Positions 1 through 51,746 of a stretch of DNA of 51,746 nt are shown here, piece by piece. Both the position numbers and the translations under genes were made by a program. The number at the start of each line of letters is the position of its first letter. Positions within the stretch are counted from its first letter, which is position 1. The stretch comes from Eubacteriales bacterium (GTDB taxonomy: Bacteria > Bacillota > Clostridia > Oscillospirales > CAG-272). Location of the stretch: positions 1 through 51,746 of the forward strand of contig JAZNZI010000134.1 in the NCBI GenBank assembly GCA_045594865.1. Reading direction: 5' to 3'. The notes below the pieces were generated by a model. It was not told the DNA's origin and ran no database searches. It saw only the letters and a list, made by a program, of their open reading frames with translations.

Positions 1-137
1 CTGCGGATCGCTTGCGATCCGGAACAGGCACTTGCTATGCAAGTGCGCTGGTTCGCATACCATACGCAGTCGCGTCAAGCTCGCTTGTAAGCGGCAAGTA
101 TTGGTATCTTCGCCATAGGCGAATACCCATCTTCCCA

Positions 138-163
138 CACCGACTTTATGTCGGTGTTTTTTT
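138..163 (+). terminator. Intrinsic-terminator-like hairpin closing repeat unit 1
   Basis: CACCGAC-TTTAT-GTCGGTG followed by TTTTTTT. Confidence 0.6.
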
Positions 164-303
164 ATGCTGCGGATCGCTTGCGATCCGGAACAGGCACTTG
201 CTATGCAAGTGCGCTGGTTCGCATTTGAGCGAAAGCCGTCGATAAGCTCGCTTATCAGCGGCAAAGCGAAAAATATTCGCCTTTGGCGAATACCCAGCTT
301 TCC

Positions 304-326
304 AACCGACTTTATGTCGGTTTTTA
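304..326 (+). terminator. Intrinsic-terminator-like hairpin closing repeat unit 2
   Basis: AACCGAC-TTTAT-GTCGGTT followed by TTTTATT. The outer stem pair changed from C-G to A-T relative to unit 1, a compensatory change. Confidence 0.55.
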
Positions 327-329
327 TTA

Positions 330-358
330 TTTACTTTTACTCAAAACTATGATATAAT
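330..358 (+). promoter_or_regulatory. Possible extended -10 promoter for the GNAT gene
   Basis: TGaTATAAT at 350-358, with a weak -35 (TTTACT) 17 nt upstream. Confidence 0.35.
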
Positions 359-401
359 ACATTTTGCAGATAAGCTTGAATTTGACTGTGAGGAACTAAA
401 T

Positions 402-848
402 ATGGAATTTCTAAATACAGATTTTTTAAAAAGTGAAGAAATAAAATTGGTTGTAAACAGATTATCCGATAGAGATCCCGAAAGAAATTGGGTGCCTGCA
501 TATCACTTTCACATCTGCGATTTGCGCGGAATCGTTATGGGTGCATGCGATTTGCGCATTGGATATACCGATGGACTATACTATGGTGGGCATATCGGAT
601 ATAGCATCAACGAAGAGTATCGAGGACATCACTACGCTGCAAAAGCCTGCAAGTTGCTTTTCTCATTGGCTAAAAAGCATAATATGAGTTATTTGTATAT
701 CACGTGTAATCCTGATAATTTACCGTCCAAAAGAACTTGTGAATATCTACAAGGAGAATTTCTTGGAGTGGTGGAATTACCCGAGGATAATGATATGCGA
801 ATCAATGACGGTGAAACCCACAAATGCATTTTTAAATTTCACCTGTGA
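402..848 (+). CDS. GNAT family N-acetyltransferase
   Basis: 148-aa ORF. The core GHIGYSINEEYRGHHYAAKACKLLFSLAKKH...ITCNPDNLPSKRTCE is typical of the GNAT acetyl-CoA-binding fold. Confidence 0.8.
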   Translation: MEFLNTDFLKSEEIKLVVNRLSDRDPERNWVPAYHFHICDLRGIVMGACDLRIGYTDGLYYGGHIGYSINEEYRGHHYAAKACKLLFSLAKKHNMSYLYITCNPDNLPSKRTCEYLQGEFLGVVELPEDNDMRINDGETHKCIFKFHL

Positions 849-919
849 ATTTCAATTTTAAGTTCTAATCAAAAAGATCAAAAAGACAAACTATTTTGGT
901 TGGTCTTTTCCATTTTCAT

Positions 920-1864
920 TTACCCTCTGTTCTTATACCACTCCACAGTGGCTTTCAGCTCCCTCTCAAAATCAGCCTTTGGCTGCCAGCCGAGAGATTT
1001 AATTTTGCTTGAATCTATGGGATACCTTCTATCGTGTCCCTTTCTATCCTCGACAAATTGGATTTTCACATCTGGCTTACCAAGGAGCAAAGCAATTTTT
1101 CTTACCAAATCAATATTACTCCACTCGTTATCTGCGCCGATATTATATATACCGCACTCCCCTGCTCTGATTATAAGGTCGATGGCACGGCAATGATCTT
1201 TGGTATAGAGCCAATCGCGCATATTAGTGCCATCACCGTACAGAGTGACGGGCATATCCGAGAGAATTTGCGAAATACACATAGGAATCAGCTTTTCTCT
1301 ATGCTGATGAATACCGTAATTATTGCTTGATCGACTGACTGATACGGGCAGACCGTGGGTGCGCATATAGGACAGCGCCAGAAGATCTGCCGCTGCCTTG
1401 CTCGCGCTATAGGGGGACGAGGGATTAAGAGGAGAGATCTCGGTAAAGCTCTCAGCGGAATCGATAGGCATATCACCATATACCTCGTCGGTGGAAATCT
1501 GATGAAACCTCCTTACTCCGTATTTTACAGAAGCGTCAAGCAGCACCTGCGTGCCCAAAATGTTGGTTTCAATAAAGGTGCGAGAGTTTGAAATTGAACG
1601 ATCAACGTGGCTCTCGGCAGCAAAATTGATCAGAATATCGGGGATATGCTCGGCAAAAATGCGCTCTATCGCCCCTTTATCACAAATATTGACCTTGAAA
1701 AATGTAAACTTTTCATAACATTTTAAGCTTTCGAGGGCGCTTTCGCTGGCGGCATAGGTCATACAGTCTATCCCAATGACGCTATCGGCGGGATATTTAC
1801 GCAAAATATAGTCCGCAAAAGCTGATCCAATAAATCCCGCGCAGCCTGTAATTACAATTTTCAT
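920..1864 (-). CDS. rfbB: dTDP-glucose 4,6-dehydratase-like extended SDR
   Basis: Has a Rossmann ITGCAGFIGS, NFAAESHVDRS, STDEVYGD and the catalytic YSASK (YxxxK). The ORF-track start at 1876 is a GTG. The ATG at 1864 (MKIVITG) lies 5 nt after GAGGG, and the ATG at 1867 is also possible. Confidence 0.85.
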   Translation of the reverse strand: MKIVITGCAGFIGSAFADYILRKYPADSVIGIDCMTYAASESALESLKCYEKFTFFKVNICDKGAIERIFAEHIPDILINFAAESHVDRSISNSRTFIETNILGTQVLLDASVKYGVRRFHQISTDEVYGDMPIDSAESFTEISPLNPSSPYSASKAAADLLALSYMRTHGLPVSVSRSSNNYGIHQHREKLIPMCISQILSDMPVTLYGDGTNMRDWLYTKDHCRAIDLIIRAGECGIYNIGADNEWSNIDLVRKIALLLGKPDVKIQFVEDRKGHDRRYPIDSSKIKSLGWQPKADFERELKATVEWYKNRG

Positions 1865-1982
1865 CATTTCCCTCACTTTCCCGACCTTATATCAAGTCAA
1901 AAAGCCTTCCTTTATTATTATATATATTATATCACTAAAAACATCCTTTTGCAATACAATTTACGCTTAGTGTATCTATCTA

Positions 1983-2011
1983 TTGACAAAAATCGACAAA
2001 GGTTGTATAAT
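1983..2011 (+). promoter_or_regulatory. Sigma-A type promoter for the lipoprotein gene
   Basis: TTGACA (1983-1988), a 17-nt spacer, then TATAAT (2006-2011). Confidence 0.6.
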
Positions 2012-2042
2012 AGTATCGTTAATCAAATCATCGGAGGAATAT

Positions 2043-2666
2043 ATGAGCTTCTCGAGAATTGCCGCACTGCTTATTACACTTGTATTGATATTTTCAATGA
2101 TATCCTGCGATCACAGTCACGGTCATCCATCAAACGATAATTACGATCCCCACGACAATATTCAGAATCCCAACCAAAATCAGAACGGCGAGGATCAGGA
2201 AGGCTCTGAGGAAAACGAGGGTGACGAGGGCAACGAGGGTAAGATCACCTATATGTATAGCGTTCTATCAAAGACGCTTCACCTCCCCGACTGCTATCAT
2301 ATTGAAAACATCAAGGAGGATTACCTCTTTGAGTACACGGGAGATATCACCGTAATGCTTGGAAAGGGCTATACCATCTGTAAGGATTGCCTTGTTCCCG
2401 ACGAGGAAAAGGAGGACAAGGAAGGGGAAAAAGAGGAGGAGAATCTTATTGCCAAGGAGGATGCAACATATGCGACTCACAAGGTAAAGCTGGTTATCCA
2501 CCTCGTAGATTGCTACACACTGGAATCCATGTCGGAGGAAAATCTCAGATACACAGACCTCACCTATGAGGAGCTGCTTGCTGCAAAGTATCGCCCCTGT
2601 GGCACCTGTATGCACGAGGAATATGAGCAGTATAAAAAAGATCATCCCGAGGAATTTGAAGAATAA
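2043..2666 (+). CDS. Lipoprotein with acidic linkers and two His/Cys3 (Ada-Zn-like) modules
   Basis: ATG at 2043 is preceded by GGAGGA. The signal peptide ends in a lipobox (IFSMISC). D/E/N/Q-rich linkers are present. Two modules fit the pattern H-x3-C ... C-x2-C: LHLPDCYH...GYTICKDC and IHLVDCYT...YRPCGTCM. Confidence 0.7.
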   Translation: MSFSRIAALLITLVLIFSMISCDHSHGHPSNDNYDPHDNIQNPNQNQNGEDQEGSEENEGDEGNEGKITYMYSVLSKTLHLPDCYHIENIKEDYLFEYTGDITVMLGKGYTICKDCLVPDEEKEDKEGEKEEENLIAKEDATYATHKVKLVIHLVDCYTLESMSEENLRYTDLTYEELLAAKYRPCGTCMHEEYEQYKKDHPEEFEE

Positions 2667-2674
2667 AAACAACA

Positions 2675-2702
2675 AACAGCCTATCATCAGATAGGCTGTT
2701 TT
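2675..2702. terminator. Bidirectional hairpin between convergent genes
   Basis: AACAGCCTATC-ATCA-GATAGGCTGTT, with an A-rich run before and a T-run after. Confidence 0.7.
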
Positions 2703-2715
2703 CATTATGATTATT

Positions 2716-3375
2716 TTACATTTTAGCCAATACGGAGTCGGCAAGCGATCTTGCAAGAGAGACATTCGCCTCAGAGTCCTTTGGAGTGCCGCCGCAGAAG
2801 GAATCAAATACCTCTCCGACCTTTTCAGCACAGCAATCAACTGACGAGCAGTTGCGGATAAATGCATAGAACACCGCCTGGCGCTCGGGCATCTCGCTGT
2901 AATCAAGGATATTCTGACGGGTGCGGGAATTAAGCTTCTTTTGCGTTTCGGGAGAATCGAGATCGTCGGCATAACGCTCGGCAAGTCTTCTCTCCATTAC
3001 GTCGATATCATCGTAAATATACACACCGCAGGGGGATATATCGCCCTTGTTATTAGACAGCGAGGTGACGCCGTTGATATCGAGAACCAAGAGCGGAACC
3101 CTTCCCTCGGAGGTGATACGGTCTATCTCCGAGCGGGGAGTACCGTAGAGGTTGCCCGCGTACTCGGTATGCTCAAGAACACCGCCGGTAGCAATAAGAT
3201 GACGGAACTCGGCATCGGTGATATATATATACTCGTTGTCAAATTGATCTGCTCTCTTGGGACGGGTGGTCACCGAGCGAACAAACTCATATCTGCCGTC
3301 AAGCTCAAGCATACGGTGAGCGATCGTAGTCTTTCCTACCGCGGAGGGACCTGCAATAATCAGTATATTCTTCAT
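2716..3375 (-). CDS. Guanylate kinase-like protein
   Basis: P-loop GPSAVGKTT, then SVTTRPKR...EYIYI...LEHTEYAGNLYGTP, which matches the guanylate kinase pattern. It starts 3 nt downstream of serS, so the two are probably co-transcribed. Confidence 0.8.
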   Translation of the reverse strand: MKNILIIAGPSAVGKTTIAHRMLELDGRYEFVRSVTTRPKRADQFDNEYIYITDAEFRHLIATGGVLEHTEYAGNLYGTPRSEIDRITSEGRVPLLVLDINGVTSLSNNKGDISPCGVYIYDDIDVMERRLAERYADDLDSPETQKKLNSRTRQNILDYSEMPERQAVFYAFIRNCSSVDCCAEKVGEVFDSFCGGTPKDSEANVSLARSLADSVLAKM

Positions 3376-3378
3376 ATC

Positions 3379-4665
3379 TTATCTCTTAGGGATGATCTTG
3401 TCCACGCCGCCCATATAGGGACGAAGTGCAACGGGGATGTTTACACTGCCGTCTGCATTTAGGTTGTTCTCAAGGAATGCGATAAGCATTCTGGGAGGAG
3501 CAACAACGGTGTTATTAAGAGTGTGAGCAAGGTAAGTACCATTTTCGCCCTTAACTCTGATCTTAAGACGGCGAGCCTGCGCGTCACCAAGGTTAGAGCA
3601 GGAGCCTACCTCAAAGTACTTCTGCTGTCTTGGAGACCAGGCCTCAACGTCGACCGACTTAACCTTCAGGTCTGCAAGGTCACCCGAGCAGCACTCAAGA
3701 GTTCTTACGGGAATATCAAGGGTGCGGAACATATCAACGGTGTTCTTCCAGAGCTTGTCAAACCAAACGGGAGATTCCTCGGGGCGACAAACGACTACCA
3801 TCTCCTGCTTCTCGAACTGGTGGATACGGTAAACGCCTCTCTCCTCAATACCGTGCGCGCCCTTCTCCTTACGGAAGCAGGGGGAGTAGGAGGTAAGGGT
3901 GTAAGGAAGCTCGTTTTCGGGAACGATCTGGTCGATAAATTTACCAATCATAGAATGCTCGGAGGTACCGATAAGATAAAGGTCCTCGCCCTCGATCTTA
4001 TACATCATAGCCTCCATCTCAGCGAAGGACATAACGCCTGTGACAACGCCTGCGCGGATCATATAGGGAGGAATGCAATAGGTAAAGCCACGGTCGATCA
4101 TAAAGTCGCGGGCATAGGAGATAACCGCAGAGTGAAGTCTTGCGATATCGCCCATAAGATAATAGAAGCCGTTTCCTGCAACACGGCGGGCGCTGTCAAG
4201 GTCGATGCCGCAGAAGCGCTCCATAATATCGGTGTGATAGGGTACCTCAAAGTCGGGGGTGAGAGGCTCACCAAAGCGCTCTACCTCAACGTTCTCGGAG
4301 TCGTCCTTACCAATGGGAACCGAGGGATCAATCATGTTGGGAATGATCATCATTATCTTCTGTACCTTCTCCGAAAGCTCGGCCTCCTTTGCCTCGCAAG
4401 CGGCAAGCTCGGCTGCCTGCTCTGCTACGAGCTTCTTAGCCTCCTCTGCCTCGGCAAACTTCTTCTGACCCATAAGCATACCTATGGACTTGGATATCTT
4501 GTTTCTGTTAGCGCGGAGATCGTCTGCGCGCTTTTTATTCTGTCTAAGCTCCTCGTCGAGAGCAATTACCTCGTCAACGAGAGGAAGCTTTTCATCCTGG
4601 AACTTGTTTCTGATGTTCTGCTTTACTACCTCGGGATTTTCTCTGAGGAATTTGATGTCAATCAT
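3379..4665 (-). CDS. serS: Seryl-tRNA synthetase
   Basis: 428 aa. N-terminal MIDIKFLRENPEVVKQNIRNKF coiled-coil arm, followed by class II core motifs (FRKEKGAHG..., GSCSNLGDAQARRL). Confidence 0.95.
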   Translation of the reverse strand: MIDIKFLRENPEVVKQNIRNKFQDEKLPLVDEVIALDEELRQNKKRADDLRANRNKISKSIGMLMGQKKFAEAEEAKKLVAEQAAELAACEAKEAELSEKVQKIMMIIPNMIDPSVPIGKDDSENVEVERFGEPLTPDFEVPYHTDIMERFCGIDLDSARRVAGNGFYYLMGDIARLHSAVISYARDFMIDRGFTYCIPPYMIRAGVVTGVMSFAEMEAMMYKIEGEDLYLIGTSEHSMIGKFIDQIVPENELPYTLTSYSPCFRKEKGAHGIEERGVYRIHQFEKQEMVVVCRPEESPVWFDKLWKNTVDMFRTLDIPVRTLECCSGDLADLKVKSVDVEAWSPRQQKYFEVGSCSNLGDAQARRLKIRVKGENGTYLAHTLNNTVVAPPRMLIAFLENNLNADGSVNIPVALRPYMGGVDKIIPKR

Positions 4666-4795
4666 TTTTTATTCTCCTTAAAAAGGTCATATCAACCCAT
4701 TTTGTTTCATATCATTTATTTTACACTAATACGCTGGAAAATTCAAGAGGTTTACAAAATATTTTTAATAATATAGAGTTTTTATCATTTATCTA

Positions 4796-4824
4796 TTGAT
4801 TTTATCGAGGTAATTTAGTATAAT
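4796..4824 (+). promoter_or_regulatory. Sigma-A type promoter for fba
   Basis: TTGATT (4796-4801), a 17-nt spacer, then TATAAT (4819-4824). An AAGGAG RBS precedes the ATG at 4860. Confidence 0.6.
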
Positions 4825-4859
4825 ATATAGGGATAAATTTTTAACAAGGAGATATACAT

Positions 4860-5723
4860 ATGTTAGTTTCTGCTAAGGAAATGCTTAACAAGGCAAAGGC
4901 AGGCCACTACGCAGTTGGCCAGTTTAACATCAATAATTTAGAGTGGACGAAGGCAATACTTCTCACCGCCCAGGAGATGAACTCTCCCGTTATTCTCGGT
5001 GTATCCGAGGGTGCAGGCAAGTATATGTGCGGCTACAAGACCATAGTTGGTATGGTTGAGGGTATGATCGAGGGACTTGGTATCACCGTTCCCGTTGCTC
5101 TCCACCTTGACCACGGCTCTTATGAGGGCGCTCTTAAGTGCATCGAAGCGGGCTTCTCGTCCGTAATGTTTGACGGATCTCACTACCCTATCGACGAGAA
5201 TATCGCAAAGACCAAGGAGCTTGTTGCTCTCTGCAATGAAAAGGGCATCTCCCTCGAGGCTGAGGTTGGCTCTATCGGTGGCGAAGAGGACGGCGTTATC
5301 GGCGCAGGCGAGTGCGCAGATCCCAACGAGTGTAAGATGATCGCGGATCTCGGCGTGACTATGCTTGCAGCAGGTATCGGTAATATTCACGGAAAGTATC
5401 CCGCAAACTGGCCCGGTCTCTCCTTTGAGACTCTCGACGCTATTCAGCAGAAGACAGGCGCTATGCCCCTCGTTCTTCACGGCGGTACAGGCATTCCTGC
5501 CGACATGATTGCAAAGGCAATCGACCTTGGTGTTTCCAAGATAAACGTTAACACCGAGTGCCAGCTTTCCTTCGCAGCTGCTACCCGTACATACATCGAG
5601 GAGGGTAAGGACCTTCAGGGTAAGGGCTTTGACCCCAGAAAGCTTCTTGCTCCTGGCACAGAGGCGATCAAGGCTACCGTAAGAGAGAAGATCACTCTCT
5701 TTGGTTCTGCTAACAAGGCGTAA
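4860..5723 (+). CDS. fba: Class II fructose-1,6-bisphosphate aldolase
   Basis: 287 aa. MLVSAKEMLNKAKAGHYAVGQFNINNLEW..., LHLDHG and HGGTGIP motifs are typical of class II FBA. Confidence 0.93.
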   Translation: MLVSAKEMLNKAKAGHYAVGQFNINNLEWTKAILLTAQEMNSPVILGVSEGAGKYMCGYKTIVGMVEGMIEGLGITVPVALHLDHGSYEGALKCIEAGFSSVMFDGSHYPIDENIAKTKELVALCNEKGISLEAEVGSIGGEEDGVIGAGECADPNECKMIADLGVTMLAAGIGNIHGKYPANWPGLSFETLDAIQQKTGAMPLVLHGGTGIPADMIAKAIDLGVSKINVNTECQLSFAAATRTYIEEGKDLQGKGFDPRKLLAPGTEAIKATVREKITLFGSANKA

Positions 5724-5743
5724 AATAGTATAAAACAAAGAAA

Positions 5744-5790
5744 AAAGGGTAAAGAACACAGTTTTTCTGTGACTTTATCCTTTTTTCTTT
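5744..5790 (+). terminator. Intrinsic terminator after fba
   Basis: Imperfect stem AGGGTAAAGAACACAG / CTGTGACTTTATCCT followed by TTTTTTCTTT. Confidence 0.6.
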
Positions 5791-5859
5791 GTATATTGTG
5801 ATAATTCCCCGCTCTCCTTCATAGGCTTGTATGAAAGATTTTATTTAAGGAGAGATTTT

Positions 5860-7317
5860 ATGAGTGATAATTCCATTTATTCGGATATTGCAAAGAGGAC
5901 CGGCGGAGACATTTACATCGGCGTGGTCGGCCCTGTGAGAAGTGGAAAATCCACCTTTATACGCAGATTTCTTGACAACGTGGTACTTCCTAATATTGAA
6001 AACGAATACGACAGACAACGAACCGAGGATGAGATTCCACAGAGCGCATCAGGCAGGACGATAATGACCACGGAGCCAAAGTTCGTACCCGACGATTCGG
6101 TACGCGTAATGCTTGACGAGGGGATAGAATTCCGCGTTAAGATGGTAGACTGCGTGGGCTATCTTGTTGACGGTGCTCTTGGTGCGGAGGAAAACGGCGA
6201 AAACCGTATGGTAATCACCCCTTGGTCGGAGGATGCTATGCCCTTTGCCGATGCGGCAGAGCTTGGTACGGGCAAGGTTATAGGTGAACACGCAACCATC
6301 GCTATGCTGGTCACCACCGATGGCTCGATAGCAGGCATACCGAGAGAGAGCTATATTCCCGCAGAGGAGCGGGTTGCCAAAGAGCTGAAGGAACTTGGCA
6401 AGCCCTTTGCTATTATTTTGAACTCAGCAAATCCCGACAGTGACGAAGCTCACGCCTTAGCTCACGAGCTGGAGGAGAAGCACGGCGTACCCGTTGCGCT
6501 CGTTTGCTGTCCCGAGCTTGACGCCGAGGATATACGCGAGATACTCGCCCTCGTGCTGTCGGAGTTCCCTGTTCGCGAGATGAGCTTTACCCTGCCCGAC
6601 TGGTGTCAGGTTCTGCCCGAGCGGCATCCGCTCAGATCGGGTATGCTCGACGATATACGTAGCTTTTCCGATAAGGTTGAAAAGCTTGGAGATATAGAAA
6701 AGCACCTCGCTGGCTACGATTTTGAGCGGGTTTCGGTGAATGCAGGTGACGGCACGGCGCAGTTTAATATTCCCGTGGATAACGAAGTGTATTTCAGCGT
6801 AGTGAGCGAGCTATGCGGTACAGAGATAACGTCAGAAAAGGAGCTGCTCAACACCGTCAAGGAGCTTGCAGAAATACGCGACAAGTATATGAGAGTTGAG
6901 GATGCTCTGCTTGACGTAGAGGAAAAGGGCTATGGCATAGTTATGCCCTCTATGAAGGATCTGAAGCTTGAGGAGCCCACTCTTGTGAAGCAGGCAAACG
7001 GCTACGGTGTAAAGGTGACGGCGCACGCCGATTCTATACATATGATAAAGACGGGTATCAAGGCAGATCTTTGCCCTGTGGTTGGCAGCGAGGAGCAATC
7101 CGAGGAGGTTGTCAAATTCCTGCAAAGTGAGTTCGAGGATAATCCCGACAAGGTATGGGAGTATAATATGTTCGGTAAGTCGCTCTATGATATGGTCAGC
7201 GACGGAATGAATGCAAAACTCTCTCATATGCCCGATGAGTCGAGAGAAAAGCTTGGGGAAACTCTCGGAAAGATCATAAACGAGGGATCGAACGGCTTGA
7301 TTTGCATACTTTTGTAA
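5860..7317 (+). CDS. spoIVA: Stage IV sporulation protein A (spore coat morphogenetic ATPase)
   Basis: IYSDIAKRTGGDIYIGVVGPVRSGKSTFIRRF Walker A N-terminus with full-length colinearity (~485 aa). ATG at 5860 follows AAGGAGAG; the ORF-track start at 5827 is a probable over-extension. Confidence 0.93.
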   Translation: MSDNSIYSDIAKRTGGDIYIGVVGPVRSGKSTFIRRFLDNVVLPNIENEYDRQRTEDEIPQSASGRTIMTTEPKFVPDDSVRVMLDEGIEFRVKMVDCVGYLVDGALGAEENGENRMVITPWSEDAMPFADAAELGTGKVIGEHATIAMLVTTDGSIAGIPRESYIPAEERVAKELKELGKPFAIILNSANPDSDEAHALAHELEEKHGVPVALVCCPELDAEDIREILALVLSEFPVREMSFTLPDWCQVLPERHPLRSGMLDDIRSFSDKVEKLGDIEKHLAGYDFERVSVNAGDGTAQFNIPVDNEVYFSVVSELCGTEITSEKELLNTVKELAEIRDKYMRVEDALLDVEEKGYGIVMPSMKDLKLEEPTLVKQANGYGVKVTAHADSIHMIKTGIKADLCPVVGSEEQSEEVVKFLQSEFEDNPDKVWEYNMFGKSLYDMVSDGMNAKLSHMPDESREKLGETLGKIINEGSNGLICILL

Positions 7318-7375
7318 AGTTTAGTTGATATTTATACAATAAAAATCCCCCGCAAAATGATATATACCTCCAAAA

Positions 7376-7396
7376 GTGTCTAACTTTTGGGTTGCA
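7376..7396 (-). mobile_element. Solo IS3-family-like terminal inverted repeat
   Basis: The reverse complement, TGCAACCCAAAAGTTAGACAC, closely matches the terminal repeat of the partial IS3 at 51334 (TGAACCCAAAAGTTTAGACAA). No transposase gene is adjacent. Confidence 0.45.
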
Positions 7397-7547
7397 TATC
7401 AAAAACGGGGGGTATTTCATTTTCGGTCATAGCCCTAACCGCTACCGGAGACATCGGGGTGCGTTTTGACTAAGCCTGCCAGACAGGCAAATATTATCCG
7501 CTACCCGTAAACGGGTATCCAAATCTGTCATTACGAGCGGCAGGGAT

Positions 7548-7594
7548 AAATTCGAAATTCGGAATTCGAAATTCGGAATTCGAAATTCGAAATT
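7548..7594. repeat. Short tandem repeat of AAATTCG/GAATTCG heptamer-octamers
   Basis: AAATTCGAAATTCGGAATTCGAAATTCGGAATTCGAAATTCGAAATT. The tract is self-complementary and contains several GAATTC sites. Confidence 0.85.
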
Positions 7595-7612
7595 AGTTGA
7601 CCAAGCCTCTTT

Positions 7613-7819
7613 GTCATCCCGAGCGGAAGGAATGAGGTTCGGAGACTATACCAACGGGCGAGGGATCTCCGTGTTGGAGCCTTTTCGACTTAGACTTTGG
7701 CAAGCGAGACTTACGAAAACCATTCTTGCGAAAAGCTTAGACTTGCTAAAGGTTCGAAAAAGGAGATCCCTCACCTTTCATTTTCATCTTCGCCTCTTAA
7801 CCCTGCCGTTCAGGATGAC
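7613..7819. repeat. ~207-nt imperfect palindromic (MITE-like) element
   Basis: Outer arms are GTCATCCCGAGCGG (7613-7626) and CCGTTCAGGATGAC (7806-7819). Inner arms are perfect: GAGGGATCTCC (7660-7670) and GGAGATCCCTC (7762-7772). A third copy of the end motif, GTCATTACGAGCGGCAGGG, lies at 7527-7545. Confidence 0.65.
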
Positions 7820-7912
7820 AATATGCTGCGAACATGTCATTTTTTCATAATCGGTTTTTTATTCATCGGTTATCCTCTATCGAACCACGCAGGCTTGGCG
7901 TAGTTTTCGTTA

Positions 7913-7944
7913 TTTCAAGAAAAAGGACGCGCAAGGCGTCCTTT
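7913..7944 (-). terminator. Terminator-like hairpin in a non-coding gap
   Basis: AAAGGACGC-GCAAG-GCGTCCTTT. On the minus strand it is followed by TTTTTCTTG. Confidence 0.45.
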
Positions 7945-8030
7945 GAGATAAATATCATTTACTCGTGGACTTCTGTTCCGTTTCAAGAAAAAGATACGAA
8001 CGATCATCAAGGATTTACATACTACCTCAA

Positions 8031-8175
8031 GTGGAACCGACGGGGTTTTGCCAATGGCGAATATACCCGCACTTTTCGCCTGACAAGCGAGCTTGCCGAT
8101 CTCCAAGTGGGGTATGTGAACCCGATTCGAGTGCGAAGCACTCGAGCGGGTTCGACTCCCAAGTCGGTTCCACCA
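8031..8175 (+). other. Degenerate tRNA-like-domain copy of the tmRNA ends, convergent with ssrA
   Basis: 5' GGAACCGACGGGGTTTTG resembles the tmRNA 5' CGACGGGGATTTTG. 3' GGGTTCGACTCCCAAGTCGGTTCCACCA resembles the tmRNA 3' GGGTTCAACTCCCGTCGGTTCCACCA. The T-stem is broken by an AA insertion, and the interior is a set of short hairpins. Confidence 0.5.
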
Positions 8176-8179
8176 CACG

Positions 8180-8206
8180 AAAAAAACACCGCCGATTGGC
8201 GGTGTT
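8180..8206 (-). terminator. Intrinsic terminator of ssrA
   Basis: On the minus strand AACACCGCC-AATC-GGCGGTGTT is followed by TTTTTTTC, immediately after the tmRNA CCA end. Confidence 0.8.
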
Positions 8207-8210
8207 CGTG

Positions 8211-8577
8211 TGGTGGAACCGACGGGAGTTGAACCCGTGTCCGAAAACCTCTTGATATAACCTTCTCCGTGGGCAGTCTTATCTACTGTTATTTCCCTTA
8301 GTCATCGCCGATAGACAGGCTATGACCTCGGTAGCCCTTTTATGCCTGACCGATACAAGAGCGAAATCTCGGTTCAGGTTCACTACTAATTTGACGCACG
8401 GCGGAAGCCGTAGTCCTCATCCGCGGTACGGGCGGCACTTTTGGCCGCGTCACAGCTTACGCTGCAAGAGCAACTTTATTGTTGTCGTTTATTTTTAAGG
8501 TTGGACATTATTACGGGATTATCCAGCCCGCCACGCTTATCATACCTCAAAATCCCCGTCGAAACCCTTACGGCCCC
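8211..8577 (-). ncRNA. ssrA: tmRNA (transfer-messenger RNA)
   Basis: On the minus strand the 5' end is GGGGCCGTAAGGGTTTCGACGGGG and the 3' end is GGACACGGGTTCAACTCCCGTCGGTTCCACCA. Acceptor pairing includes G3-U. The internal tag reading frame ends ...GAC AAC AAT AAA GTT GCT CTT GCA GCG TAA (DNNKVALAA*). Confidence 0.93.
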
Positions 8578-8597
8578 ATAGGTTTTTGGTGTAATTA

Positions 8598-8626
8598 ATT
8601 ATATAATAAACAGAAACAAAAGTCAA
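8598..8626 (-). promoter_or_regulatory. Sigma-A type promoter for ssrA
   Basis: On the minus strand TTGACT, a 17-nt spacer, then TATAAT, about 20 nt upstream of the mature 5' GGGG. Confidence 0.55.
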
Positions 8627-8755
8627 TAGCGTATTTTTGGATTAATTGTAGAATTTTTTATTATTTTTTAATTATATACTGTATTATATAGGTAAAAATC
8701 ATTTACAAATGTATTTTATCCGAAGCAATCAAGTCTATTAACGGAGGAGTGCTGC

Positions 8756-10375
8756 ATGAAGGCAGGTTCAACTTTTAAGCTTATGGTCAAGGCCGGAATA
8801 ATCGTTGCATACGTAGGCCTTATAATTGTACTGATAGTTCAAGCACTGACTCCGGGTAGCGAGTCCTCTAACATAAGCAATAACGTGGGCGACAAGCTCA
8901 ACGACGTTGCCACCGAGATACAGAAGCCCGAGGCTGAGATCTTTGCGGTAGAGAGTGTAAAAATTGCGTCTATTACGGTTGGCAGCAAGGCCTTGGATCT
9001 TGACGATCCTACTATACAGATCGGTCAATCTGCGATGATAGGTAGCAAGGTTGCACCCGAAAACGCAAATAATCAATCGTTGGTATTCACCTCGTCCGAC
9101 GATGAGATCCTGCGCGTGTATGCCAACGGAAAAATTACCGCGAAAGCGGCAGGAGAAGCCACGATCACAGTAGCATCTGCCGAAAGCAATCAGATATACG
9201 ATCGTATTCTCATTAAGGTTCAAGAGGTTGCAATCGAAGGAATAGAAATATCCAATATTCCCGATGAAATATGCGTAGGAGACATTCACCGACTTGAAAT
9301 CAATTTCACTCCCGACAACTCATCCAACAAGTCGATCATATGGAAGTCCTCCGACGAAGAGGTACTTAAGGTAAGCAACAACGGCTCACTGACCGCGAAG
9401 GGCGAGGGCACGGTGACAATTACAGCCACCTCCTCTGCAAATCCAAGTCTGTCAGCCGCCGTTGAGATAACCGTTCTTCCAAAGCCCGATATTCCCTCTA
9501 TCCCCGTAGAATCGCTGAAAATCGAGACGGCGAGTAACGTGGGCTATATAGGCTCTACCCTAAAGCTGGCGGCAAGGCTCTACCCTGCTGAAGCTGACGG
9601 CGATACTATCTGGTACAGCTCCGATGAGACAGTGGCGACGGTATCACAAAAAGGCATTGTCACCTGTCACAAGGCGGGCGATGTGACGATAACCGCGAGA
9701 TGCGGCGAGAGTATTGAAGAAAGTATTCGTATCACCGTCAAGGAGGTGCTGTCGGGAACTATCACCCTCAAGTTTGAGGGGCTTCGCAAGGATGGAGATA
9801 ATTACCTTATCAAGCAGGGCGAGAGCGGCAAGGTTATTGCTACCCTTGACAAAAGCGCCACAGTGCAGACGGTTGTCTTCTCCTCATCAGACGAAAAAGT
9901 AGCAAAGATCGGTCAGGACGGAGTTATAGAAGCTGTCTCGGGCGGAAGCACCACTATCACGATTTCTACCTCCTACGATGGCAAGACCACCGAGGAGTCC
10001 TTCCTGCTTACCGTAGAGCGCATCACCCTGAAGGATACTATGGAGAACTTCTACTATATCATCAGAAAATCCATCGGTCACTTCGGTGCATTCCTCGTGC
10101 TTGGTATATTCGGTGCGCTTACCTACTACATAATTCTGCCAAAGAGCTTTAAGGGCAAGCTTTTATCGGTCGTTATTTGTCTTGTCGCAGGCTTTGCAGT
10201 GGCAGGAATTACAGAGATTTTGCAGCTGCCATACTTTACTCAGGGCAGGTATTGCTCCTTTGATGACGTGCTGCTTGATTTCGCAGGATATTGTACGTCG
10301 GCAATCCCCATAGGTCTGATAATTTTGATAGCGCACCCCTTTGTTCTCGTATTTAGAGGCAAAAATGTAAAGTAA
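8756..10375 (+). CDS. Membrane protein with four Big_2-like Ig repeats and a C-terminal VanZ-like domain
   Basis: N-terminal TM helix. Four repeats carry the Big_2 signature, e.g. LVFTSSDDEILRVYANGKITAKAAGEATITVAS and IIWKSSDEEVLKVSNNGSLTAKGEGTVTITATS. The multi-TM C-terminus has GHFGAFLVLG...EILQ...FDDVLLDFAGY (VanZ-like). Confidence 0.75.
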   Translation: MKAGSTFKLMVKAGIIVAYVGLIIVLIVQALTPGSESSNISNNVGDKLNDVATEIQKPEAEIFAVESVKIASITVGSKALDLDDPTIQIGQSAMIGSKVAPENANNQSLVFTSSDDEILRVYANGKITAKAAGEATITVASAESNQIYDRILIKVQEVAIEGIEISNIPDEICVGDIHRLEINFTPDNSSNKSIIWKSSDEEVLKVSNNGSLTAKGEGTVTITATSSANPSLSAAVEITVLPKPDIPSIPVESLKIETASNVGYIGSTLKLAARLYPAEADGDTIWYSSDETVATVSQKGIVTCHKAGDVTITARCGESIEESIRITVKEVLSGTITLKFEGLRKDGDNYLIKQGESGKVIATLDKSATVQTVVFSSSDEKVAKIGQDGVIEAVSGGSTTITISTSYDGKTTEESFLLTVERITLKDTMENFYYIIRKSIGHFGAFLVLGIFGALTYYIILPKSFKGKLLSVVICLVAGFAVAGITEILQLPYFTQGRYCSFDDVLLDFAGYCTSAIPIGLIILIAHPFVLVFRGKNVK

Positions 10376-10389
10376 TGTTAGAATAAAGC

Positions 10390-10419
10390 AAAAAAGCAGG
10401 CTTTAACGCCTGCTTTTTT
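10390..10419. terminator. Bidirectional terminator between convergent genes
   Basis: AAAAAGCAGGC-TTTAAC-GCCTGCTTTTT, flanked by A and T runs. Confidence 0.75.
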
Positions 10420-10430
10420 ATATTTGCAAT

Positions 10431-12329
10431 TTACCAGATAACAATACGCTTTTCGGGTGTGATATACATCTTATCGGTATCCTTAACGTCAAAGGTGCTG
10501 TACCATACGTCGAAGTTTCTGGGAGGCATATTTGCTCTGAGAATTGCGGGGCCGTGAACGTCAACCGCAAGAAGAAGCTGAGAGTACTCGGGCTTTGCCT
10601 TCTGGCACCATACTCTTGCCCAGTTGGAGAAGTACTCCTTGTAGGATGCGCCCTCTGTTCTCGACATAATGTCAACAGTCACCGACATACCGCCGTTGTC
10701 CGCCATATTCTCGCTTACGATAAAGGCTCCGTTCACCTTACCCCAAGGAAGCTCGATACCATCGAACTGCTCGATCATCCGGTTTACCTTTGCCTCAAAT
10801 CTCTTGAAGTCGTCCTCTGTCCACCAGTTGTTGATATTACCGTTCTCGTCGCACTTTGCACCGTTGGAGTCGAATGCGTGGGAGATCTCGTGGCCGATAA
10901 CTGCGCCGATGCCGCCGAGGTTCTCGCTTCTGGTCTGCTTCAGAGAGTAGAAGGGCGCCTGAAGGATCGCCGCGGGGAAGGTAATGTCGTTAACGAAGGG
11001 ATCGTAGCAGGCATTGACCATATGACCGGGCATTGCCCAGTTCTCAGGCTCGGTGGGCTTATCAAGCTTAGAGAGAATATCAAGCTCTCTGATCGCCTTC
11101 AAGGAAAGCATAATGTCAAAGAGAGAATCATCGGGATTGAAGGTAAGCTTGTCGTATATGGCTCTTGCCTTGTCGGGATAACCCATCTTAACGCCCATCT
11201 TGGAGAGCTTCAGAATAGCCTTTTCCTTAGTTTCCTCACCAAGAATGTCATTGGTCTTGATGCGAGCCTTATAGGTATCGATGATCTGATATACGATCTC
11301 AGTAATGTCGCGCTTTGCTTCTTTGCCAAAGTACTTCTCGCCATAGTAAATACCTACGGGATCGGAATAAGTGCCTGCGGCAAGGTTATATGCGAACTTC
11401 TCAATGGACTGCATTTTTGCAACGCCTGTGATAGCGCGCATATACATACCGCCCATATCACGAAGCTCCTCGGAGAGGTAATTGCAGGCTGAGAGAAGGC
11501 CTGTCACGTATGCCCAATGCTTATAAAGAACAAGGGTATCTGCATTGAAAAGGCCTGTAAAGCCACCAAAATAACGTGGCTCGGTGACAACGATAGTCTC
11601 GGGAATATGTCCGAAGAGGTCGGTAAGAATTACGCCGATATCAATGGTGCTGAGCATCTCGGCAACCTTAGCCTCGTCCATAGGATTATACATTTCAATG
11701 TAGTTTGACCATTCCTCGCTGGTCTTTGCAAGTCCGCCGATGATCTCGTCAAATGCAAGCGCGTCTGCAACGTACTTCTCCTGATCCTCGGGGGAGAGGT
11801 CGGTCTTTGCCATAACCATCTTAGCAACATTCGTCCAGATGCCGAGGATCTGCTCCTTCTGGGGAGCCATCTCGGGCTTGTAGTAGGAGGCGTCGGGAAG
11901 AATTACGGTTGCGCCCTGAATATAAACGAGTCGGCGCTTGGTGTCCTTCATATCGGTTTCAACACCAATGTTGATGGGGGTGGGAATGCCCTTTAAGGAC
12001 AGAGCCTTATAATTCTTGCTGAAATCCTCGGGAGTCTTGATCTCGTCAAGAGCGGAAAGAGCCTTCAGCGCGGGGGTGATACCCTGCTTTTCCTTTCTCT
12101 CGGCATCCTTGGCGATCTCATAAAGCTGGCAGGCTCTCGCCATATGCTCGTTAGGATATGCCTTGCTCTCAGCCATAGCCTCGAACTCGCCCATCATAAT
12201 TTTCTCTACGCTGTCTGCAAGCTCTACAAAGCCGCCTGCGCAGGGCTTATCATCGGGAATAACAAGCTCCTCAAGCTTTTGCTGGTTGACGTATGTATAA
12301 AGGTCGTCCTGAATTCTAATGTTTTCCAT
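10431..12329 (-). CDS. pepO: M13 family (neprilysin/PepO-like) zinc metallopeptidase
   Basis: 632 aa. HEISHAFD (HExxH), ENMADNGG (ExxxD) and the C-terminal PPRNFDVWY...IW tail are typical of M13 endopeptidases. Confidence 0.9.
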   Translation of the reverse strand: MENIRIQDDLYTYVNQQKLEELVIPDDKPCAGGFVELADSVEKIMMGEFEAMAESKAYPNEHMARACQLYEIAKDAERKEKQGITPALKALSALDEIKTPEDFSKNYKALSLKGIPTPINIGVETDMKDTKRRLVYIQGATVILPDASYYKPEMAPQKEQILGIWTNVAKMVMAKTDLSPEDQEKYVADALAFDEIIGGLAKTSEEWSNYIEMYNPMDEAKVAEMLSTIDIGVILTDLFGHIPETIVVTEPRYFGGFTGLFNADTLVLYKHWAYVTGLLSACNYLSEELRDMGGMYMRAITGVAKMQSIEKFAYNLAAGTYSDPVGIYYGEKYFGKEAKRDITEIVYQIIDTYKARIKTNDILGEETKEKAILKLSKMGVKMGYPDKARAIYDKLTFNPDDSLFDIMLSLKAIRELDILSKLDKPTEPENWAMPGHMVNACYDPFVNDITFPAAILQAPFYSLKQTRSENLGGIGAVIGHEISHAFDSNGAKCDENGNINNWWTEDDFKRFEAKVNRMIEQFDGIELPWGKVNGAFIVSENMADNGGMSVTVDIMSRTEGASYKEYFSNWARVWCQKAKPEYSQLLLAVDVHGPAILRANMPPRNFDVWYSTFDVKDTDKMYITPEKRIVIW

Positions 12330-12450
12330 AAGTGTCTCCTAAAAAGTGTTTTTAGCAATAAATACTATACTTTATTGTACCACTAAACGAAGAAAAACAC
12401 AATATAAATTAAGCAAAAAAGTTGAATTATATGTAAATATTTATAATATG

Positions 12451-12476
12451 AAAAGCAGACACAAGGTCTGCTTTTC
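12451..12476. terminator. Hairpin downstream of tRNA-Arg
   Basis: AAAAGCAGAC-ACAAG-GTCTGCTTTT with T-rich flanks on both strands. Confidence 0.5.
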
Positions 12477-12482
12477 TTTTTT

Positions 12483-12559
12483 TGGCGTCGACGAGGGGAT
12501 TCGAACCTCCGACCTACTGCTTAGGAGGCAGTTGCTCTATCCTGCTGAGCTACGTCGAC
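12483..12559 (-). tRNA. tRNA-Arg (anticodon CCU)
   Basis: On the minus strand: GTCGACG acceptor, GCTCAGCAGGATAGAGC D-arm, ACTGC-CTCCTAA-GCAGT anticodon arm, GGTTCGAATCC T-loop and an encoded CCA. There is one A-C mismatch in the T-stem. Confidence 0.85.
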
Positions 12560-12636
12560 TTATTTGCTTTGCGCGATATATATTGTATCACAAGTTTATT
12601 AATTTTGCAAGAGGTTTTTGTAGATAAAAACAAATA

Positions 12637-12658
12637 GGGCGGAGATAATTCTCCGCCC
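12637..12658 (-). terminator. Terminator after the CotH lipoprotein gene
   Basis: GGGCGGAG-ATAATT-CTCCGCCC. On the minus strand it is followed by TATTTGTTTTT. Confidence 0.7.
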
Positions 12659-12668
12659 TGCCGATTTG

Positions 12669-14780
12669 TTAGGGGTTTTCAACCTTTTCTATATACAAAG
12701 TGGTCGTGTTTGCGTCAAGCGTCACAAGGTAGGTTCCGGGCTCTAAATATATATTTCTGTTTCCGTTGTTATCATCATAAGGAACCGTACATTCGGGATC
12801 AATGATCTCGCCACCGTACCACAGACCTGAATTGTTGTCATACAGCTTAAACTTGATCTTGCCATAATTAGAGGACACGTGCGCTTCGGTAAGAGTAAAG
12901 GTGAATATGCCGTTGCCCTCCGATTTCATCAAATAGTAATCGTTAGGCTGCCAGCCGTTCATATCTCCCATAATATAGGGCTTGCAATTTGCGATTGAGC
13001 CGCCGCTACCTGTATTTCCTCCCGAGCCTGTGTTATCGCCCGAGCCGCTATTGCCGCCTGTGTTGTCACCGTAATTAGGCTTTTCCTCGCTGTTGCCCTG
13101 ATCGCCGATAGCGTTATAGAGAGTTGCGCGCTTTGCGGAAATATAATCGGCAAAGGACATATTGCTGCTGTCACCCGGAGAGCAGGTTCGGTTGATGTCA
13201 AAACGGAAGCTGCAACCGCCTGCATTATGATAGTTTCTCGAGGGAGTGGTGTCGCCCGAATAGAGTGCCGCCGCGATGTCAAAGGCAGCCTTAAAGCTAT
13301 CGTTTTTCAGCATTTCGCTGGCGTCAACCGCCTTCAGCGCCTCGATATATTCATTTACAAAATAGCCGCCACGACACACAGTTTTTAAAAACAAGGGACT
13401 CCTCTGCTCACTGTTGTTGCCAATCGCCTGCTTTGAGAAGGGGTCATCGGTGGTCATACCGTTGCCGCTGGGATTCCAAGTGTTAACACCAAGTCCGCGG
13501 TCGGAGTCGTAAGGAATAACAAGCATCTTACCCGTGTCGGCGCGGAAGTAGATGTAGGAATTGTTGTAGTTATTACGCAGGTCGTCGGGATTACCGATAA
13601 TATAAGACACGGCGCAATAATTAAGGAAGTTCTCCATATCGATAAGCGACTCAAAGCTCGCCTTAGATGCGGAGGATGACTTTATGGTATTAATTAGATT
13701 TTTAAGGCTCTGATGAGTGGAGGTCTTCTTGTTAGTTTTCAGATCGTAGACGTAGAATCTGCCTGCATCCTCGTCCTCTACACCGTAGGAGGAGAAGGAG
13801 GTGAAGGTTGCGCCCTCGTTTGTCCAGCCAAGCTTATAAAGATCGCCGCCGAGAGCCGAGGCAGGAAGATTTTTCTCAAGGAAGACCTTATCTACAGGCT
13901 CGTAGACTACCCACACGCCTGCGTGATCGTCGCCGATATCAACCGAGGCAAGATTCGTGTGAGGAGCGAGAACGCCGAACTCGCGGTAAAGCTCGTAGGC
14001 ATAGTTCTCTCTTATATAGGTGGGATCGTCGTTTCTGTTCCAGCGAATATCAATCTTCTCAAGGGTGGCAAAGGTGCGGTTTTTACGTTCCTTTCGTGCC
14101 GCGGAATCGGTCCATACAAGCGCATCGCTGCCATAGTATGCCTCATCGTCAAAGGTCTCCTGGAAGCTGATCTTAAAGTGAACCAGGTTATACATTCCGT
14201 CGTGATCGTTATAGAAATCGGTGCGGGAGGTATTGCCCTTCATACGCACGCCAACCTGATCTATCACCCACTGCTCTGTCTCACCGCTCGGCTTTGTGAC
14301 CGTGACGATCATATCAGCCATACGGTAGATAGGAGATTTTGAGCCGAAGCCTCTGTATTTCTCATAATCCTGCTGAATTTTTTTCAGCTCAGAGTCGGAG
14401 ATATCAAGCTTTATGGATATATGATTATTTGGATCGAAGAATTCTTCAAAGGCTGCGATCTCGTCTGCGGGGTAATTGGGAGTAGGCTTTTCGTCATTGG
14501 AGCCACCGCCTGAGGTGCTGCCGCCATTATTGCCGCCATTGTTGCCGCTATTATTTCCGCCCGAGGTGCTGCCACCATTGTTATTACCACCTGAAGCGTT
14601 GCCACCAGAGGTGTTATCGCCTGAGGTACTGCCTCCGTTATTTGAATTTTCCGAATTGTTGCCGTTATTGCTTGTATTATCGCCGTTCTCTCCGCTACCC
14701 GTATTGCTGTCAGGATTTACACAGGCAACCGTGGAAAAGAGCATAAGTAAAACAAGAATAAGGCTCAAAAGCTTTTTCAT
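12669..14780 (-). CDS. CotH-domain lipoprotein with G/N/S-rich linkers and a C-terminal beta-sandwich module
   Basis: Start at MKKLLSLILVLLMLFSTVAC (lipobox). A ~70-aa G/N/S low-complexity linker follows. CotH-like core motifs are present: DIRWNRNDDPTYIRENYAYELYREFGVLAPH, NYNNSYIYF and IPYDSDRGLG. A second G/N/S linker precedes the C-terminal CKPYIMGDMNGWQPNDYYLM... module, which is carbohydrate-binding-like. Confidence 0.75.
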   Translation of the reverse strand: MKKLLSLILVLLMLFSTVACVNPDSNTGSGENGDNTSNNGNNSENSNNGGSTSGDNTSGGNASGGNNNGGSTSGGNNSGNNGGNNGGSTSGGGSNDEKPTPNYPADEIAAFEEFFDPNNHISIKLDISDSELKKIQQDYEKYRGFGSKSPIYRMADMIVTVTKPSGETEQWVIDQVGVRMKGNTSRTDFYNDHDGMYNLVHFKISFQETFDDEAYYGSDALVWTDSAARKERKNRTFATLEKIDIRWNRNDDPTYIRENYAYELYREFGVLAPHTNLASVDIGDDHAGVWVVYEPVDKVFLEKNLPASALGGDLYKLGWTNEGATFTSFSSYGVEDEDAGRFYVYDLKTNKKTSTHQSLKNLINTIKSSSASKASFESLIDMENFLNYCAVSYIIGNPDDLRNNYNNSYIYFRADTGKMLVIPYDSDRGLGVNTWNPSGNGMTTDDPFSKQAIGNNSEQRSPLFLKTVCRGGYFVNEYIEALKAVDASEMLKNDSFKAAFDIAAALYSGDTTPSRNYHNAGGCSFRFDINRTCSPGDSSNMSFADYISAKRATLYNAIGDQGNSEEKPNYGDNTGGNSGSGDNTGSGGNTGSGGSIANCKPYIMGDMNGWQPNDYYLMKSEGNGIFTFTLTEAHVSSNYGKIKFKLYDNNSGLWYGGEIIDPECTVPYDDNNGNRNIYLEPGTYLVTLDANTTTLYIEKVENP

Positions 14781-14811
14781 ATAAAAACCTCTCGTATTTT
14801 TTTCCAGTATA

Positions 14812-14840
14812 ATTATAGCACAAAGCTTTACGTCTGTCAA
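14812..14840 (-). promoter_or_regulatory. Sigma-A type promoter for the CotH lipoprotein gene
   Basis: On the minus strand TTGACA, a 17-nt spacer, then TATAAT. Confidence 0.6.
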
Positions 14841-14841
14841 T

Positions 14842-14870
14842 AAAAAAACCGCCGCAAGAGGCGCGGCGGT
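14842..14870 (-). terminator. Terminator after the 348-aa lipoprotein gene
   Basis: On the minus strand ACCGCCGC-GCCTCTT-GCGGCGGT followed by TTTTTTT. Confidence 0.8.
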
Positions 14871-14875
14871 AAGAG

Positions 14876-15922
14876 TTATTCTATGCTGAGTTCAAAAGAT
14901 ATTTCTATATCGTAGTCCTTATTTTCATCATCCTTGCCTGCCTCAATAGCGGATACGCCGATGGTGATAACATCGCCCTCTGCTACCTCGATGGTAGCCG
15001 AAAGCTCACCGTTTGTATACTGATCAACGGGAACGTCATTTTCAAGCACTCTACGTAGGTAGATGCTGTTACGGGGATTGTCCGTGGTAAGAGTAAGCAT
15101 ACCGTCAGCTGTAGCTACCCATGTGTAGTAAACCACCGTGTCGCAGTTTACGGTGACGGTGGCGCTGTTCTCGGTCAGCTCAATAGGATTCTCCATAGAG
15201 CCGCTGGGAGCTGTCACCTCAAGGAGCGCGGTAAACTCGGTGTCGGAGGTATTCTTTACCGAGAATACGGAGTTGGCAACGCCCATCTGGTTTTCATCAG
15301 GCTCGATAACGAGGGATGCCACACCGTCCTTTGCCGCATAGCTGTCACCGTTGAAGCCGATAACAGCAGCGGCATTATACACGTTAATGTATCTTACGGT
15401 GGAAACGCGGAGCATAAAGTAAAGCTCCTGGTCGGGAGCGAGAGTGATCTCGGTCTCGTTCTCCGAAATGAAGAAGGGCTTTGCTGCAGAGCCGTCTGGT
15501 TTGTTATCTACGATAGTAAGATCAACTGCACCGGTTCCCTCCTCTACCCTGAAGCCAAAGGTATCGGGAGAGCAATATTCAGGCAGGCTCTCATAATCGT
15601 AGTCAATCTGATAAATACCGCCCTCAAGGTCAATCTTAACCGTTCCGTCCTGTCCGCTTGTAAGCTCAAAACTCTTATCACCTCTGGTAAGAGTGAACTT
15701 AACGCCCGAGAGAGCGTCACCGTTATCAAGCTTTACGCTGATGGTAACAGAAACCGTAGTGATATCGGGTGCCTCGTCACCATCGTCATACTCAGCGCCA
15801 CAGCTGTCGCAAAGATGGTCGTCATCCGCATCCACGTGAGCCTCACACTTCTCCTCGCAGGAGGCAAGAGAAAGCGCCAGCGTCAGTATAAGAAGCAGAG
15901 CCCATAAATATTTTTTATTCAT
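14876..15922 (-). CDS. Lipoprotein (348 aa) with an N-terminal Cys/His/Asp motif and beta-sandwich repeats
   Basis: Signal peptide plus lipobox LALSLASC, then CEAHVDADDDHLCDSCG. The remainder is beta-rich (GGIYQIDYDYESLPEY; AEGDVITIGVSA). AAGGAG RBS. Confidence 0.8.
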   Translation of the reverse strand: MNKKYLWALLLILTLALSLASCEEKCEAHVDADDDHLCDSCGAEYDDGDEAPDITTVSVTISVKLDNGDALSGVKFTLTRGDKSFELTSGQDGTVKIDLEGGIYQIDYDYESLPEYCSPDTFGFRVEEGTGAVDLTIVDNKPDGSAAKPFFISENETEITLAPDQELYFMLRVSTVRYINVYNAAAVIGFNGDSYAAKDGVASLVIEPDENQMGVANSVFSVKNTSDTEFTALLEVTAPSGSMENPIELTENSATVTVNCDTVVYYTWVATADGMLTLTTDNPRNSIYLRRVLENDVPVDQYTNGELSATIEVAEGDVITIGVSAIEAGKDDENKDYDIEISFELSIE

Positions 15923-15952
15923 TTTAGTTCTCCTTAATGTTTATCTTAATAT

Positions 15953-15981
15953 ATTATAGCATTTTCTATTAAGCTTTGCAA
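15953..15981 (-). promoter_or_regulatory. Sigma-A type promoter for the 348-aa lipoprotein gene
   Basis: On the minus strand TTGCAA, a 17-nt spacer, then TATAAT. Confidence 0.55.
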
Positions 15982-16006
15982 TAGCTTTTTAAATATGCCA
16001 TAATAA

Positions 16007-16032
16007 TGCGCCGCGACCATCCGACCGCGGCG
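16007..16032 (-). terminator. Hairpin after the 659-aa lipoprotein gene
   Basis: GCGCCGCG-(10 nt)-CGCGGCGC. The downstream tract on the minus strand is A/T-rich rather than a clean T-run. Confidence 0.45.
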
Positions 16033-16054
16033 CAAGGGTTAAAACAAAATCATA

Positions 16055-18034
16055 TCAGAATACGTAGTAGCTGATAACGTAGGTGCCTCTTTCCATACCG
16101 TATACGTAAAAGCGAACGGTCTCGCCTGCCTCAAGCGTGAGGGAGAAGGAGCCTGCCTTATAGCTTCCATCGGGATTTTTCGCATCATTATAATCAAAGT
16201 AAGGATTGGGGGTATCGTCGGTAGCGGGAGTCTTCTCTGCAGCATCGAATCCGTCAGCATCTATAAATCCAAGGCAAGGAGGAAGATTGAAGTAATAGGT
16301 TCCCGCCTCCTTTGCGGTGAAGCTAACCTCGTTTGCCCACTCGTAAGCCTCGGTCACCTTAACTGCGAATTCATTGTTGCGAAGGTCAATAAACTCCTCG
16401 TCAACAACGCCGACGTGGATATTTACCTCATGGAGCTTTTCACCAGAGAGATAGATCTCAAATCTGTATGCTCCGTCCTCCTTGGGAATAACAAAGAAGG
16501 ATCTCTGCTCACCCGAGAAGGTAAACATAGCTACCGCCGTGGTATTATCGTAGTTTTCAACATCATTAACCTCAACTCCATCCTTGAAGATCTTGAAGCT
16601 TACAAGCTCGGGAGCAAAGTGGATAGAGGTTCCTGCGGGCAGACAATCGCCAACGAAAAGGTTGACAGCATCGCGAACCTTTATGGAAATGGTATCGCCT
16701 GTAAACTTATTGGAAAGAGCGCCTGTCTGCTCGTTCATTTCAAGATAGAGATCAAAGCTTTCGGGAATGAACTTGCTCTTGGGATTGGGGTTCTCCTCGG
16801 TTCTCTCGCCTACCGTCTGAGTAAAGGAAAGCTCATATGTATCTGCAAGAGCGGTGTCACGGAAGGTATAGGTATCGGTATCGGGATCGTAGTCAAGGTC
16901 AACGTCCGCCTCATTAAGCTCACCGCTGGGAAGAGCGCCGGGGTCACTGGTAAAGCAATCAAGCTTTACGTCAAGAGAGGTGAGCGCATAATCATCGGTA
17001 TAAGTAAAGCTACACTCTGCGTTATAGACGTTTACGTTATATACAAGCTCGCCCGCGTTTTCACCGACAACTATGCTGGTAGCCTGAACAAGAACCGCGG
17101 TATAGCTAAATTCTATTTTATTCTCATCGGGATAGGACTTGATCTCAAGGTCTTTTACCGTTATATTTCCGTCACCTACACCTGCGGATGAATCGTAGAT
17201 GGAAAGAAGAAGTCCCTCGGGGCCGTATCCGTCAGCAAGTCCGGAAAGCGCGATATAGAGGCCTGTAAGCTTATCTGCATCTGCCATATCGAGAGTAAAG
17301 GTCTCACCACCGTCCTCGGTGATAATACCAAAGGCAGTCTCAGGACCGTCGGGCATATACCATCCCTCAATGGTAGACTCAACGGTAGTTGTGGCTACGG
17401 TCTTGGTATAAACCTTGTTATATGCATAGCCGTTATTTCCAAAGAGATATATTCCGTTTCTTTCAGACGTGGTAGAGAAGCCATCCTCGGCGCGATTACT
17501 GCGACCGGTAAACACATAGTCCATCTCACCGCCGTTTACAAGTCCCATCTGGGCAGCGAGAGCATTTACAAGCACCTCAAGATCGCTCTCGTCAATATCA
17601 ACGATCTTCTTACCGCACTCCTCAAAGGTGCAGAAGCCTGCTGCGTTTACGCCGTGAACGTGAGTTGTACAAACGTCACAGTGACCGTCAGCATTTTCGT
17701 CAGAATGGAGAGAGTTTTCTCCCTTATAGTCGGAGTGAGAGCAGGTAGCGTTCTTCCAATGGTGAGTTTCGTCGAAAGACCAATCAGCCTCAAGGCTGTG
17801 TGTGTGACCGATCTCAAGCTCACAAACGTCGCAAACGCCATCCTCATCGGCATCAACGTGGGGAGCGAGATCTCCCTTTTGCTCGCCGTGCTCGCAGGTA
17901 GCGGGATGCCAATGGTTGTTTGCATCATTATACCACTTATCGCTGAAGGTGTGCTCGCAGGTGGGCTGACAGGACGCCAGAGCTCCGATAAAGAGTGCGA
18001 GAACACACATCAAAAGCAAAATATTCCTTTTCAT
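16055..18034 (-). CDS. Lipoprotein (659 aa) with duplicated HW...C / H-x-D-x-x-x-DG-x-CD-x-C modules
   Basis: Lipobox FIGALASC. The N-terminus reads KWYNDANNHWHPATCEH...HVDADEDGVCDVCE, and the pattern repeats as DWSFDETHHWKNATCSH...HSDENADGHCDVCT. The C-terminus is beta-rich and includes FTAKEAGTYYFNLPPCLGF...LEAGETVRFYVYG. Confidence 0.8.
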   Translation of the reverse strand: MKRNILLLMCVLALFIGALASCQPTCEHTFSDKWYNDANNHWHPATCEHGEQKGDLAPHVDADEDGVCDVCELEIGHTHSLEADWSFDETHHWKNATCSHSDYKGENSLHSDENADGHCDVCTTHVHGVNAAGFCTFEECGKKIVDIDESDLEVLVNALAAQMGLVNGGEMDYVFTGRSNRAEDGFSTTSERNGIYLFGNNGYAYNKVYTKTVATTTVESTIEGWYMPDGPETAFGIITEDGGETFTLDMADADKLTGLYIALSGLADGYGPEGLLLSIYDSSAGVGDGNITVKDLEIKSYPDENKIEFSYTAVLVQATSIVVGENAGELVYNVNVYNAECSFTYTDDYALTSLDVKLDCFTSDPGALPSGELNEADVDLDYDPDTDTYTFRDTALADTYELSFTQTVGERTEENPNPKSKFIPESFDLYLEMNEQTGALSNKFTGDTISIKVRDAVNLFVGDCLPAGTSIHFAPELVSFKIFKDGVEVNDVENYDNTTAVAMFTFSGEQRSFFVIPKEDGAYRFEIYLSGEKLHEVNIHVGVVDEEFIDLRNNEFAVKVTEAYEWANEVSFTAKEAGTYYFNLPPCLGFIDADGFDAAEKTPATDDTPNPYFDYNDAKNPDGSYKAGSFSLTLEAGETVRFYVYGMERGTYVISYYVF

Positions 18035-18094
18035 AACAAGGGTCTCCTTAATAATAATACGTAGATAAAAGAAATAAATATCTATCTATTATAG

Positions 18095-18123
18095 ATTATA
18101 TAATACTTTTATGAACATTTCAA
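18095..18123 (-). promoter_or_regulatory. Sigma-A type promoter for the 659-aa lipoprotein gene
   Basis: On the minus strand TTGAAA, a 17-nt spacer, then TATAAT. Confidence 0.55.
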
Positions 18124-18223
18124 GTCATTTTGGCAATTTTAAGTATTTTTTTATAAGAAAAATAATAAATATGCAAGAATTAACGTTTAAAAATGCAAAA
18201 CAGCAGTCGGTGACCACCCGATA

Positions 18224-18257
18224 TATAAAAGAAAACCGCACCCCGAGGGGTGCGGTT
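18224..18257 (-). terminator. Terminator after the 1098-aa lipoprotein gene
   Basis: On the minus strand AACCGCACCC-CTCG-GGGTGCGGTT followed by TTCTTTTATAT. Confidence 0.8.
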
Positions 18258-18290
18258 GTTTATCAAAGTAGAATTATCTACTATAAATAA

Positions 18291-21200
18291 TTAATTGGTA
18301 ACGCTGAGTCCGCCAATTTCAAGGTTGCAGCACTTATTACCGTTGTGATAGAAGTCGGTCATAATAACCTTTACTGCAACGATACCCTCGCCCTCAAGAG
18401 TAACGGTGTTGTCACCGGCAACAAGGGTGTTGAGAGTGGTAGAAGAAACTACCTCACCATTTGCATTGAGTGCATAGAAGGTAAATGCATCAATCTCTGC
18501 ATTTTCATTCTTTTGATTCTCGTTAAACTTACTGATAGTAAGAGTAACGTCTACAGAAGTCTGAGCTGCAAAGGAAACGGTCTGAATACCCTGATTTACA
18601 TAGTTGAACTTAATTCCGCCGTTGGCGTAGTAGCTGGGATTAGGGTAGTCGGAATTATTAGTAATGTAGCTAAGATCACCGGGAACGGCATTATTGAAGG
18701 TACCGCCAACATAAAGCGCGCCACAGGTGGAGCATACACCATTAGTGTAGGTGTGTGCACAAGAAGCAACAAACTCGCCGTCAACAACCTCTACCTTGAT
18801 GTCACCGATAGCGGGAGCGGTACCTGCGTTGTTCTCGTTGCCCTCAAGATAAGTGAGCTTAAGAGTGAGGGAACCGTCCTCGTTTGCGGTTACGGTGTAG
18901 GAGTAGTAAGCCTTGAAGATGTAGTTCCAATCAGCATCAGTCTGATAATAGAAGATCTGATGCTGCTCGGTCATCCAGTCCTTAGTGATGGAAACGTTGG
19001 AGCCGTTAGCAAACTCGATAGTGGAGTAAACAATCATATCCTGCCACTCTGCCTCGGTAAGTGCGCCTGCCTCGAAGCTGAGAGCCGCGGAAACCTCTGC
19101 GGCAGAAGCTGCGCAGAAGTATACCTGATATGTCATGCCCTTAACTACGGGAATAGTAATCGTAGTAGTCTCAGACTCAACACCGCCGAGAGTAGCGCTG
19201 TAAAGCGTACCATTTGCTACGGTGTAAGTAAGGGTTGCGTAACCGGTAGCGGATGCGGTGAACTGATAGTAGTAGTTATCGTACTCAGCTGCGAGAGAGA
19301 GCGTAATATTTGCGGGAAGAGACTCAATCTTCTCGGGATTATCGTAGGAACCTACGGGAGCGGTGAAGCCAACCTTTACAGTATAGTCACCTGCCTTAGC
19401 AGCAGTGATAGTAACGGTGTAAGTAGTGTAGCCGGGAAGGAGAGCTCCTGCCTCAACAACATTGCCATCTGCATCGGTAACTACAATAGTAAGGCCCTCG
19501 CCGGATACGGTATAGTGACCCTTATCATTGGTCTCAAAGAATACAACTACGCTGTCAGTACCAACGGTAACGGTAGTGTCTTCATAGGTGCTAAGGAAAA
19601 TAGGAGCTACAACCTCTACGGTGTAGTCGCCTGCGGTCTCAGCAGTAACAAGGAGCTTATACTGAACATAGCTCTCAAGAGTGTAAGAGCCGTCCTCGTT
19701 TGCGGTGAGAGCTTCGCCAAGGGAATCATATACAACTACGGTTGCACCAGTAACGTTGAAGAAGTAATCACCGTCGTTTTCTACATAGTATACGCAGTCC
19801 GCGCCGTCAGCATCAACGGTAACGGTATTCTCACCGTCATAGAGATTTGTGGGAGCAACGAAGGAAACGTTGAGAGTGTAGTCACCTGCGGTCTCCGCAC
19901 CAATAATAATGGTGTACTCAGCGCCCCACATGCCGCCCTCAAGATCAACGGTAACAGACTCGAAGCCTCTGGTTACGAGCATGCCGTAGTTGTTGTAAAC
20001 GTTGATGTAGAGGCCCTTACCCTCGAAGGTGTAGGTTGCGGACTGGTAAACATAGAGATAAGCGGTAACGCCGTCAGTGAGATCGATCTCCTGTGCGGTG
20101 AACTTGTTCTCGCCGTTTTCAAGATAAATAACGGTAGGCTCGGGGGGAGCTTCCTCGCTATATGTAATGGAGATAAGCCAATCCTCAGCAGTTACAGCGC
20201 CTACGTAAAACTCGAATACTTCGCCCTCGGCAAGCTCTACAGTGTAGTTAGCACCTGTGGAATTCTCCATAAACTCAACGTCGGGACCACCGTAGGGGTT
20301 CTCATCAATAGAAGCCTTGCTCCAGAGGCCGAGACCTGCGGGAAGACCGAAGGTGTAGTAGCCTGCTACGGGAGCAGTGAAGCTGTCAAGCACAGGAGTC
20401 TCCAACATATCGTTGAAGCCGTAAGAATTGTAGGTTGTAACCTTTATGCTCTCGGGAATTTCAGGAGCCTCGTAGGGAGTCTCAACAACCTTAACGTAGA
20501 ATACGCGAACGGTACGGCTATAGGGGTTCTTGGTGATAGGATCGCCTGTTTCCTCATCATAGGTAGGATTGCCATCTTCGTCAAGAACGGGCTGTCTGTT
20601 GTTCATGGAAACAACTCTGTAAGTACCAGGAAGCAGGTTATAGGTAAGAATGAGACCGTCGCCTGTACCGGTAACGGTATCAAGCTTATCGTTGTTTGCA
20701 ACGAGGTTGCCATCAGCATCAATGATACCGATCCAAGAGGTGTTGGAGCTGCTGGTAGAAGCAACCTTGAGCTCTACAGTAGCAGTGCCCTTAACGGTAA
20801 ACTCAATAGCGCCCTTCTCTTCCTTAGCTACCTCTACACAGTAAATAGCATTATCCTTATAACGATACTTAACCTCGCCAACGATGGTGAAGTAGCCGTT
20901 TACATAGGTGGTGCCTGCAGGAATAACTGTGTTGTCAGCGGGGTTCTCGCCGCCGTCTACAAGACCGAAGTTCCACTCGTAGGTCTTAGGACCGTTGTAG
21001 TTGGGATCTACTGCGCCGCATGCGGAGCATTCGCCCTCTACGTAGTTGTGGTTGGTGACGGGAATTTCTACCTGTGCGGTAAGAATAGTGTCACAAACGG
21101 AGCACTTCTTTCCCTTGGAAAGACCGGTCTCGGTACAAGTGGGAGCCTTGCCCTCAAGCTCTACCTCGGTGTGACCGTTGGGAGCTACTTCCTGAGTCAT

Positions 21201-21587
21201 AGTCTCGCCACATGCGGTACAGGTGAGGGTCTTCTCGCCCTTCTCGGTACAGGTGGGAGCCTTTGTCTCTACGGGAGCGCCATAAGTGTGCTCGGTGCAT
21301 ACGGGAGTGTAGTTAGGATCGGCTGCGCCGCAAACAGAACACTTGCCCTCTGCATAGGTGTGGGGTGCAACGTCGGACTTCTGGGAACCGCATTCCTCGG
21401 TGTCCTGACAGGTTGCTGCGTGCCAGTGGTTGGTCTCGTCGCTGGACCAGTCGGCACTGTAGGTGTGCTCATGGGGCTTGGGATTGATCTTGTCAACGAT
21501 GCCGTTGATAACGTCGCAGGAAGCGAGAGTCATCACGAGAGCAGCAAGAACAACTACAGCCACAAGAAGCTTAAAGTTTCTCTTCAT
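18291..21587 (-). CDS. Large lipoprotein (1098 aa) with N-terminal Cys3-His modules and many beta-sandwich repeats
   Basis: Lipobox VMTLASC and AAGGAGG RBS. Modules include DWSSDETNHWHAATC..., APTCTEKGEKTLTCTACGETMTQEVAPNGH and APTCTETGLSKGKKCSVCDTILTAQVEIPVTNH. Repeated ...AGDYT(V/L)... beta domains follow, and FTAPVAGYYTFGLPAGLGLW...LAEGEVFEFYVGA parallels the 659-aa protein. Confidence 0.85.
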   Translation of the reverse strand: MKRNFKLLVAVVVLAALVMTLASCDVINGIVDKINPKPHEHTYSADWSSDETNHWHAATCQDTEECGSQKSDVAPHTYAEGKCSVCGAADPNYTPVCTEHTYGAPVETKAPTCTEKGEKTLTCTACGETMTQEVAPNGHTEVELEGKAPTCTETGLSKGKKCSVCDTILTAQVEIPVTNHNYVEGECSACGAVDPNYNGPKTYEWNFGLVDGGENPADNTVIPAGTTYVNGYFTIVGEVKYRYKDNAIYCVEVAKEEKGAIEFTVKGTATVELKVASTSSSNTSWIGIIDADGNLVANNDKLDTVTGTGDGLILTYNLLPGTYRVVSMNNRQPVLDEDGNPTYDEETGDPITKNPYSRTVRVFYVKVVETPYEAPEIPESIKVTTYNSYGFNDMLETPVLDSFTAPVAGYYTFGLPAGLGLWSKASIDENPYGGPDVEFMENSTGANYTVELAEGEVFEFYVGAVTAEDWLISITYSEEAPPEPTVIYLENGENKFTAQEIDLTDGVTAYLYVYQSATYTFEGKGLYINVYNNYGMLVTRGFESVTVDLEGGMWGAEYTIIIGAETAGDYTLNVSFVAPTNLYDGENTVTVDADGADCVYYVENDGDYFFNVTGATVVVYDSLGEALTANEDGSYTLESYVQYKLLVTAETAGDYTVEVVAPIFLSTYEDTTVTVGTDSVVVFFETNDKGHYTVSGEGLTIVVTDADGNVVEAGALLPGYTTYTVTITAAKAGDYTVKVGFTAPVGSYDNPEKIESLPANITLSLAAEYDNYYYQFTASATGYATLTYTVANGTLYSATLGGVESETTTITIPVVKGMTYQVYFCAASAAEVSAALSFEAGALTEAEWQDMIVYSTIEFANGSNVSITKDWMTEQHQIFYYQTDADWNYIFKAYYSYTVTANEDGSLTLKLTYLEGNENNAGTAPAIGDIKVEVVDGEFVASCAHTYTNGVCSTCGALYVGGTFNNAVPGDLSYITNNSDYPNPSYYANGGIKFNYVNQGIQTVSFAAQTSVDVTLTISKFNENQKNENAEIDAFTFYALNANGEVVSSTTLNTLVAGDNTVTLEGEGIVAVKVIMTDFYHNGNKCCNLEIGGLSVTN

Positions 21588-21702
21588 AATAGAGATCCTC
21601 CTTTGAATTTTTATTTCATTTATGAAATATCTTGATTTTTTGCCGTCGTGCGACCTAACGGCAGGGGAGGTATTCTTTTTTTAAAAATAAATACCTAATT
21701 AT

Positions 21703-21731
21703 ATTATAGAACAGCTTGGTAGATTTTTCAA
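21703..21731 (-). promoter_or_regulatory. Sigma-A type promoter for the 1098-aa lipoprotein gene
   Basis: On the minus strand TTGAAA, a 17-nt spacer, then TATAAT. Confidence 0.55.
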
Positions 21732-21934
21732 GGGGTTTTGGAATATTTTTTAAAGATTATTTCAACTTTTTTCCACTTTTGTAGCGTTTTTTTAGATGTT
21801 CCTGCATATTTATTCCTTATATTCAGCATATTTATTCGCAAATTCCCTCTCGGGTGTCAAAATAGTTAAGAAAAACTGAATGCGTGGGCAAGAGAAAAAA
21901 GAAAGAGTAAAAGAAATAATAAAAATCGCCGACC

Positions 21935-21972
21935 GAAAACCAAAAGAAAACCACGCCTCCGAAGAGGCGCGG
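21935..21972 (-). terminator. Terminator after the 2053-aa gene
   Basis: On the minus strand CCGCGCCTC-TTCG-GAGGCGTGG followed by TTTTCTTTTGGTTTT. One pair is G-U on the minus strand but A-C on the plus strand. Confidence 0.8.
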
Positions 21973-22005
21973 TAGACTAAGTATATTTAGTTGATTAACT
22001 TGATA

Positions 22006-25000
22006 TTACTTATAAAGCTGAATTGCAGTTTGAGTTGAGGTATAACAAGCGAATCTAGGGCTAGATGCATTCCACTGAAGCTTACGAGTTGAGTCATTTG
22101 CATTGGTTATGATAGCATCGCCATTAGAAAATGAAACATTCCAAGAAGAATTTGCATTCAATGTAGTGGATGTTGCCAAAGAATTGCTAGACGACCAAGA
22201 CATATATTCCCCTTTGGAATTCTTGAAAGCGAATGTTCCAGAAGTAGATCCTGCAACTACGGTCCATGCATATGTACCATTAATTGAACCACTGTATGCT
22301 TCGCCATAGGCATAACTTGTTCCGTTAAAGGAAGACATCTCATAGCCCTTGCTTTCGCAAACAAAGTAAACTACATCACCAACAGCAATTGTAGTAGCCT
22401 TTGTGGGAGCAGCAGATGTATTATGTCCTTCACAAACAGTCTCGCAAATTGTGCATTCTGCATTGGTGCATTCACCACATGTTGTGCACTTTTCGCTTTC
22501 ACAAACAGGAGTCTCATCTCCAGAACCAGAATCGACAACAACAGTCTTTACGTAGATTGAAATTGCCGTTTGAGAAGCGCTTGAATAGCATGCAAATATG
22601 TCACTAGAAGAATTGTACTGCATTACATTACGTGTACTTGTTCCCTGGGCAACTATTGAAGCCACGCCATTGGAATCTACAGTTATTTTCCAGCTAGCAT
22701 TTGCATTTTTTGTACCAGATTTTAATTGGTTACCAGAAGAAGACGCTGCATAAAGATATTTATCACCAACATTAAATGCATATGTTCCAGTTACAGTTCC
22801 AGCCTCGAGAGTAATGATCTGAACATTATCAACAATTATTACAGTATTACCATCCTTAGTGATTGCCACATGACCTCTATTGTTAGAGTTCTGAGTGGTG
22901 CTCATTGCGTATTTTTCTTCACTCGAAACGATAATAATCTGCTTATCAGCTGCAAGCTGATTAACGTTAGTTACAAGCTGCCATACCTCTTTTGTTGCAC
23001 CTCCAATAGGAGTTCCGCATCCTTCAACATCACAAACGTTGTCTCCGTTATTGTCTACGTGATCTGCCTTCTCACCGGGTTTTCCGCAGATGGAGCAAAT
23101 AGAAGCCACAAGACAGGTTGCCTCGGACCACTGGTGATTTTCGCCGTGCTGGGTATGGCTCTCAAGAATAGCATTTGCCATTTGAGATGTTCCGTTATAA
23201 TTACCGATCTTACCATAGATAGTTATGGTATCACCAGCAACAGGCTTTGTAGTCATAGCATCATAACGAGTTTCATCTTCAAGGTAGAGACCGTAAATCT
23301 GGAACTGAGATTCATTGTCAACGAAGCTATTTACAAGGTACATATTACCATAAGTAGTATTATATAAGTCGTAAACCACGCCGGTTACCTTATAGCTATT
23401 AGTAGATGTTTTACCACCGCCCAAAGCGTTGCCAAGAGCAATAGCCTGCTCAATGGTAAGAGTATCGGTTGTGGGCTCTACTACAGCGCTACAAGTATCA
23501 CACTTATAGTCAGTTTCATATCCGGAGTGACCGGTAGCAGAAACTTTGCTATCTTTATAAGTATCACCACAAGCGGAGCAAGTGTGAGTTGTGAAACCAC
23601 CATTTGTACAAGTCGGTTCAGTTACGACAGACTCGTAAGAATGAGCAGGATCTGTTTCATTTCCTTTGCGCAGTTCCTCGCCGCAATCTGCACAATAGTA
23701 TGTTGTATATCCGCCAGTCGTACAAGTGGGTGCAGTTACTTCTGCTCTTTCTTCCTCATGGAAGCAAGCATCCGGGTCTGTTTCGCCACAGTTAGCGCAA
23801 ATATGAGTTGTCTCGTCATAGTCGTGTCCTGTAGCTGCAACTGTATTACCTGTATAGGTATCACCACAGCCACAAGTGTAGGTTGTGTAACCTGCTTCCT
23901 CACATGTAGGATCAGTTACTTCAGTTTCATAAGAGTGACCGAGAGCAGAATCTGCAACCTCGTCTCCGCACTTGCTACAAGTACCGTTCTCGGTGCAAGT
24001 TGCGCCAGTAACATTGTCCTCACAGCTGTGAGCAGGAACGATAACCTCAACTTCCTTCTCAACTTCAACAGTTGCAACCAATGTAATGGAGTTAAGCATT
24101 ACTCTCCAACCACCAGTAACAGTTGTAAAGGATATTGTTTTTTCAGTAGATGTGTCAATCTCAAATACGGTATAATCTGTTCCGTTATGAACTATACCAT
24201 CACTATCACTAAACATTCCAGCAAGAGTAACGGTTTTTTCAACACCTCCAATAGTATATGTAAGTTTACCATTATTTTTCTTATATCCACCAGCAGAAAT
24301 GATAACCTTAGTTACATTGTTAGGAACAGTAATTTCAAACGCTCCGGCTTTTGAACCTGTACCCAATTTAATGCAAGAATTACCGAGTCCGTCATTAGCT
24401 TTCGGATACATGTTGGCTCCGTTTGTCAAATTCAAAGTAATTCCATTAACGGTTTCGGAATATTCAGTAGAAGCATTGGAACCATCAGAATGCGCTCCTG
24501 CATTCTTATTTGCGCCAAATTCAAATACAAATTTCTTCTCGCTAGTTGCGGTTTCGGTCTTGATTACCTTCTTAGCGCCACATTCACACCTGTTATCTAC
24601 CCAAACGTGATTATCGGGATTAAGATCAAGGAGAACCTTTGTTGAATAATCACACTTTGTACAATACTCATAAGCATTCCAACCCTGAGTTGTACATGTA
24701 GATGCCTGAGCTGCTGCATTTGCAGTGGAGTGAGATGCAGGAATTGCAAAGCTGGTAGTATCAGCCTTACCGTTGGTTGCATCAGTTGTAGCATTTTCAG
24801 CAAAATAAAGCTCACATTCGGTACACTGCTTGTATTCAGAATTACCAGCCTCGGTACAGGTAGCATCGTTAGCTGCTACGGTTTCACCGAAGGTGTGACC
24901 GGTTGCAGGAACAACAAAGCTATCAGTGTTTTTCTCACCGTTGGTTGCAGTATTTTCTGCAACTGCAGCGAAGTAAAGCTCGCATTCGGTACACTGCTTA

Positions 25001-28000
25001 TATGCGGAATTACCATTCGCGGTACAAGTAGCATCGTTAGCAGTTACGATAGCACCAAAGGTGTGACCGGTTGCAGAAATAGTCTCGGTCTTGGTCTGAG
25101 TTTCGAAGCCTTCCTTATCAAAGGTTGCGGTATAGGTCTTCACACCTGCAGTTGTACAGGTTGCGGAAGTGGTGGTTTCACCATCGTCTACGGTAGCGTT
25201 TACGCTATCGTGATGCTGGCAATCATTATACTGACAGGTTCTGGTTGCGGTGCAAGCAGTATAGTCTGTCCAGGAATATGTGATATCACCGTAGTTATGA
25301 GCGCGGAGAGCGCCACTCTTGAAGGTGTCGTTGTCGCTTGTGCTTACCTTGCCGCAATGCTCGCAGGACCGGTAGTAAACAGCCTGCTTTGTACAGGTAG
25401 CAGCGGACTTGAGCGCGCCTTCTGCCTCGGTATTTTCAACCTTGTAGGAGTGAGTAAGAGCGTTGATTTCCTGAGTATGTGTCTTTGTATCACACCAGTC
25501 CTGAGTAAAGGTTGCAGTATAAACGGTCTTACCTGCTTTTTCACACTCGGGATCGGTGGTCACGCTTGTAACAGTTGCTGTAGCTGTCTGAGTTCCACAA
25601 TTTGCACAAGTTCTGCTTGCGGTGCAGGAGGAATAATCCTCTGCCCAAACATAAGTGGTATCGCCGTAGCCGTGAACAAGCTTGTCAAGAGTTTCGGTCT
25701 TGGTCTGAACGGTAGCCCAAGCCTTATCGAAGGTTGCGGTATAGGTCTTAGTACCTTTCGCGGTGCAGGTAGAAGGAGTGGTAACTACACCTGTTGCGGT
25801 AGCGGTTGCAGTCTCGGTGTGACCACAGCCATTAGTTACACAAGCTCTGGTAGCGGTGCAAGTCTCGTAACCGTTCCACTCATAAGAGGTCGCGCCGTAG
25901 GTGTGTCCTGTAGAGTTCTGCCAATCTCTCTGCTCAGTGTTATCACATCCCGAGCACTTATAAAGAGTATATCCCTTTGCCTCACAGGTGGGAGCAACGG
26001 TCTCAACCAATACGGTATACTTGTGTCCCTCGGTCTTAATAGCATCTTCCTTAGTCTGAGTTGCAAAGCCTTCCTTAGTAAAGGTAGCGGTGTAGGTCTT
26101 AAGACCGTCCTCGGTACATGTGGGAGCTTTTGTTGTTATTACAACGTCAACAGTCTCGGTGTTAACGTGCGCGGGGTTAGTCTTACATACGATGCTTGCG
26201 GTACACTTAGAATTGTTTGCATTCCAGGTGTAGGTAACTTTCTGTCCATCGTAGTCGTGACCGTTAGGCTCACCGTCGGTAGCGCCACAGCCTGCTCTCT
26301 GGCAGGTCTTGGGAGAGAGACAGGTAGCATCTGCCCAATCGTGACCAAGCGCAGCTTCTGTCTGCTGAGGAACGTATATTTCACCACAGTCAAGGCACTT
26401 CTTACCCTCGGTCTGACCTGCAGTAGTACATGTAGGAGCTACTGCAGCAAGAGTCTCGGTATTGGTATGACGGCAAGCAGCGTCACGGATGTTTTCGCAA
26501 ACGTTACACTCTGCGTCGTAAATATCATCATAAGTATGGGGAGCAAGAGCAGTCTCGGTCTGCTCGATCTCAACCTTACCACATACGTCACAGTGCTTAC
26601 CCTCGGTGAGACCGGGCTCCTTGCAGGTAGCATCCACTGCAGGATCGGTTACATAGTGGTGGTTGGTAGTTACGGGAAGATCCTTGGTTTTTGTGTTAGA
26701 AGCGAAGTTCTCAAATTTAGCAGTATAAACGATCTTACCTGGATCCTTACAGGTAGCGGGAGTAGTTACGCTGGTAATATCAGCAGACTCGCTCTTGCTT
26801 GCAGAGCAATTAACTCTTGTACACTTCTGCTGTGCGGTACAAGAGGAGTAATCGATGCTCCAGGAATAAGTGGTTTCACCGTAAGCGTGATCAAGCTTAT
26901 TAGTGGTAGTGCTCTTTGTCTGCTTAGCAAAGCCTTCCTTAGTAAAGGTAGCGGTATAAGTAACCGATCCGCCTGCGGTGCAGGTTGCAGATGCGGTCTG
27001 GATAGTCGCATTAGCGGTTTCGGTCACAACGTGACTAGGATCGTTCTTACAAACCTTGGTTGCGGTACAGGTCTTGTAATCATCGCTCCAAACGTAAGTA
27101 GCATCGGCATAGTCGTGGCCAAGCTTGCTGCCCTCAGTTGCCTTACATACAGAACAGGTCTTAGGAGCTTCGCAGGTAGCGTTGTTCCACTTGTGACCAA
27201 TCGCCTCGCCCTGAGTTGCGGTACATACGGAGCAGATCTGGGGCGAGGTACAGGTAGCGTCCTTCCAATCGTGGCCAAGCGCCTCGCCCTCGGTCGCGCC
27301 GCAGTTCACTCTCTGACAGGTCTTGGGATCTGTACAGGTTGCGGGCTTCCAGTTGTGGCCGAGCGCATCACCCTCGGTTAACTCACATACGGAGCAGGTC
27401 TTGGGGGCGATACAGGTTGCAAGAGTCCAGGAGTGAGCGATCATAGGAACGATCTCCTGACTTGTGAGGATCTCCTCACAGTCCTTGCACTTCAGTCCCT
27501 CGGTAAGACCTGTTTTGGTACAGGTTGCAGCCTCAGCCGCAAGAACCTCGGTATTGGTGTGACGGCAAGCTGCATCGCGAACGAAGTCACAGCCCTCGTT
27601 GTTACAGGTTGCGTCGTATTCATCATCGTACTTATGTCCTGTTGCAGGAACGGTGCTCTGCGCCTCGAGTACGCTGTCGCACTCCGAGCACTTCTTACCC
27701 GCGGTAAGTCCCGTCTCGGTACAGGTGGGTGCCTTGGCAGCGAGAGCTTCCTCCTTATGTCCTGCCGCAGGGATGGTCTCCTGCTTTACGGTGATCTCAC
27801 CGCACGCGGAGCACTTCTTTCCCTCGGAAAGTCCTGCCTCGGTACAGGTGGGTGCCTTGGCAGCGAGAGCTTCCTCCTTATGTCCTGCCGCAGGGATGGT
27901 CTCCTGCGCCAGAGTTATCTCGCCACAGATGGAGCACTTCTTACCCTCTGTGAGACCCGTAGCGGTACAGGTTGCGTTCTTTCCTTCCAAGACTTTCTCT

Positions 28001-28167
28001 GCGTGTCCTAAGGCTTCACCCTCAGTCTTTCCACAGGTCAAGCAGGTTTTCGGAGTAGTACAGGTAGCGTCCGTCCACTCGTGCTTATGGAAAATATTAC
28101 ACGAGGTAAATGACATTACCATTACGAAAAGCACTGCCACTAAAAGAATAATGCTTCTGGTTTTCAT
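22006..28167 (-). CDS. Giant lipoprotein (2053 aa) built from more than 30 Cys3-His modules plus OB-like and beta-sandwich domains
   Basis: Lipobox VMSFTSC and AAGGAGA RBS. The module array covers aa ~25-1150. A beta-sandwich domain follows (FVFEFGANKNAG...). More Cys modules and then an OB-fold-like segment follow (YKVTGVVYDLYNTTYGNMYLV...GDTITIYGKIGNYNGTSQM). Two related ~140-aa C-terminal domains end in ...FACY(S/T)S...I(S/Q)(I/L)Y(V/K). Confidence 0.85.
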   Translation of the reverse strand: MKTRSIILLVAVLFVMVMSFTSCNIFHKHEWTDATCTTPKTCLTCGKTEGEALGHAEKVLEGKNATCTATGLTEGKKCSICGEITLAQETIPAAGHKEEALAAKAPTCTEAGLSEGKKCSACGEITVKQETIPAAGHKEEALAAKAPTCTETGLTAGKKCSECDSVLEAQSTVPATGHKYDDEYDATCNNEGCDFVRDAACRHTNTEVLAAEAATCTKTGLTEGLKCKDCEEILTSQEIVPMIAHSWTLATCIAPKTCSVCELTEGDALGHNWKPATCTDPKTCQRVNCGATEGEALGHDWKDATCTSPQICSVCTATQGEAIGHKWNNATCEAPKTCSVCKATEGSKLGHDYADATYVWSDDYKTCTATKVCKNDPSHVVTETANATIQTASATCTAGGSVTYTATFTKEGFAKQTKSTTTNKLDHAYGETTYSWSIDYSSCTAQQKCTRVNCSASKSESADITSVTTPATCKDPGKIVYTAKFENFASNTKTKDLPVTTNHHYVTDPAVDATCKEPGLTEGKHCDVCGKVEIEQTETALAPHTYDDIYDAECNVCENIRDAACRHTNTETLAAVAPTCTTAGQTEGKKCLDCGEIYVPQQTEAALGHDWADATCLSPKTCQRAGCGATDGEPNGHDYDGQKVTYTWNANNSKCTASIVCKTNPAHVNTETVDVVITTKAPTCTEDGLKTYTATFTKEGFATQTKEDAIKTEGHKYTVLVETVAPTCEAKGYTLYKCSGCDNTEQRDWQNSTGHTYGATSYEWNGYETCTATRACVTNGCGHTETATATATGVVTTPSTCTAKGTKTYTATFDKAWATVQTKTETLDKLVHGYGDTTYVWAEDYSSCTASRTCANCGTQTATATVTSVTTDPECEKAGKTVYTATFTQDWCDTKTHTQEINALTHSYKVENTEAEGALKSAATCTKQAVYYRSCEHCGKVSTSDNDTFKSGALRAHNYGDITYSWTDYTACTATRTCQYNDCQHHDSVNATVDDGETTTSATCTTAGVKTYTATFDKEGFETQTKTETISATGHTFGAIVTANDATCTANGNSAYKQCTECELYFAAVAENTATNGEKNTDSFVVPATGHTFGETVAANDATCTEAGNSEYKQCTECELYFAENATTDATNGKADTTSFAIPASHSTANAAAQASTCTTQGWNAYEYCTKCDYSTKVLLDLNPDNHVWVDNRCECGAKKVIKTETATSEKKFVFEFGANKNAGAHSDGSNASTEYSETVNGITLNLTNGANMYPKANDGLGNSCIKLGTGSKAGAFEITVPNNVTKVIISAGGYKKNNGKLTYTIGGVEKTVTLAGMFSDSDGIVHNGTDYTVFEIDTSTEKTISFTTVTGGWRVMLNSITLVATVEVEKEVEVIVPAHSCEDNVTGATCTENGTCSKCGDEVADSALGHSYETEVTDPTCEEAGYTTYTCGCGDTYTGNTVAATGHDYDETTHICANCGETDPDACFHEEERAEVTAPTCTTGGYTTYYCADCGEELRKGNETDPAHSYESVVTEPTCTNGGFTTHTCSACGDTYKDSKVSATGHSGYETDYKCDTCSAVVEPTTDTLTIEQAIALGNALGGGKTSTNSYKVTGVVYDLYNTTYGNMYLVNSFVDNESQFQIYGLYLEDETRYDAMTTKPVAGDTITIYGKIGNYNGTSQMANAILESHTQHGENHQWSEATCLVASICSICGKPGEKADHVDNNGDNVCDVEGCGTPIGGATKEVWQLVTNVNQLAADKQIIIVSSEEKYAMSTTQNSNNRGHVAITKDGNTVIIVDNVQIITLEAGTVTGTYAFNVGDKYLYAASSSGNQLKSGTKNANASWKITVDSNGVASIVAQGTSTRNVMQYNSSSDIFACYSSASQTAISIYVKTVVVDSGSGDETPVCESEKCTTCGECTNAECTICETVCEGHNTSAAPTKATTIAVGDVVYFVCESKGYEMSSFNGTSYAYGEAYSGSINGTYAWTVVAGSTSGTFAFKNSKGEYMSWSSSNSLATSTTLNANSSWNVSFSNGDAIITNANDSTRKLQWNASSPRFACYTSTQTAIQLYK
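27715..27907 (-). repeat. Intragenic 123-nt tandem duplication with a 70-nt perfectly identical core
   Basis: nt 27715-27784 are identical to nt 27838-27907. The offset of 123 nt equals 41 codons and encodes the duplicated ...QETIPAAGHKEEALAAKAPTCTE... module. Confidence 0.85.
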
Positions 28168-28268
28168 TTTTCTCTCCTTGTTTTCATTTTAAAATAAAGT
28201 TATAAGAAAAATACATTGTTTTTTTAACAAAGCGCCGAAGGCTTTTTAAAGCCGACATTGTTTGTTTT

Positions 28269-28321
28269 GGTATGATGTTAACGAAGTAAAACATCATACC
28301 AAAAGGGGGTACCCCCTTTTT
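28269..28321 (-). promoter_or_regulatory. Two adjacent strong hairpins in the predicted 5' leader of the 2053-aa gene
   Basis: The palindrome AAAAGGGGGTACCCCCTTTT (28301-28320) is directly followed on the minus strand by GGTATGATGTT-(10 nt)-AACATCATACC (28269-28300). Both lie between the predicted promoter and the RBS. Confidence 0.4.
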
Positions 28322-28346
28322 ATAAAATAGTTTAGCAATTAATTTC

Positions 28347-28375
28347 ATTATACCACTCTTACAAACAAAATTCAA
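28347..28375 (-). promoter_or_regulatory. Sigma-A type promoter (extended -10) for the 2053-aa gene
   Basis: On the minus strand TTGAAT, a 17-nt spacer ending in TGG, then TATAAT. Confidence 0.5.
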
Positions 28376-28515
28376 GGTTATTCTACAAAAGGCTTTATGA
28401 CCGATATGTAGAATTTAACTTGGATTTTTTATGCACTTTTAACAACGACTATGGCATTTTGCAACAAGATACGGCATTTTAAAAACCATTTTTATACAAT
28501 ATGTAGTGTTTTGCT

Positions 28516-28555
28516 CAGAAAAAGCAAAAGAGACGGCGCGGACGCCGTCTCTTTG
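28516..28555 (-). terminator. Terminator of the MoxR/vWA operon
   Basis: On the minus strand AAAGAGACGGCG-TCCG-CGCCGTCTCTTT followed by TGCTTTTTCT, 10 nt after the stop of the 517-aa gene. Confidence 0.8.
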
Positions 28556-28564
28556 CGTTATAGG

Positions 28565-30118
28565 TTATTCATAGTATCCGCAGGCGAAGAGCCACTGGGA
28601 ATCCTCGTATGCGTCGACAGAGATCGTGGGATTGGTCTCTGCCCAGCCCTCTCCGTCGGCAAAGTAGCCACGGGCGATGGAGAAGTGCTGAAGGAACTCC
28701 TTAAGCTCGGGGGTGACGGGCGCAACGCCGTCGGAGTTGACGAGGTCGGCATAGCCCTTTACCGCCATTTCGGCAGCGGTGACGTTGGTGCAATCGACAT
28801 CGCATTCGGGACAGCCCTCAAGGCAGGCGAGCGTGCCGCCGTCAAAGTGACAGGGACAATCGGACACACAATAATATCCACCGGATGCCATAGCTGAAAA
28901 GCCCTTGATGAATAGGCGATAATTCTTAGTACCGCTGTCAACCACGAGAGCGCTGTTTCCCGCATCCTCAATAGTGGTAAAGGATCGATCGATAAACCTG
29001 CACGCCTCGGTTATATAGGCAACGAGCACGGGACCGTAGCCATTCGTTTCGGGATATTTCTCGGGGTCATAGACGTGATAAACGCCGTCGCCGCCCTCGG
29101 AAGTCTTCCATACCTTATAATTATCCTCGTCAAAGACGAGAGTATCGGTTGTATTAGGATAAAGTGTTTCGGCTCCTACGATATTGCCGCCTGCGAGAGA
29201 ATTAAACTTGTCAAAATCGAAGGCAGACCAATCGTGAGATGGGAGCATAGTCTCCCGCTCCGTCCTGCTTATATCGAAGCCACCGTTGCGCTTGATGGCA
29301 AAGGTAAGATTGACGGGATAAACGCTGCTCTTAGTCTCCGCGCCCACCGCAAAGGTAAAGGTCTGGGAGCCGCCCGAGCTGATATTTTCATCAGCAATAT
29401 TTACACTGTGGATAAAGTTTCTTGTATAGCTACCGCAGATGCCAACGTCGGTCACCCTATACTCTCCGTACTTATACTGAGAGGAGCCGAGATAGCCGAT
29501 ACAAATGGGGCTGACCTCATCCTCAGTTGCGCTTACCCAGCTCTCAACGGTGTAAATACCGTTAGTCTGCGGGGCAAACTCAATGTAGCTGTAATCGCTC
29601 TCGGCGGTGATGGTGACGGTGTAAACACCCGTGGTATTGATATGATAGCACTCGTAAAGTCCTGCTCCCGCGCCGCGAAGGGGGTTAAGGTCGTAGAGGT
29701 CGATTATGATATTACGGTTCTCATTAGTAGCAACATACGCGTTTGGATCGTAAGCATAGCCTGCGGGAACGCTGGAGAGTGTGACGTTATAATCACCGTC
29801 AAGTCCGTCTATCACTGCATAGCCACTATCGTCAATAGGCGCGATGTGCACGTTGTATCCGTCGCTCCAATACACGTTCATACTGACCGTGGGACTAAAG
29901 GGCTGCTCGTTCAGGCGAAGCTGTACCGAGAAGTCATTAGTAGGATCGTTGTCCATATCCGGCTGTGTAGCAGAGCCGTCAGGGTATTTATTTCCCTGTC
30001 CGCCTCCGTTATTGCCGCCCGGAGTTCCCGTTGCGGGACGGTACTCGCCGCAGGAGACTACCGAAAGAAGCGCAGAGCACACCAATATCAATGCGATAAT
30101 TCTCTTAAAAATGCTCAT
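28565..30118 (-). CDS. Lipoprotein (517 aa), last gene of the MoxR/vWA operon
   Basis: Lipobox ALLSVVSC followed by a G/N-rich linker. It has a beta-sandwich-like segment (GYAVIDGLDGDYNVTLSSVPAGYAY) and a Cys-rich C-terminal region (CVSDCPCHFDGGTLACLEGCPECDVDC). The start overlaps the upstream stop (ATGA). Confidence 0.8.
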   Translation of the reverse strand: MSIFKRIIALILVCSALLSVVSCGEYRPATGTPGGNNGGGQGNKYPDGSATQPDMDNDPTNDFSVQLRLNEQPFSPTVSMNVYWSDGYNVHIAPIDDSGYAVIDGLDGDYNVTLSSVPAGYAYDPNAYVATNENRNIIIDLYDLNPLRGAGAGLYECYHINTTGVYTVTITAESDYSYIEFAPQTNGIYTVESWVSATEDEVSPICIGYLGSSQYKYGEYRVTDVGICGSYTRNFIHSVNIADENISSGGSQTFTFAVGAETKSSVYPVNLTFAIKRNGGFDISRTERETMLPSHDWSAFDFDKFNSLAGGNIVGAETLYPNTTDTLVFDEDNYKVWKTSEGGDGVYHVYDPEKYPETNGYGPVLVAYITEACRFIDRSFTTIEDAGNSALVVDSGTKNYRLFIKGFSAMASGGYYCVSDCPCHFDGGTLACLEGCPECDVDCTNVTAAEMAVKGYADLVNSDGVAPVTPELKEFLQHFSIARGYFADGEGWAETNPTISVDAYEDSQWLFACGYYE

Positions 30119-32793
30119 TTTGCCGCTCCTTTCTTGGTTTTAACGAAAAGTCCCTTTATATCCTTAAGCTTGAATTTTCTCACCACTACGTCAACGATAA
30201 ACAGCACCGCCGCGAGAATAAGCAGAGGAATTGCAAAGCTTACCTCATAGGTAGCGACCTCGCTCTTGTCATTTTCAAGATCAAGGCTTCCGTCCTCGGA
30301 AATCTGTCCCACACCGCGCATAAAGTCATAGATGCTGACTATGTCGTAGGCGGTAAAGGAGTCGTACTCCTCGCTGTACGCGATAGTGAAGTAGGTATCT
30401 GAGGTAAAGGAATGATTGCCGTAGGTATAGGTTATCTCAATGTGATATTTACCGATATCGGAGGTTTCCACGGTGGCGTAATACCTGTTGAGGTCGAAGA
30501 TCATATTCTCCTCAATAACCGTTCCGTCGGGAGCGGTAAGCTTTAGACTCGCCTTCGCCTTAGGATTTACCGACGAGGGAATGATCTCAATACCCGAGGC
30601 ATCACCCATATAATTAAGATTGAGAGTAAAGGGATAATTTACGTGCTCGGTAGGTGTGTTGGTGACGAGAATATTGTTAAACAGCTGCTCCTTCACACTA
30701 TTGCTCCAGCCGCGAAGCCAGGTTCCCGAAATGCTGGAGGTAAAGGTGGCAACTCTGCCGTTTCCGTGGTCGCGATAGGAATAAAGCGGCACGGCAACCG
30801 GCGTGGTCGGATTCTTGTAGTAATCAACCGAAAGCACCATTTTAGCATCAAGCTTAGGCTTACTGTTTACATAGCCGTAAACGTCGGGCAAGGATAGAAG
30901 TCCCTCCACGGTACCGTCGCGATACATCTCTATATTGACCGCAGTCTGCTTCTCAACCACAGAGTCGGTCAGATCGTCTGCGATCTCGGCAAAGATAAGC
31001 TCGGTAAGCTTGCTCTCGTCAAGGAAATCATAGTACATACCGCCGCCGATGTCGGCAAGATTTTCAAGGAACAGACAGCCCGAGGTATGATCGTTTGGAG
31101 CTGCGGGACTGTGGTTAAGCACGCTGATGGTGGAGAGAGTTATATCGTCGTTTCTCATCTTCTCCGCCACGGCTGCCGCATCCTCAGGCTCGTTGGTAAA
31201 GGTCTTACCGTCGCTGATAAGCATTATCTGCTTCTCACCGTAGTCAAGATCCTTCATATGACTGTACGCCATATCAAGAGCCGCACCGATAAAGGTACCC
31301 TGGGTAGGCTGAACGTTCTGGATCATACGATAAAGCTCTTCCCTGCACTCGCCAAGCTTGGTGGGTGTAAGCTCTATTTTCGCCTCGCCCGCAAGGGTGA
31401 CGAAGGCAACACTGTCATCATCCTCAAGGATAGATACGAGCTTCATCGCAGCCTCCTTTGCCACAAGCAGCTGGGCAGGTCGCGCATAATACATACTGCG
31501 CGATATATCAATTATAATGGTATAAAGCTTCGCGTCCTTATTTGCATTGCCGAAGTTGACGGGCAGAAGCTCCTCAAGGCGCGCGAAAACCTCGTCGTCC
31601 CTGTTCTGCATAGACAGGTCGCCCATAGTGATAAGGCTCTTTCCGTACTGAGAAACGGCAAGGTCCACCGAGTCGATAAAGGCGTAGATATTGTCGATCT
31701 TACGGATATCCACGTTGGACAGTATAATCTCATCGTACTTTACCAGATCCTCAATGGTATAAGGCACTCTGCCGTTATGATCTGTGACAACATAGGAGTC
31801 GATAACAGCCGCCTCTCCAAACAGATCCTCGATAGCATTGACGTCAGCCCGCTTCTCGGTGACGAGCAGAACGCTTCTCTGCCCCGTCACGCTTTGGGTG
31901 AAGAGGTATGAGTTGTTGTGAGGAGAGGTATCGGCGGTTGCAGACAGCTCTACCTTATAGTCGAACACACCGGACTCGTCGGTGGGCAGATCAAAGGTAG
32001 CGATATTCATACCCACGTCCGCCTTGAGAGTGGTGGTGTCGATATTTACGTACTCGCTCTCACCGTCGCGCTTGGCATAAAGATCAATGATAACGTCGTT
32101 CTTTACGCTCGACTCGATAAGCATTTTAAGTGTGCTGTCGTGATTAAGATACGTAGCCGAGGTGTACTCCACGTCGGAGATCTGTATCTCGCTATCTCCC
32201 TCTCGGAGATTGTTGTTAAGATAGATTGCATCAAGCTTTATACCTTTGGCAACGAGGCGCTGTACCGCAGAGGCGGTGCTGCCGTCGGAGGTGGTGGCAA
32301 AGCCGTCGGTGATTAGAATTATTCTCTTGATCTCTCCCTCGCCAAAGAGGGTGGCGGTAAAGTCCAGCGCGCCTGCGATATTCGTGCCGCTGTCGTCTAC
32401 GGTCGCCTCCTTAACGCTCTTTATCTCGGTGCCCGAGGAGGTGAGAATCTCTGCATCCTTACCAAAGCATACGATACCGAGCCTCGAGTTAGATGGCAAC
32501 GCCTTCTCTATATCGCGGATGTACTCGTCTATCTCGTCGAGATTTCGGTTTGAGGAATAGGATACGTCGGCAACGACGTACACCTTCGTTCTCGTCATTA
32601 CGGTGGTGTGGGTAAGTCCCGCCGCCGCAAGAGAAATCGAAATAATAATTACTATGTGAATAATAAGAGATGCAACCCATCCCTTAGTGCGATTGTCCTT
32701 GCTTACGGAGATAAAGTAAGGAACAAGCAGTGCTATTGCCAGCGGAATGGCAATCAGAAGCCAATACGGATTATCGAAGCTGATATTTCTCAT
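30115..32793 (-). CDS. Membrane protein with two vWA domains (BatA/BatB-like)
   Basis: BatA-type N-terminal TM pair (FDNPYWLLIAIPLAIALLVPYF...). Two MIDAS DxSxS motifs (VVADVSYS, IIIDISRS). C-terminal TM anchor (FAIPLLILAAVLFIVDVVV). Confidence 0.8.
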   Translation of the reverse strand: MRNISFDNPYWLLIAIPLAIALLVPYFISVSKDNRTKGWVASLIIHIVIIISISLAAAGLTHTTVMTRTKVYVVADVSYSSNRNLDEIDEYIRDIEKALPSNSRLGIVCFGKDAEILTSSGTEIKSVKEATVDDSGTNIAGALDFTATLFGEGEIKRIILITDGFATTSDGSTASAVQRLVAKGIKLDAIYLNNNLREGDSEIQISDVEYTSATYLNHDSTLKMLIESSVKNDVIIDLYAKRDGESEYVNIDTTTLKADVGMNIATFDLPTDESGVFDYKVELSATADTSPHNNSYLFTQSVTGQRSVLLVTEKRADVNAIEDLFGEAAVIDSYVVTDHNGRVPYTIEDLVKYDEIILSNVDIRKIDNIYAFIDSVDLAVSQYGKSLITMGDLSMQNRDDEVFARLEELLPVNFGNANKDAKLYTIIIDISRSMYYARPAQLLVAKEAAMKLVSILEDDDSVAFVTLAGEAKIELTPTKLGECREELYRMIQNVQPTQGTFIGAALDMAYSHMKDLDYGEKQIMLISDGKTFTNEPEDAAAVAEKMRNDDITLSTISVLNHSPAAPNDHTSGCLFLENLADIGGGMYYDFLDESKLTELIFAEIADDLTDSVVEKQTAVNIEMYRDGTVEGLLSLPDVYGYVNSKPKLDAKMVLSVDYYKNPTTPVAVPLYSYRDHGNGRVATFTSSISGTWLRGWSNSVKEQLFNNILVTNTPTEHVNYPFTLNLNYMGDASGIEIIPSSVNPKAKASLKLTAPDGTVIEENMIFDLNRYYATVETSDIGKYHIEITYTYGNHSFTSDTYFTIAYSEEYDSFTAYDIVSIYDFMRGVGQISEDGSLDLENDKSEVATYEVSFAIPLLILAAVLFIVDVVVRKFKLKDIKGLFVKTKKGAAK

Positions 32794-34618
32794 AACAGTA
32801 TACCATCCAATCCGCAGTAAACACTACCGCCAGCATAATAAACAGAAGCATCAGCGGATCATACTGACCGTCAGTCTTCTCATAGGTCTGCTCACCCGTA
32901 AGAGAGAAGTCGATGCCTACCTCGGCAGGATCGCTCTCGGAGGTGGGTGCGGCAGAGTAGATCTGATAGGTCTTCTGATCGCCCGAAACCGTGAACACAA
33001 GAGTATAGGTGCCAACCTTGTCAAGAGAAAGCACGCCTACGTCCGTAGAGGTATCGATATAGCTCTCCGCTCCGTTCGGAGATGTCACCTTGACGCTGTC
33101 GATATTTGCCGTAATATTTATATTCACGTCCTCGCCGCAGAGGTAGTCCGAGCGGTCTACGAGAGCGGGACAGGAATATTCAAGAAGATTTGAAACAAGG
33201 GGGGTAAAGTCGGTGGAAAGCGTAATATCCGACTTATGGAAGTCGAAAGCAAACACTACCTCTCTGTTTCCAAGGGCGTTGACACCCGCCAACAGCATAG
33301 GGTTAGAGTCGTAGGAGAACAGCGTGGTGAACTGGGTGTACATTCCGCTGTACTTCACGTATTCAGAGATATAAATATCTCTGCCGACCACTCCCGAAAG
33401 CAACCTGCGCGCCTGAGTCGCGGTCGACGTGGATTTTACAAGCTCGCCTGGCTCCTCAAGCTCGTTGACGCCTCTGACACCGAAGCCCGAGTTATCCACG
33501 CTCTCGGAGGAGTTGATTAGCCAGACCGCCGCATCAGGCAACTGATCAGGAGTAAAGGAATGGAATACGTAAAGTCCGTATCCGCCTTGTTCCTGATATT
33601 CCTCGGGGGTGAGAGTATCCACGACAGAGTCGGTCAGCGCGTCGAACACCGCCTCAAGGAAGAAGGGTGTCTCGCTGACGATAAGAATGCTGTAGGATTC
33701 TTCGCTATTGGTGTTATAGCTGATAATCTCGTTATCTGCCGCAAGATCATCCTTATCTGTGATTGCAAGGCGGAAGGAATCGTAGCTGTTTACCTTACAG
33801 GTAAGCTCCACGGGAGCGCTCTCGCCCGCGGCAAGTGTGACGGTGGTTTTCTTAGCCGCCTTATCACTTCCGTTGATATAAAGCTCGACAGTAAGAGTTG
33901 CGTCAGAGGTATAGGAGGTGACCGTACCGCCTGCATAAAGTGTACCGTCGGTAAGATTGCCCCATACGTCGCTTATACCGTAATTTACCACATTTTGCGA
34001 ATCAATGTTTACAATTTCAACATTTTTGCTACTCTCGTAATCCTTATCGGTGACAAAATACACGAGAGTAGAGGTGTTCTCATCAAAGTACTTCTGCGCG
34101 GCGTCAAGAGCATCTCCGTACTCGCAGCTGCCGTCGCTGCACTGAAGGTCGGAGAGCAGATCTATCGCCACGTCCTTATCCGACAGGCGCTCGTAGACCA
34201 CGTCGGTGTCACCACCCACGGATATAAGGGTATAGGTACTGCCAAGGCGGGCGGACTCGATAGCATCCTCTATGTAATCCTTACCCTTATCAAAGCAGGT
34301 CTTGCCGCCGTTTACCGTATTCATACTTCCCGAGCCGTCGAGAATAAAGCAATACTCGCTTGCCGAATCAGGAACGATGAACATAGGACGGGCTATGGCA
34401 AGAGAGGCGAAAATAACCGTCAGGATCTGCAGAATAAGGCTGATAATGCCAGTAAGACCGCTGAGTGGATTTCTCCTCTTGAAGAATTTTTCACTTAATA
34501 TCCACAGATACGTGGACGGAACCGTCTGTTCGTTATACTTACTCCTCAGAATGTAGATGAGGATAAGCAGCGGAACGCCGATAAGACCAAGCAGGCCGAG
34601 GGGATATAAGAAGCTCAT
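32771..34618 (-). CDS. BatA-type vWA domain membrane protein
   Basis: N-terminus MSFLYPLGLLGLIGVPLLILIYILR...STYLW (aerotolerance BatA N-terminal pattern). MIDAS motif in CFILDGSGSM. C-terminal TM helix. It overlaps the next gene by 23 nt. Confidence 0.8.
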   Translation of the reverse strand: MSFLYPLGLLGLIGVPLLILIYILRSKYNEQTVPSTYLWILSEKFFKRRNPLSGLTGIISLILQILTVIFASLAIARPMFIVPDSASEYCFILDGSGSMNTVNGGKTCFDKGKDYIEDAIESARLGSTYTLISVGGDTDVVYERLSDKDVAIDLLSDLQCSDGSCEYGDALDAAQKYFDENTSTLVYFVTDKDYESSKNVEIVNIDSQNVVNYGISDVWGNLTDGTLYAGGTVTSYTSDATLTVELYINGSDKAAKKTTVTLAAGESAPVELTCKVNSYDSFRLAITDKDDLAADNEIISYNTNSEESYSILIVSETPFFLEAVFDALTDSVVDTLTPEEYQEQGGYGLYVFHSFTPDQLPDAAVWLINSSESVDNSGFGVRGVNELEEPGELVKSTSTATQARRLLSGVVGRDIYISEYVKYSGMYTQFTTLFSYDSNPMLLAGVNALGNREVVFAFDFHKSDITLSTDFTPLVSNLLEYSCPALVDRSDYLCGEDVNINITANIDSVKVTSPNGAESYIDTSTDVGVLSLDKVGTYTLVFTVSGDQKTYQIYSAAPTSESDPAEVGIDFSLTGEQTYEKTDGQYDPLMLLFIMLAVVFTADWMVYCYEKYQLR

Positions 34619-35499
34619 TTCACTACCCCCATATCAGCGAATTTCTCAAAGAACAGCTCGGGCAGATCCACATACGCGGGCGCAAGAAGATATGAACCGC
34701 CGCGGCTCTCACAGTAGAGCCTTATTCTGTCGGTCACGTATTTCAGAGCGTCCTTGTATGCGCGCACCACGTCCTGATCTATCTTCTTACGGAAGAACTT
34801 TGACTGATCCTCCGAGTCGAAAAGGTGCATTTTGCCGCGCAGCTGCGGATTAAGCTCCTCGCGGGCGAGAACCTGGACGCAGAGAATATCCCTTTTCTGC
34901 TCTGCAAGGCGGTCGATTGCCGCCTCAAAATTCTCGTCGGTGAGGAAATCCGAAATTATTATTGAATAGCCATCGCCTCTACCCACGGCAGAGGGAGCTA
35001 TCGCCTCGCTTATCTTTGAGTCGGAATCAAATTCGAGCTCGTTAAGCCTGTTAATACAGTTGAGATAAGAGTCCTTGCCCACCATACCTACCACGATCTC
35101 CTCAAGAGATGAGCCTCGGATAGCGTATATGGACACCTTATCCATCTCACATACCGAGAGGTAGGCGAACGCGGCGGCAAGCTTGATGGCAAAAACAGCC
35201 TTCTCGTCGCTGCCGTGATCCATGGATCGACTGGCATCAATATAAATTCTGGTATGCATCTGTCTCTCGTCGAAATAAAGCTTCTCATAAAGCTTATCGA
35301 ACCTTGCATAAGCATTCCAATCTATCTTGGTGACGTCGTCGCCGGGCATATAATCTCGGTAATCTGCAAATTCACAGGATGAGCCCAGATTTTTGCTTCG
35401 GCGGTTGCCGCCAAACATTCCGGCCACATTGTTTTTGAGTAGCGTCCCCAACTGCTCAAGCTGGCTGAGGAAGGACTCGTCGATTACCACTTTTTTCAT
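34615..35499 (-). CDS. DUF58 domain protein
   Basis: FADYRDYMPGDDVTKIDWNAYAR... followed by a degenerate vWA-like IYIDASRSM. This is the canonical partner encoded downstream of MoxR. Confidence 0.85.
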   Translation of the reverse strand: MKKVVIDESFLSQLEQLGTLLKNNVAGMFGGNRRSKNLGSSCEFADYRDYMPGDDVTKIDWNAYARFDKLYEKLYFDERQMHTRIYIDASRSMDHGSDEKAVFAIKLAAAFAYLSVCEMDKVSIYAIRGSSLEEIVVGMVGKDSYLNCINRLNELEFDSDSKISEAIAPSAVGRGDGYSIIISDFLTDENFEAAIDRLAEQKRDILCVQVLAREELNPQLRGKMHLFDSEDQSKFFRKKIDQDVVRAYKDALKYVTDRIRLYCESRGGSYLLAPAYVDLPELFFEKFADMGVVK

Positions 35500-35502
35500 T
35501 TA

Positions 35503-36504
35503 TTAACCCTTTTTAGTTTCCTTAACGATCAGTCCGATTACATGGTCAACGGTAAGTTTGTCGTTGATGGCGGTGTAGTTGATCTTGATTCTGTGTCTGA
35601 GAATAGGATACGCAAGAGCCTCGATATCCTCATAGGAAACGTTGTATCTGCCATCCATAAGTGCGCGTACCTTCGCGCAAGTGACAAGTCCCTGCGCAGC
35701 TCTGGGGGATGCGCCGTATTTAAGATACTTCTTTGCGGATGGAGTAGAGGTCTCAGATGCGGGATGAGTGCCCGAAACAATGTTTACTGCATAGTAAAGC
35801 ACCTCGTCACAGATCGGAACCTGAGAGGCAAGCGCTCTCATCTCGAGAATATCCTCGCCTGTGACGACCGCCTCGGCAGTCTCCTCCATAGTCTTCTGTG
35901 TCATCTTAACGATGCCCACAAGCTCGTCATTTGTGGGATAATCCACGATAAGCTTGAACATAAATCTGTCCAGCTGCGCCTCGGGAAGAGGATACGTACC
36001 GTCCTGCTCGATGGGGTTCTCGGTAGCGAGGACGAAGAAGGGCTCGTCAAGCTTATATGTATCATTACCAACAGTCACCTTATGCTCCTGCATTACCTCA
36101 AGCATAGCAGACTGTGTCTTGGGAGTAGCACGGTTGATCTCGTCAGCGAGAACGAGGTTTGCAAAGATCGGTCCACGGCGGAACTTGGTTTGCAGTCTGC
36201 CGTTCTCGTCCTTTTCAACGATATTCGCACCCGTCACGTCGGAGGGCATAAGGTCGGGGGTGAACTGGATACGGGAGAAGGGCAAGGAAAGCACCCTGCC
36301 GAGAGAGCGGACAAGACGTGTCTTACCAACCCCGGGCACACCCTCGAGCAGCACGTTTCCGCCCGCAACGATAGCTGTGATAACTCCGTCAATAATCGCC
36401 GCCTGACCTACCACGTCCTTGGCAAGCTCGGTCTTTATCTTAGCGATCTTCTCGCTGAACATCTTAACCTTTTCGGTATTTATTTCTGTAATCATCTGTG
36501 ACAT
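35503..36504 (-). CDS. MoxR family AAA+ ATPase
   Basis: Walker A GVPGVGKT, Walker B LADEINR, and ATENPIEQDGTYPLPEAQLDRF. Start at MSQMITE (ATG at 36504); the ORF-track start at 36549 overlaps the upstream gene. Confidence 0.9.
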   Translation of the reverse strand: MSQMITEINTEKVKMFSEKIAKIKTELAKDVVGQAAIIDGVITAIVAGGNVLLEGVPGVGKTRLVRSLGRVLSLPFSRIQFTPDLMPSDVTGANIVEKDENGRLQTKFRRGPIFANLVLADEINRATPKTQSAMLEVMQEHKVTVGNDTYKLDEPFFVLATENPIEQDGTYPLPEAQLDRFMFKLIVDYPTNDELVGIVKMTQKTMEETAEAVVTGEDILEMRALASQVPICDEVLYYAVNIVSGTHPASETSTPSAKKYLKYGASPRAAQGLVTCAKVRALMDGRYNVSYEDIEALAYPILRHRIKINYTAINDKLTVDHVIGLIVKETKKG

Positions 36505-36505
36505 T

Positions 36506-37999
36506 TTAGTTTCCTTCCTTTTTCTCGACACCCTTATAAAGCAGGTCAAAATATTTTCTTATGGCTTCCTTCTGCTCCTCCGTGTAAGAGTCGCCCTCAA
36601 GCCTCTCGTTCATTATTGCGTTGTATTTATCAAGCAGCTCGCCGTATTTTATGGGCTGTCCCGTAATGGGATCAAGCACGATATCGTCGCTGCCGTAGGT
36701 TGCGCCCGTACCAAGACCGCCTTCGTGGTTGCCGCCGCCTTCTTCCTTATCACTGCTTCCGTAGCTGCCGTCGGGGCGCTCGCCCGTTCTGACAAACTCG
36801 GGGCGCTCAAACTCGGGAACAGGAACGAGAAACAGACTTGCAAGTCTCGTCATCGTGTACTCGCCCGTAGCGGCGTTGATTCTGTTAAGCGAAATAGCAT
36901 CGAAGAGCGACTGACTGTTTAAAGTAAGGCTTTGATTCAGCGCCTCTCTGGCGGTCGTGTCATCGTGATAGTCGATGGTTGCAAGGATCAGCGAAAGTCC
37001 GCCCGGATTTCCGTTGAAGAGCTTATCAATAGCCGCGCAAAGCTCATCCTCGGTATCAAGCTGCAAAATATCAAGAGATATCTTCATACTGTCAAGAGCG
37101 CGCTTCAGCGACGCCTTGCCGACGAGGGCATTCTCGTCCTCGCTTGTATCACCCATAAGCACCATCGAATACTCGGTAAGGCTCTCTGCAAAGTCGCCCC
37201 AATCGGGCATCGACCAGGAGCTTGCATCAAGTGTAACGGCAAGATGCTTGAGATATACGTTATTACTGTCCCAAAGGGAGTCAAGCGTTTCGGTCGCGGT
37301 GGACGAAGCGTATGTAATATCGCAGATGACCGCCATGCTCTTTGCGAGAGCTGCACGCATATCAGGAACAGTGTTGATGTTTTCAAGCTGGGAGAGCAGA
37401 TCCCGCAGCTCGTCGGCTATTGGAGCACGGAACTCCTCCTCCATCTTTGAGGACTCAACGTATCTTATCAGCTCGTTAAGACCTGCTCTCTGCATATCCG
37501 AAAGCTCAAACACCTCTATCTCCTCAGGCGGAACGAAGTCACGCATATCGGGAACGATAAAGCCCGCCACAAGAACGGCGGCGCAGGCTGCAAGCACGGT
37601 GATATATATGGGTAAGCCTTTGAATTTATAGGATTTTACAGAAACTGCCGACAGCTTTTCCTCGGCATCCTCTCTCTGAAGAGCAACAAGCTCTCCCTCC
37701 TCGCCCTGATAGGCTATCATAGTCTGAACTCTCGCCTTCAGCCCGAATTCACGGTCAAGCTCCTCGGCAAGCGATTTATCCGACCTTCCTCCAAAGAGAA
37801 AGAGAACACCGCCCACGACAAGAGCAAGTCCCAATCCTATAAAAAGAGAGGATATAGGCTCAAAATCTATAACGGCAAGCTTTGTCAGGATGAGCCACAC
37901 GCCTGCCGCCAGAAGTCCGACAGAGCTACCGACTATCCCGGCGCGAATTGTGCGTATCACGCAAAGCCGTCTTTTGAATTTTAAGAAATTTCCACTCAT
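36506..37999 (-). CDS. Membrane protein of unknown function (first gene of the MoxR/vWA operon)
   Basis: 497 aa. It has two N-terminal TM helices plus a third near aa 130 (GLPIYITVLAACAAVLVAGFIV) and the motif LAEELDREFGLKARVQTMIAY. I do not recognise the family with confidence. Confidence 0.7.
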   Translation of the reverse strand: MSGNFLKFKRRLCVIRTIRAGIVGSSVGLLAAGVWLILTKLAVIDFEPISSLFIGLGLALVVGGVLFLFGGRSDKSLAEELDREFGLKARVQTMIAYQGEEGELVALQREDAEEKLSAVSVKSYKFKGLPIYITVLAACAAVLVAGFIVPDMRDFVPPEEIEVFELSDMQRAGLNELIRYVESSKMEEEFRAPIADELRDLLSQLENINTVPDMRAALAKSMAVICDITYASSTATETLDSLWDSNNVYLKHLAVTLDASSWSMPDWGDFAESLTEYSMVLMGDTSEDENALVGKASLKRALDSMKISLDILQLDTEDELCAAIDKLFNGNPGGLSLILATIDYHDDTTAREALNQSLTLNSQSLFDAISLNRINAATGEYTMTRLASLFLVPVPEFERPEFVRTGERPDGSYGSSDKEEGGGNHEGGLGTGATYGSDDIVLDPITGQPIKYGELLDKYNAIMNERLEGDSYTEEQKEAIRKYFDLLYKGVEKKEGN

Positions 38000-38029
38000 A
38001 GTTAGTCCTTTCTAATAAACAATATTATA

Positions 38030-38059
38030 ATTATAGCACAACGGCTTTTGTGTTGTCAA
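38030..38059 (-). promoter_or_regulatory. Sigma-A type promoter for the MoxR/vWA operon
   Basis: On the minus strand TTGACA, an 18-nt spacer, then TATAAT. Confidence 0.5.
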
Positions 38060-38148
38060 TAATTATTTTATTTTCGCGAAAATATGAATAAATTGTTTCG
38101 GGCGGCGGGAGATGTGCCGATAATTTTACATTTTCCGCTATTTCCCTA

Positions 38149-38177
38149 TTGACAAGAGCCTTAACGAGTGATATAAT
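38149..38177 (+). promoter_or_regulatory. Consensus sigma-A promoter for the Y-family polymerase gene
   Basis: TTGACA (38149-38154), a 17-nt spacer, then TATAAT (38172-38177). Confidence 0.7.
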
Positions 38178-38184
38178 TTAATCG

Positions 38185-38198
38185 CGAACTCTTGTTCG
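38185..38198 (+). promoter_or_regulatory. LexA operator (Cheo/SOS box)
   Basis: CGAACTCTTGTTCG fits the Firmicutes CGAAC-N4-GTTCG consensus and lies 8 nt downstream of the -10. Confidence 0.75.
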
Positions 38199-38222
38199 CC
38201 AAAATGCGTAACGGAGGTAAAA

Positions 38223-39719
38223 ATGAAAGAGCAATATATCGCTATAGATCTGAAATCCTTTTACGCCTCCGTTGAGTGCATTGAGCGAGGGCTCGACCCG
38301 CTTACCACAAATCTTGTGGTAGCGGACGGCGCGAGGACTGAAAAGACCATCTGCCTCGCCGTATCGCCAAGCCTGAAAAGCTACGGTGTGCCGGGCAGAC
38401 CACGGCTGTTCGAGGTGGTTTCCAAAATAAAAGAGGTCAACCGACTGCGCAGATGGGCTTCGCCTGCAAGGCAGCTTATCGGTGCGACCTACGATAACCG
38501 ACTGCTTATCGAAGATGGGCGGTTGGCAGTGGATTATATCGTTGCCCCGCCACGAATGGCGTTGTACATTGAATACAGCACCAGGATATATCAGGTATAT
38601 TTAAAGTATTTTTCGCCCGATGATATCCACGTCTACTCTATCGACGAGGTGTTTATAGACGCGACGCACTACCTGAAGACCTACAAAAAAACGGCAAGAG
38701 AGCTTGCCGAGGTGGTTATAAGGGACGTGCTTAACACCACGGGAATTACCGCCACGGTGGGAATCGGCACAAATATGTATCTCTGCAAGGTGGCTATGGA
38801 CATAGTTGCCAAGCGGATGAAGCCCGACGAGCATGGCGCGCGAATTGCCGAGCTTGACGAGATGAGCTACCGCCGCATACTCTGGGAGCATCGGCCGCTG
38901 ACCGATTTCTGGCGGGTTGGACGAGGATATGCGAAAAAACTGGAATCCCACGGCATCTATACTATGGGTGACGTGGCGCTTACCTCGGTGCAAAACGAGG
39001 GGCTGCTGTACAAGCTTTTCGGCATAAATGCCGAGCTGCTGATAGATCACGCGTGGGGCTGGGAATGCTGTACCATAGCAGATATCAAGGCATACAAGCC
39101 TATGTCCCGAAGTCTGTCCTCGGGGCAGGTGCTGCACTCACCGTACGCCGTCAAGACCGCGAGGCTGGTGCTTCGGGAGATGTGCGACGCGCTGGTGCTT
39201 GATATGGTAGATAAAGGAATTGCCACAAATCAGGCTGTGCTGACGGTGGGATACGACGTGGAAAGCCTCAGTATCCCCGGGATGACCTACCGCGGAGATA
39301 TAACCCGCGATCATTACGGCAGAGAGGTGCCGAAGCACGCCCACGGAACAGTGAATTTCAATCGACACACCTCCTCTACCGAGGAGATAACAGACGGAAT
39401 TCTCGACCTTTATGACAGGATAGTAAACCCTGCCCTGCTGATACGCCGGCTGAATATCGGGGTGAATAATCTGGCGAGCGAGTCCGTGAGAAAGAGCGAG
39501 GGGAGAGCGGAGCAGATGAACTTTTTCACCGATTACACCGACGCGGACAAAAAAGCGAGGGAAGCCGAGGAAAACTACGCCAAGGAAAAGCAGAGACAGA
39601 GCGCGGTGATAGCCATAAGAAAGAAGTTCGGCGGAAACTCCATAATACGAGGAATGAGCCTTGAAGACGGAGCTACGGCTATCGACAGAAATATGCAGAT
39701 CGGCGGTCATAAGGCGTGA
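38223..39719 (+). CDS. Y-family (translesion) DNA polymerase, UvrX/YqjW-like
   Basis: MKEQYIAIDLKSFYASVECIERGLDP...SIDEVFID..., which is the UmuC/ImpB-type palm pattern. 498 aa. Confidence 0.9.
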   Translation: MKEQYIAIDLKSFYASVECIERGLDPLTTNLVVADGARTEKTICLAVSPSLKSYGVPGRPRLFEVVSKIKEVNRLRRWASPARQLIGATYDNRLLIEDGRLAVDYIVAPPRMALYIEYSTRIYQVYLKYFSPDDIHVYSIDEVFIDATHYLKTYKKTARELAEVVIRDVLNTTGITATVGIGTNMYLCKVAMDIVAKRMKPDEHGARIAELDEMSYRRILWEHRPLTDFWRVGRGYAKKLESHGIYTMGDVALTSVQNEGLLYKLFGINAELLIDHAWGWECCTIADIKAYKPMSRSLSSGQVLHSPYAVKTARLVLREMCDALVLDMVDKGIATNQAVLTVGYDVESLSIPGMTYRGDITRDHYGREVPKHAHGTVNFNRHTSSTEEITDGILDLYDRIVNPALLIRRLNIGVNNLASESVRKSEGRAEQMNFFTDYTDADKKAREAEENYAKEKQRQSAVIAIRKKFGGNSIIRGMSLEDGATAIDRNMQIGGHKA

Positions 39720-39722
39720 TGG

Positions 39723-39812
39723 AAATGCAAAATGCAGAATGCAAAATGCAAAACCTGAGCAGCGGTTTATTAGTGCTAACACAGCGCGGCTGCTCGGTGC
39801 ATTTTTGCATTT
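39723..39812. repeat. Octamer tandem repeat plus long composite hairpin between the polymerase and YolD genes
   Basis: AAATGCAAAATGCAGAATGCAAAATGCAAAA (39723-39753). GAGCAGC (39757-63) pairs with GCTGCTC (39789-95), and AAATGCAAAA pairs with TTTTGCATTT (about 39803-39812). Confidence 0.7.
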
Positions 39813-39875
39813 ACAAAAAAATGCTTGATGCATTGCAACAAATTAAGTGCAAAATTAAGGTAAATTTGATTTAAA

Positions 39876-40289
39876 ATGAACGAAAAATACGAGAAGATAA
39901 TAGATATGCCGCACCACGTATCGCTAACGCGGGAACCGATGCCGAGGTATGACAGAGCGGCTCAGTTTGCTCCCTACTCTGCCCTATCGGGATATGAGGA
40001 GGCGGTGGAGGAGACGGCAAGGCTGACCGACAGGCGAATAGAGCTTGACGAATACGAAAAGGAAAAAATAAATTCCACCCTGACCGACCTGATGCACTCC
40101 GAGGAGGTTCGGACGGTTTCTATTACCTATTTTCGCCCCGATGAGTACAAATCCGGGGGCGCGTATATCACCGTACGCGGAGAGCTGTGTCGCATCGACG
40201 AGCACATGAGGACAATTACCTTAGTGGGGGGATATACCATTCCTCTCGATAGCATAATTGATATCAGGCTTCACGGAGTCTCATCTTAA
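39876..40289 (+). CDS. YolD-like protein
   Basis: 137 aa. MPRYDRAAQFAPYSALSGYEE is typical of YolD-like proteins encoded next to Y-family polymerases in Firmicutes. Confidence 0.75.
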   Translation: MNEKYEKIIDMPHHVSLTREPMPRYDRAAQFAPYSALSGYEEAVEETARLTDRRIELDEYEKEKINSTLTDLMHSEEVRTVSITYFRPDEYKSGGAYITVRGELCRIDEHMRTITLVGGYTIPLDSIIDIRLHGVSS

Positions 40290-40340
40290 GAAACGAGGCA
40301 AAAACAAGGTATATGACAAGTTTAGTTTGCATTATTTGAC

Positions 40341-40381
40341 AAAAAAACAGCGAGACGGTATTATCCGCCTCGCTGCTTTTG
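40341..40381. terminator. Bidirectional terminator between convergent operons
   Basis: CAGCGAG-(14 nt)-CTCGCTG flanked by AAAAAAA and CTTTTGTG. Confidence 0.6.
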
Positions 40382-40409
40382 TGCTTTGTTATATGTATGT
40401 TTTTTAAGC

Positions 40410-41153
40410 TTAGAACGAGCCGCCGCCCACATTGCGAGAGCCTCCCGAGCTTCTTCCCGAGCCTGAGGAGCTGCTCTTCTGTCTCGCTGTTCTGTTGACG
40501 GTTCTATAAAGAAACAGATCTGCCGACTTGCTGATATTCATACTACCCGCCCTTACGTATTCGTGGGCAGTATAGCGTTTTCTCACAGATTTAAGCTGTG
40601 CCTTAAGAACAAGAGCCACAATAACGCCTACCACAGCACCGATTATCAACGCAGGAATCAAATGATCAACAAGGTCAAATCTGTAATAGCTGTCACATTC
40701 ATCAGCAAACTCAAGAAACGCCTCCGCATAATCGCCGTCGGAAAGAAATGAAACGATAGAATCGGATATCTCGTCAATAGCGCTCGGGGTGATCACGTCA
40801 GCCGCGGAGCCGTTGCTCAATATACGATACTGTCTGTTCGACATAGACACAAGCAGAAGAATTCCGTCGCGGGTTGCGCCGTATCCAAGATCCATACTGT
40901 CATAAAAGTAGTTTACGTAAGCATCGGCGCTTTTACCGTCGGTAGAATCGATCGTAGCCACAACCACCTGGACCCCGTTCGCATGGCTTATATCGCGAAG
41001 GAGATCGGCAAGCTCGCTCTCCTCAAAGGAGCTGAGCAGATTTGCCTGATCGTAAACAAAGCTCTCCTCGCCCATCTCAGCGGCAAGGCTGCCAACCGAC
41101 AGTCCCACAAACAAAGCGAGGGCAAAAATTATCGCTATAATACGTTTAGTCAT
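40410..41153 (-). CDS. TPM domain membrane protein (YdjH-like)
   Basis: Signal peptide, then a TPM-like core (VYDQANLLSSFEESELADLLRDISHANGVQVVVATIDS), a TM helix and a Gly/Ser-rich tail. Confidence 0.75.
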   Translation of the reverse strand: MTKRIIAIIFALALFVGLSVGSLAAEMGEESFVYDQANLLSSFEESELADLLRDISHANGVQVVVATIDSTDGKSADAYVNYFYDSMDLGYGATRDGILLLVSMSNRQYRILSNGSAADVITPSAIDEISDSIVSFLSDGDYAEAFLEFADECDSYYRFDLVDHLIPALIIGAVVGVIVALVLKAQLKSVRKRYTAHEYVRAGSMNISKSADLFLYRTVNRTARQKSSSSGSGRSSGGSRNVGGGSF

Positions 41154-41165
41154 TTCCGCACCTCC

Positions 41166-42251
41166 TTACAAAAGCCAAAACAGATAGCTTAAGGCGAGAG
41201 CTACGGCGCTGACCGCGCCAGTCACACCGAGAAGCCAGGTCCAGAATGACTTTTTATCCATAGGAAGATCGCCAACCATCTTACCCGTCTGTCCGTTCAT
41301 AGCGAAATGATAGGTTTTGCCATTCCATTTCGTGTTCAGTATCCATACGGGATAAAGCGCGTATTTTGCCGTGCCGTTATGAAGTCCAATATTCGTGCTG
41401 ACGGGTGTCACAGTATTATAGCCTACTACGGTGGAGGCAAACGCCTCTTCGGTGCTGCGCTTAATGCGCTCGTTGGCGCGGTCAACACTGCTCTGCGAGT
41501 CCACGTCGTATTTATCTGCGAGATAGCCCGACAGATATGCGGTCTGGAAATCAACCGCCTCGGAAATATCGTACGGCTCGATGGATTCCATTAAGGTGTC
41601 GTCCATCTTGGTCGAGCCGTCCACGGGAACGTTATCAAAGCCAAGTCCGCCGGCACGGATTACACTGTAATGTCTTGTTTCGGTATAGTTATAGTTGCTG
41701 TCGCTCCAGAAGCGGACCTTGGTTGCGCGGTATCTTACGAAGCCGTCCGCATCCGCGTTGAAGAGCCAGAAGGGAACGTATACTCCCTTGATCTCCTGAA
41801 CGCGATTTTCGTCCTTGAATACCTTGGGAAGCAGAACCTTTCCCTTATAGTGCCTTTTCAGTCCCTCCATAGCCGCCTTTTTATCCAGCTTAAAGGGTAT
41901 CACAAGATCGGGCTTCAAACTGCCAGAGAACTGTCCCATCATAACGACGGGATTGCCGCAGAAGGGACACTCGGTAGCTCCCGTGGTTTCGTCACAAACG
42001 ATCTCGCCGTCGCAGGAATTACAGCTATAAACGCGAAGATCCTCCTCCTCGCCCGACTGCCATTCGCTACCCGCAGAAGCATCCCAATTCATATTGTCCT
42101 CGGGCTTCTGCTTCAGCACCTCATCGTATTCCTTCAAGGTCTCGGTCTCAAACTCGGTGCCGCAATAGGGGCACTTCATCTTCTGCAGGTTGCTGTCGAA
42201 CTCTATCGCTCCGTCACAGCAAGGACATTTATACTGATGTATTACTGACAA
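41166..42251 (-). CDS. Zinc-ribbon membrane protein (YdjG-like)
   Basis: Zinc ribbons YKCPCCDGAIEF...KCPYCGTEF and YSCNSCDGEI...ECPFCGNPV, with a C-terminal TM helix. 361 aa. Confidence 0.65.
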   Translation of the reverse strand: MSVIHQYKCPCCDGAIEFDSNLQKMKCPYCGTEFETETLKEYDEVLKQKPEDNMNWDASAGSEWQSGEEEDLRVYSCNSCDGEIVCDETTGATECPFCGNPVVMMGQFSGSLKPDLVIPFKLDKKAAMEGLKRHYKGKVLLPKVFKDENRVQEIKGVYVPFWLFNADADGFVRYRATKVRFWSDSNYNYTETRHYSVIRAGGLGFDNVPVDGSTKMDDTLMESIEPYDISEAVDFQTAYLSGYLADKYDVDSQSSVDRANERIKRSTEEAFASTVVGYNTVTPVSTNIGLHNGTAKYALYPVWILNTKWNGKTYHFAMNGQTGKMVGDLPMDKKSFWTWLLGVTGAVSAVALALSYLFWLL

Positions 42252-42287
42252 AAAAGATCACTCCTTTCGGTCTTTTTGTAGTATTGT

Positions 42288-43676
42288 TTAGATTAAGTCG
42301 CCGTTATCAAAGGGATCGCCGCACTCGGGGCAGAACTTAGGTGCCTTCGTAGGATCGGCAGGCTGCCAACCGCACTTATCGCACTTGTACTGAGGAATGC
42401 CTGCGGGCTTCTTTGCTCCGCAGTTCTGACAGAACTTACCCTTATTTACAGTGCCGCAGGAGCAGGTCCAGCCGTCAGCGGCAGGCTTGGGACTGCCACA
42501 CTCGGGACAGAACTTGCCTGTTGCGGTTGCGCCACAGCTGCATCTCCAACCGTTAGCCTCGGGCTTCTTTGCGCCGCATTCGTGGCAGAACTTGCCCGTT
42601 GCAATCGCACCGCAGCTGCATCTCCAGCTATCAGCCGCGGCCTGTGACTGTGCCTGCTGAACGCCTGCGTTATAGAAGCTCTGCGCAGCGTTGAAGCCGC
42701 CACCCATAGCTCCGCCTGCCATGCCCATACCGATAAAGCCGTTCATAGCGCCGGCTTCATTGCTTGCAGCCTTTTCCATAGCGCTGGCGGTTGCGTCGGT
42801 CATACGGCCCGCCTGCATGAATGCGTTGGAGCCGAGGGTTGCCGCATCCTCCATCTGCTGAATCTTCTGCATATCCTCGGGATTGAGGGTGATGGGGTTA
42901 AGGGCTATCTTCTCAACGCTGATACCGCGGGACTCTACCCACTCTGCCGCGAGGGCATCGTTCATAGCCGCTTTAAGCTCGTTTACCCTTGCGGGAATCT
43001 GGGCGGGACGAAGCTCAAGCTCTGCAAGAGCGCCAAATGCAGGCTGAAGAGCCGAAATGAACTCCGCTCTCATCTGCTCGTCGATCTGATCTCTGGTGAA
43101 TGCATACTCTACGTTGCCGCAAACCTTGGTGTAGAAGAGCACAGGGTTGGTGATAACGTAGGAATAAACGCCGTTGCAGCGCACGTTTACGGTGCGGCTC
43201 ATGCCGAGGCGCTTGTTGATAACCTCAAAGATGATGGGGCTGGGTGTACCGAACTTATTGCCCATTATCTCCTTCGTGTTGAAATAATAAACTCTCTGGT
43301 CCTTGCCTGTATCTCCACCGTAAGTAAAGCGCTTGCCGATAGTCTTGAAGGTATCAACAAGGCTCTTTCCGAACTTGCCTGCGAAAATCGAAGGCTCGGT
43401 GGACTTGTCATAGGTATACTCACCGGGCTCGGCGCAAACCTCGACAACCTTTCCCTGCTCTACGATGATCATACACTGACCGTCTGCAACGGCAATGCCC
43501 GATCCGTTAGAAATAATGTTGTCACTGCCCTTGGTGTTGGAGCTACGTCCTGAAACTCTTTTCTGTCCCTTAACGACCAAGGTGTCCATATCCAATGCAT
43601 CGCAATAGAAGAATTCCTTCCACTGATCTGCCAGCACGCCGCCAAGCGCGCCAATGCCTGCTTTAATAAGTCCCAT
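42288..43676 (-). CDS. SPFH/virion-core-like protein (YdjI-like) with four C-terminal zinc ribbons
   Basis: N-terminus MGLIKAGIGALGGVLADQWKEFFYCDAL... The C-terminus holds W(R/T)CSCG...GKFC.(E/N)CG.(K/P)KP three times plus YKCDKCG...FCPECG. Confidence 0.65.
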   Translation of the reverse strand: MGLIKAGIGALGGVLADQWKEFFYCDALDMDTLVVKGQKRVSGRSSNTKGSDNIISNGSGIAVADGQCMIIVEQGKVVEVCAEPGEYTYDKSTEPSIFAGKFGKSLVDTFKTIGKRFTYGGDTGKDQRVYYFNTKEIMGNKFGTPSPIIFEVINKRLGMSRTVNVRCNGVYSYVITNPVLFYTKVCGNVEYAFTRDQIDEQMRAEFISALQPAFGALAELELRPAQIPARVNELKAAMNDALAAEWVESRGISVEKIALNPITLNPEDMQKIQQMEDAATLGSNAFMQAGRMTDATASAMEKAASNEAGAMNGFIGMGMAGGAMGGGFNAAQSFYNAGVQQAQSQAAADSWRCSCGAIATGKFCHECGAKKPEANGWRCSCGATATGKFCPECGSPKPAADGWTCSCGTVNKGKFCQNCGAKKPAGIPQYKCDKCGWQPADPTKAPKFCPECGDPFDNGDLI

Positions 43677-43710
43677 AGTAATTACTCCTTTTAAAAGTTT
43701 TTGTAAACTA

Positions 43711-43739
43711 ATTATAGCATTTTATGATGGATATTGCAA
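43711..43739 (-). promoter_or_regulatory. Sigma-A type promoter for the SPFH/zinc-ribbon/TPM operon
   Basis: On the minus strand TTGCAA, a 17-nt spacer, then TATAAT. Confidence 0.55.
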
Positions 43740-43757
43740 GTATTTTGATATTTCTTA

Positions 43758-43793
43758 ATAAAAAAATAAAGCCGAAGTAAAAACTTCGGCTTT
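43758..43793 (-). terminator. Terminator after tRNA-Trp
   Basis: On the minus strand AAGCCGAAGT-TTTT-ACTTCGGCTT followed by TATTTTTTTATT. Confidence 0.75.
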
Positions 43794-43869
43794 TGGCAGG
43801 GGCGGAAGGACTCGAACCCACGACCCATGGTTTTGGAGACCAGTACTCTACCAACTGAGCTACACCCCT
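43794..43869 (-). tRNA. tRNA-Trp (anticodon CCA)
   Basis: On the minus strand AGGGGTGTAGCTCAGTTGGTAGAGT...CTGGT-CTCCAAA-ACCAT...GGTTCGAGTCC...CGCCCCTGCCA. There is one mismatch in the anticodon stem (C-U) and one in the T-stem (U-U). Confidence 0.75.
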
Positions 43870-43957
43870 ATGCACCCGTATATTATACTAAACTTTTTTT
43901 CTTTTGTCAAGGGCTTTTTAAAATTTTCTTTTAAAGTATATTTCTTATGCTTGAGAA

Positions 43958-43986
43958 TTGATTTTAAGCAAATCTTGTGATATAAT
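43958..43986 (+). promoter_or_regulatory. Sigma-A type promoter for the MazG-like gene
   Basis: TTGATT, a 17-nt spacer, then TATAAT (43981-43986). Confidence 0.55.
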
Positions 43987-44020
43987 ATATAACAAAACAA
44001 ACATAAAGGACGAAATAGAT

Positions 44021-44380
44021 ATGATTTCAAAAGAAACTATTGAGATCGTGACAGGCTTTCGCGACGAGCGGGACTGGGCGCAGTTTCACAATCCTAAGGA
44101 TCTGGCGCTGTCCATAAGCCTTGAGGCAGCGGAGCTGCTGGAGGTATTCCAGTGGAGCGGTGACGATCTTATATGCGAGGACAAGCTTGACAAGATAAAG
44201 GAGGAGCTTGCCGACGTGCTTTGCTACTCTATCCTTATGGCAGACAGATGCGGTCTTGATATGGACGAGATCATCCGCGAGAAAATGAAGAAAAACAGTG
44301 CTAAGTACCCAGCCGAGCTATCCCGCGGTCATAAGGAAAAATACACCGAGCTTAAGGATCACGATAAGAAGGAGCAATAA
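44021..44380 (+). CDS. MazG-like nucleotide pyrophosphohydrolase
   Basis: FRDERDWAQFHNPKDLALSISLEAAELLEVFQW...ELADVLCYSILMADRCGLD. The start at MISKE (44021) follows AAAGGA; the ORF-track start at 43958 overlaps the promoter. Confidence 0.8.
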   Translation: MISKETIEIVTGFRDERDWAQFHNPKDLALSISLEAAELLEVFQWSGDDLICEDKLDKIKEELADVLCYSILMADRCGLDMDEIIREKMKKNSAKYPAELSRGHKEKYTELKDHDKKEQ

Positions 44381-44560
44381 AATGGAACTCAAATTGCTCA
44401 TTCTTCTGCCGACGGTTATCAGCACGGGTTATTCGGTGCGGTGAATATTATTCTGCTTGCGCCCACCCATATCAGTATACTGCTTGAGTACAGTCATCCA
44501 CCGCTTACAGAGAGAATATCTGCCGTAGAAAAGCTATTAAACAAGGAGAAATTCAAATAA
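44381..44560 (+). pseudogene. 3' remnant of an M48 (Ste24/HtpX-type) metallopeptidase gene
   Basis: An open frame without a start codon encodes ...NIILLAPTHISILLEYSHPPLTERISAVEKLLNKEKFK*. YSHPPLxERI is the conserved M48 C-terminal motif. It is in frame with, and starts directly after, the MazG stop codon. Confidence 0.45.
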
Positions 44561-45426
44561 TGAAAACAAAGGTTTACTTTTCAAGAATAATAACACCCGA
44601 AAAGGTGCTTGAGCTTTACAAGCTCCTCGGCAAAGATCTGCCGGGAAAGATTGCTATCAAGGTGCACTCGGGCGAGAAGGGCAATCAGAACTTCCTGCGT
44701 CCCGATTTCTGGAAGAGCGTGGTAGATCACGTTGGAGGCACGGTGGTTGAGTGCAACACCGCCTACGAGGGAGAGAGAAACGTGACGAAAAAGCACGTAA
44801 AGCTCTTTGAATACCACGGCTGGACCAAGTACTTCCCCCTCGATCTGCTTGACGCCGAGGGTCCTGACCTTGAGCTTGCAATTCCGGGCGGAAAGGTTAT
44901 AAAAAAGAACTACGTCGGCAAAAATATACAGAACTACAATTCTATGCTCGTGCTTTCCCACTTCAAGGGACATCCTATGGGTGGCTACGGCGGCGCGCTG
45001 AAGCAGCTATCTATCGGTGTGGCTTCTTCTTTCGGCAAAGCATACATTCACGGCGCCGGCGTGCCCGAGAATATCTGGACCGCAGACCACGACTCCTTCC
45101 TTGAAGCTATGGCAGACGCGGCAGGCTCGGTTGTAGAGTACTTCAAGGGAAATGTTGTTTACGTTAACGTAATGAAAAATATGAGCGTTGACTGCGATTG
45201 CTGCGCGGTTGCCGAAGATCCCTGCATTGCAGACATAGGTATTCTCGTTTCTGACGATCCAATTGCCATTGATCAGGCTTGTATCGATCTTGTTTACGCT
45301 TGCTCCGATCCGGGCAGACCTCATCTACTCGAACGAATAGAATCAAGAAACGGTGTACACACCATTGAGGCGGCGGCAGCCCTGGGCTACGGAAGCCGTG
45401 AATACGAGCTTATTGAAGTTGAATAA
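44560..45426 (+). CDS. DUF362 domain protein
   Basis: 288 aa. GKIAIKVHSGEKGN... and MLVLSHFKGHPMGGYGGALKQLSIG resemble the DUF362 K(P/V)N...K(T)H...G..K(N/Q) pattern. Confidence 0.55.
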   Translation: MKTKVYFSRIITPEKVLELYKLLGKDLPGKIAIKVHSGEKGNQNFLRPDFWKSVVDHVGGTVVECNTAYEGERNVTKKHVKLFEYHGWTKYFPLDLLDAEGPDLELAIPGGKVIKKNYVGKNIQNYNSMLVLSHFKGHPMGGYGGALKQLSIGVASSFGKAYIHGAGVPENIWTADHDSFLEAMADAAGSVVEYFKGNVVYVNVMKNMSVDCDCCAVAEDPCIADIGILVSDDPIAIDQACIDLVYACSDPGRPHLLERIESRNGVHTIEAAAALGYGSREYELIEVE

Positions 45427-45504
45427 AATTCATCTTGACATAACGGAATATTTGTTGTAAAATATATTTATCTCAGCATTCCTATAAAGAACAGGAGAAT
45501 CAAT

Positions 45505-46149
45505 ATGCAGTTTGATGATATCTACACCATAACCACCAGAAGACAGAACTTGCCTCTGCGTGTGAAAAGAGGACATTTTGCCACCAGCCATAGCCATATA
45601 AATTACTTTATTGACGTGACGATGCAAAAGACGCGTCTTTCTGAGGCGAAGGCGGTTGCTGAGGAGATACTCTCCTATTATCAGTCGACTACCGTAATCG
45701 ACACCATACTCTGCCTTGACGGAATGCAGGTGGTCGGCACATGTCTTGCTGAAGCGCTGACGAACAACAACTTTATGAACCTTAACGCCCACCAGACTAT
45801 ATACGTTGTCACTCCCGAGCATACTGCGGGCAGCCAGATCATTTTCCGCGACAATATTGCTCCCGCAATAGCAGGCAAGAACGTGCTTATCCTCGCGGCA
45901 TCGGTGGTCACGGGATATACAGCAAAGTCGGCTATTGAGGCGATTACCTATTACGGCGGTTGCGTGGCCGGAATTTCGGGCATATTCGCAACAGTTGACA
46001 GTTATATGGGCTACCCCGTAGTATCCGCATTCAACCCAAACGATCTTCCCGGATACAGCTCGTTTACTCCCCACGAATGTCCTATGTGCCGCAGAGGTGA
46101 ACGACTTCAGGGACTTGTAAACAGCTTTGGTTTCTCTAAGCTGTATTGA
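45505..46149 (+). CDS. Phosphoribosyltransferase-like protein
   Basis: 214 aa. The PRPP-loop-like GKNVLILAASVVTGYTAKSAIEAI lacks the usual acidic pair, and a C-terminal CPMC is present. Confidence 0.5.
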   Translation: MQFDDIYTITTRRQNLPLRVKRGHFATSHSHINYFIDVTMQKTRLSEAKAVAEEILSYYQSTTVIDTILCLDGMQVVGTCLAEALTNNNFMNLNAHQTIYVVTPEHTAGSQIIFRDNIAPAIAGKNVLILAASVVTGYTAKSAIEAITYYGGCVAGISGIFATVDSYMGYPVVSAFNPNDLPGYSSFTPHECPMCRRGERLQGLVNSFGFSKLY

Positions 46150-46160
46150 TAATTTAAGAT

Positions 46161-46212
46161 AAAAAACAGCCAAAATGCAAACAATGATATGCATTTTGGC
46201 TGTTTTTATTTT
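46161..46212. terminator. Bidirectional terminator
   Basis: ACAGCCAAAATGCA-(10 nt)-TGCATTTTGGCTGT flanked by AAAAAA and TTTTTATTTT. Confidence 0.75.
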
Positions 46213-46568
46213 GCCATCTGTTTTGTGTAGAATAAGTTGGATAACACGAACAGCATGGCAAATATTATGAAATACATTCCGAAGCCGTTTGTTAAAAACG
46301 GAGAAAAAACGATAGTACAAATAAGTGCTACTATGCTTTCATAGAGAAAGCTTTTGTCTTTTTTGATGATTGTGAAAAGCCCAAGGATAATTGCTCCTGC
46401 TGCCATACAAAGACGAAGCAGCATCTGTAAAAATGCTAAAAATTGTGACTCAAATAGTAGAAAATCGCCCGAGAAAAGAAGATATCCTTCAATAAACGCA
46501 AAGGCGGCGCCGATTATGATAACCAGGACCGACGTGATGAGGTTTAAAATTCGTGCTAAGGTTTTCAT
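46206..46568 (-). CDS. Small integral membrane protein (about 120 aa, 4 TM)
   Basis: Start at MKTLARILNLITSVLVIIIG. The ATG overlaps the stop of the upstream PI-PLC-like gene (ATGA). Hydrophobic throughout. Confidence 0.65.
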   Translation of the reverse strand: MKTLARILNLITSVLVIIIGAAFAFIEGYLLFSGDFLLFESQFLAFLQMLLRLCMAAGAIILGLFTIIKKDKSFLYESIVALICTIVFSPFLTNGFGMYFIIFAMLFVLSNLFYTKQMAK

Positions 46569-47467
46569 CTGAAGTTCACCTCTATAATAGCATCGCAAAG
46601 CTCCGACGTAATAAAGTCGCAAAGAAATACGCAGTTTGCTCCGTCCCTCTCCGCGAGAGTGTCGATAAGCCAAGGATTAATGGTCAATGCAGGAGTGCCC
46701 GCATAGGTGGGTGGGAAACCGTCGGGATAATAGCAGCTTGTAAAATTAAGAACGAGGGCGTATTCACCCGTCTCACCAATGGCAAGCGCAGACTTTATAT
46801 CCTTGATCTTAGCTTCCGCGCTATCAACCCGATAGTGATCCTGAACGTAAAGCTCGCCAAGCTCGAAGGAGGTGGAGTCACGCCAGCCGTCGTATGCGGG
46901 GATGCCAACGGTGGAATTGTACCTTGAAATGACGTGCAGCCTTCCCCTCGCCTCGCCTACGGTTTCGGGCAAAGAGCACTCTCTGCTTACGTTATCGTAT
47001 GCGGCTAGCATTTCTTCAAGCTTCTCCGAGAAGCTTACGCTCGAGCCAACAGGATCGTTGTCCTCCTTAAAGGACACTATGAGAAACTCAGTGGGATTTT
47101 CCCTGAGAAATTCGGTCATCTGGCGAAGAACGTCGGCAAAGGAGGTTCCCTGATCAACGAAGCTGTGAACCACCACAAGCTTGTTATTTTTTAGCTGAAG
47201 TCTCACGTCAAAGAATCGCACTCCAAGCTCCAACTGCTCTTCAATCGTGAGCGACTGACACTTGCCAGACAGGTCGGCAATCGAGTGAGTTGCGCCCGAA
47301 TCGTGCGTGCCGGGAATAGACAGAGTGTTAATGCTTCTATCGTCATCAAGCTCTGCCATCCAGTCGCTTCTGTCCTGCCCTGCCTGCTGTAGCGGTAAAA
47401 CCGCGATCAGAGATGCAAGGCATATTGCCACGGCTACGGCGATGAAAATAATATTTTTCTTATTCAT
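46565..47467 (-). CDS. Secreted/anchored PI-PLC X-domain-like phosphodiesterase
   Basis: Signal anchor MNKKNIIFIAVAVAICLASL, then LSIPGTHDSGATH and VRFFDVRLQ...VVVHSF, which is the PI-PLC X-box catalytic pattern. Confidence 0.7.
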   Translation of the reverse strand: MNKKNIIFIAVAVAICLASLIAVLPLQQAGQDRSDWMAELDDDRSINTLSIPGTHDSGATHSIADLSGKCQSLTIEEQLELGVRFFDVRLQLKNNKLVVVHSFVDQGTSFADVLRQMTEFLRENPTEFLIVSFKEDNDPVGSSVSFSEKLEEMLAAYDNVSRECSLPETVGEARGRLHVISRYNSTVGIPAYDGWRDSTSFELGELYVQDHYRVDSAEAKIKDIKSALAIGETGEYALVLNFTSCYYPDGFPPTYAGTPALTINPWLIDTLAERDGANCVFLCDFITSELCDAIIEVNFR

Positions 47468-48320
47468 TTTTACCTCCGCAGAGAAGATTGTGTCGGGTAA
47501 GCATCGCGATGTATATGCTCTCGGGAATCTCAAGATTTCCCTTGCCCGTACCGAGACTGACGTCGGGCTTTACGAGTCCGTGAAAATCGCTTCCGCCGCT
47601 CTCAAGCAAACCGAATTCTGCCGCTATCTGCTTGGCAATAGCTATGGTTTCATCCGAGTAGGATGAGTGTATCGTTTCAATGCCAGCAAGGCCTGCTCCG
47701 ATAAGGACGGGGAGAATTTCTCTCAGTCTTTCGGGGCTTACCTCCTTCAAGGGATGGGCAAGCACGGGTACGGCTCCTATTTCTTTCAAAAATGCGATTG
47801 CATCTGTCAGCTGAAGTCTTGACGGCGGTGTATAAAGACCGCATTTTTCATCAAGAACGCACGCAAATGCCTCTCTTACCGAGCTGAAATATCCGTTTTT
47901 TACAAGCTCGGCGGCGATATGGGCACGGTTGGCGTTGCCCTTGACGTTTCTCGCTTTGACCGCTGAAAAGTCTACGTGGTAACCCCGCTCGCCAAGCTTA
48001 TTACAAAGGTCGATATTGCTCTTTTCCTTCAGCTTGATAAACTCGGTGCAGAGACTCTCCACCTTGTCATAATACTCAGGGTTAATAAACAGACCGAGCA
48101 GGTGAAACTCCTTGCCCTCATACTCGGTGGAAAGCTCGGTTCCGCCTATGGCGGTGACGCCCTCCCTCTCTGCCGCTCTCAAAAATTCGGGAAGCCCCGT
48201 CACGGTGTTGTGATCGGTCAGGGCAATTATTAAATTCTTTTCCTTTGCCGCGAGGGCAAGCTCGGTGGGGGTATAGCTTCCGTCCGAGTGGTTGGTATGG
48301 GTGTGCAGATCGCAAAGCAT
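47460..48320 (-). CDS. PHP domain phosphoesterase
   Basis: MLCDLHTHTNHSDGS...ALTDHNTV...AHP...GGSDFHG, the PHP metal-ligand series. The stop overlaps the next start (ATGAATAA). Confidence 0.85.
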   Translation of the reverse strand: MLCDLHTHTNHSDGSYTPTELALAAKEKNLIIALTDHNTVTGLPEFLRAAEREGVTAIGGTELSTEYEGKEFHLLGLFINPEYYDKVESLCTEFIKLKEKSNIDLCNKLGERGYHVDFSAVKARNVKGNANRAHIAAELVKNGYFSSVREAFACVLDEKCGLYTPPSRLQLTDAIAFLKEIGAVPVLAHPLKEVSPERLREILPVLIGAGLAGIETIHSSYSDETIAIAKQIAAEFGLLESGGSDFHGLVKPDVSLGTGKGNLEIPESIYIAMLTRHNLLCGGKNE

Positions 48321-48335
48321 TGTTCTTCCCTCCTG

Positions 48336-49088
48336 CTATTCTTCCGAAGCCAAATACGGCTTGAGCAGCTCGGTCCAGACGGCAAGGCCCGTAGGATTAA
48401 GATGAAGTCCGTCGTCGCTGTACTCGCGGATGAGGTGATTATTCTCATCCGAAATCAGCGAAAACAGGTCGAGGTAGGTTGCGCCCTTTTGCTCAGCGAG
48501 AGCGCGTATCTTGGGATTAATGACTATTATTCTGGCTGTGGTATCAGCCAGCTTTATGTGAGAGTATTCCTCGATCTGAGAGTTCTGCGGGATTATAGAC
48601 ATACAGTACAGCTTCACCTCGGGCAGAGCCGAATATATCTCGTCTATGATCTGCTCGTAGTTTGAAAGGATCTTCGCCTCGTCTACACCACCGTTAATAT
48701 CGTTTGTACCTATCATAAGCACGACGACTGAGGGACTTATATCAAATATGGACACCTTAAGGCGACGGAGCACGCCCGAGGTGGTATCGCCACCAATTCC
48801 GCGGTTATAGCAAGCGAGCGGCAGATCGGCATAATGATCGTCAAGAATATACAGATCGGTAATGGAGTCGCCGATAAAAACGATCTGTCCCTTGGACAGA
48901 TTCACGTTTTGAGTCGCGTAGGACTGACATTTGTTGTCATAGTATTTCTGCATATCGGTGCGATCATCTACCTCGGCTGTCAGACGGCAGGCAAGGATTA
49001 CCACCGAAACCGCGAGCAGTATGATTATCAGCATCAAAGCGGCGTAAATTATTATGTTTTTATTGTTTTTTATATCAGAAAGCTTCAT
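48336..49088 (-). CDS. SGNH/GDSL hydrolase family protein (membrane anchored)
   Basis: Start at MKLSDIK with a TM anchor. Blocks FIGDSITD, GIGGDTT, MIGTNDI and DGLHLN are present. Confidence 0.8.
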   Translation of the reverse strand: MKLSDIKNNKNIIIYAALMLIIILLAVSVVILACRLTAEVDDRTDMQKYYDNKCQSYATQNVNLSKGQIVFIGDSITDLYILDDHYADLPLACYNRGIGGDTTSGVLRRLKVSIFDISPSVVVLMIGTNDINGGVDEAKILSNYEQIIDEIYSALPEVKLYCMSIIPQNSQIEEYSHIKLADTTARIIVINPKIRALAEQKGATYLDLFSLISDENNHLIREYSDDGLHLNPTGLAVWTELLKPYLASEE

Positions 49089-49470
49089 TTTTCCTTTTCC
49101 TCGCAGCGATTTTCTTTTTGGTGAGGTCGTAGCTGATGCCGAGAAGCCAGGCGATAGTATCGTTGTCGCAGCTGCCGTCAAGAGCCACGGTGAGCCAATG
49201 GGTTTTGTTCATATGATAGGCGCGATAGATGCCCGCCTCGATGCCCGCTATCGATTCGATAACCTCGGGCGCACATTTCAGGTTGACTATGTCAACGCTT
49301 CCCTCTCTGCCCGAAATCAATCGGTTGTAGCCTATATTCATGGCGATGGCAAACCACTTTCCGCTACCCTCGTGACGAAAAACTCCAGTCTCAAAGTCCT
49401 CCTCAAAGGGATAATCCGCCTTTACGTTATAACTATCAAGCACAAGCGCTTCAAATTCTTCTCTGGTCAT
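49075..49470 (-). CDS. MmcQ/YjbR family protein
   Basis: 131 aa. DYPFEEDFETGVFRHEGSGKWFAIAMNI...RAYHMNKTHWLTV matches the YjbR pattern. Confidence 0.75.
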   Translation of the reverse strand: MTREEFEALVLDSYNVKADYPFEEDFETGVFRHEGSGKWFAIAMNIGYNRLISGREGSVDIVNLKCAPEVIESIAGIEAGIYRAYHMNKTHWLTVALDGSCDNDTIAWLLGISYDLTKKKIAARKRKNEAF

Positions 49471-49529
49471 CTCGCTTCCCTCAAAAGCTTATTTTCTTTA
49501 TTATATCATAGGTAGATCGGTTTTTCAAG

Positions 49530-49568
49530 AATAAAGAAAAAAACAACCGAGCTTTTTGGGCTCGGCTG
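49530..49568 (-). terminator. Terminator downstream of the T5orf172 pseudogene
   Basis: On the minus strand CAGCCGAGC-CCAAAAA-GCTCGGTTG followed by TTTTTTTCTTTATT. One pair is G-U on the minus strand only. Confidence 0.65.
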
Positions 49569-49789
49569 AAAAGATAATCGGTTATTTGAGAACTACAATA
49601 CTCAGACTAGTTCAAAGCGTAATGATGAATGACGAATATATAATTTCAAAAGAGGGCGTAATAGAATTCTTCGCCAGCGACAAGAGATTTGCCATGCAGC
49701 CAAAGTCGGAATGGAATAAGAAGGCGATAAAGTGGTTTATTAAGAAGATGTTGCGGTGAAGTGTAACGTTTGCGAATCATTTCACTTTC

Positions 49790-50125
49790 TCTGAATTGTT
49801 CAGCATCAGGAAGGCTAATAAATTCAACGGTTTTATCGTGATTTTCACGGACAACCCTTTTTATTCCGTCTAAAGTTACTCAGAAAAACTCTTTTCTTCC
49901 ATTGACCAATTTAACTTTTTTATCTGAGAAAGCATTATGTAAAGCTGCTTCTAATTTAGGAGCATCATTGGAAAATATCATAGCATGTACATCAAATCTA
50001 AACGGAACAGAAGCGCCACTCAACTCGGAAATTCGGTCTTCCGGTTCAAGGCGTCGTGTCATACCAATCTTATATATCTGGACCAAAGGCTCCTATATTA
50101 GATATTATATAAACATAAATTTAGA
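49790..50125 (-). pseudogene. T5orf172/MUG113 (GIY-YIG-like) domain gene, 5'-truncated, with a frameshift and an in-frame stop
   Basis: ...VYIISNIGAFGPDI / YKIGMTRRLEPEDRISELSGASVPFRFDVHAMIFSNDAPKLEAALHNAFSDKKVKLVNGRKEFF * VTLDGIKRVVRENHDKTVEF. The frameshift lies in a TA run near 50070-50086 and a TGA lies at 49880-49882. The N-terminal half of the gene is missing. Confidence 0.65.
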
Positions 50126-50139
50126 AGAGAGAGCACAAA

Positions 50140-50530
50140 AACCACCGAGAACGGATACACGATCTCAACAAAGTATTACAGCAACGACAAATGCGGAAGA
50201 TGTCCTTATAGAGATAAGTGTCACAAATCTAAAAATGGGTACAGAACGATTAAGGTAAACCAAGTAATACCGGAGCACAGAGCAAAAGCACTTGAAGCTT
50301 TAATGAGTGAAGAAGGAACGCTTCTGCGTATGAACAGATCTATTCAAGTCGAAGGTGTGTTTGGTGTGCTTAAAGAGAATTACGGATTCAGACGTTTTTT
50401 AACTCGCGGAAAGAAGAACATAGAAACGCAATTTTTCCTTCTTGCTTTTGCATTAAATATTGAAAAACTCTGCAACCGCACGAAAAAAGGAAGAATTGGC
50501 TTGGATTTGTTCGCTCTGAACGCCTCTTAA
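50140..50530 (+). mobile_element. 3' fragment of an IS1182/IS5-like transposase gene
   Basis: The frame encodes ...NDKCGRCPYRDKCHKSKNGYRTIKVN...RSIQVEGVFGVLKENYGFRRFLTRGKKNIETQFFLLAFALNIEKL*. There is no N-terminal DDE region, and it abuts the truncated T5orf172 gene. Confidence 0.55.
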
Positions 50531-50656
50531 ACCAATTCTCTGCGGAATTGTATAACTCTCAAAAACGAGGATTTTGCCGATCCTCTTTTCGTCATGCTCT
50601 TTTTTGCCTCGTTTCGAGGCTTTTTTCTTTATCTTGTGTTTTTTCGATCAAATGCA

Positions 50657-50705
50657 TAAAAAAGAGCTGCCTCAAACACTCTTAAAATTGCATTTGAGAC
50701 AGCCT
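50657..50705 (-). terminator. Terminator belonging to the tRNA-Ser fragment
   Basis: On the minus strand GCTGTCTCAAA-(16 nt)-TTTGAGGCAGC followed by TCTTTTTT. Confidence 0.6.
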
Positions 50706-50712
50706 CAAAATT

Positions 50713-50770
50713 TGGCGGAGGGTGTGAGATTCGAACTCACGCGCCCGTGAAGGCAAACGGTTTTCAAGAC
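50713..50770 (-). pseudogene. 3' fragment of tRNA-Ser (UGA), from the anticodon loop to CCA
   Basis: On the minus strand GTCTTGAAAACCG...(variable arm)...CGTGAGTTCGAATCTCACACCCTCCGCCA. No matching 5' acceptor (GGAGGGT) or D-arm occurs in the next 150 nt, and similarity stops within the anticodon arm. Confidence 0.7.
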
Positions 50771-51096
50771 TTTTTGACAAATCCGACATTAACGCAAAAT
50801 AATCGAAAATATCAGACGGTAGAAAACGCTGAAAACCCAGTAAAATCAAGGGCTTTCGGCGTTTTGTCTTTCCCAAAATCCAAAACCGTAGACGGTGCAA
50901 GAATTTCCGCTTCTAAAACAATTTCTAAAGATTTTTAGAAAAAGTTTTAGATAAATCCGCCCCGACACGCCCCGTGGCAAGCCACATTCTGTCCGCCAAA
51001 TCCGCCGCAACGGATTAAGTTGTTAGCATCATTATACCACAAAGCAGCCGAGAGTTCAAGGGAGAACGGATATATTTCTTTTTTCTTCTGTTTGGA

Positions 51097-51156
51097 AAAA
51101 GTAATTACTTTTATTTGTAAAATACTATTGACAAAAGTAATTACTTTTGATATAAT
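51097..51156 (+). promoter_or_regulatory. Promoter with two identical palindromic operators
   Basis: AAAAGTAATTACTTTT occurs at 51097-51112 and 51133-51148. TTGACA (51128-51133), a 17-nt spacer, then TATAAT (51151-51156). The second operator fills the spacer. Confidence 0.65.
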
Positions 51157-51191
51157 TATAATGCAATTATATTATGAGGAGGTGTAGCTCA

Positions 51192-51350
51192 TTGTCAAAG
51201 AAACAAAATATCATACCTGACTATGAGTCTGTTACTCCCTTCTTGAGAGGTCAGGCTTCTAAAATTTTCAAAGAAGTTGCAGATAACGACAAGGTGCTAA
51301 TTGTTCAGAAGCAAAACAAACCACAAAATGAAGTGAACCCAAAAGTTTAG
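51192..51350 (+). pseudogene. Phd/YefM-like antitoxin gene truncated by IS3 insertion
   Basis: TTG start after GAGGAGG. It encodes SKKQNIIPDYESVTPFLRGQASKIFKEVADNDKVLIVQKQNKPQN, after which the frame runs into the IS3 terminal repeat and stops. Confidence 0.4.
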
Positions 51351-51746
51351 ACAAAATTAAATATTAAATCATTTGAGAATGAGCTCGGTACTGTACTGGG
51401 CTCATTCCTTTTAGGTTGAGAGAAATTCTCTCATTGTTGTAGTAATGTATGTATTCTTCCAACTTCTCAACGAATCCCCTAGGGGATTCGAATTTTTCGC
51501 CGTAATACATTTCAACCTTTAACCTGCCGAAGAAGTTTTCCATTATGCCGTTGTCCATACAGTTTCCTTTTCGGGACATACTTTGCGTAATGTTGTGCTC
51601 GGCAAGAAGTCGCTGGTATTCAGCGTGTTGGTACTGCCAACCTTGATCAGAGTGAAACAGTGGTCGTGCATCGGCAGGAAGTTTCTCAAATAATCCGTTT
51701 AGCATATCTCTAATTTGCTGCAAGTTAGGGCTTGTAGAAATAGAAT
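51334..51746 (-). mobile_element. IS3 family insertion sequence, right end (continues beyond the window)
   Basis: Terminal repeat TGAACCCAAAAGTTTAGACAAAATT starts at 51334, followed by the 3' part of the OrfB transposase gene. Confidence 0.8.
51364..51746 (-). CDS. IS3 family transposase OrfB (C-terminal part; 5' end outside the window)
   Basis: FHSDQGWQYQHAEYQRLLAEHNITQSMSRKGNCMDNGIMENFFGRLKVEMYY is the rve integrase core with the DDE E-region. The frame is still open at the window edge. Confidence 0.85.
   Translation of the reverse strand, partial: SISTSPNLQQIRDMLNGLFEKLPADARPLFHSDQGWQYQHAEYQRLLAEHNITQSMSRKGNCMDNGIMENFFGRLKVEMYYGEKFESPRGFVEKLEEYIHYYNNERISLNLKGMSPVQYRAHSQMI

What the first reader, a model, noticed from the sequence alone, without database searches (positions are those of the whole stretch)
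12669..37999. 25-kb single-strand island linking a MoxR/DUF58/vWA operon to five autonomous genes for Cys/His-module lipoproteins
Eleven consecutive minus-strand genes make up this region.

- **Upstream operon:** six genes encode a 497-aa membrane protein, MoxR AAA+, DUF58, a BatA-type vWA protein, a double-vWA protein and a 517-aa lipoprotein. They are joined by 4-23 nt start/stop overlaps or 1-3 nt gaps. They therefore form one operon, behind a promoter near 38030-38059 and ahead of a terminator at 28516-28555.
- **Downstream genes:** the next five genes (2053, 1098, 659 and 348 aa, plus a CotH-domain protein) each have their own near-consensus -35/17 nt/-10 promoter, an AGGAG-type RBS and a hairpin terminator.
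- **Lipoproteins:** six of the eleven products begin with a signal peptide and a lipobox Cys (SFTSC, TLASC, ALASC, SLASC, STVAC, SVVSC).
- **Shared modules:** the large proteins share Cys/His modules and beta-sandwich repeats that I cannot place in a named family.

MoxR-vWA pairs are established chaperone-like, metal-site (MIDAS) machines whose clients are mostly unknown. Fixed adjacency to metal-ligand-rich surface proteins suggests a machine-client relationship or a common envelope structure, but does not prove it.
Basis: partly seen in the sequence, partly recalled or inferred. Interest (0 to 1): 0.8.

Follow-up and report, generated by a model that had tools for sequence, protein, structure and literature searches.

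The report
MoxR-vWA operon with partner lipoproteins
In uncultured gut Clostridia, a MoxR/DUF58/vWA membrane operon stays next to a particular surface lipoprotein gene in at least 66 species, which gives a concrete candidate partner for a machine whose targets are unknown, though the Cys/His modules are a common zinc-type surface building block and not specific to this locus.

Summary
All eleven minus-strand genes, the operon junctions, the promoters and terminators, six lipoboxes and the shared modules are present, with two start-codon corrections.

- **Operon:** in 80 species-level genomes anchored on the 517-aa lipoprotein (g6), the six-gene operon is collinear wherever the flank allows.
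- **Partner gene:** 66 of 72 evaluable loci carry a lipoprotein gene with the ~48-aa His/Trp/Cys 'HW' module starting 128-981 nt after g6. The six exceptions are the window's closest relatives, where a 2053-aa-type gene sits in between.
- **True partner:** it is the 659-aa (g9) type. The 348-aa (g10) type follows in about 20 of 44 loci.
- **Reverse test:** 4 of 5 g9 homologues lie behind the operon.
- **Not conserved:** the 2053- and 1098-aa genes are lineage-specific, and CotH appears only in close relatives.
- **The module is not locus-specific:** it occurs in at least 3,827 protein clusters and matches the predicted zinc-binding domains of Thomasclavelia ramosa IgA protease.

Best reading: one envelope complex, with vWA/MIDAS domains and lipoproteins on the outer membrane face and MoxR/DUF58 inside. 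It is a new variant of the Bat-type MoxR operon.

The parts
38030..38059 (-). Promoter-like site of the six-gene operon (TTGACA-18-TATAAT, TG extension)
   Evidence: 12 of 12 consensus matches
36506..37999 (-). g1: 497-aa membrane protein with three TM segments and a 348-aa ectodomain; no family match
   Evidence: collinear in the loci
35503..36504 (-). g2: MoxR-proper AAA+ ATPase (Walker A GVPGVGKT, Walker B LLADEINR); start corrected to ATG 36504
   Evidence: AAA_3 E 2e-61, AAA_lid_2
34615..35499 (-). g3: DUF58 protein, vWA-like, MIDAS DASRS, no TM segment
   Evidence: E 8e-27
32771..34618 (-). g4: BatA-type membrane protein with an N-terminal TM hairpin, one vWA domain (MIDAS DGSGS), a 512-aa ectodomain and a C-terminal TM
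30115..32793 (-). g5: double-vWA membrane protein (MIDAS DVSYS and DISRS) with a 794-aa ectodomain and a C-terminal TM followed by a K/R-rich tail
28565..30118 (-). g6: 517-aa lipoprotein, last operon gene; prealbumin-like sandwich, then a collagen-binding-domain-like jelly roll, then a Cys-cluster domain
   Evidence: used as anchor for the 80 loci
28527..28554 (-). Terminator-like hairpin after g6 (12-bp stem)
28347..28375 (-). g7 promoter-like site
22006..28167 (-). g7: 2053-aa lipoprotein with 117 Cys and about 25 CxxC modules; lineage-specific insertion; contains tandem DNA repeats
21950..21973 (-). Terminator-like hairpin after g7
21703..21731 (-). g8 promoter-like site
18291..21587 (-). 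g8: 1098-aa lipoprotein with one HW module, type-2 modules and four beta-sandwich repeats
18234..18257 (-). Terminator-like hairpin after g8
18095..18123 (-). g9 promoter-like site
16055..18034 (-). g9: 659-aa lipoprotein, the conserved partner; two HW modules, a LolA/LprG-like central domain and two Ig-like sandwiches
17663..17959 (-). The two HW (predicted zinc-binding) modules of g9
21324..21473 (-). The HW module of g8
16007..16034 (-). Terminator-like hairpin after g9
15953..15981 (-). g10 promoter-like site
14876..15922 (-). g10: 348-aa lipoprotein with a half HW module, a prealbumin-like domain and a beta-sandwich; a frequent second partner
14848..14870 (-). Terminator-like hairpin after g10
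14812..14840 (-). g11 promoter-like site (12 of 12); its -35 box is the ORF-list TTG 'start'
12669..14780 (-). g11: CotH-domain lipoprotein (703 aa from ATG 14780); a neighbour only in the closest relatives
12636..12659 (-). Terminator-like hairpin after g11

Best explanation
**What it is.** The region holds a seven- to eight-gene envelope module conserved across many species of uncultured animal-gut Clostridia. Lineage-specific additions lie next to it.

**Composition**
- Inside the cell: a MoxR-proper AAA+ ATPase (g2) and its DUF58 vWA-like adaptor (g3).
- In the membrane: g1, g4 and g5. Together g4 and g5 expose three MIDAS-bearing vWA domains and large beta-rich ectodomains on the outer face.
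- Tethered to the same face by lipid anchors: lipoprotein g6 (always), a g9-type lipoprotein (nearly always) and a g10-type lipoprotein (about half of species).

**How it most likely works (inferred).** These proteins form one surface complex.
- The vWA ectodomains dock the lipoproteins, or the lipoproteins' ligands, through metal-mediated contacts.
- MoxR and DUF58 use ATP from the cytoplasmic side to assemble or reset the membrane vWA proteins.
- The g9-type protein is the outward-facing working part.
  - It has a stalk of zinc-stabilised HW modules.
  - Next comes a pocket domain that resembles LolA/LprG lipid-binding lipoproteins.
  - Two Ig-like domains follow.

**Additions.** g7 and g8 are recent paralogous additions built from the same module kit. 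CotH is a clade-restricted neighbour.

**Shown versus inferred.**
- Shown: domain identities, lipoboxes, intact motifs and the conserved linkage.
- Inferred: topology, physical association, the direction of the MoxR action and the ligand.
For: **Linkage**
- The g6 family has at least 484 homologues, all from uncultured Clostridia.
- In 80 species-level loci, g1-moxR-DUF58-g4-g5-g6 are collinear at fixed offsets, down to 35% g6 identity.
- The HW-module profile gives 245 hits downstream of g6 in 522 kb, against 1 hit upstream in 684 kb.
- 66 of 72 loci have a plus-strand module starting 128-981 nt after g6.
- The body of g9, beyond the module, is covered at 50% or more in 37 downstream proteins. 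Most of these are the first gene after g6.
- g10-type genes follow in about 20 of 44 loci.
- Reverse look-ups: P0171, P0198, P0200 and P0221 all lie behind BatA/vWA/g6.
- The flanking gene DinB is kept only in the 10 closest genomes.
- Gaps after g6 are 24-130 nt in 22 of 68 loci, and 50 of 68 lack a terminator-like hairpin.

**Shared compartment**
- Hydropathy and positive-inside analysis places 512-aa and 794-aa vWA ectodomains outside the membrane.
- This matches the experimentally determined periplasmic orientation of the vWA domain of Borrelia BB0173 (PMC5700661).
- Six products have lipoboxes.

**Competence**
- Walker A and B are intact in MoxR, and all four DxSxS MIDAS motifs are intact.

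**g9 model**
- Mean pLDDT is 87.5.
- The best PDB match for the model (659 aa, searched whole) is LprG bound to PIM, 3mha_B, E 3e-4. LolA3, LmcA and DUF1849 also match.
Against: - There is no expression, interaction or localisation data. Everything rests on gene order and prediction.
- In the window, g7 to g11 each have a near-consensus promoter, and a strong terminator follows g6. Co-regulation here is therefore not implied.
- In one genome (GCA_017646745.1), a g9-g10-CotH set lies next to rpsB/tsf, away from its operon.
- The HW module occurs widely in unrelated surface proteins, so the modules are not evidence for a MIDAS link.
- The LprG/LolA similarity is weak: TM-score 0.40 on the target and rmsd 9.7 A. 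I did not inspect it for a cavity.
- How a cytoplasmic ATPase would act on external vWA domains is unknown for every Bat-type operon.
- Deleting the bat genes in Leptospira gave no phenotype (PMC3557215).
Confidence: 0.55

Rival explanations
1. This is neighbourhood without partnership. The operon is an ordinary Bat-type MoxR/vWA envelope-maintenance operon. The lipoprotein genes downstream form an independent, fast-evolving array of surface adhesins or binding proteins. That array has stayed beside the operon through vertical inheritance, or because the site tolerates insertions.
For: - In the window, every downstream gene has its own promoter and terminator.
- g7 and g8 are insertions, and module duplication is ongoing.
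- The g9-g10-CotH set can sit elsewhere.
- The modules are generic surface-protein parts.
- Downstream proteins diverge much faster than the operon. At g6 identities of 35-47%, g9 identity is mostly 24-45% (up to 52% where the best hit is confined to the HW-module region), while MoxR keeps 67-82%.
Against: - The adjacency survives in 66 of 72 species, while the other flanks are lost beyond the closest 10 genomes.
- The gene after g6 is a specific orthologous body type, not just any surface protein.
- Gaps are short and terminator-free in distant lineages.
- g6, itself a lipoprotein, is translationally coupled to the vWA gene by a 4-nt overlap.
Confidence: 0.27
2. The system handles envelope lipids or glycolipids. 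The g9-type lipoprotein uses its LolA/LprG-like pocket to carry a lipid-linked envelope component, such as a lipoglycan or lipoteichoic-acid-like molecule. The MoxR/vWA membrane proteins would be the membrane platform that loads or receives it. The model would be the LprG-Rv1410 pairing in mycobacteria. That pairing is recalled from memory and was not tested here.
For: - Foldseek's best hit for the g9 model (searched whole) is LprG bound to PIM, and LolA3 and LmcA also match.
- As cited in PMC5700661, Bat-type operon mutants of Rhizobium leguminosarum show cell-morphology and envelope-integrity defects.
Against: - The fold match is weak: E 3e-4 and TM-score 0.40.
- I could not inspect the model for a hydrophobic cavity.
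- No lipid-synthesis or transporter gene is conserved in the cluster.
Confidence: 0.12
3. The function is metal or redox buffering. The Cys/His-rich lipoproteins (117 Cys and 52 His in g7) would act as surface zinc or metal stores, or as thiol buffers. They would work with an 'aerotolerance' operon.
For: - Cys and His content is high.
- His and Cys positions are invariant within the module.
- The Bat operon has a historical link to aerotolerance (PMC5700661).
Against: - The conservation pattern fits fixed structural sites, as predicted for the IgAse ZBDs: two His plus two Cys in tetrahedral geometry, with no disulfides (PMC12237041).
- The conserved partner g9 has only two modules, while the Cys-rich g7 is lineage-specific.
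- A role of Bat proteins in oxidative stress was not supported in Leptospira (PMC3557215).
Confidence: 0.06

Closest known systems
Bat-type (Bacteroides aerotolerance, BatI) / MoxR-proper operons: MoxR-DUF58-BatA-BatB with further components, e.g. B. fragilis BatI, Borrelia bb0170-bb0176, Leptospira bat, Rhizobium RL3499-RL3502
   Same: - A MoxR AAA_3 ATPase is followed directly by DUF58.
- Membrane proteins carry the BatA N-terminal TM hairpin and MIDAS vWA domains.
- The vWA domain is predicted to lie outside the cytoplasmic membrane, as shown for BB0173 (PMC5700661).
- The function is unresolved in this system as well.
   Different: - No TPR (BatC), BatD or SH3 (BatE) proteins were detected.
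- Instead there is a lineage-specific 497-aa membrane protein upstream and a translationally coupled lipoprotein (g6).
- A conserved g9-type lipoprotein lies downstream.
- The host is a spore-forming Firmicute of presumed Gram-positive type (envelope not examined), so 'outside' would mean the cell surface or wall zone rather than a periplasm.
ZBD1/ZBD2 predicted zinc-binding domains of Thomasclavelia ramosa IgA protease (IgAse, M64; PDB 9qa6 construct; PMC12237041)
   Same: - The HW-module profile matches the IgAse chain twice, overall E 2.5e-7, through the motif HxxxxEWxSDxxNHWHxCxCG...H.
- Both are extracellular, Cys/His-rich, beta-hairpin modules in Firmicute surface proteins.
- In IgAse they are predicted to hold tetrahedral sites of two His plus two Cys, and they are dispensable for catalysis.
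   Different: - In IgAse the domains were modelled only, not resolved experimentally.
- They lie near the C-terminus of a sortase-anchored protease, not at the N-terminus of a lipoprotein.
- The modules here also carry a conserved DxDxDG-x-CDxC loop.
- No link to MoxR is known for IgAse.
LprG / LolA / LppX-type lipid-binding lipoproteins
   Same: - Both are lipid-anchored.
- In the g9 model, the best PDB matches to the model searched whole are LprG-PIM, LolA3 and LmcA.
   Different: - The structural similarity is weak and there is no sequence similarity.
- g9 adds zinc-type modules and two Ig-like domains.
- Ligand binding is untested.
Characterised MoxR/vWA chaperone pairs (RavA-ViaA, CbbQ-CbbO, NorQ-NorD, CoxD-CoxE); recalled from established literature
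   Same: An AAA+ MoxR-family ATPase is encoded with a vWA/MIDAS adaptor that is thought to dock a client.
   Different: - Those pairs act on cytoplasmic or membrane enzyme complexes, with the vWA protein in the cytoplasm.
- Here three of the four vWA-type domains are predicted to be extracytoplasmic.
- The candidate partners here are lipoproteins.

Membership tests
MoxR-proper AAA+ ATPase (Pfam AAA_3) | AAA_3 domain with AAA lid, and intact Walker A and B | tested here: met
   (AAA_3 E 2e-61, above the curated cut-off; AAA_lid_2 E 8.6e-16); GVPGVGKT and LLADEINR read
Bat-type MoxR operon | DUF58 gene directly after moxR | tested here: met
   (DUF58 E 8e-27); 3-nt gap; kept in all loci with enough upstream flank
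Bat-type MoxR operon | BatA-type N-terminal double-TM domain plus a vWA domain with a MIDAS motif | tested here: met
   BatA E 1e-9, VWA_2 E 5.6e-12; TIGR02226 below cut-off; DGSGS, DVSYS and DISRS; TM layout
Bat-type MoxR operon | TPR (BatC), BatD and SH3 (BatE) components | tested here: not met
   No such Pfam or NCBIfam hit in any of the 11 products or the flanking genes
Bacterial lipoproteins | Signal peptide ending in a lipobox [LVI][ASTVI][GAS]C | tested here: met
   Six products in the window; lipobox-like motif in most first-downstream genes of the loci
Bacterial lipoproteins | Lgt/Lsp-dependent lipidation and cleavage | not testable with these tools
   Needs biochemistry
IgAse ZBD-like zinc-binding module | Sequence match to ZBD1/ZBD2 and conserved His/Cys ligand positions | tested here: met
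   (E 2.5e-7, two stretches); invariant H, W, C and D columns
IgAse ZBD-like zinc-binding module | Actual zinc binding | not testable with these tools
   Only predicted, even for IgAse (PMC12237041)
LolA/LprG-like lipid-binding fold (g9 residues 150-410) | Half-barrel fold with a hydrophobic cavity | tested here: inconclusive
   Foldseek: 3mha_B E 3e-4, TM-score 0.40 on the target, rmsd 9.7 A; cavity not examined; no sequence hit
CotH kinase family (g11) | CotH domain above the Pfam cut-off | tested here: met
   (E 1.6e-31, 110.5 bits against a cut-off of 23.8); catalytic residues not checked
MoxR-vWA-beta-propeller ternary conflict systems / anti-phage defence | bpMoxR-type ATPase with beta-propeller and effector partners; PADLOC models | tested here: not met
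   bpMoxR scores far below AAA_3; no beta-propeller found; PADLOC gives only weak generic AAA hits

The most novel reading that the evidence does not exclude
The g6 and g9-type lipoproteins would be the first identifiable dedicated partners, or clients, of a Bat-type MoxR/DUF58/vWA machine. On this reading the machine is a transmembrane assembly platform. Its external MIDAS domains would hold a LolA/LprG-like, zinc-stalked lipoprotein that handles a lipid-linked or surface ligand in the envelope of these Clostridia. This would give a general clue to what Bat operons do in other phyla.
Probability: 0.2. Interest if true: 0.75.

Novelty: new variant of a known kind. Interest (0 to 1): 0.5.

Why it matters
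**An open question gets a candidate.** MoxR-DUF58-BatA/BatB operons are widespread in bacteria. After more than 25 years they still have no agreed function or client: the Leptospira deletion gave no phenotype (PMC3557215), and the Borrelia and Bacteroides work is inconclusive.

**What this lineage offers.** Here the operon carries a translationally coupled lipoprotein. In at least 66 species a specific second lipoprotein follows it. That names concrete candidate partners that could be tested by co-expression and pull-down.

**A second result.** The ~48-aa His/Trp/Cys module is a large extracellular domain family with no Pfam model matched here. It covers at least 3,827 clusters at 50% identity. 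Its only description so far is as the predicted 'ZBD' of one IgA protease. It is probably a zinc-stabilised substitute for disulfide-rich spacer modules in anaerobes.

**Limit.** All carriers are uncultured gut Clostridia known only from metagenome-assembled genomes, so direct genetics is not yet possible.

Tried and rejected
- **Exact look-up of g6.** Not on record.
- **Family scans of whole g1, g6, g7, g8, g9 and g10.** Pfam and NCBIfam gave only sub-threshold hits: DUF3244, SpaA and DUF903.
- **Pfam on ten body segments at E up to 1.** Nothing credible. This covered the g7 OB-like and C-terminal domains, the g9 centre, the g6 C-terminus, and the g1 and g4 ectodomains.
- **PADLOC.** No defence-system match, so the defence reading was dropped.
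- **PDB sequence searches with g9 and g7.** Nothing found.
- **Repeat of that scan with 8 sequences.**
  - Only 5 loci came back, so this is not a fair reverse-synteny sample.
  - It still showed the module in unrelated surface proteins.
- **Module profile against the 5.8-billion-protein index.** It returned nothing, because the query was too short for that E-value scale. One search was wasted.
- **The 1096-aa plus-strand ORF mirroring g8.** Rejected as a gene.
- **'Horizontally acquired island'.**
  - GC content varies only within g7.
  - The cluster is vertically conserved across the lineage.
- **Sporulation role suggested by CotH and the nearby SpoIVA.** Not pursued. CotH adjacency is limited to close relatives.

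Full report

Yes. The ORF list gives eleven consecutive minus-strand ORFs at the stated coordinates.

Domain identities are confirmed by Pfam.
- g2 is a MoxR-type AAA+ protein (AAA_3, E 2e-61, plus AAA_lid_2).
- g3 is DUF58 (E 8e-27).
- g4 has the BatA N-terminal domain plus VWA_2.
- g5 has two vWA domains.
- g11 has a CotH domain (E 1.6e-31).
- g1, g6 and g7 match nothing in Pfam or NCBIfam.

The first value holds only if moxR starts at ATG 36504, which has a GGAAGGA ribosome-binding site. The ORF-list TTG at 36549 is probably not the start.

The consensus scans place promoter-like and terminator-like sites as follows.
- A 12/12 promoter-like site lies at 38059-38030, and a 12-bp-stem terminator at 28554-28527. 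No comparable hairpin lies inside the operon.
- Each of g7 to g11 has a 10-12/12 promoter-like site and a 9-12-bp hairpin terminator.

The g11 promoter's -35 box is the TTG that the ORF list gave as the start. The real start is therefore ATG 14780.

The six lipoboxes are present. MoxR has intact Walker A and B motifs. All four vWA-type domains keep a DxSxS MIDAS motif.

**2. Shared modules**

BLASTP shows two distinct Cys/His modules.
- **Type-2 module.** A ~40-aa unit (PTCTExG...CxxCG...GH) is shared by g7 and g8.
- **HW module.** A ~48-aa unit is shared by g8 and g9. Its consensus is HEHTYSEEWSSDATNHWHAATCEHEVEKADKAAHVDANEDGVCDVCGY.

In an alignment of 38 g9 homologues, the His, Trp, Cys and Asp positions of both HW modules are invariant.

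An iterated profile of the g8 beta-sandwich repeat hits g8 four times, the C-terminal domain of g9 and that of g10. It does not hold for g6 or CotH.

**3. Source and spread**

SpoIVA in the window marks a spore-forming Firmicute.

The g6 family has at least 484 homologues at 56-98% identity among the top 120. All are unnamed and come from uncultured Clostridia.

A scan of species-representative genomes found 138 relatives, of which 80 were fetched. All are metagenome-assembled genomes labelled Clostridia, Eubacteriales, Oscillospiraceae, Ruminococcus or Candidatus Scatosoma. Those whose record titles name a source come from ruminant or deer hindgut or from faeces. L001, from sheep rectum, is 99% identical to the window.

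**4. Synteny test, forward direction**

tblastn of the eleven proteins against the 80 loci shows g1-moxR-DUF58-g4-g5-g6 collinear at nearly fixed offsets. This holds in every locus with enough upstream flank, down to 35% g6 identity.

The HW-module profile gives 245 hits downstream of g6 in 522 kb, against 1 hit upstream in 684 kb. In 66 of 72 loci with at least 700 bp downstream, a same-strand module starts 128-981 nt after g6.

The six exceptions are the window's closest relatives. There a g7-type gene lies between g6 and the HW gene.

The similarity goes beyond the module.
- The g9 body is covered at 50% or more in 37 downstream proteins, mostly the first gene after g6.
- A g10-type lipoprotein follows in about 20 of 44 loci with enough flank.
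- g7 and g8 types are patchy.
- CotH is adjacent only in L003 and L014.

**5. Synteny test, reverse direction**

Four of them (P0171, P0198, P0200 and P0221, at 35-50% identity) lie behind BatA/vWA/g6-type genes.

The fifth, P0195, lies beside rpsB/tsf and is followed by g10-type and CotH genes. The same genome's operon (L011) is on another contig.

Linkage is therefore strong but not absolute. g9-g10-CotH behaves as a sub-unit in the window's clade.

**6. Is this just conserved gene order?**

No. The window's upstream neighbour, a DinB-type polymerase, is kept only in the 10 closest loci. The downstream neighbours are never seen within 10 kb.

The gap between g6 and the next gene has a median of 222 nt, but it is 24-130 nt in 22 of 68 loci. 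These are mostly the most distant species. By a crude scan, 50 of 68 gaps lack a terminator-like hairpin.

The g9-type gene was therefore probably a seventh cistron in the ancestor. The terminator and separate promoters seen in the window are features of its own clade.

**7. What the modules are**

The HW profile matches one PDB sequence, 9qa6_A, an IgA protease. It matches twice, with overall E 2.5e-7.

The accompanying paper (PMC12237041) describes these regions as ZBD1 and ZBD2.
- They were modelled by AI only.
- They are predicted to hold tetrahedral sites of two His plus two Cys at subdomain interfaces.
- They contain no disulfides and are dispensable for catalysis.

A profile search of 1.84 billion representative proteins finds the module in 3,827 clusters at E 1e-3 or better, and in 1,263 at 1e-10 or better. 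Some proteins carry up to 17 copies. Sampled carriers also contain InlB B-repeat/Flg_new, CBM9 and beta-helix domains.

Five metagenome loci carry the module in other Firmicute surface proteins with no g1-g6 nearby.

The module is therefore a generic, unnamed, probably zinc-stabilised extracellular spacer. It is not a signature of this locus, and it is not a good argument for a 'metal-site client'.

**8. Structures**

*g6 model* (mean pLDDT 76.6).
- It has a prealbumin-like sandwich.
- This is followed by a jelly roll resembling the ColG collagen-binding domain, C-CPE and DUF3823 (E 7e-6 to 3e-4).
- It ends in a confident C-terminal domain with an invariant Cys cluster.
- No enzyme fold was recognised.

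*g9 model* (mean pLDDT 87.5).
- It starts with N-terminal beta-hairpin modules.
- The central domain spans residues 150-410. The best PDB match, obtained with the whole 659-aa model, is LprG bound to PIM (E 3e-4), with LolA3, LmcA, DUF1849 and nitrobindin also listed.
- Two filamin-like Ig domains follow.

The LprG/LolA similarity is weak, so I treat it as a lead only.

**9. Topology**

Hydropathy and K/R counts give these layouts.
- g4: TM segments at 6-24, 58-76 and 589-607.
- g5: TM segments at 6-24, 40-58 and 853-871.
- In both, the short inter-TM loop and the C-terminal tail are K/R-rich.
- The 512-aa and 794-aa vWA-bearing stretches are therefore predicted to lie outside.
- g1: three TM segments and a 348-aa external domain.

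This agrees with the experimentally determined periplasmic orientation of the vWA domain of the Borrelia BatA-like protein BB0173 (PMC5700661).

MoxR and DUF58 have no convincing TM segments, so they are taken to be cytoplasmic.

**10. Mechanism**

The best-supported reading is a single envelope complex.
- Three external MIDAS vWA domains (from g4 and g5) and the g1 ectodomain share the outer membrane face with the lipoproteins g6, g9-type and often g10-type.
- MoxR and DUF58 act from inside on the membrane components.
- The g9-type protein, held on a zinc-module stalk, is the distal ligand-binding part.

The shown steps are the domain identities, the motifs and the linkage. The inferred steps are the topology, the physical association, the role of MIDAS in docking and the nature of the ligand.

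The rival readings are:
- conserved neighbourhood without interaction;
- a more specific lipid-carrier role;
- metal or redox buffering.

A defence-system reading was dropped.

**11. Comparison and novelty**

This is a Bat-type (MoxR-proper) operon that lacks the BatC, BatD and BatE-type components. It has gained a lineage-specific membrane protein and lipoproteins, so it is a new variant of a known kind.

Bat operons still have no established function (PMC3557215, PMC5700661). A rigidly linked pair of candidate partners is therefore useful. The value is limited because every carrier is an uncultured MAG and all the evidence is genomic.

**12. Scores**

- Interest: 0.5.
- Most novel reading not excluded: these lipoproteins are the first dedicated partners of a Bat-type MoxR machine. 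Probability about 0.2; interest if true 0.75.

Noticed in passing
window 18345-21635 (+): A 1096-aa ORF lies exactly opposite g8 in the same codon register. g8 contains no TTA, CTA or TCA codons, which are the reverse complements of stop codons, and these codons are rare in all eleven genes. The ORF is therefore a codon-usage shadow and not a gene. Similar long antisense ORFs misled my ORF picking in L028, L035, L051, L054 and L056.
   Followed up: yes
window 14780-14840 and 36504-36549: Two ORF-list starts are probably wrong. The g11 TTG at 14840 is the -35 hexamer of a 12/12 promoter, and the real ATG is at 14780. The moxR TTG at 36549 lies inside g1, and ATG 36504 has a ribosome-binding site and leaves a 1-nt gap.
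   Followed up: yes
window 27686-27972, 27130-27291, 24769-25076: g7 contains tandem DNA repeats: a 123-nt unit (2.3 copies, 84% match), a 78-nt unit (2.1 copies) and a 168-nt unit (1.8 copies). Each corresponds to whole protein modules. This points to recent module duplication and possible length variation.
   Followed up: partly
window 38149-38177 (+) and 38030-38059 (-): Two perfect 12/12 sigma-70-type promoter matches sit back to back in the 223-nt divergent region between g1 and a DinB/IMS-type polymerase gene (38223-39719). Both have a TG extension.
   Followed up: no
g7 residues 1569-1657 (window about 23197-23463); L081 9722-9982: This g7 segment looks OB-fold-like by eye. It is 41% identical to part of an 867-aa protein with a 5'-nucleotidase C-terminal domain in another genome, and that protein also carries g7-type Cys modules. 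This could hint at nucleic-acid or nucleotide binding. Pfam gives nothing.
   Followed up: partly
HW module, e.g. window 17663-17959; proteins P0241-P0390: The ~48-aa His/Trp/Cys module defines a large family with no Pfam match. It covers 3,827 clusters at 50% identity, with up to 17 copies per protein. Each unit also has a conserved DxDxDG-x-CDxC loop that resembles calcium-binding loops. That resemblance is recalled from memory and was not tested.
   Followed up: partly
L089 17286-21029; L090 5480-13702; L091 16191-21953: In several related genomes the lipoprotein array is followed by a GDSL lipase/PelX gene, a Big_3-pectinesterase gene, an HTH_6/SIS regulator and a GH38 alpha-mannosidase. 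This may be a glycan-use neighbourhood in that sub-clade. It is absent from the window.
   Followed up: no
window 12669-12900 (g11 C-terminus): The C-terminal ~100 aa of the CotH protein (CKPYIMGDMNGWQPNDYYL...) resemble, by eye, a glycogen- or starch-binding E-set/CBM48-like domain. I did not test this.
   Followed up: no
window 40410-43676 (-): A TPM-domain protein, a 361-aa protein with no family match and an SPFH/Band-7 protein lie in a row beyond the DinB gene. None was seen in the related loci within the flank available.
   Followed up: no

Follow-up and report, generated by a model that had tools for sequence, protein, structure and literature searches.

The IgA protease of Thomasclavelia ramosa (IgAse, or ThomasA; 9qa6 construct) is under study as a candidate therapy for IgA nephropathy. 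Two of its domains, ZBD1 and ZBD2 (= CTD2 and CTD4), were proposed in 2025 to represent a new zinc-linked 'periscope' stalk fold, on the basis of models and SAXS alone (PMC12237041, PMC12415215). They were modelled with tetrahedral His/Cys sites, the ZBD1 model measures ~110 Å for three subdomains, and no disulfides are found in experimental structures or models of IgAse despite its 24 Cys (PMC12237041); CTD2 is an extended rod by SAXS (PMC12415215). Both papers report no structural homologue for the fold, and its zinc is predicted, the solution data being SAXS for CTD2 only. A surface anchor, a long rod and a distal domain are also combined in periscope proteins and fibrillar adhesins (SasG, Aap, Rib-domain proteins; PMC9704523, PMC9210967), in which the stalk unit is an Ig-like, G5-E or Rib domain.

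The window (the whole stretch of DNA analysed, 51,746 nucleotides) encodes a giant protein that can be compared with both systems. From its sequence and from predicted structures, it is likely to be a lipid-anchored fibrillar surface protein of gut Clostridia, with a probable Zn-stapled stalk and a distal head. The gene, its flanking signals and the parts of its product are as follows:

28527-28554: terminator-like hairpin with a 12-bp stem, after the upstream gene, with the promoter-like site just downstream (pattern match alone)
28347..28375, minus strand: promoter-like site TTGAAT-17-TATAAT with TG, 5' of the giant gene (consensus scan, pattern match alone)
22006..28167, minus strand: giant ORF, 2053-aa product, boundaries exact
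28099..28167, minus strand: putative signal peptide and lipobox, residues 1-23, MKTRSIILLVAVLFVMVMSFTSC, read off the sequence
24568..28083, minus strand: putative stalk array 1, residues 29-1200, 26 modules: A1 B1-3 D1 B4 A2-5 C1-2 B5 D2 B6 A6 C3 B7 C4-5 B8 C6 B9-11, plus His+2Cys cap
24031..24567, minus strand: dom1, residues 1201-1379, globular, carried by ~58 fetched relatives
23482..24030, minus strand: putative stalk array 2, residues 1380-1562, A7 B12 D3 B13 B14 plus cap
23137..23481, minus strand: dom2, residues 1563-1677, probable OB-fold, with sub-threshold Pfam matches
23008..23136, minus strand: putative stalk array 3, residues 1678-1720, A8 plus cap
22513..23007, minus strand: dom3, residues 1721-1885, predicted beta-trefoil (AF2 pLDDT ~95)
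22423..22512, minus strand: Cys-rich linker, residues 1886-1915, 7 Cys and 1 His, from the module map (AF2 pLDDT <50)
22009..22422, minus strand: dom4, residues 1916-2053, second predicted beta-trefoil, paralog of dom3 (AF2 pLDDT ~88)
21950..21973, minus strand: terminator-like hairpin with a 10-bp stem and T-run, 33 nt past the stop of the giant gene (pattern match alone)

Bacterial lipoproteins carry a lipobox with the consensus [LVI][ASTVI][GAS]-C. The N-terminus of the giant protein has a basic n-region and a hydrophobic core followed by F-T-S-C; within this candidate lipobox (MKTRSIILLVAVLFVMVMSF-T-S-C), positions -2 and -1 fit the consensus and -3 is Phe, which is atypical. Four neighbouring ORFs have LASC or VVSC where the giant protein has FTSC, and the paralogous neighbours carry the canonical LASC. 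The giant protein would thus be lipid-anchored via this candidate N-terminal lipobox.

The product contains 117 Cys (5.7%) and 52 His by sequence count, and its module map comprises 31 full modules (8 type A, 14 type B, 6 type C and 3 type D), three truncated caps with His and two Cys (residues 1188-1200, 1548-1562 and 1704-1720) and one 30-aa linker with seven Cys. The first-pass annotation of this DNA had counted more than 30 modules, which holds, and its consensus patterns for types A, B and C are accurate. It had overlooked the caps and a fourth flavour, type D, with the pattern Y-D-x3-D-x2-C-x2/4-C-x7-C-x-H (residues 179-203, 545-567 and 1449-1470). Its placement of the four non-repeat domains is right, but these do not follow a single array as had been claimed; instead, globular domains separate three arrays (residues 29-1200, 1380-1562 and 1678-1720). 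When the protein is cut at each His, mostly 3-Cys segments result. Between residues 29 and 1200 there are 19 His-delimited 3-Cys segments, compared to 3.0±1.6 (maximum 9) in 2000 shuffles, and 17 CxxC motifs, compared to 5.7±2.2. Therefore, the regularity is no mere effect of composition.

The modules were originally read as ending in His, but this register is off by one, and the His instead starts the next module as its proposed first ligand. Array-first A modules keep the upstream His in 32/32 cases, and array 2 likewise has His1380 ahead of its first module though no module lies upstream. Conversely, array-last B modules end in ...IPALGF without His (in four closely related proteins only), while array ends are His+2Cys caps in 304/408. 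The frequency of His after the last Cys does not exceed background (19% vs 19%), whereas in 46% a His stands ahead of the first Cys, its spacing peaking at x6 and x10-12. A His that opens the module containing its partner Cys would fit a site at the junction of two modules, and His plus three Cys is the ligand set that we propose from sequence statistics.

Substitutions among homologs are consistent with such metal sites. For instance, homologous type C modules have Cys as their third ligand in 26-28 cases and His in 22, each residue with a distinct spacing, and the lone type C module without the fourth Cys has His at that position. Additionally, B-like modules without the first Cys gain a His three residues before CxxC in 38/147 cases, compared to 122/4955 (odds ratio 13.8, p=1e-25, 30 proteins). 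Type C modules have five conserved candidate ligands for their site; the caps have three obvious ligands, to which D/N at -3 may add a fourth. Because of the odd Cys counts, the Cys↔His swaps and the compensatory gain of His, the sequences favour Cys3-His metal sites over disulfides, as had been suggested from the window alone; the metal itself is putative and presumably zinc.

One alternative to metal sites is a chain of Cys-rich repeats knotted by disulfides, as in EGF-like or similar modules, in which the His is incidental. An extracytoplasmic, Cys-rich protein would suit such repeats, and some homologs have summed weak matches to EGF_LMN_ATRN, but these matches contain zero individually significant stretches. 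EGF-like domains have even Cys numbers and intramodule disulfides, whereas here each module has three Cys and the conserved His tracks the following module. Neither the interchange of Cys and His at fixed positions nor the gain of His upon loss of Cys is explicable by disulfides. The host belongs to the anaerobic gut Clostridia, and no disulfides are reported for the homologous IgAse (PMC12237041). EGF-like repeats were rejected on the Cys count, the Cys↔His interchange and the lack of significant EGF stretches, and a disulfide-knotted module of any kind is very improbable.

Metal sites could also mean something other than a staple. If the modules were the working part of the protein, they could act as zinc fingers that bind ligands such as extracellular nucleic acid or glycans, or as a high-capacity store or scavenger of zinc on the cell surface; Cys/His fingers are classically nucleic acid-binding, relatives combine the cargo domains with Endonuclease_1 and OB-folds, and ~34 putative sites per protein would be a large metal load. 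However, the same modules lie between very different cargo, which is the behaviour of a generic spacer, apart from the ligands and turn glycines their surface shows poor conservation, and the proposed Cys3His sites would be fully coordinated and thus look structural rather than exchangeable. This makes a working role for the modules unlikely, although it is the strongest of the alternatives. That the sites bind iron (rubredoxin-like) or Fe-S, making the stalk an extracellular redox wire, is barely credible. The host is an anaerobe, and weak matches of CxxC knuckles were obtained to RUBY_RBDX (E=0.015) and, on the 7-Cys linker, to Fer4 families (E=0.17-1.2), but all of these are far under curated cutoffs, including those to 4Fe-4S motifs in residues 1886-1915. 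Cys3His and His2Cys2 sets are moreover typical of structural Zn. With one site per 26-76 residues, the sites would be nanometres apart and too far for electron hopping, judging from the size of the IgAse model (PMC12237041).

The preferred reading, a structural metal site in each module, invites comparison with known zinc-binding folds, and nearly all sub-threshold Pfam similarities of the modules are to Zn knuckles. A zinc ribbon has two knuckles (CxxC...CxxC) from two β-hairpins. The modules share with zinc ribbons and C1 domains (Zn_ribbon_3, DZR, C1_1) the C-x2-C-G hairpin knuckle, a small β-sheet and, for C1, the Cys3His set. Nevertheless, they have one knuckle rather than two, would take their fourth ligand as a His from the preceding junction, and are extracellular and tandem. 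No Pfam score reaches its gathering threshold, with 21.1 vs 26.5 bits for C1_1 (19/53 positions covered) and 18.6 vs 27 for Zn_ribbon_3. A classical zinc ribbon was rejected, as there is one CxxC per module, the other candidate ligands being a lone Cys and a distant His, and Zn_ribbon_3, DZR and Zn_Ribbon_1 all fall below their cutoffs.

Closer kinship was found to IgAse. A profile built from 11 B modules of the window matches 9qa6_A residues 856-882 (E=1.2e-5), and a profile of the His2Cys2 variant, from homologs of the giant protein, matches 9qa6_A 939-977 and 1103-1140 (E=6.8e-23). By these matches the modules share a superfamily with ZBD1/ZBD2. A single-sequence phmmer search found nothing, and so the kinship is distant. 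Pfam and NCBIfam searches returned no family that covers the modules, and thus no existing repeat family in these databases accounts for them; the earlier view that they belong to no described family stands in this respect, but related modules of a single protein, IgAse, are the subject of the two papers from 2025, as a putative new zinc-binding periscope fold.

The AF2 model of residues 504-715 (window 26023-26658; modules B5-D2-B6-A6-C3) has a mean pLDDT of 90.5 and a pTM of 0.52, the latter as expected for a non-compact chain. It contains only strands of 3-7 residues and predicts a linear string of tiny β-sheets. A Foldseek search of this model against the PDB gave no significant fold match, and the fold assignment is therefore without an experimental anchor. 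The bead-on-a-string stalk of the first-pass annotation agrees both with the short strands of the model and with the extended rod seen by SAXS for the homologous IgAse CTD2 (PMC12415215). IgAse and the giant protein have in common strings of tiny three-stranded β-sheets, neither with a structural homologue, and a proposed extended stalk that would display a functional domain on a Gram-positive cell; His/Cys sets at the interfaces of successive subdomains, as in the IgAse models, would fit the register of the giant protein too. In contrast, IgAse has only five subdomains, mostly His2Cys2 and one Cys3His, compared to 31 modules and three caps that are almost all Cys3His, and none of flavours A, C, D or the caps has been described for IgAse. 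The ends of the two proteins differ as well, with a C-terminal sortase-motif anchor and a protease in IgAse and a putative N-terminal lipid anchor and beta-trefoil/OB head in the giant protein.

The predicted C-terminus is a tandem beta-trefoil pair resembling botulinum HA33, a sugar-binding haemagglutinin. Foldseek of dom3 and dom4 gave 112 PDB matches at E<=1e-3, of which the best 50 are almost all trefoil-containing; C. botulinum HA33/HA1, fascin and ricin-B-type lectin domains rank first (E=5e-11, probability 1.0), and dom3+dom4 have double-trefoil matches. In HA33/HA1 (5b2h, 3ah4) the double trefoil is matched over both domains, although identity is 10-13% with no sequence-level match, and here a 30-aa Cys-rich linker joins the trefoils; similar linkers recur among homologs. 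The two C-terminal domains (~140-165 aa), noted at the outset as related, cross-match by phmmer and are thus paralogous. The head may bind sugar and act as a lectin or adhesin, but the beta-trefoil fold is no proof of sugar binding. Dom2 is probably an OB-fold: 8/15 aligned members have sub-threshold matches to PF01336 and 6/15 to PF13742, and the relatives P0125 and P0203 reach or nearly reach the curated cutoff for OB-fold families. The sub-threshold matches lend weak sequence support to the earlier OB-like call (residues 1563-1671). Dom1, a putative beta-sandwich in the first-pass annotation (residues 1201-1380), has no Pfam match and no PDB sequence match. Among the ~58 fetched relatives that carry dom1, domain order is shuffled, including dom1 downstream of Endonuclease_1, and relatives of the head domains adjoin CHB_HEX_C, BACON and Endonuclease_1 domains and a pilin N-terminus. 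The proteins are mosaic.

Taken together, the following arrangement is proposed. After the lipobox Cys, a stalk of 26 small all-beta modules would extend through and past the cell wall and carry a distal binding head (dom1, the probable OB-fold dom2 and the tandem beta-trefoil pair), with eight more modules among the distal globular domains (five full plus cap, then one full plus cap). Each module would hold one tetrahedral structural metal ion, presumably Zn2+, bound by the His at the module start, one Cys in a conserved (A/P)-T-C turn and a C-x2-C knuckle. The corresponding registers are H-x6-C-x5-C-x2/4-C for type A, H-x10-12-C-x9-10-C-x2-C for type B and H-x8-9-C-x2/4-C-x7-C for type D, with arrays ending in an H-x6-8-C-x1-4-C-G cap. 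As the His comes straight after the preceding module, the site would in each case lie at a junction of two modules and staple them into a stiff rod; scaled from the IgAse ZBD1 model, the stalk would be ~100 nm long. Strains alter stalk length through gain or loss of whole modules and swap heads through recombination.

If confirmed, zinc stapling would be a rod principle unlike that of Ig-like, Rib or G5-E stalks, and one that ties surface display to metal availability. It is conceivable, but improbable, that zinc occupancy of the ~34 junction sites sets stalk stiffness and reach, such that zinc limitation or thiolate oxidation would collapse or retract the adhesin head; host calprotectin is an example of gut zinc limitation. 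Zinc regulation was raised as speculation by the PNAS authors for IgAse, a single protein. If such gating were true, surface display across gut Clostridia would be regulated in general by zinc availability, given the >40,000 related proteins.

The modules form a huge family without a database entry, which came to notice in 2025 through a single gut IgA protease. At least 40,135 representative proteins (clusters at 50% identity) carry them; the longest of these proteins has 7,583 aa, and one protein may contain as many as 71 modules. The modules are interspersed with cohesin, dockerin, SLH, LRR and glycosidase-associated domains and M64 protease. Their abundance and cargo range suggest that they may be one of the main routes to long surface stalks in gut and rumen Clostridia. 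The window is a clean example, rich in modules; the register, flavours, cap and ligand-swap rules worked out from it suffice to define a family.

Like periscope proteins, the giant protein has a strain-variable repeat number and DNA repeats in frame with module length, but its polarity is reversed (anchor N-terminal, head C-terminal) and its stalk unit would be a metal-stapled module of 26-76 aa. The in-frame tandem repeats have periods of 123, 78 and 168 bp (at 27686-27972, 27130-27291 and 24769-25076, respectively), with 1.8-2.3 copies and 75-84% matches. In contrast to the long near-identical arrays of canonical periscope proteins, the giant gene contains these three short arrays only. Sister strains alter module number and exchange the head. 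P0002, P0003 and P0004 have stalks 85-100% identical to that of the giant protein but lack its modules B9 and B11, and the heads differ in P0003, P0004, P0038 and P0096. The P0002 locus is syntenic with the window, with flanking genes that are 96-100% identical and a giant gene that is 78.8% identical.

The open reading frame at 22006..28167 on the reverse strand encodes a putative lipoprotein of 2053 aa, exactly as located and sized in the first-pass annotation, and contains 117 Cys and 52 His. When this giant protein is cut after each His, most of the resulting segments contain three Cys. Between residues 29 and 1200 there are 19 such segments, compared with 3.0±1.6 (maximum 9) in 2000 shuffles, and 17 CxxC motifs, compared with 5.7±2.2. 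The His/Cys periodicity is thus far from chance, and the regularity of three Cys per module noted at first pass holds. The modules are grouped into three arrays (residues 29-1200, 1380-1562, and 1678-1720) with globular domains in between. The previously proposed flavours A, B, and C were all found, but a fourth (D) had been overlooked. The module map of the giant protein, with one additional Cys-rich element, is as follows:

Type A: 8 modules of ~26-31 aa
Type B: 14 modules of 37-56 aa
Type C: 6 modules of 74-78 aa
Type D: 3 modules of 22-25 aa, Y-D-x3-D-x2-C-x2/4-C-x7-C-x-H
Caps: 3 short units, one closing each array, with a His and only two Cys
Residues 1886-1915 (window 22423-22512, reverse strand): Cys-rich linker of 30 aa between two beta-trefoils, with 7 Cys and 1 His

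The first parse had each module ending in its His. Array boundaries were therefore examined in 240 fetched relatives (P-numbers below). Where the 70 residues ahead of a type A module are free of Cys, the module is still preceded by a His at x5-8, the usual spacing, in 32/32 cases (e.g. ...AHEHNWEEATC...). Type B modules with nothing downstream, found in only four related proteins, end in ...IPALGF and have lost the "terminal" His. Array ends are closed by an H-x6-8-C-x1-4-C-G cap in 304 of 408 cases. Additionally, the 20 residues after the last Cys include a His in 19% of cases, identical to the 19% background, and the 20 residues preceding the first Cys do so in 46%; the spacing there peaks at x6 and x10-12. 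These boundary and spacing data indicate that the His groups with the Cys after it, and thus leads the next module. In this register, type A units read H-x6-C-x5-C-x2/4-C, type B units H-x10-12-C-x9-10-C-x2-C, and type D units H-x8-9-C-x2/4-C-x7-C, and each window array has a His in front (H29, H1380, and H1678) and a cap at the end. Since the leading His immediately follows the previous module, the four ligands of each site should converge at the junction between modules.

The earlier preference for a Cys3-His metal site over disulfides gains indirect support from sequence comparisons. If the modules were disulfide repeats, their odd number of Cys would be difficult to explain. Furthermore, homologous type C modules have either Cys (26-28 modules) or His (22 modules) at the third ligand position, with a residue-specific spacing (x2 or x4 if Cys, x5 if His), and the sole type C module without the fourth Cys has a His at that position. 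Similarly, 38/147 B-like modules without the first Cys have a His placed three residues ahead of the CxxC, compared with 122/4955 canonical modules (odds ratio 13.8, p=1e-25, spread over 30 proteins). The resulting His2Cys2 variant, named E-type (H-x-W-x-x-W-I-x-D-x-x-A-T-x4-G-x-K-H-x-E-C-x2-C), is absent from the window protein, is mixed with A/B modules in relatives (P0005-P0035 among others), and is the dominant flavour in ZBD1 and ZBD2, the proposed stalk domains of the Thomasclavelia ramosa IgA protease (IgAse). That Cys and His replace and compensate for each other is expected of metal ligands and impossible for disulfide partners. Therefore, metal ligation is favoured, and disulfide repeats are unlikely. 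A co-loss analysis of 3352 B modules aligned with hmmsearch gave no information, since a hit cannot score without the Cys and the flanking His is cut off by local alignment. Compared with Pfam, isolated modules gave only sub-threshold similarities, nearly all to zinc-binding motifs (C1_1 N-terminus, Zn_ribbon_3, DZR, and rubredoxin-like). Type C has five conserved candidate ligands, including the lead His (48/48) and the fourth Cys (47/48), and is compatible with more than one site. Caps have three obvious ligands; a candidate fourth is the Asp or Asn that about 70% of them carry at -3 relative to the first Cys. It is possible that the modules are themselves working binding or zinc-storage elements, but this is disfavoured because the same modules are inserted between many unrelated cargo domains. 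A stalk acting as a redox wire is very unlikely, as the sites lie far apart.

Residues 504-715 (B5-D2-B6-A6-C3) were modelled with AlphaFold2 using a 39-row alignment with checked register. The five-module model contains only short beta-strands (mean pLDDT 90.5), with the lowest confidence in the D module (pLDDT 77-79); its low pTM (0.52) is as expected of a chain that is not compact. A Foldseek search of this model against the PDB returned no match at E<=1e-3. Such a result is to be expected when tiny domains are strung out in an elongated chain, and so is weak evidence for a new fold.

Pfam and NCBIfam scans of the whole protein and of single modules gave nothing at or above curated cutoffs, in line with the initial remark that the modules were not recognised as a described family. 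The labels EGF_LMN_ATRN, Auto_anti-p27, zf-Vps39_C, and DUF4907, attached to homologs, were discarded, as they add up partial CxxC matches and contain no significant stretch. Searching PDB sequences with phmmer, using the whole protein or residues 957-1200 as the query, gave no relevant match, and the relationship to IgAse was detected by profiles only. The window B-module profile matched one PDB sequence, chain A of 9qa6 (the T. ramosa IgA protease), at residues 856-882 (E=1.2e-5). An E-type profile, built from modules located among A and B modules in homologs of the window protein, matched this chain at residues 939-977 and 1103-1140 (E=6.8e-23). Two 2025 papers treat these IgA protease regions (PMC12237041, PMC12415215); neither contains a metal measurement in the ZBDs or a description of a wider family. 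The ZBDs are not characterised in PMC12402451, and the zinc ribbons and extracellular SH3-like domains of PMC5906684 are unrelated to the modules. Keyword literature searches found no broader description. The novelty first claimed was thus anticipated for a five-module example, although the family itself is still undefined, with no database model, experimental structure, or metal measurement on record, and flavours A, C, D, and the cap appear not to have been described before.

The family is large. With the B-module profile, the number of matched representative proteins (50%-identity clusters) was 40,135 at E<=1e-3 and fell to 21,448 at E<=1e-10 and to 6,750 at E<=1e-30, with up to 71 matched modules per protein and lengths up to 7,583 aa. 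A word-indexed search was saturated (at least 7,643 matches among 8,000 candidates); its best matches were giant proteins of uncultured Clostridia with SLH, dockerin, cohesin, Flg_new, Big_2, LRR, or glycosidase-associated partner domains. Among 119 relatives, flavour B clearly predominated, with about 1,600 matches, compared with about 500 for D+B, about 100 for A, and about 15-50 for C.

The four non-repeat domains (dom1 to dom4) occur in shuffled order in at least 684 other proteins. AlphaFold2 modelling of residues 1721-2053 with 40 co-linear homologs gave pLDDT ~95 for dom3 and ~88 for dom4, and Foldseek assigns the predicted structures to a tandem beta-trefoil pair. The best match is C. 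botulinum HA33/HA1, whose double trefoil binds sugar (E=5e-11, probability 1.0); fascin and ricin-B-type toxin lectin domains come next. The Cys-rich linker joining the trefoils (C-x4-C-x2-C-x2-C-x4-C-x2-C-x3-C-x2-H) has pLDDT <50 and only sub-threshold matches to 4Fe-4S motifs, and comparable CxxCGxCT... linkers recur in P0036, P0122, and P0229. For dom2, OB-fold matches are recurrent and sub-threshold, with PF01336 in 8/15 members; dom1 has no detectable relative in Pfam or the PDB. The OB-like dom2, dom1, and the trefoil domain recur downstream of secreted Endonuclease_1 domains (P0176, P0183, P0198, and P0223), and in P0138 head domains follow a type IV pilin N-methylation motif. These neighbours hint that the domains may bind extracellular nucleic acid or other polymers. 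Some head-domain relatives are Bacteroidaceae proteins that also bear CHB_HEX_C/Fn3_assoc or BACON domains. From the trefoil pair, the OB-like dom2, and the domain neighbours, we infer a composite binding head, most likely for glycans and possibly also for nucleic acid.

The N-terminus (MKTR-hydrophobic-FTSC) suggests that the protein would be exported and then lipid-anchored at Cys23. Outside the cell, it would fold into a chain of mini-sheets, with consecutive sheets stapled by a His-Cys3 site, presumably binding zinc and presumably rigid. The model of IgAse ZBD1, with three subdomains, is ~110 Å long (PMC12237041). Scaled from this, the 1,170-residue proximal array would be on the order of 100 nm, which would clear the Gram-positive wall and present the trefoil/OB head to a putative ligand. 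Overall, this zinc-stalk reading is supported indirectly. The first-pass observation itself is confirmed, although its register had to be corrected and its list of modules extended.

The giant gene is one of five consecutive putative lipoprotein genes (14876-30118, reverse strand), in the following setting:

28375-28347, reverse strand: promoter-like site (pattern match) upstream of the giant gene
21973-21950, reverse strand: terminator-like hairpin (pattern match) after the giant gene
30115-36549, reverse strand: operon of MoxR AAA+ ATPase, DUF58, BatA/VWA, and VWA, immediately upstream of the lipoprotein run
18291-21587, reverse strand: neighbouring 1098-aa putative lipoprotein, with B modules at residues 100 and 139 and caps at 76, 180, and 945
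16055-18034 and 14876-15922, reverse strand: two further putative lipoproteins with a LASC lipobox
12669-14840, reverse strand: CotH kinase-like protein downstream of the lipoprotein run
10431-12329, reverse strand: M13 peptidase downstream of the lipoprotein run

A terminator-like hairpin (pattern match) also lies behind the gene upstream of the giant gene, which appears to be its own transcription unit.

The contig index has no entry for the exact window protein. The closest homolog, P0002, is encoded at a locus with identical gene order, where flanking proteins are 96-100% identical and the giant protein is 78.8% identical. The 1098-aa lipoprotein is only 42.5% identical to its sister-strain counterpart and, compared with the flanking genes, its gene is therefore a second hypervariable surface-protein hotspot. 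Within the giant protein, the proximal stalk (B2-C6) is 80-100% identical among the homologs compared, modules B9 and B11 are missing in P0002-4, and the dom1-to-dom2 segment is only 27-57% identical. The trefoil head is retained in P0002 (88-93%) and replaced in P0003, P0004, P0038, and P0096. Three DNA tandem repeats with periods of 123, 78, and 168 bp correspond to one B, one A, and one long-B module. The 168-bp array coincides with B9-B10, the pair that varies in copy number from strain to strain. Taken together, the stalk behaves as one of variable length, with heads that are exchanged under diversifying pressure.

Several further features of the window were observed. The gene order of the MoxR-DUF58-BatA-VWA operon is kept in the sister strain (L029). 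The lipoproteins at 16055-18034 and 14876-15922 have a short His/Cys cap-like motif right after the lipid-anchor Cys (LASCQPTCEH...; LASCEEKCEAHVDADDDHLCDSCG), which may also be a membrane-proximal element. A 462-aa open reading frame at 42288-43676 (reverse strand) with 21 Cys has zinc-ribbon-like CxxC pairs (…HECGAKKPEANGWRCSCGATATGKFCPEC…) but lacks an obvious signal peptide; it probably has no connection with the surface modules. Two long antisense frames on the forward strand, one of 883 aa wholly within the giant gene (24730-27381) and one of 1096 aa described as wholly within the neighbouring module-bearing gene (18345-21635), are most likely shadow ORFs from skewed Thr/Ala/Gly-rich codon usage and not genes.
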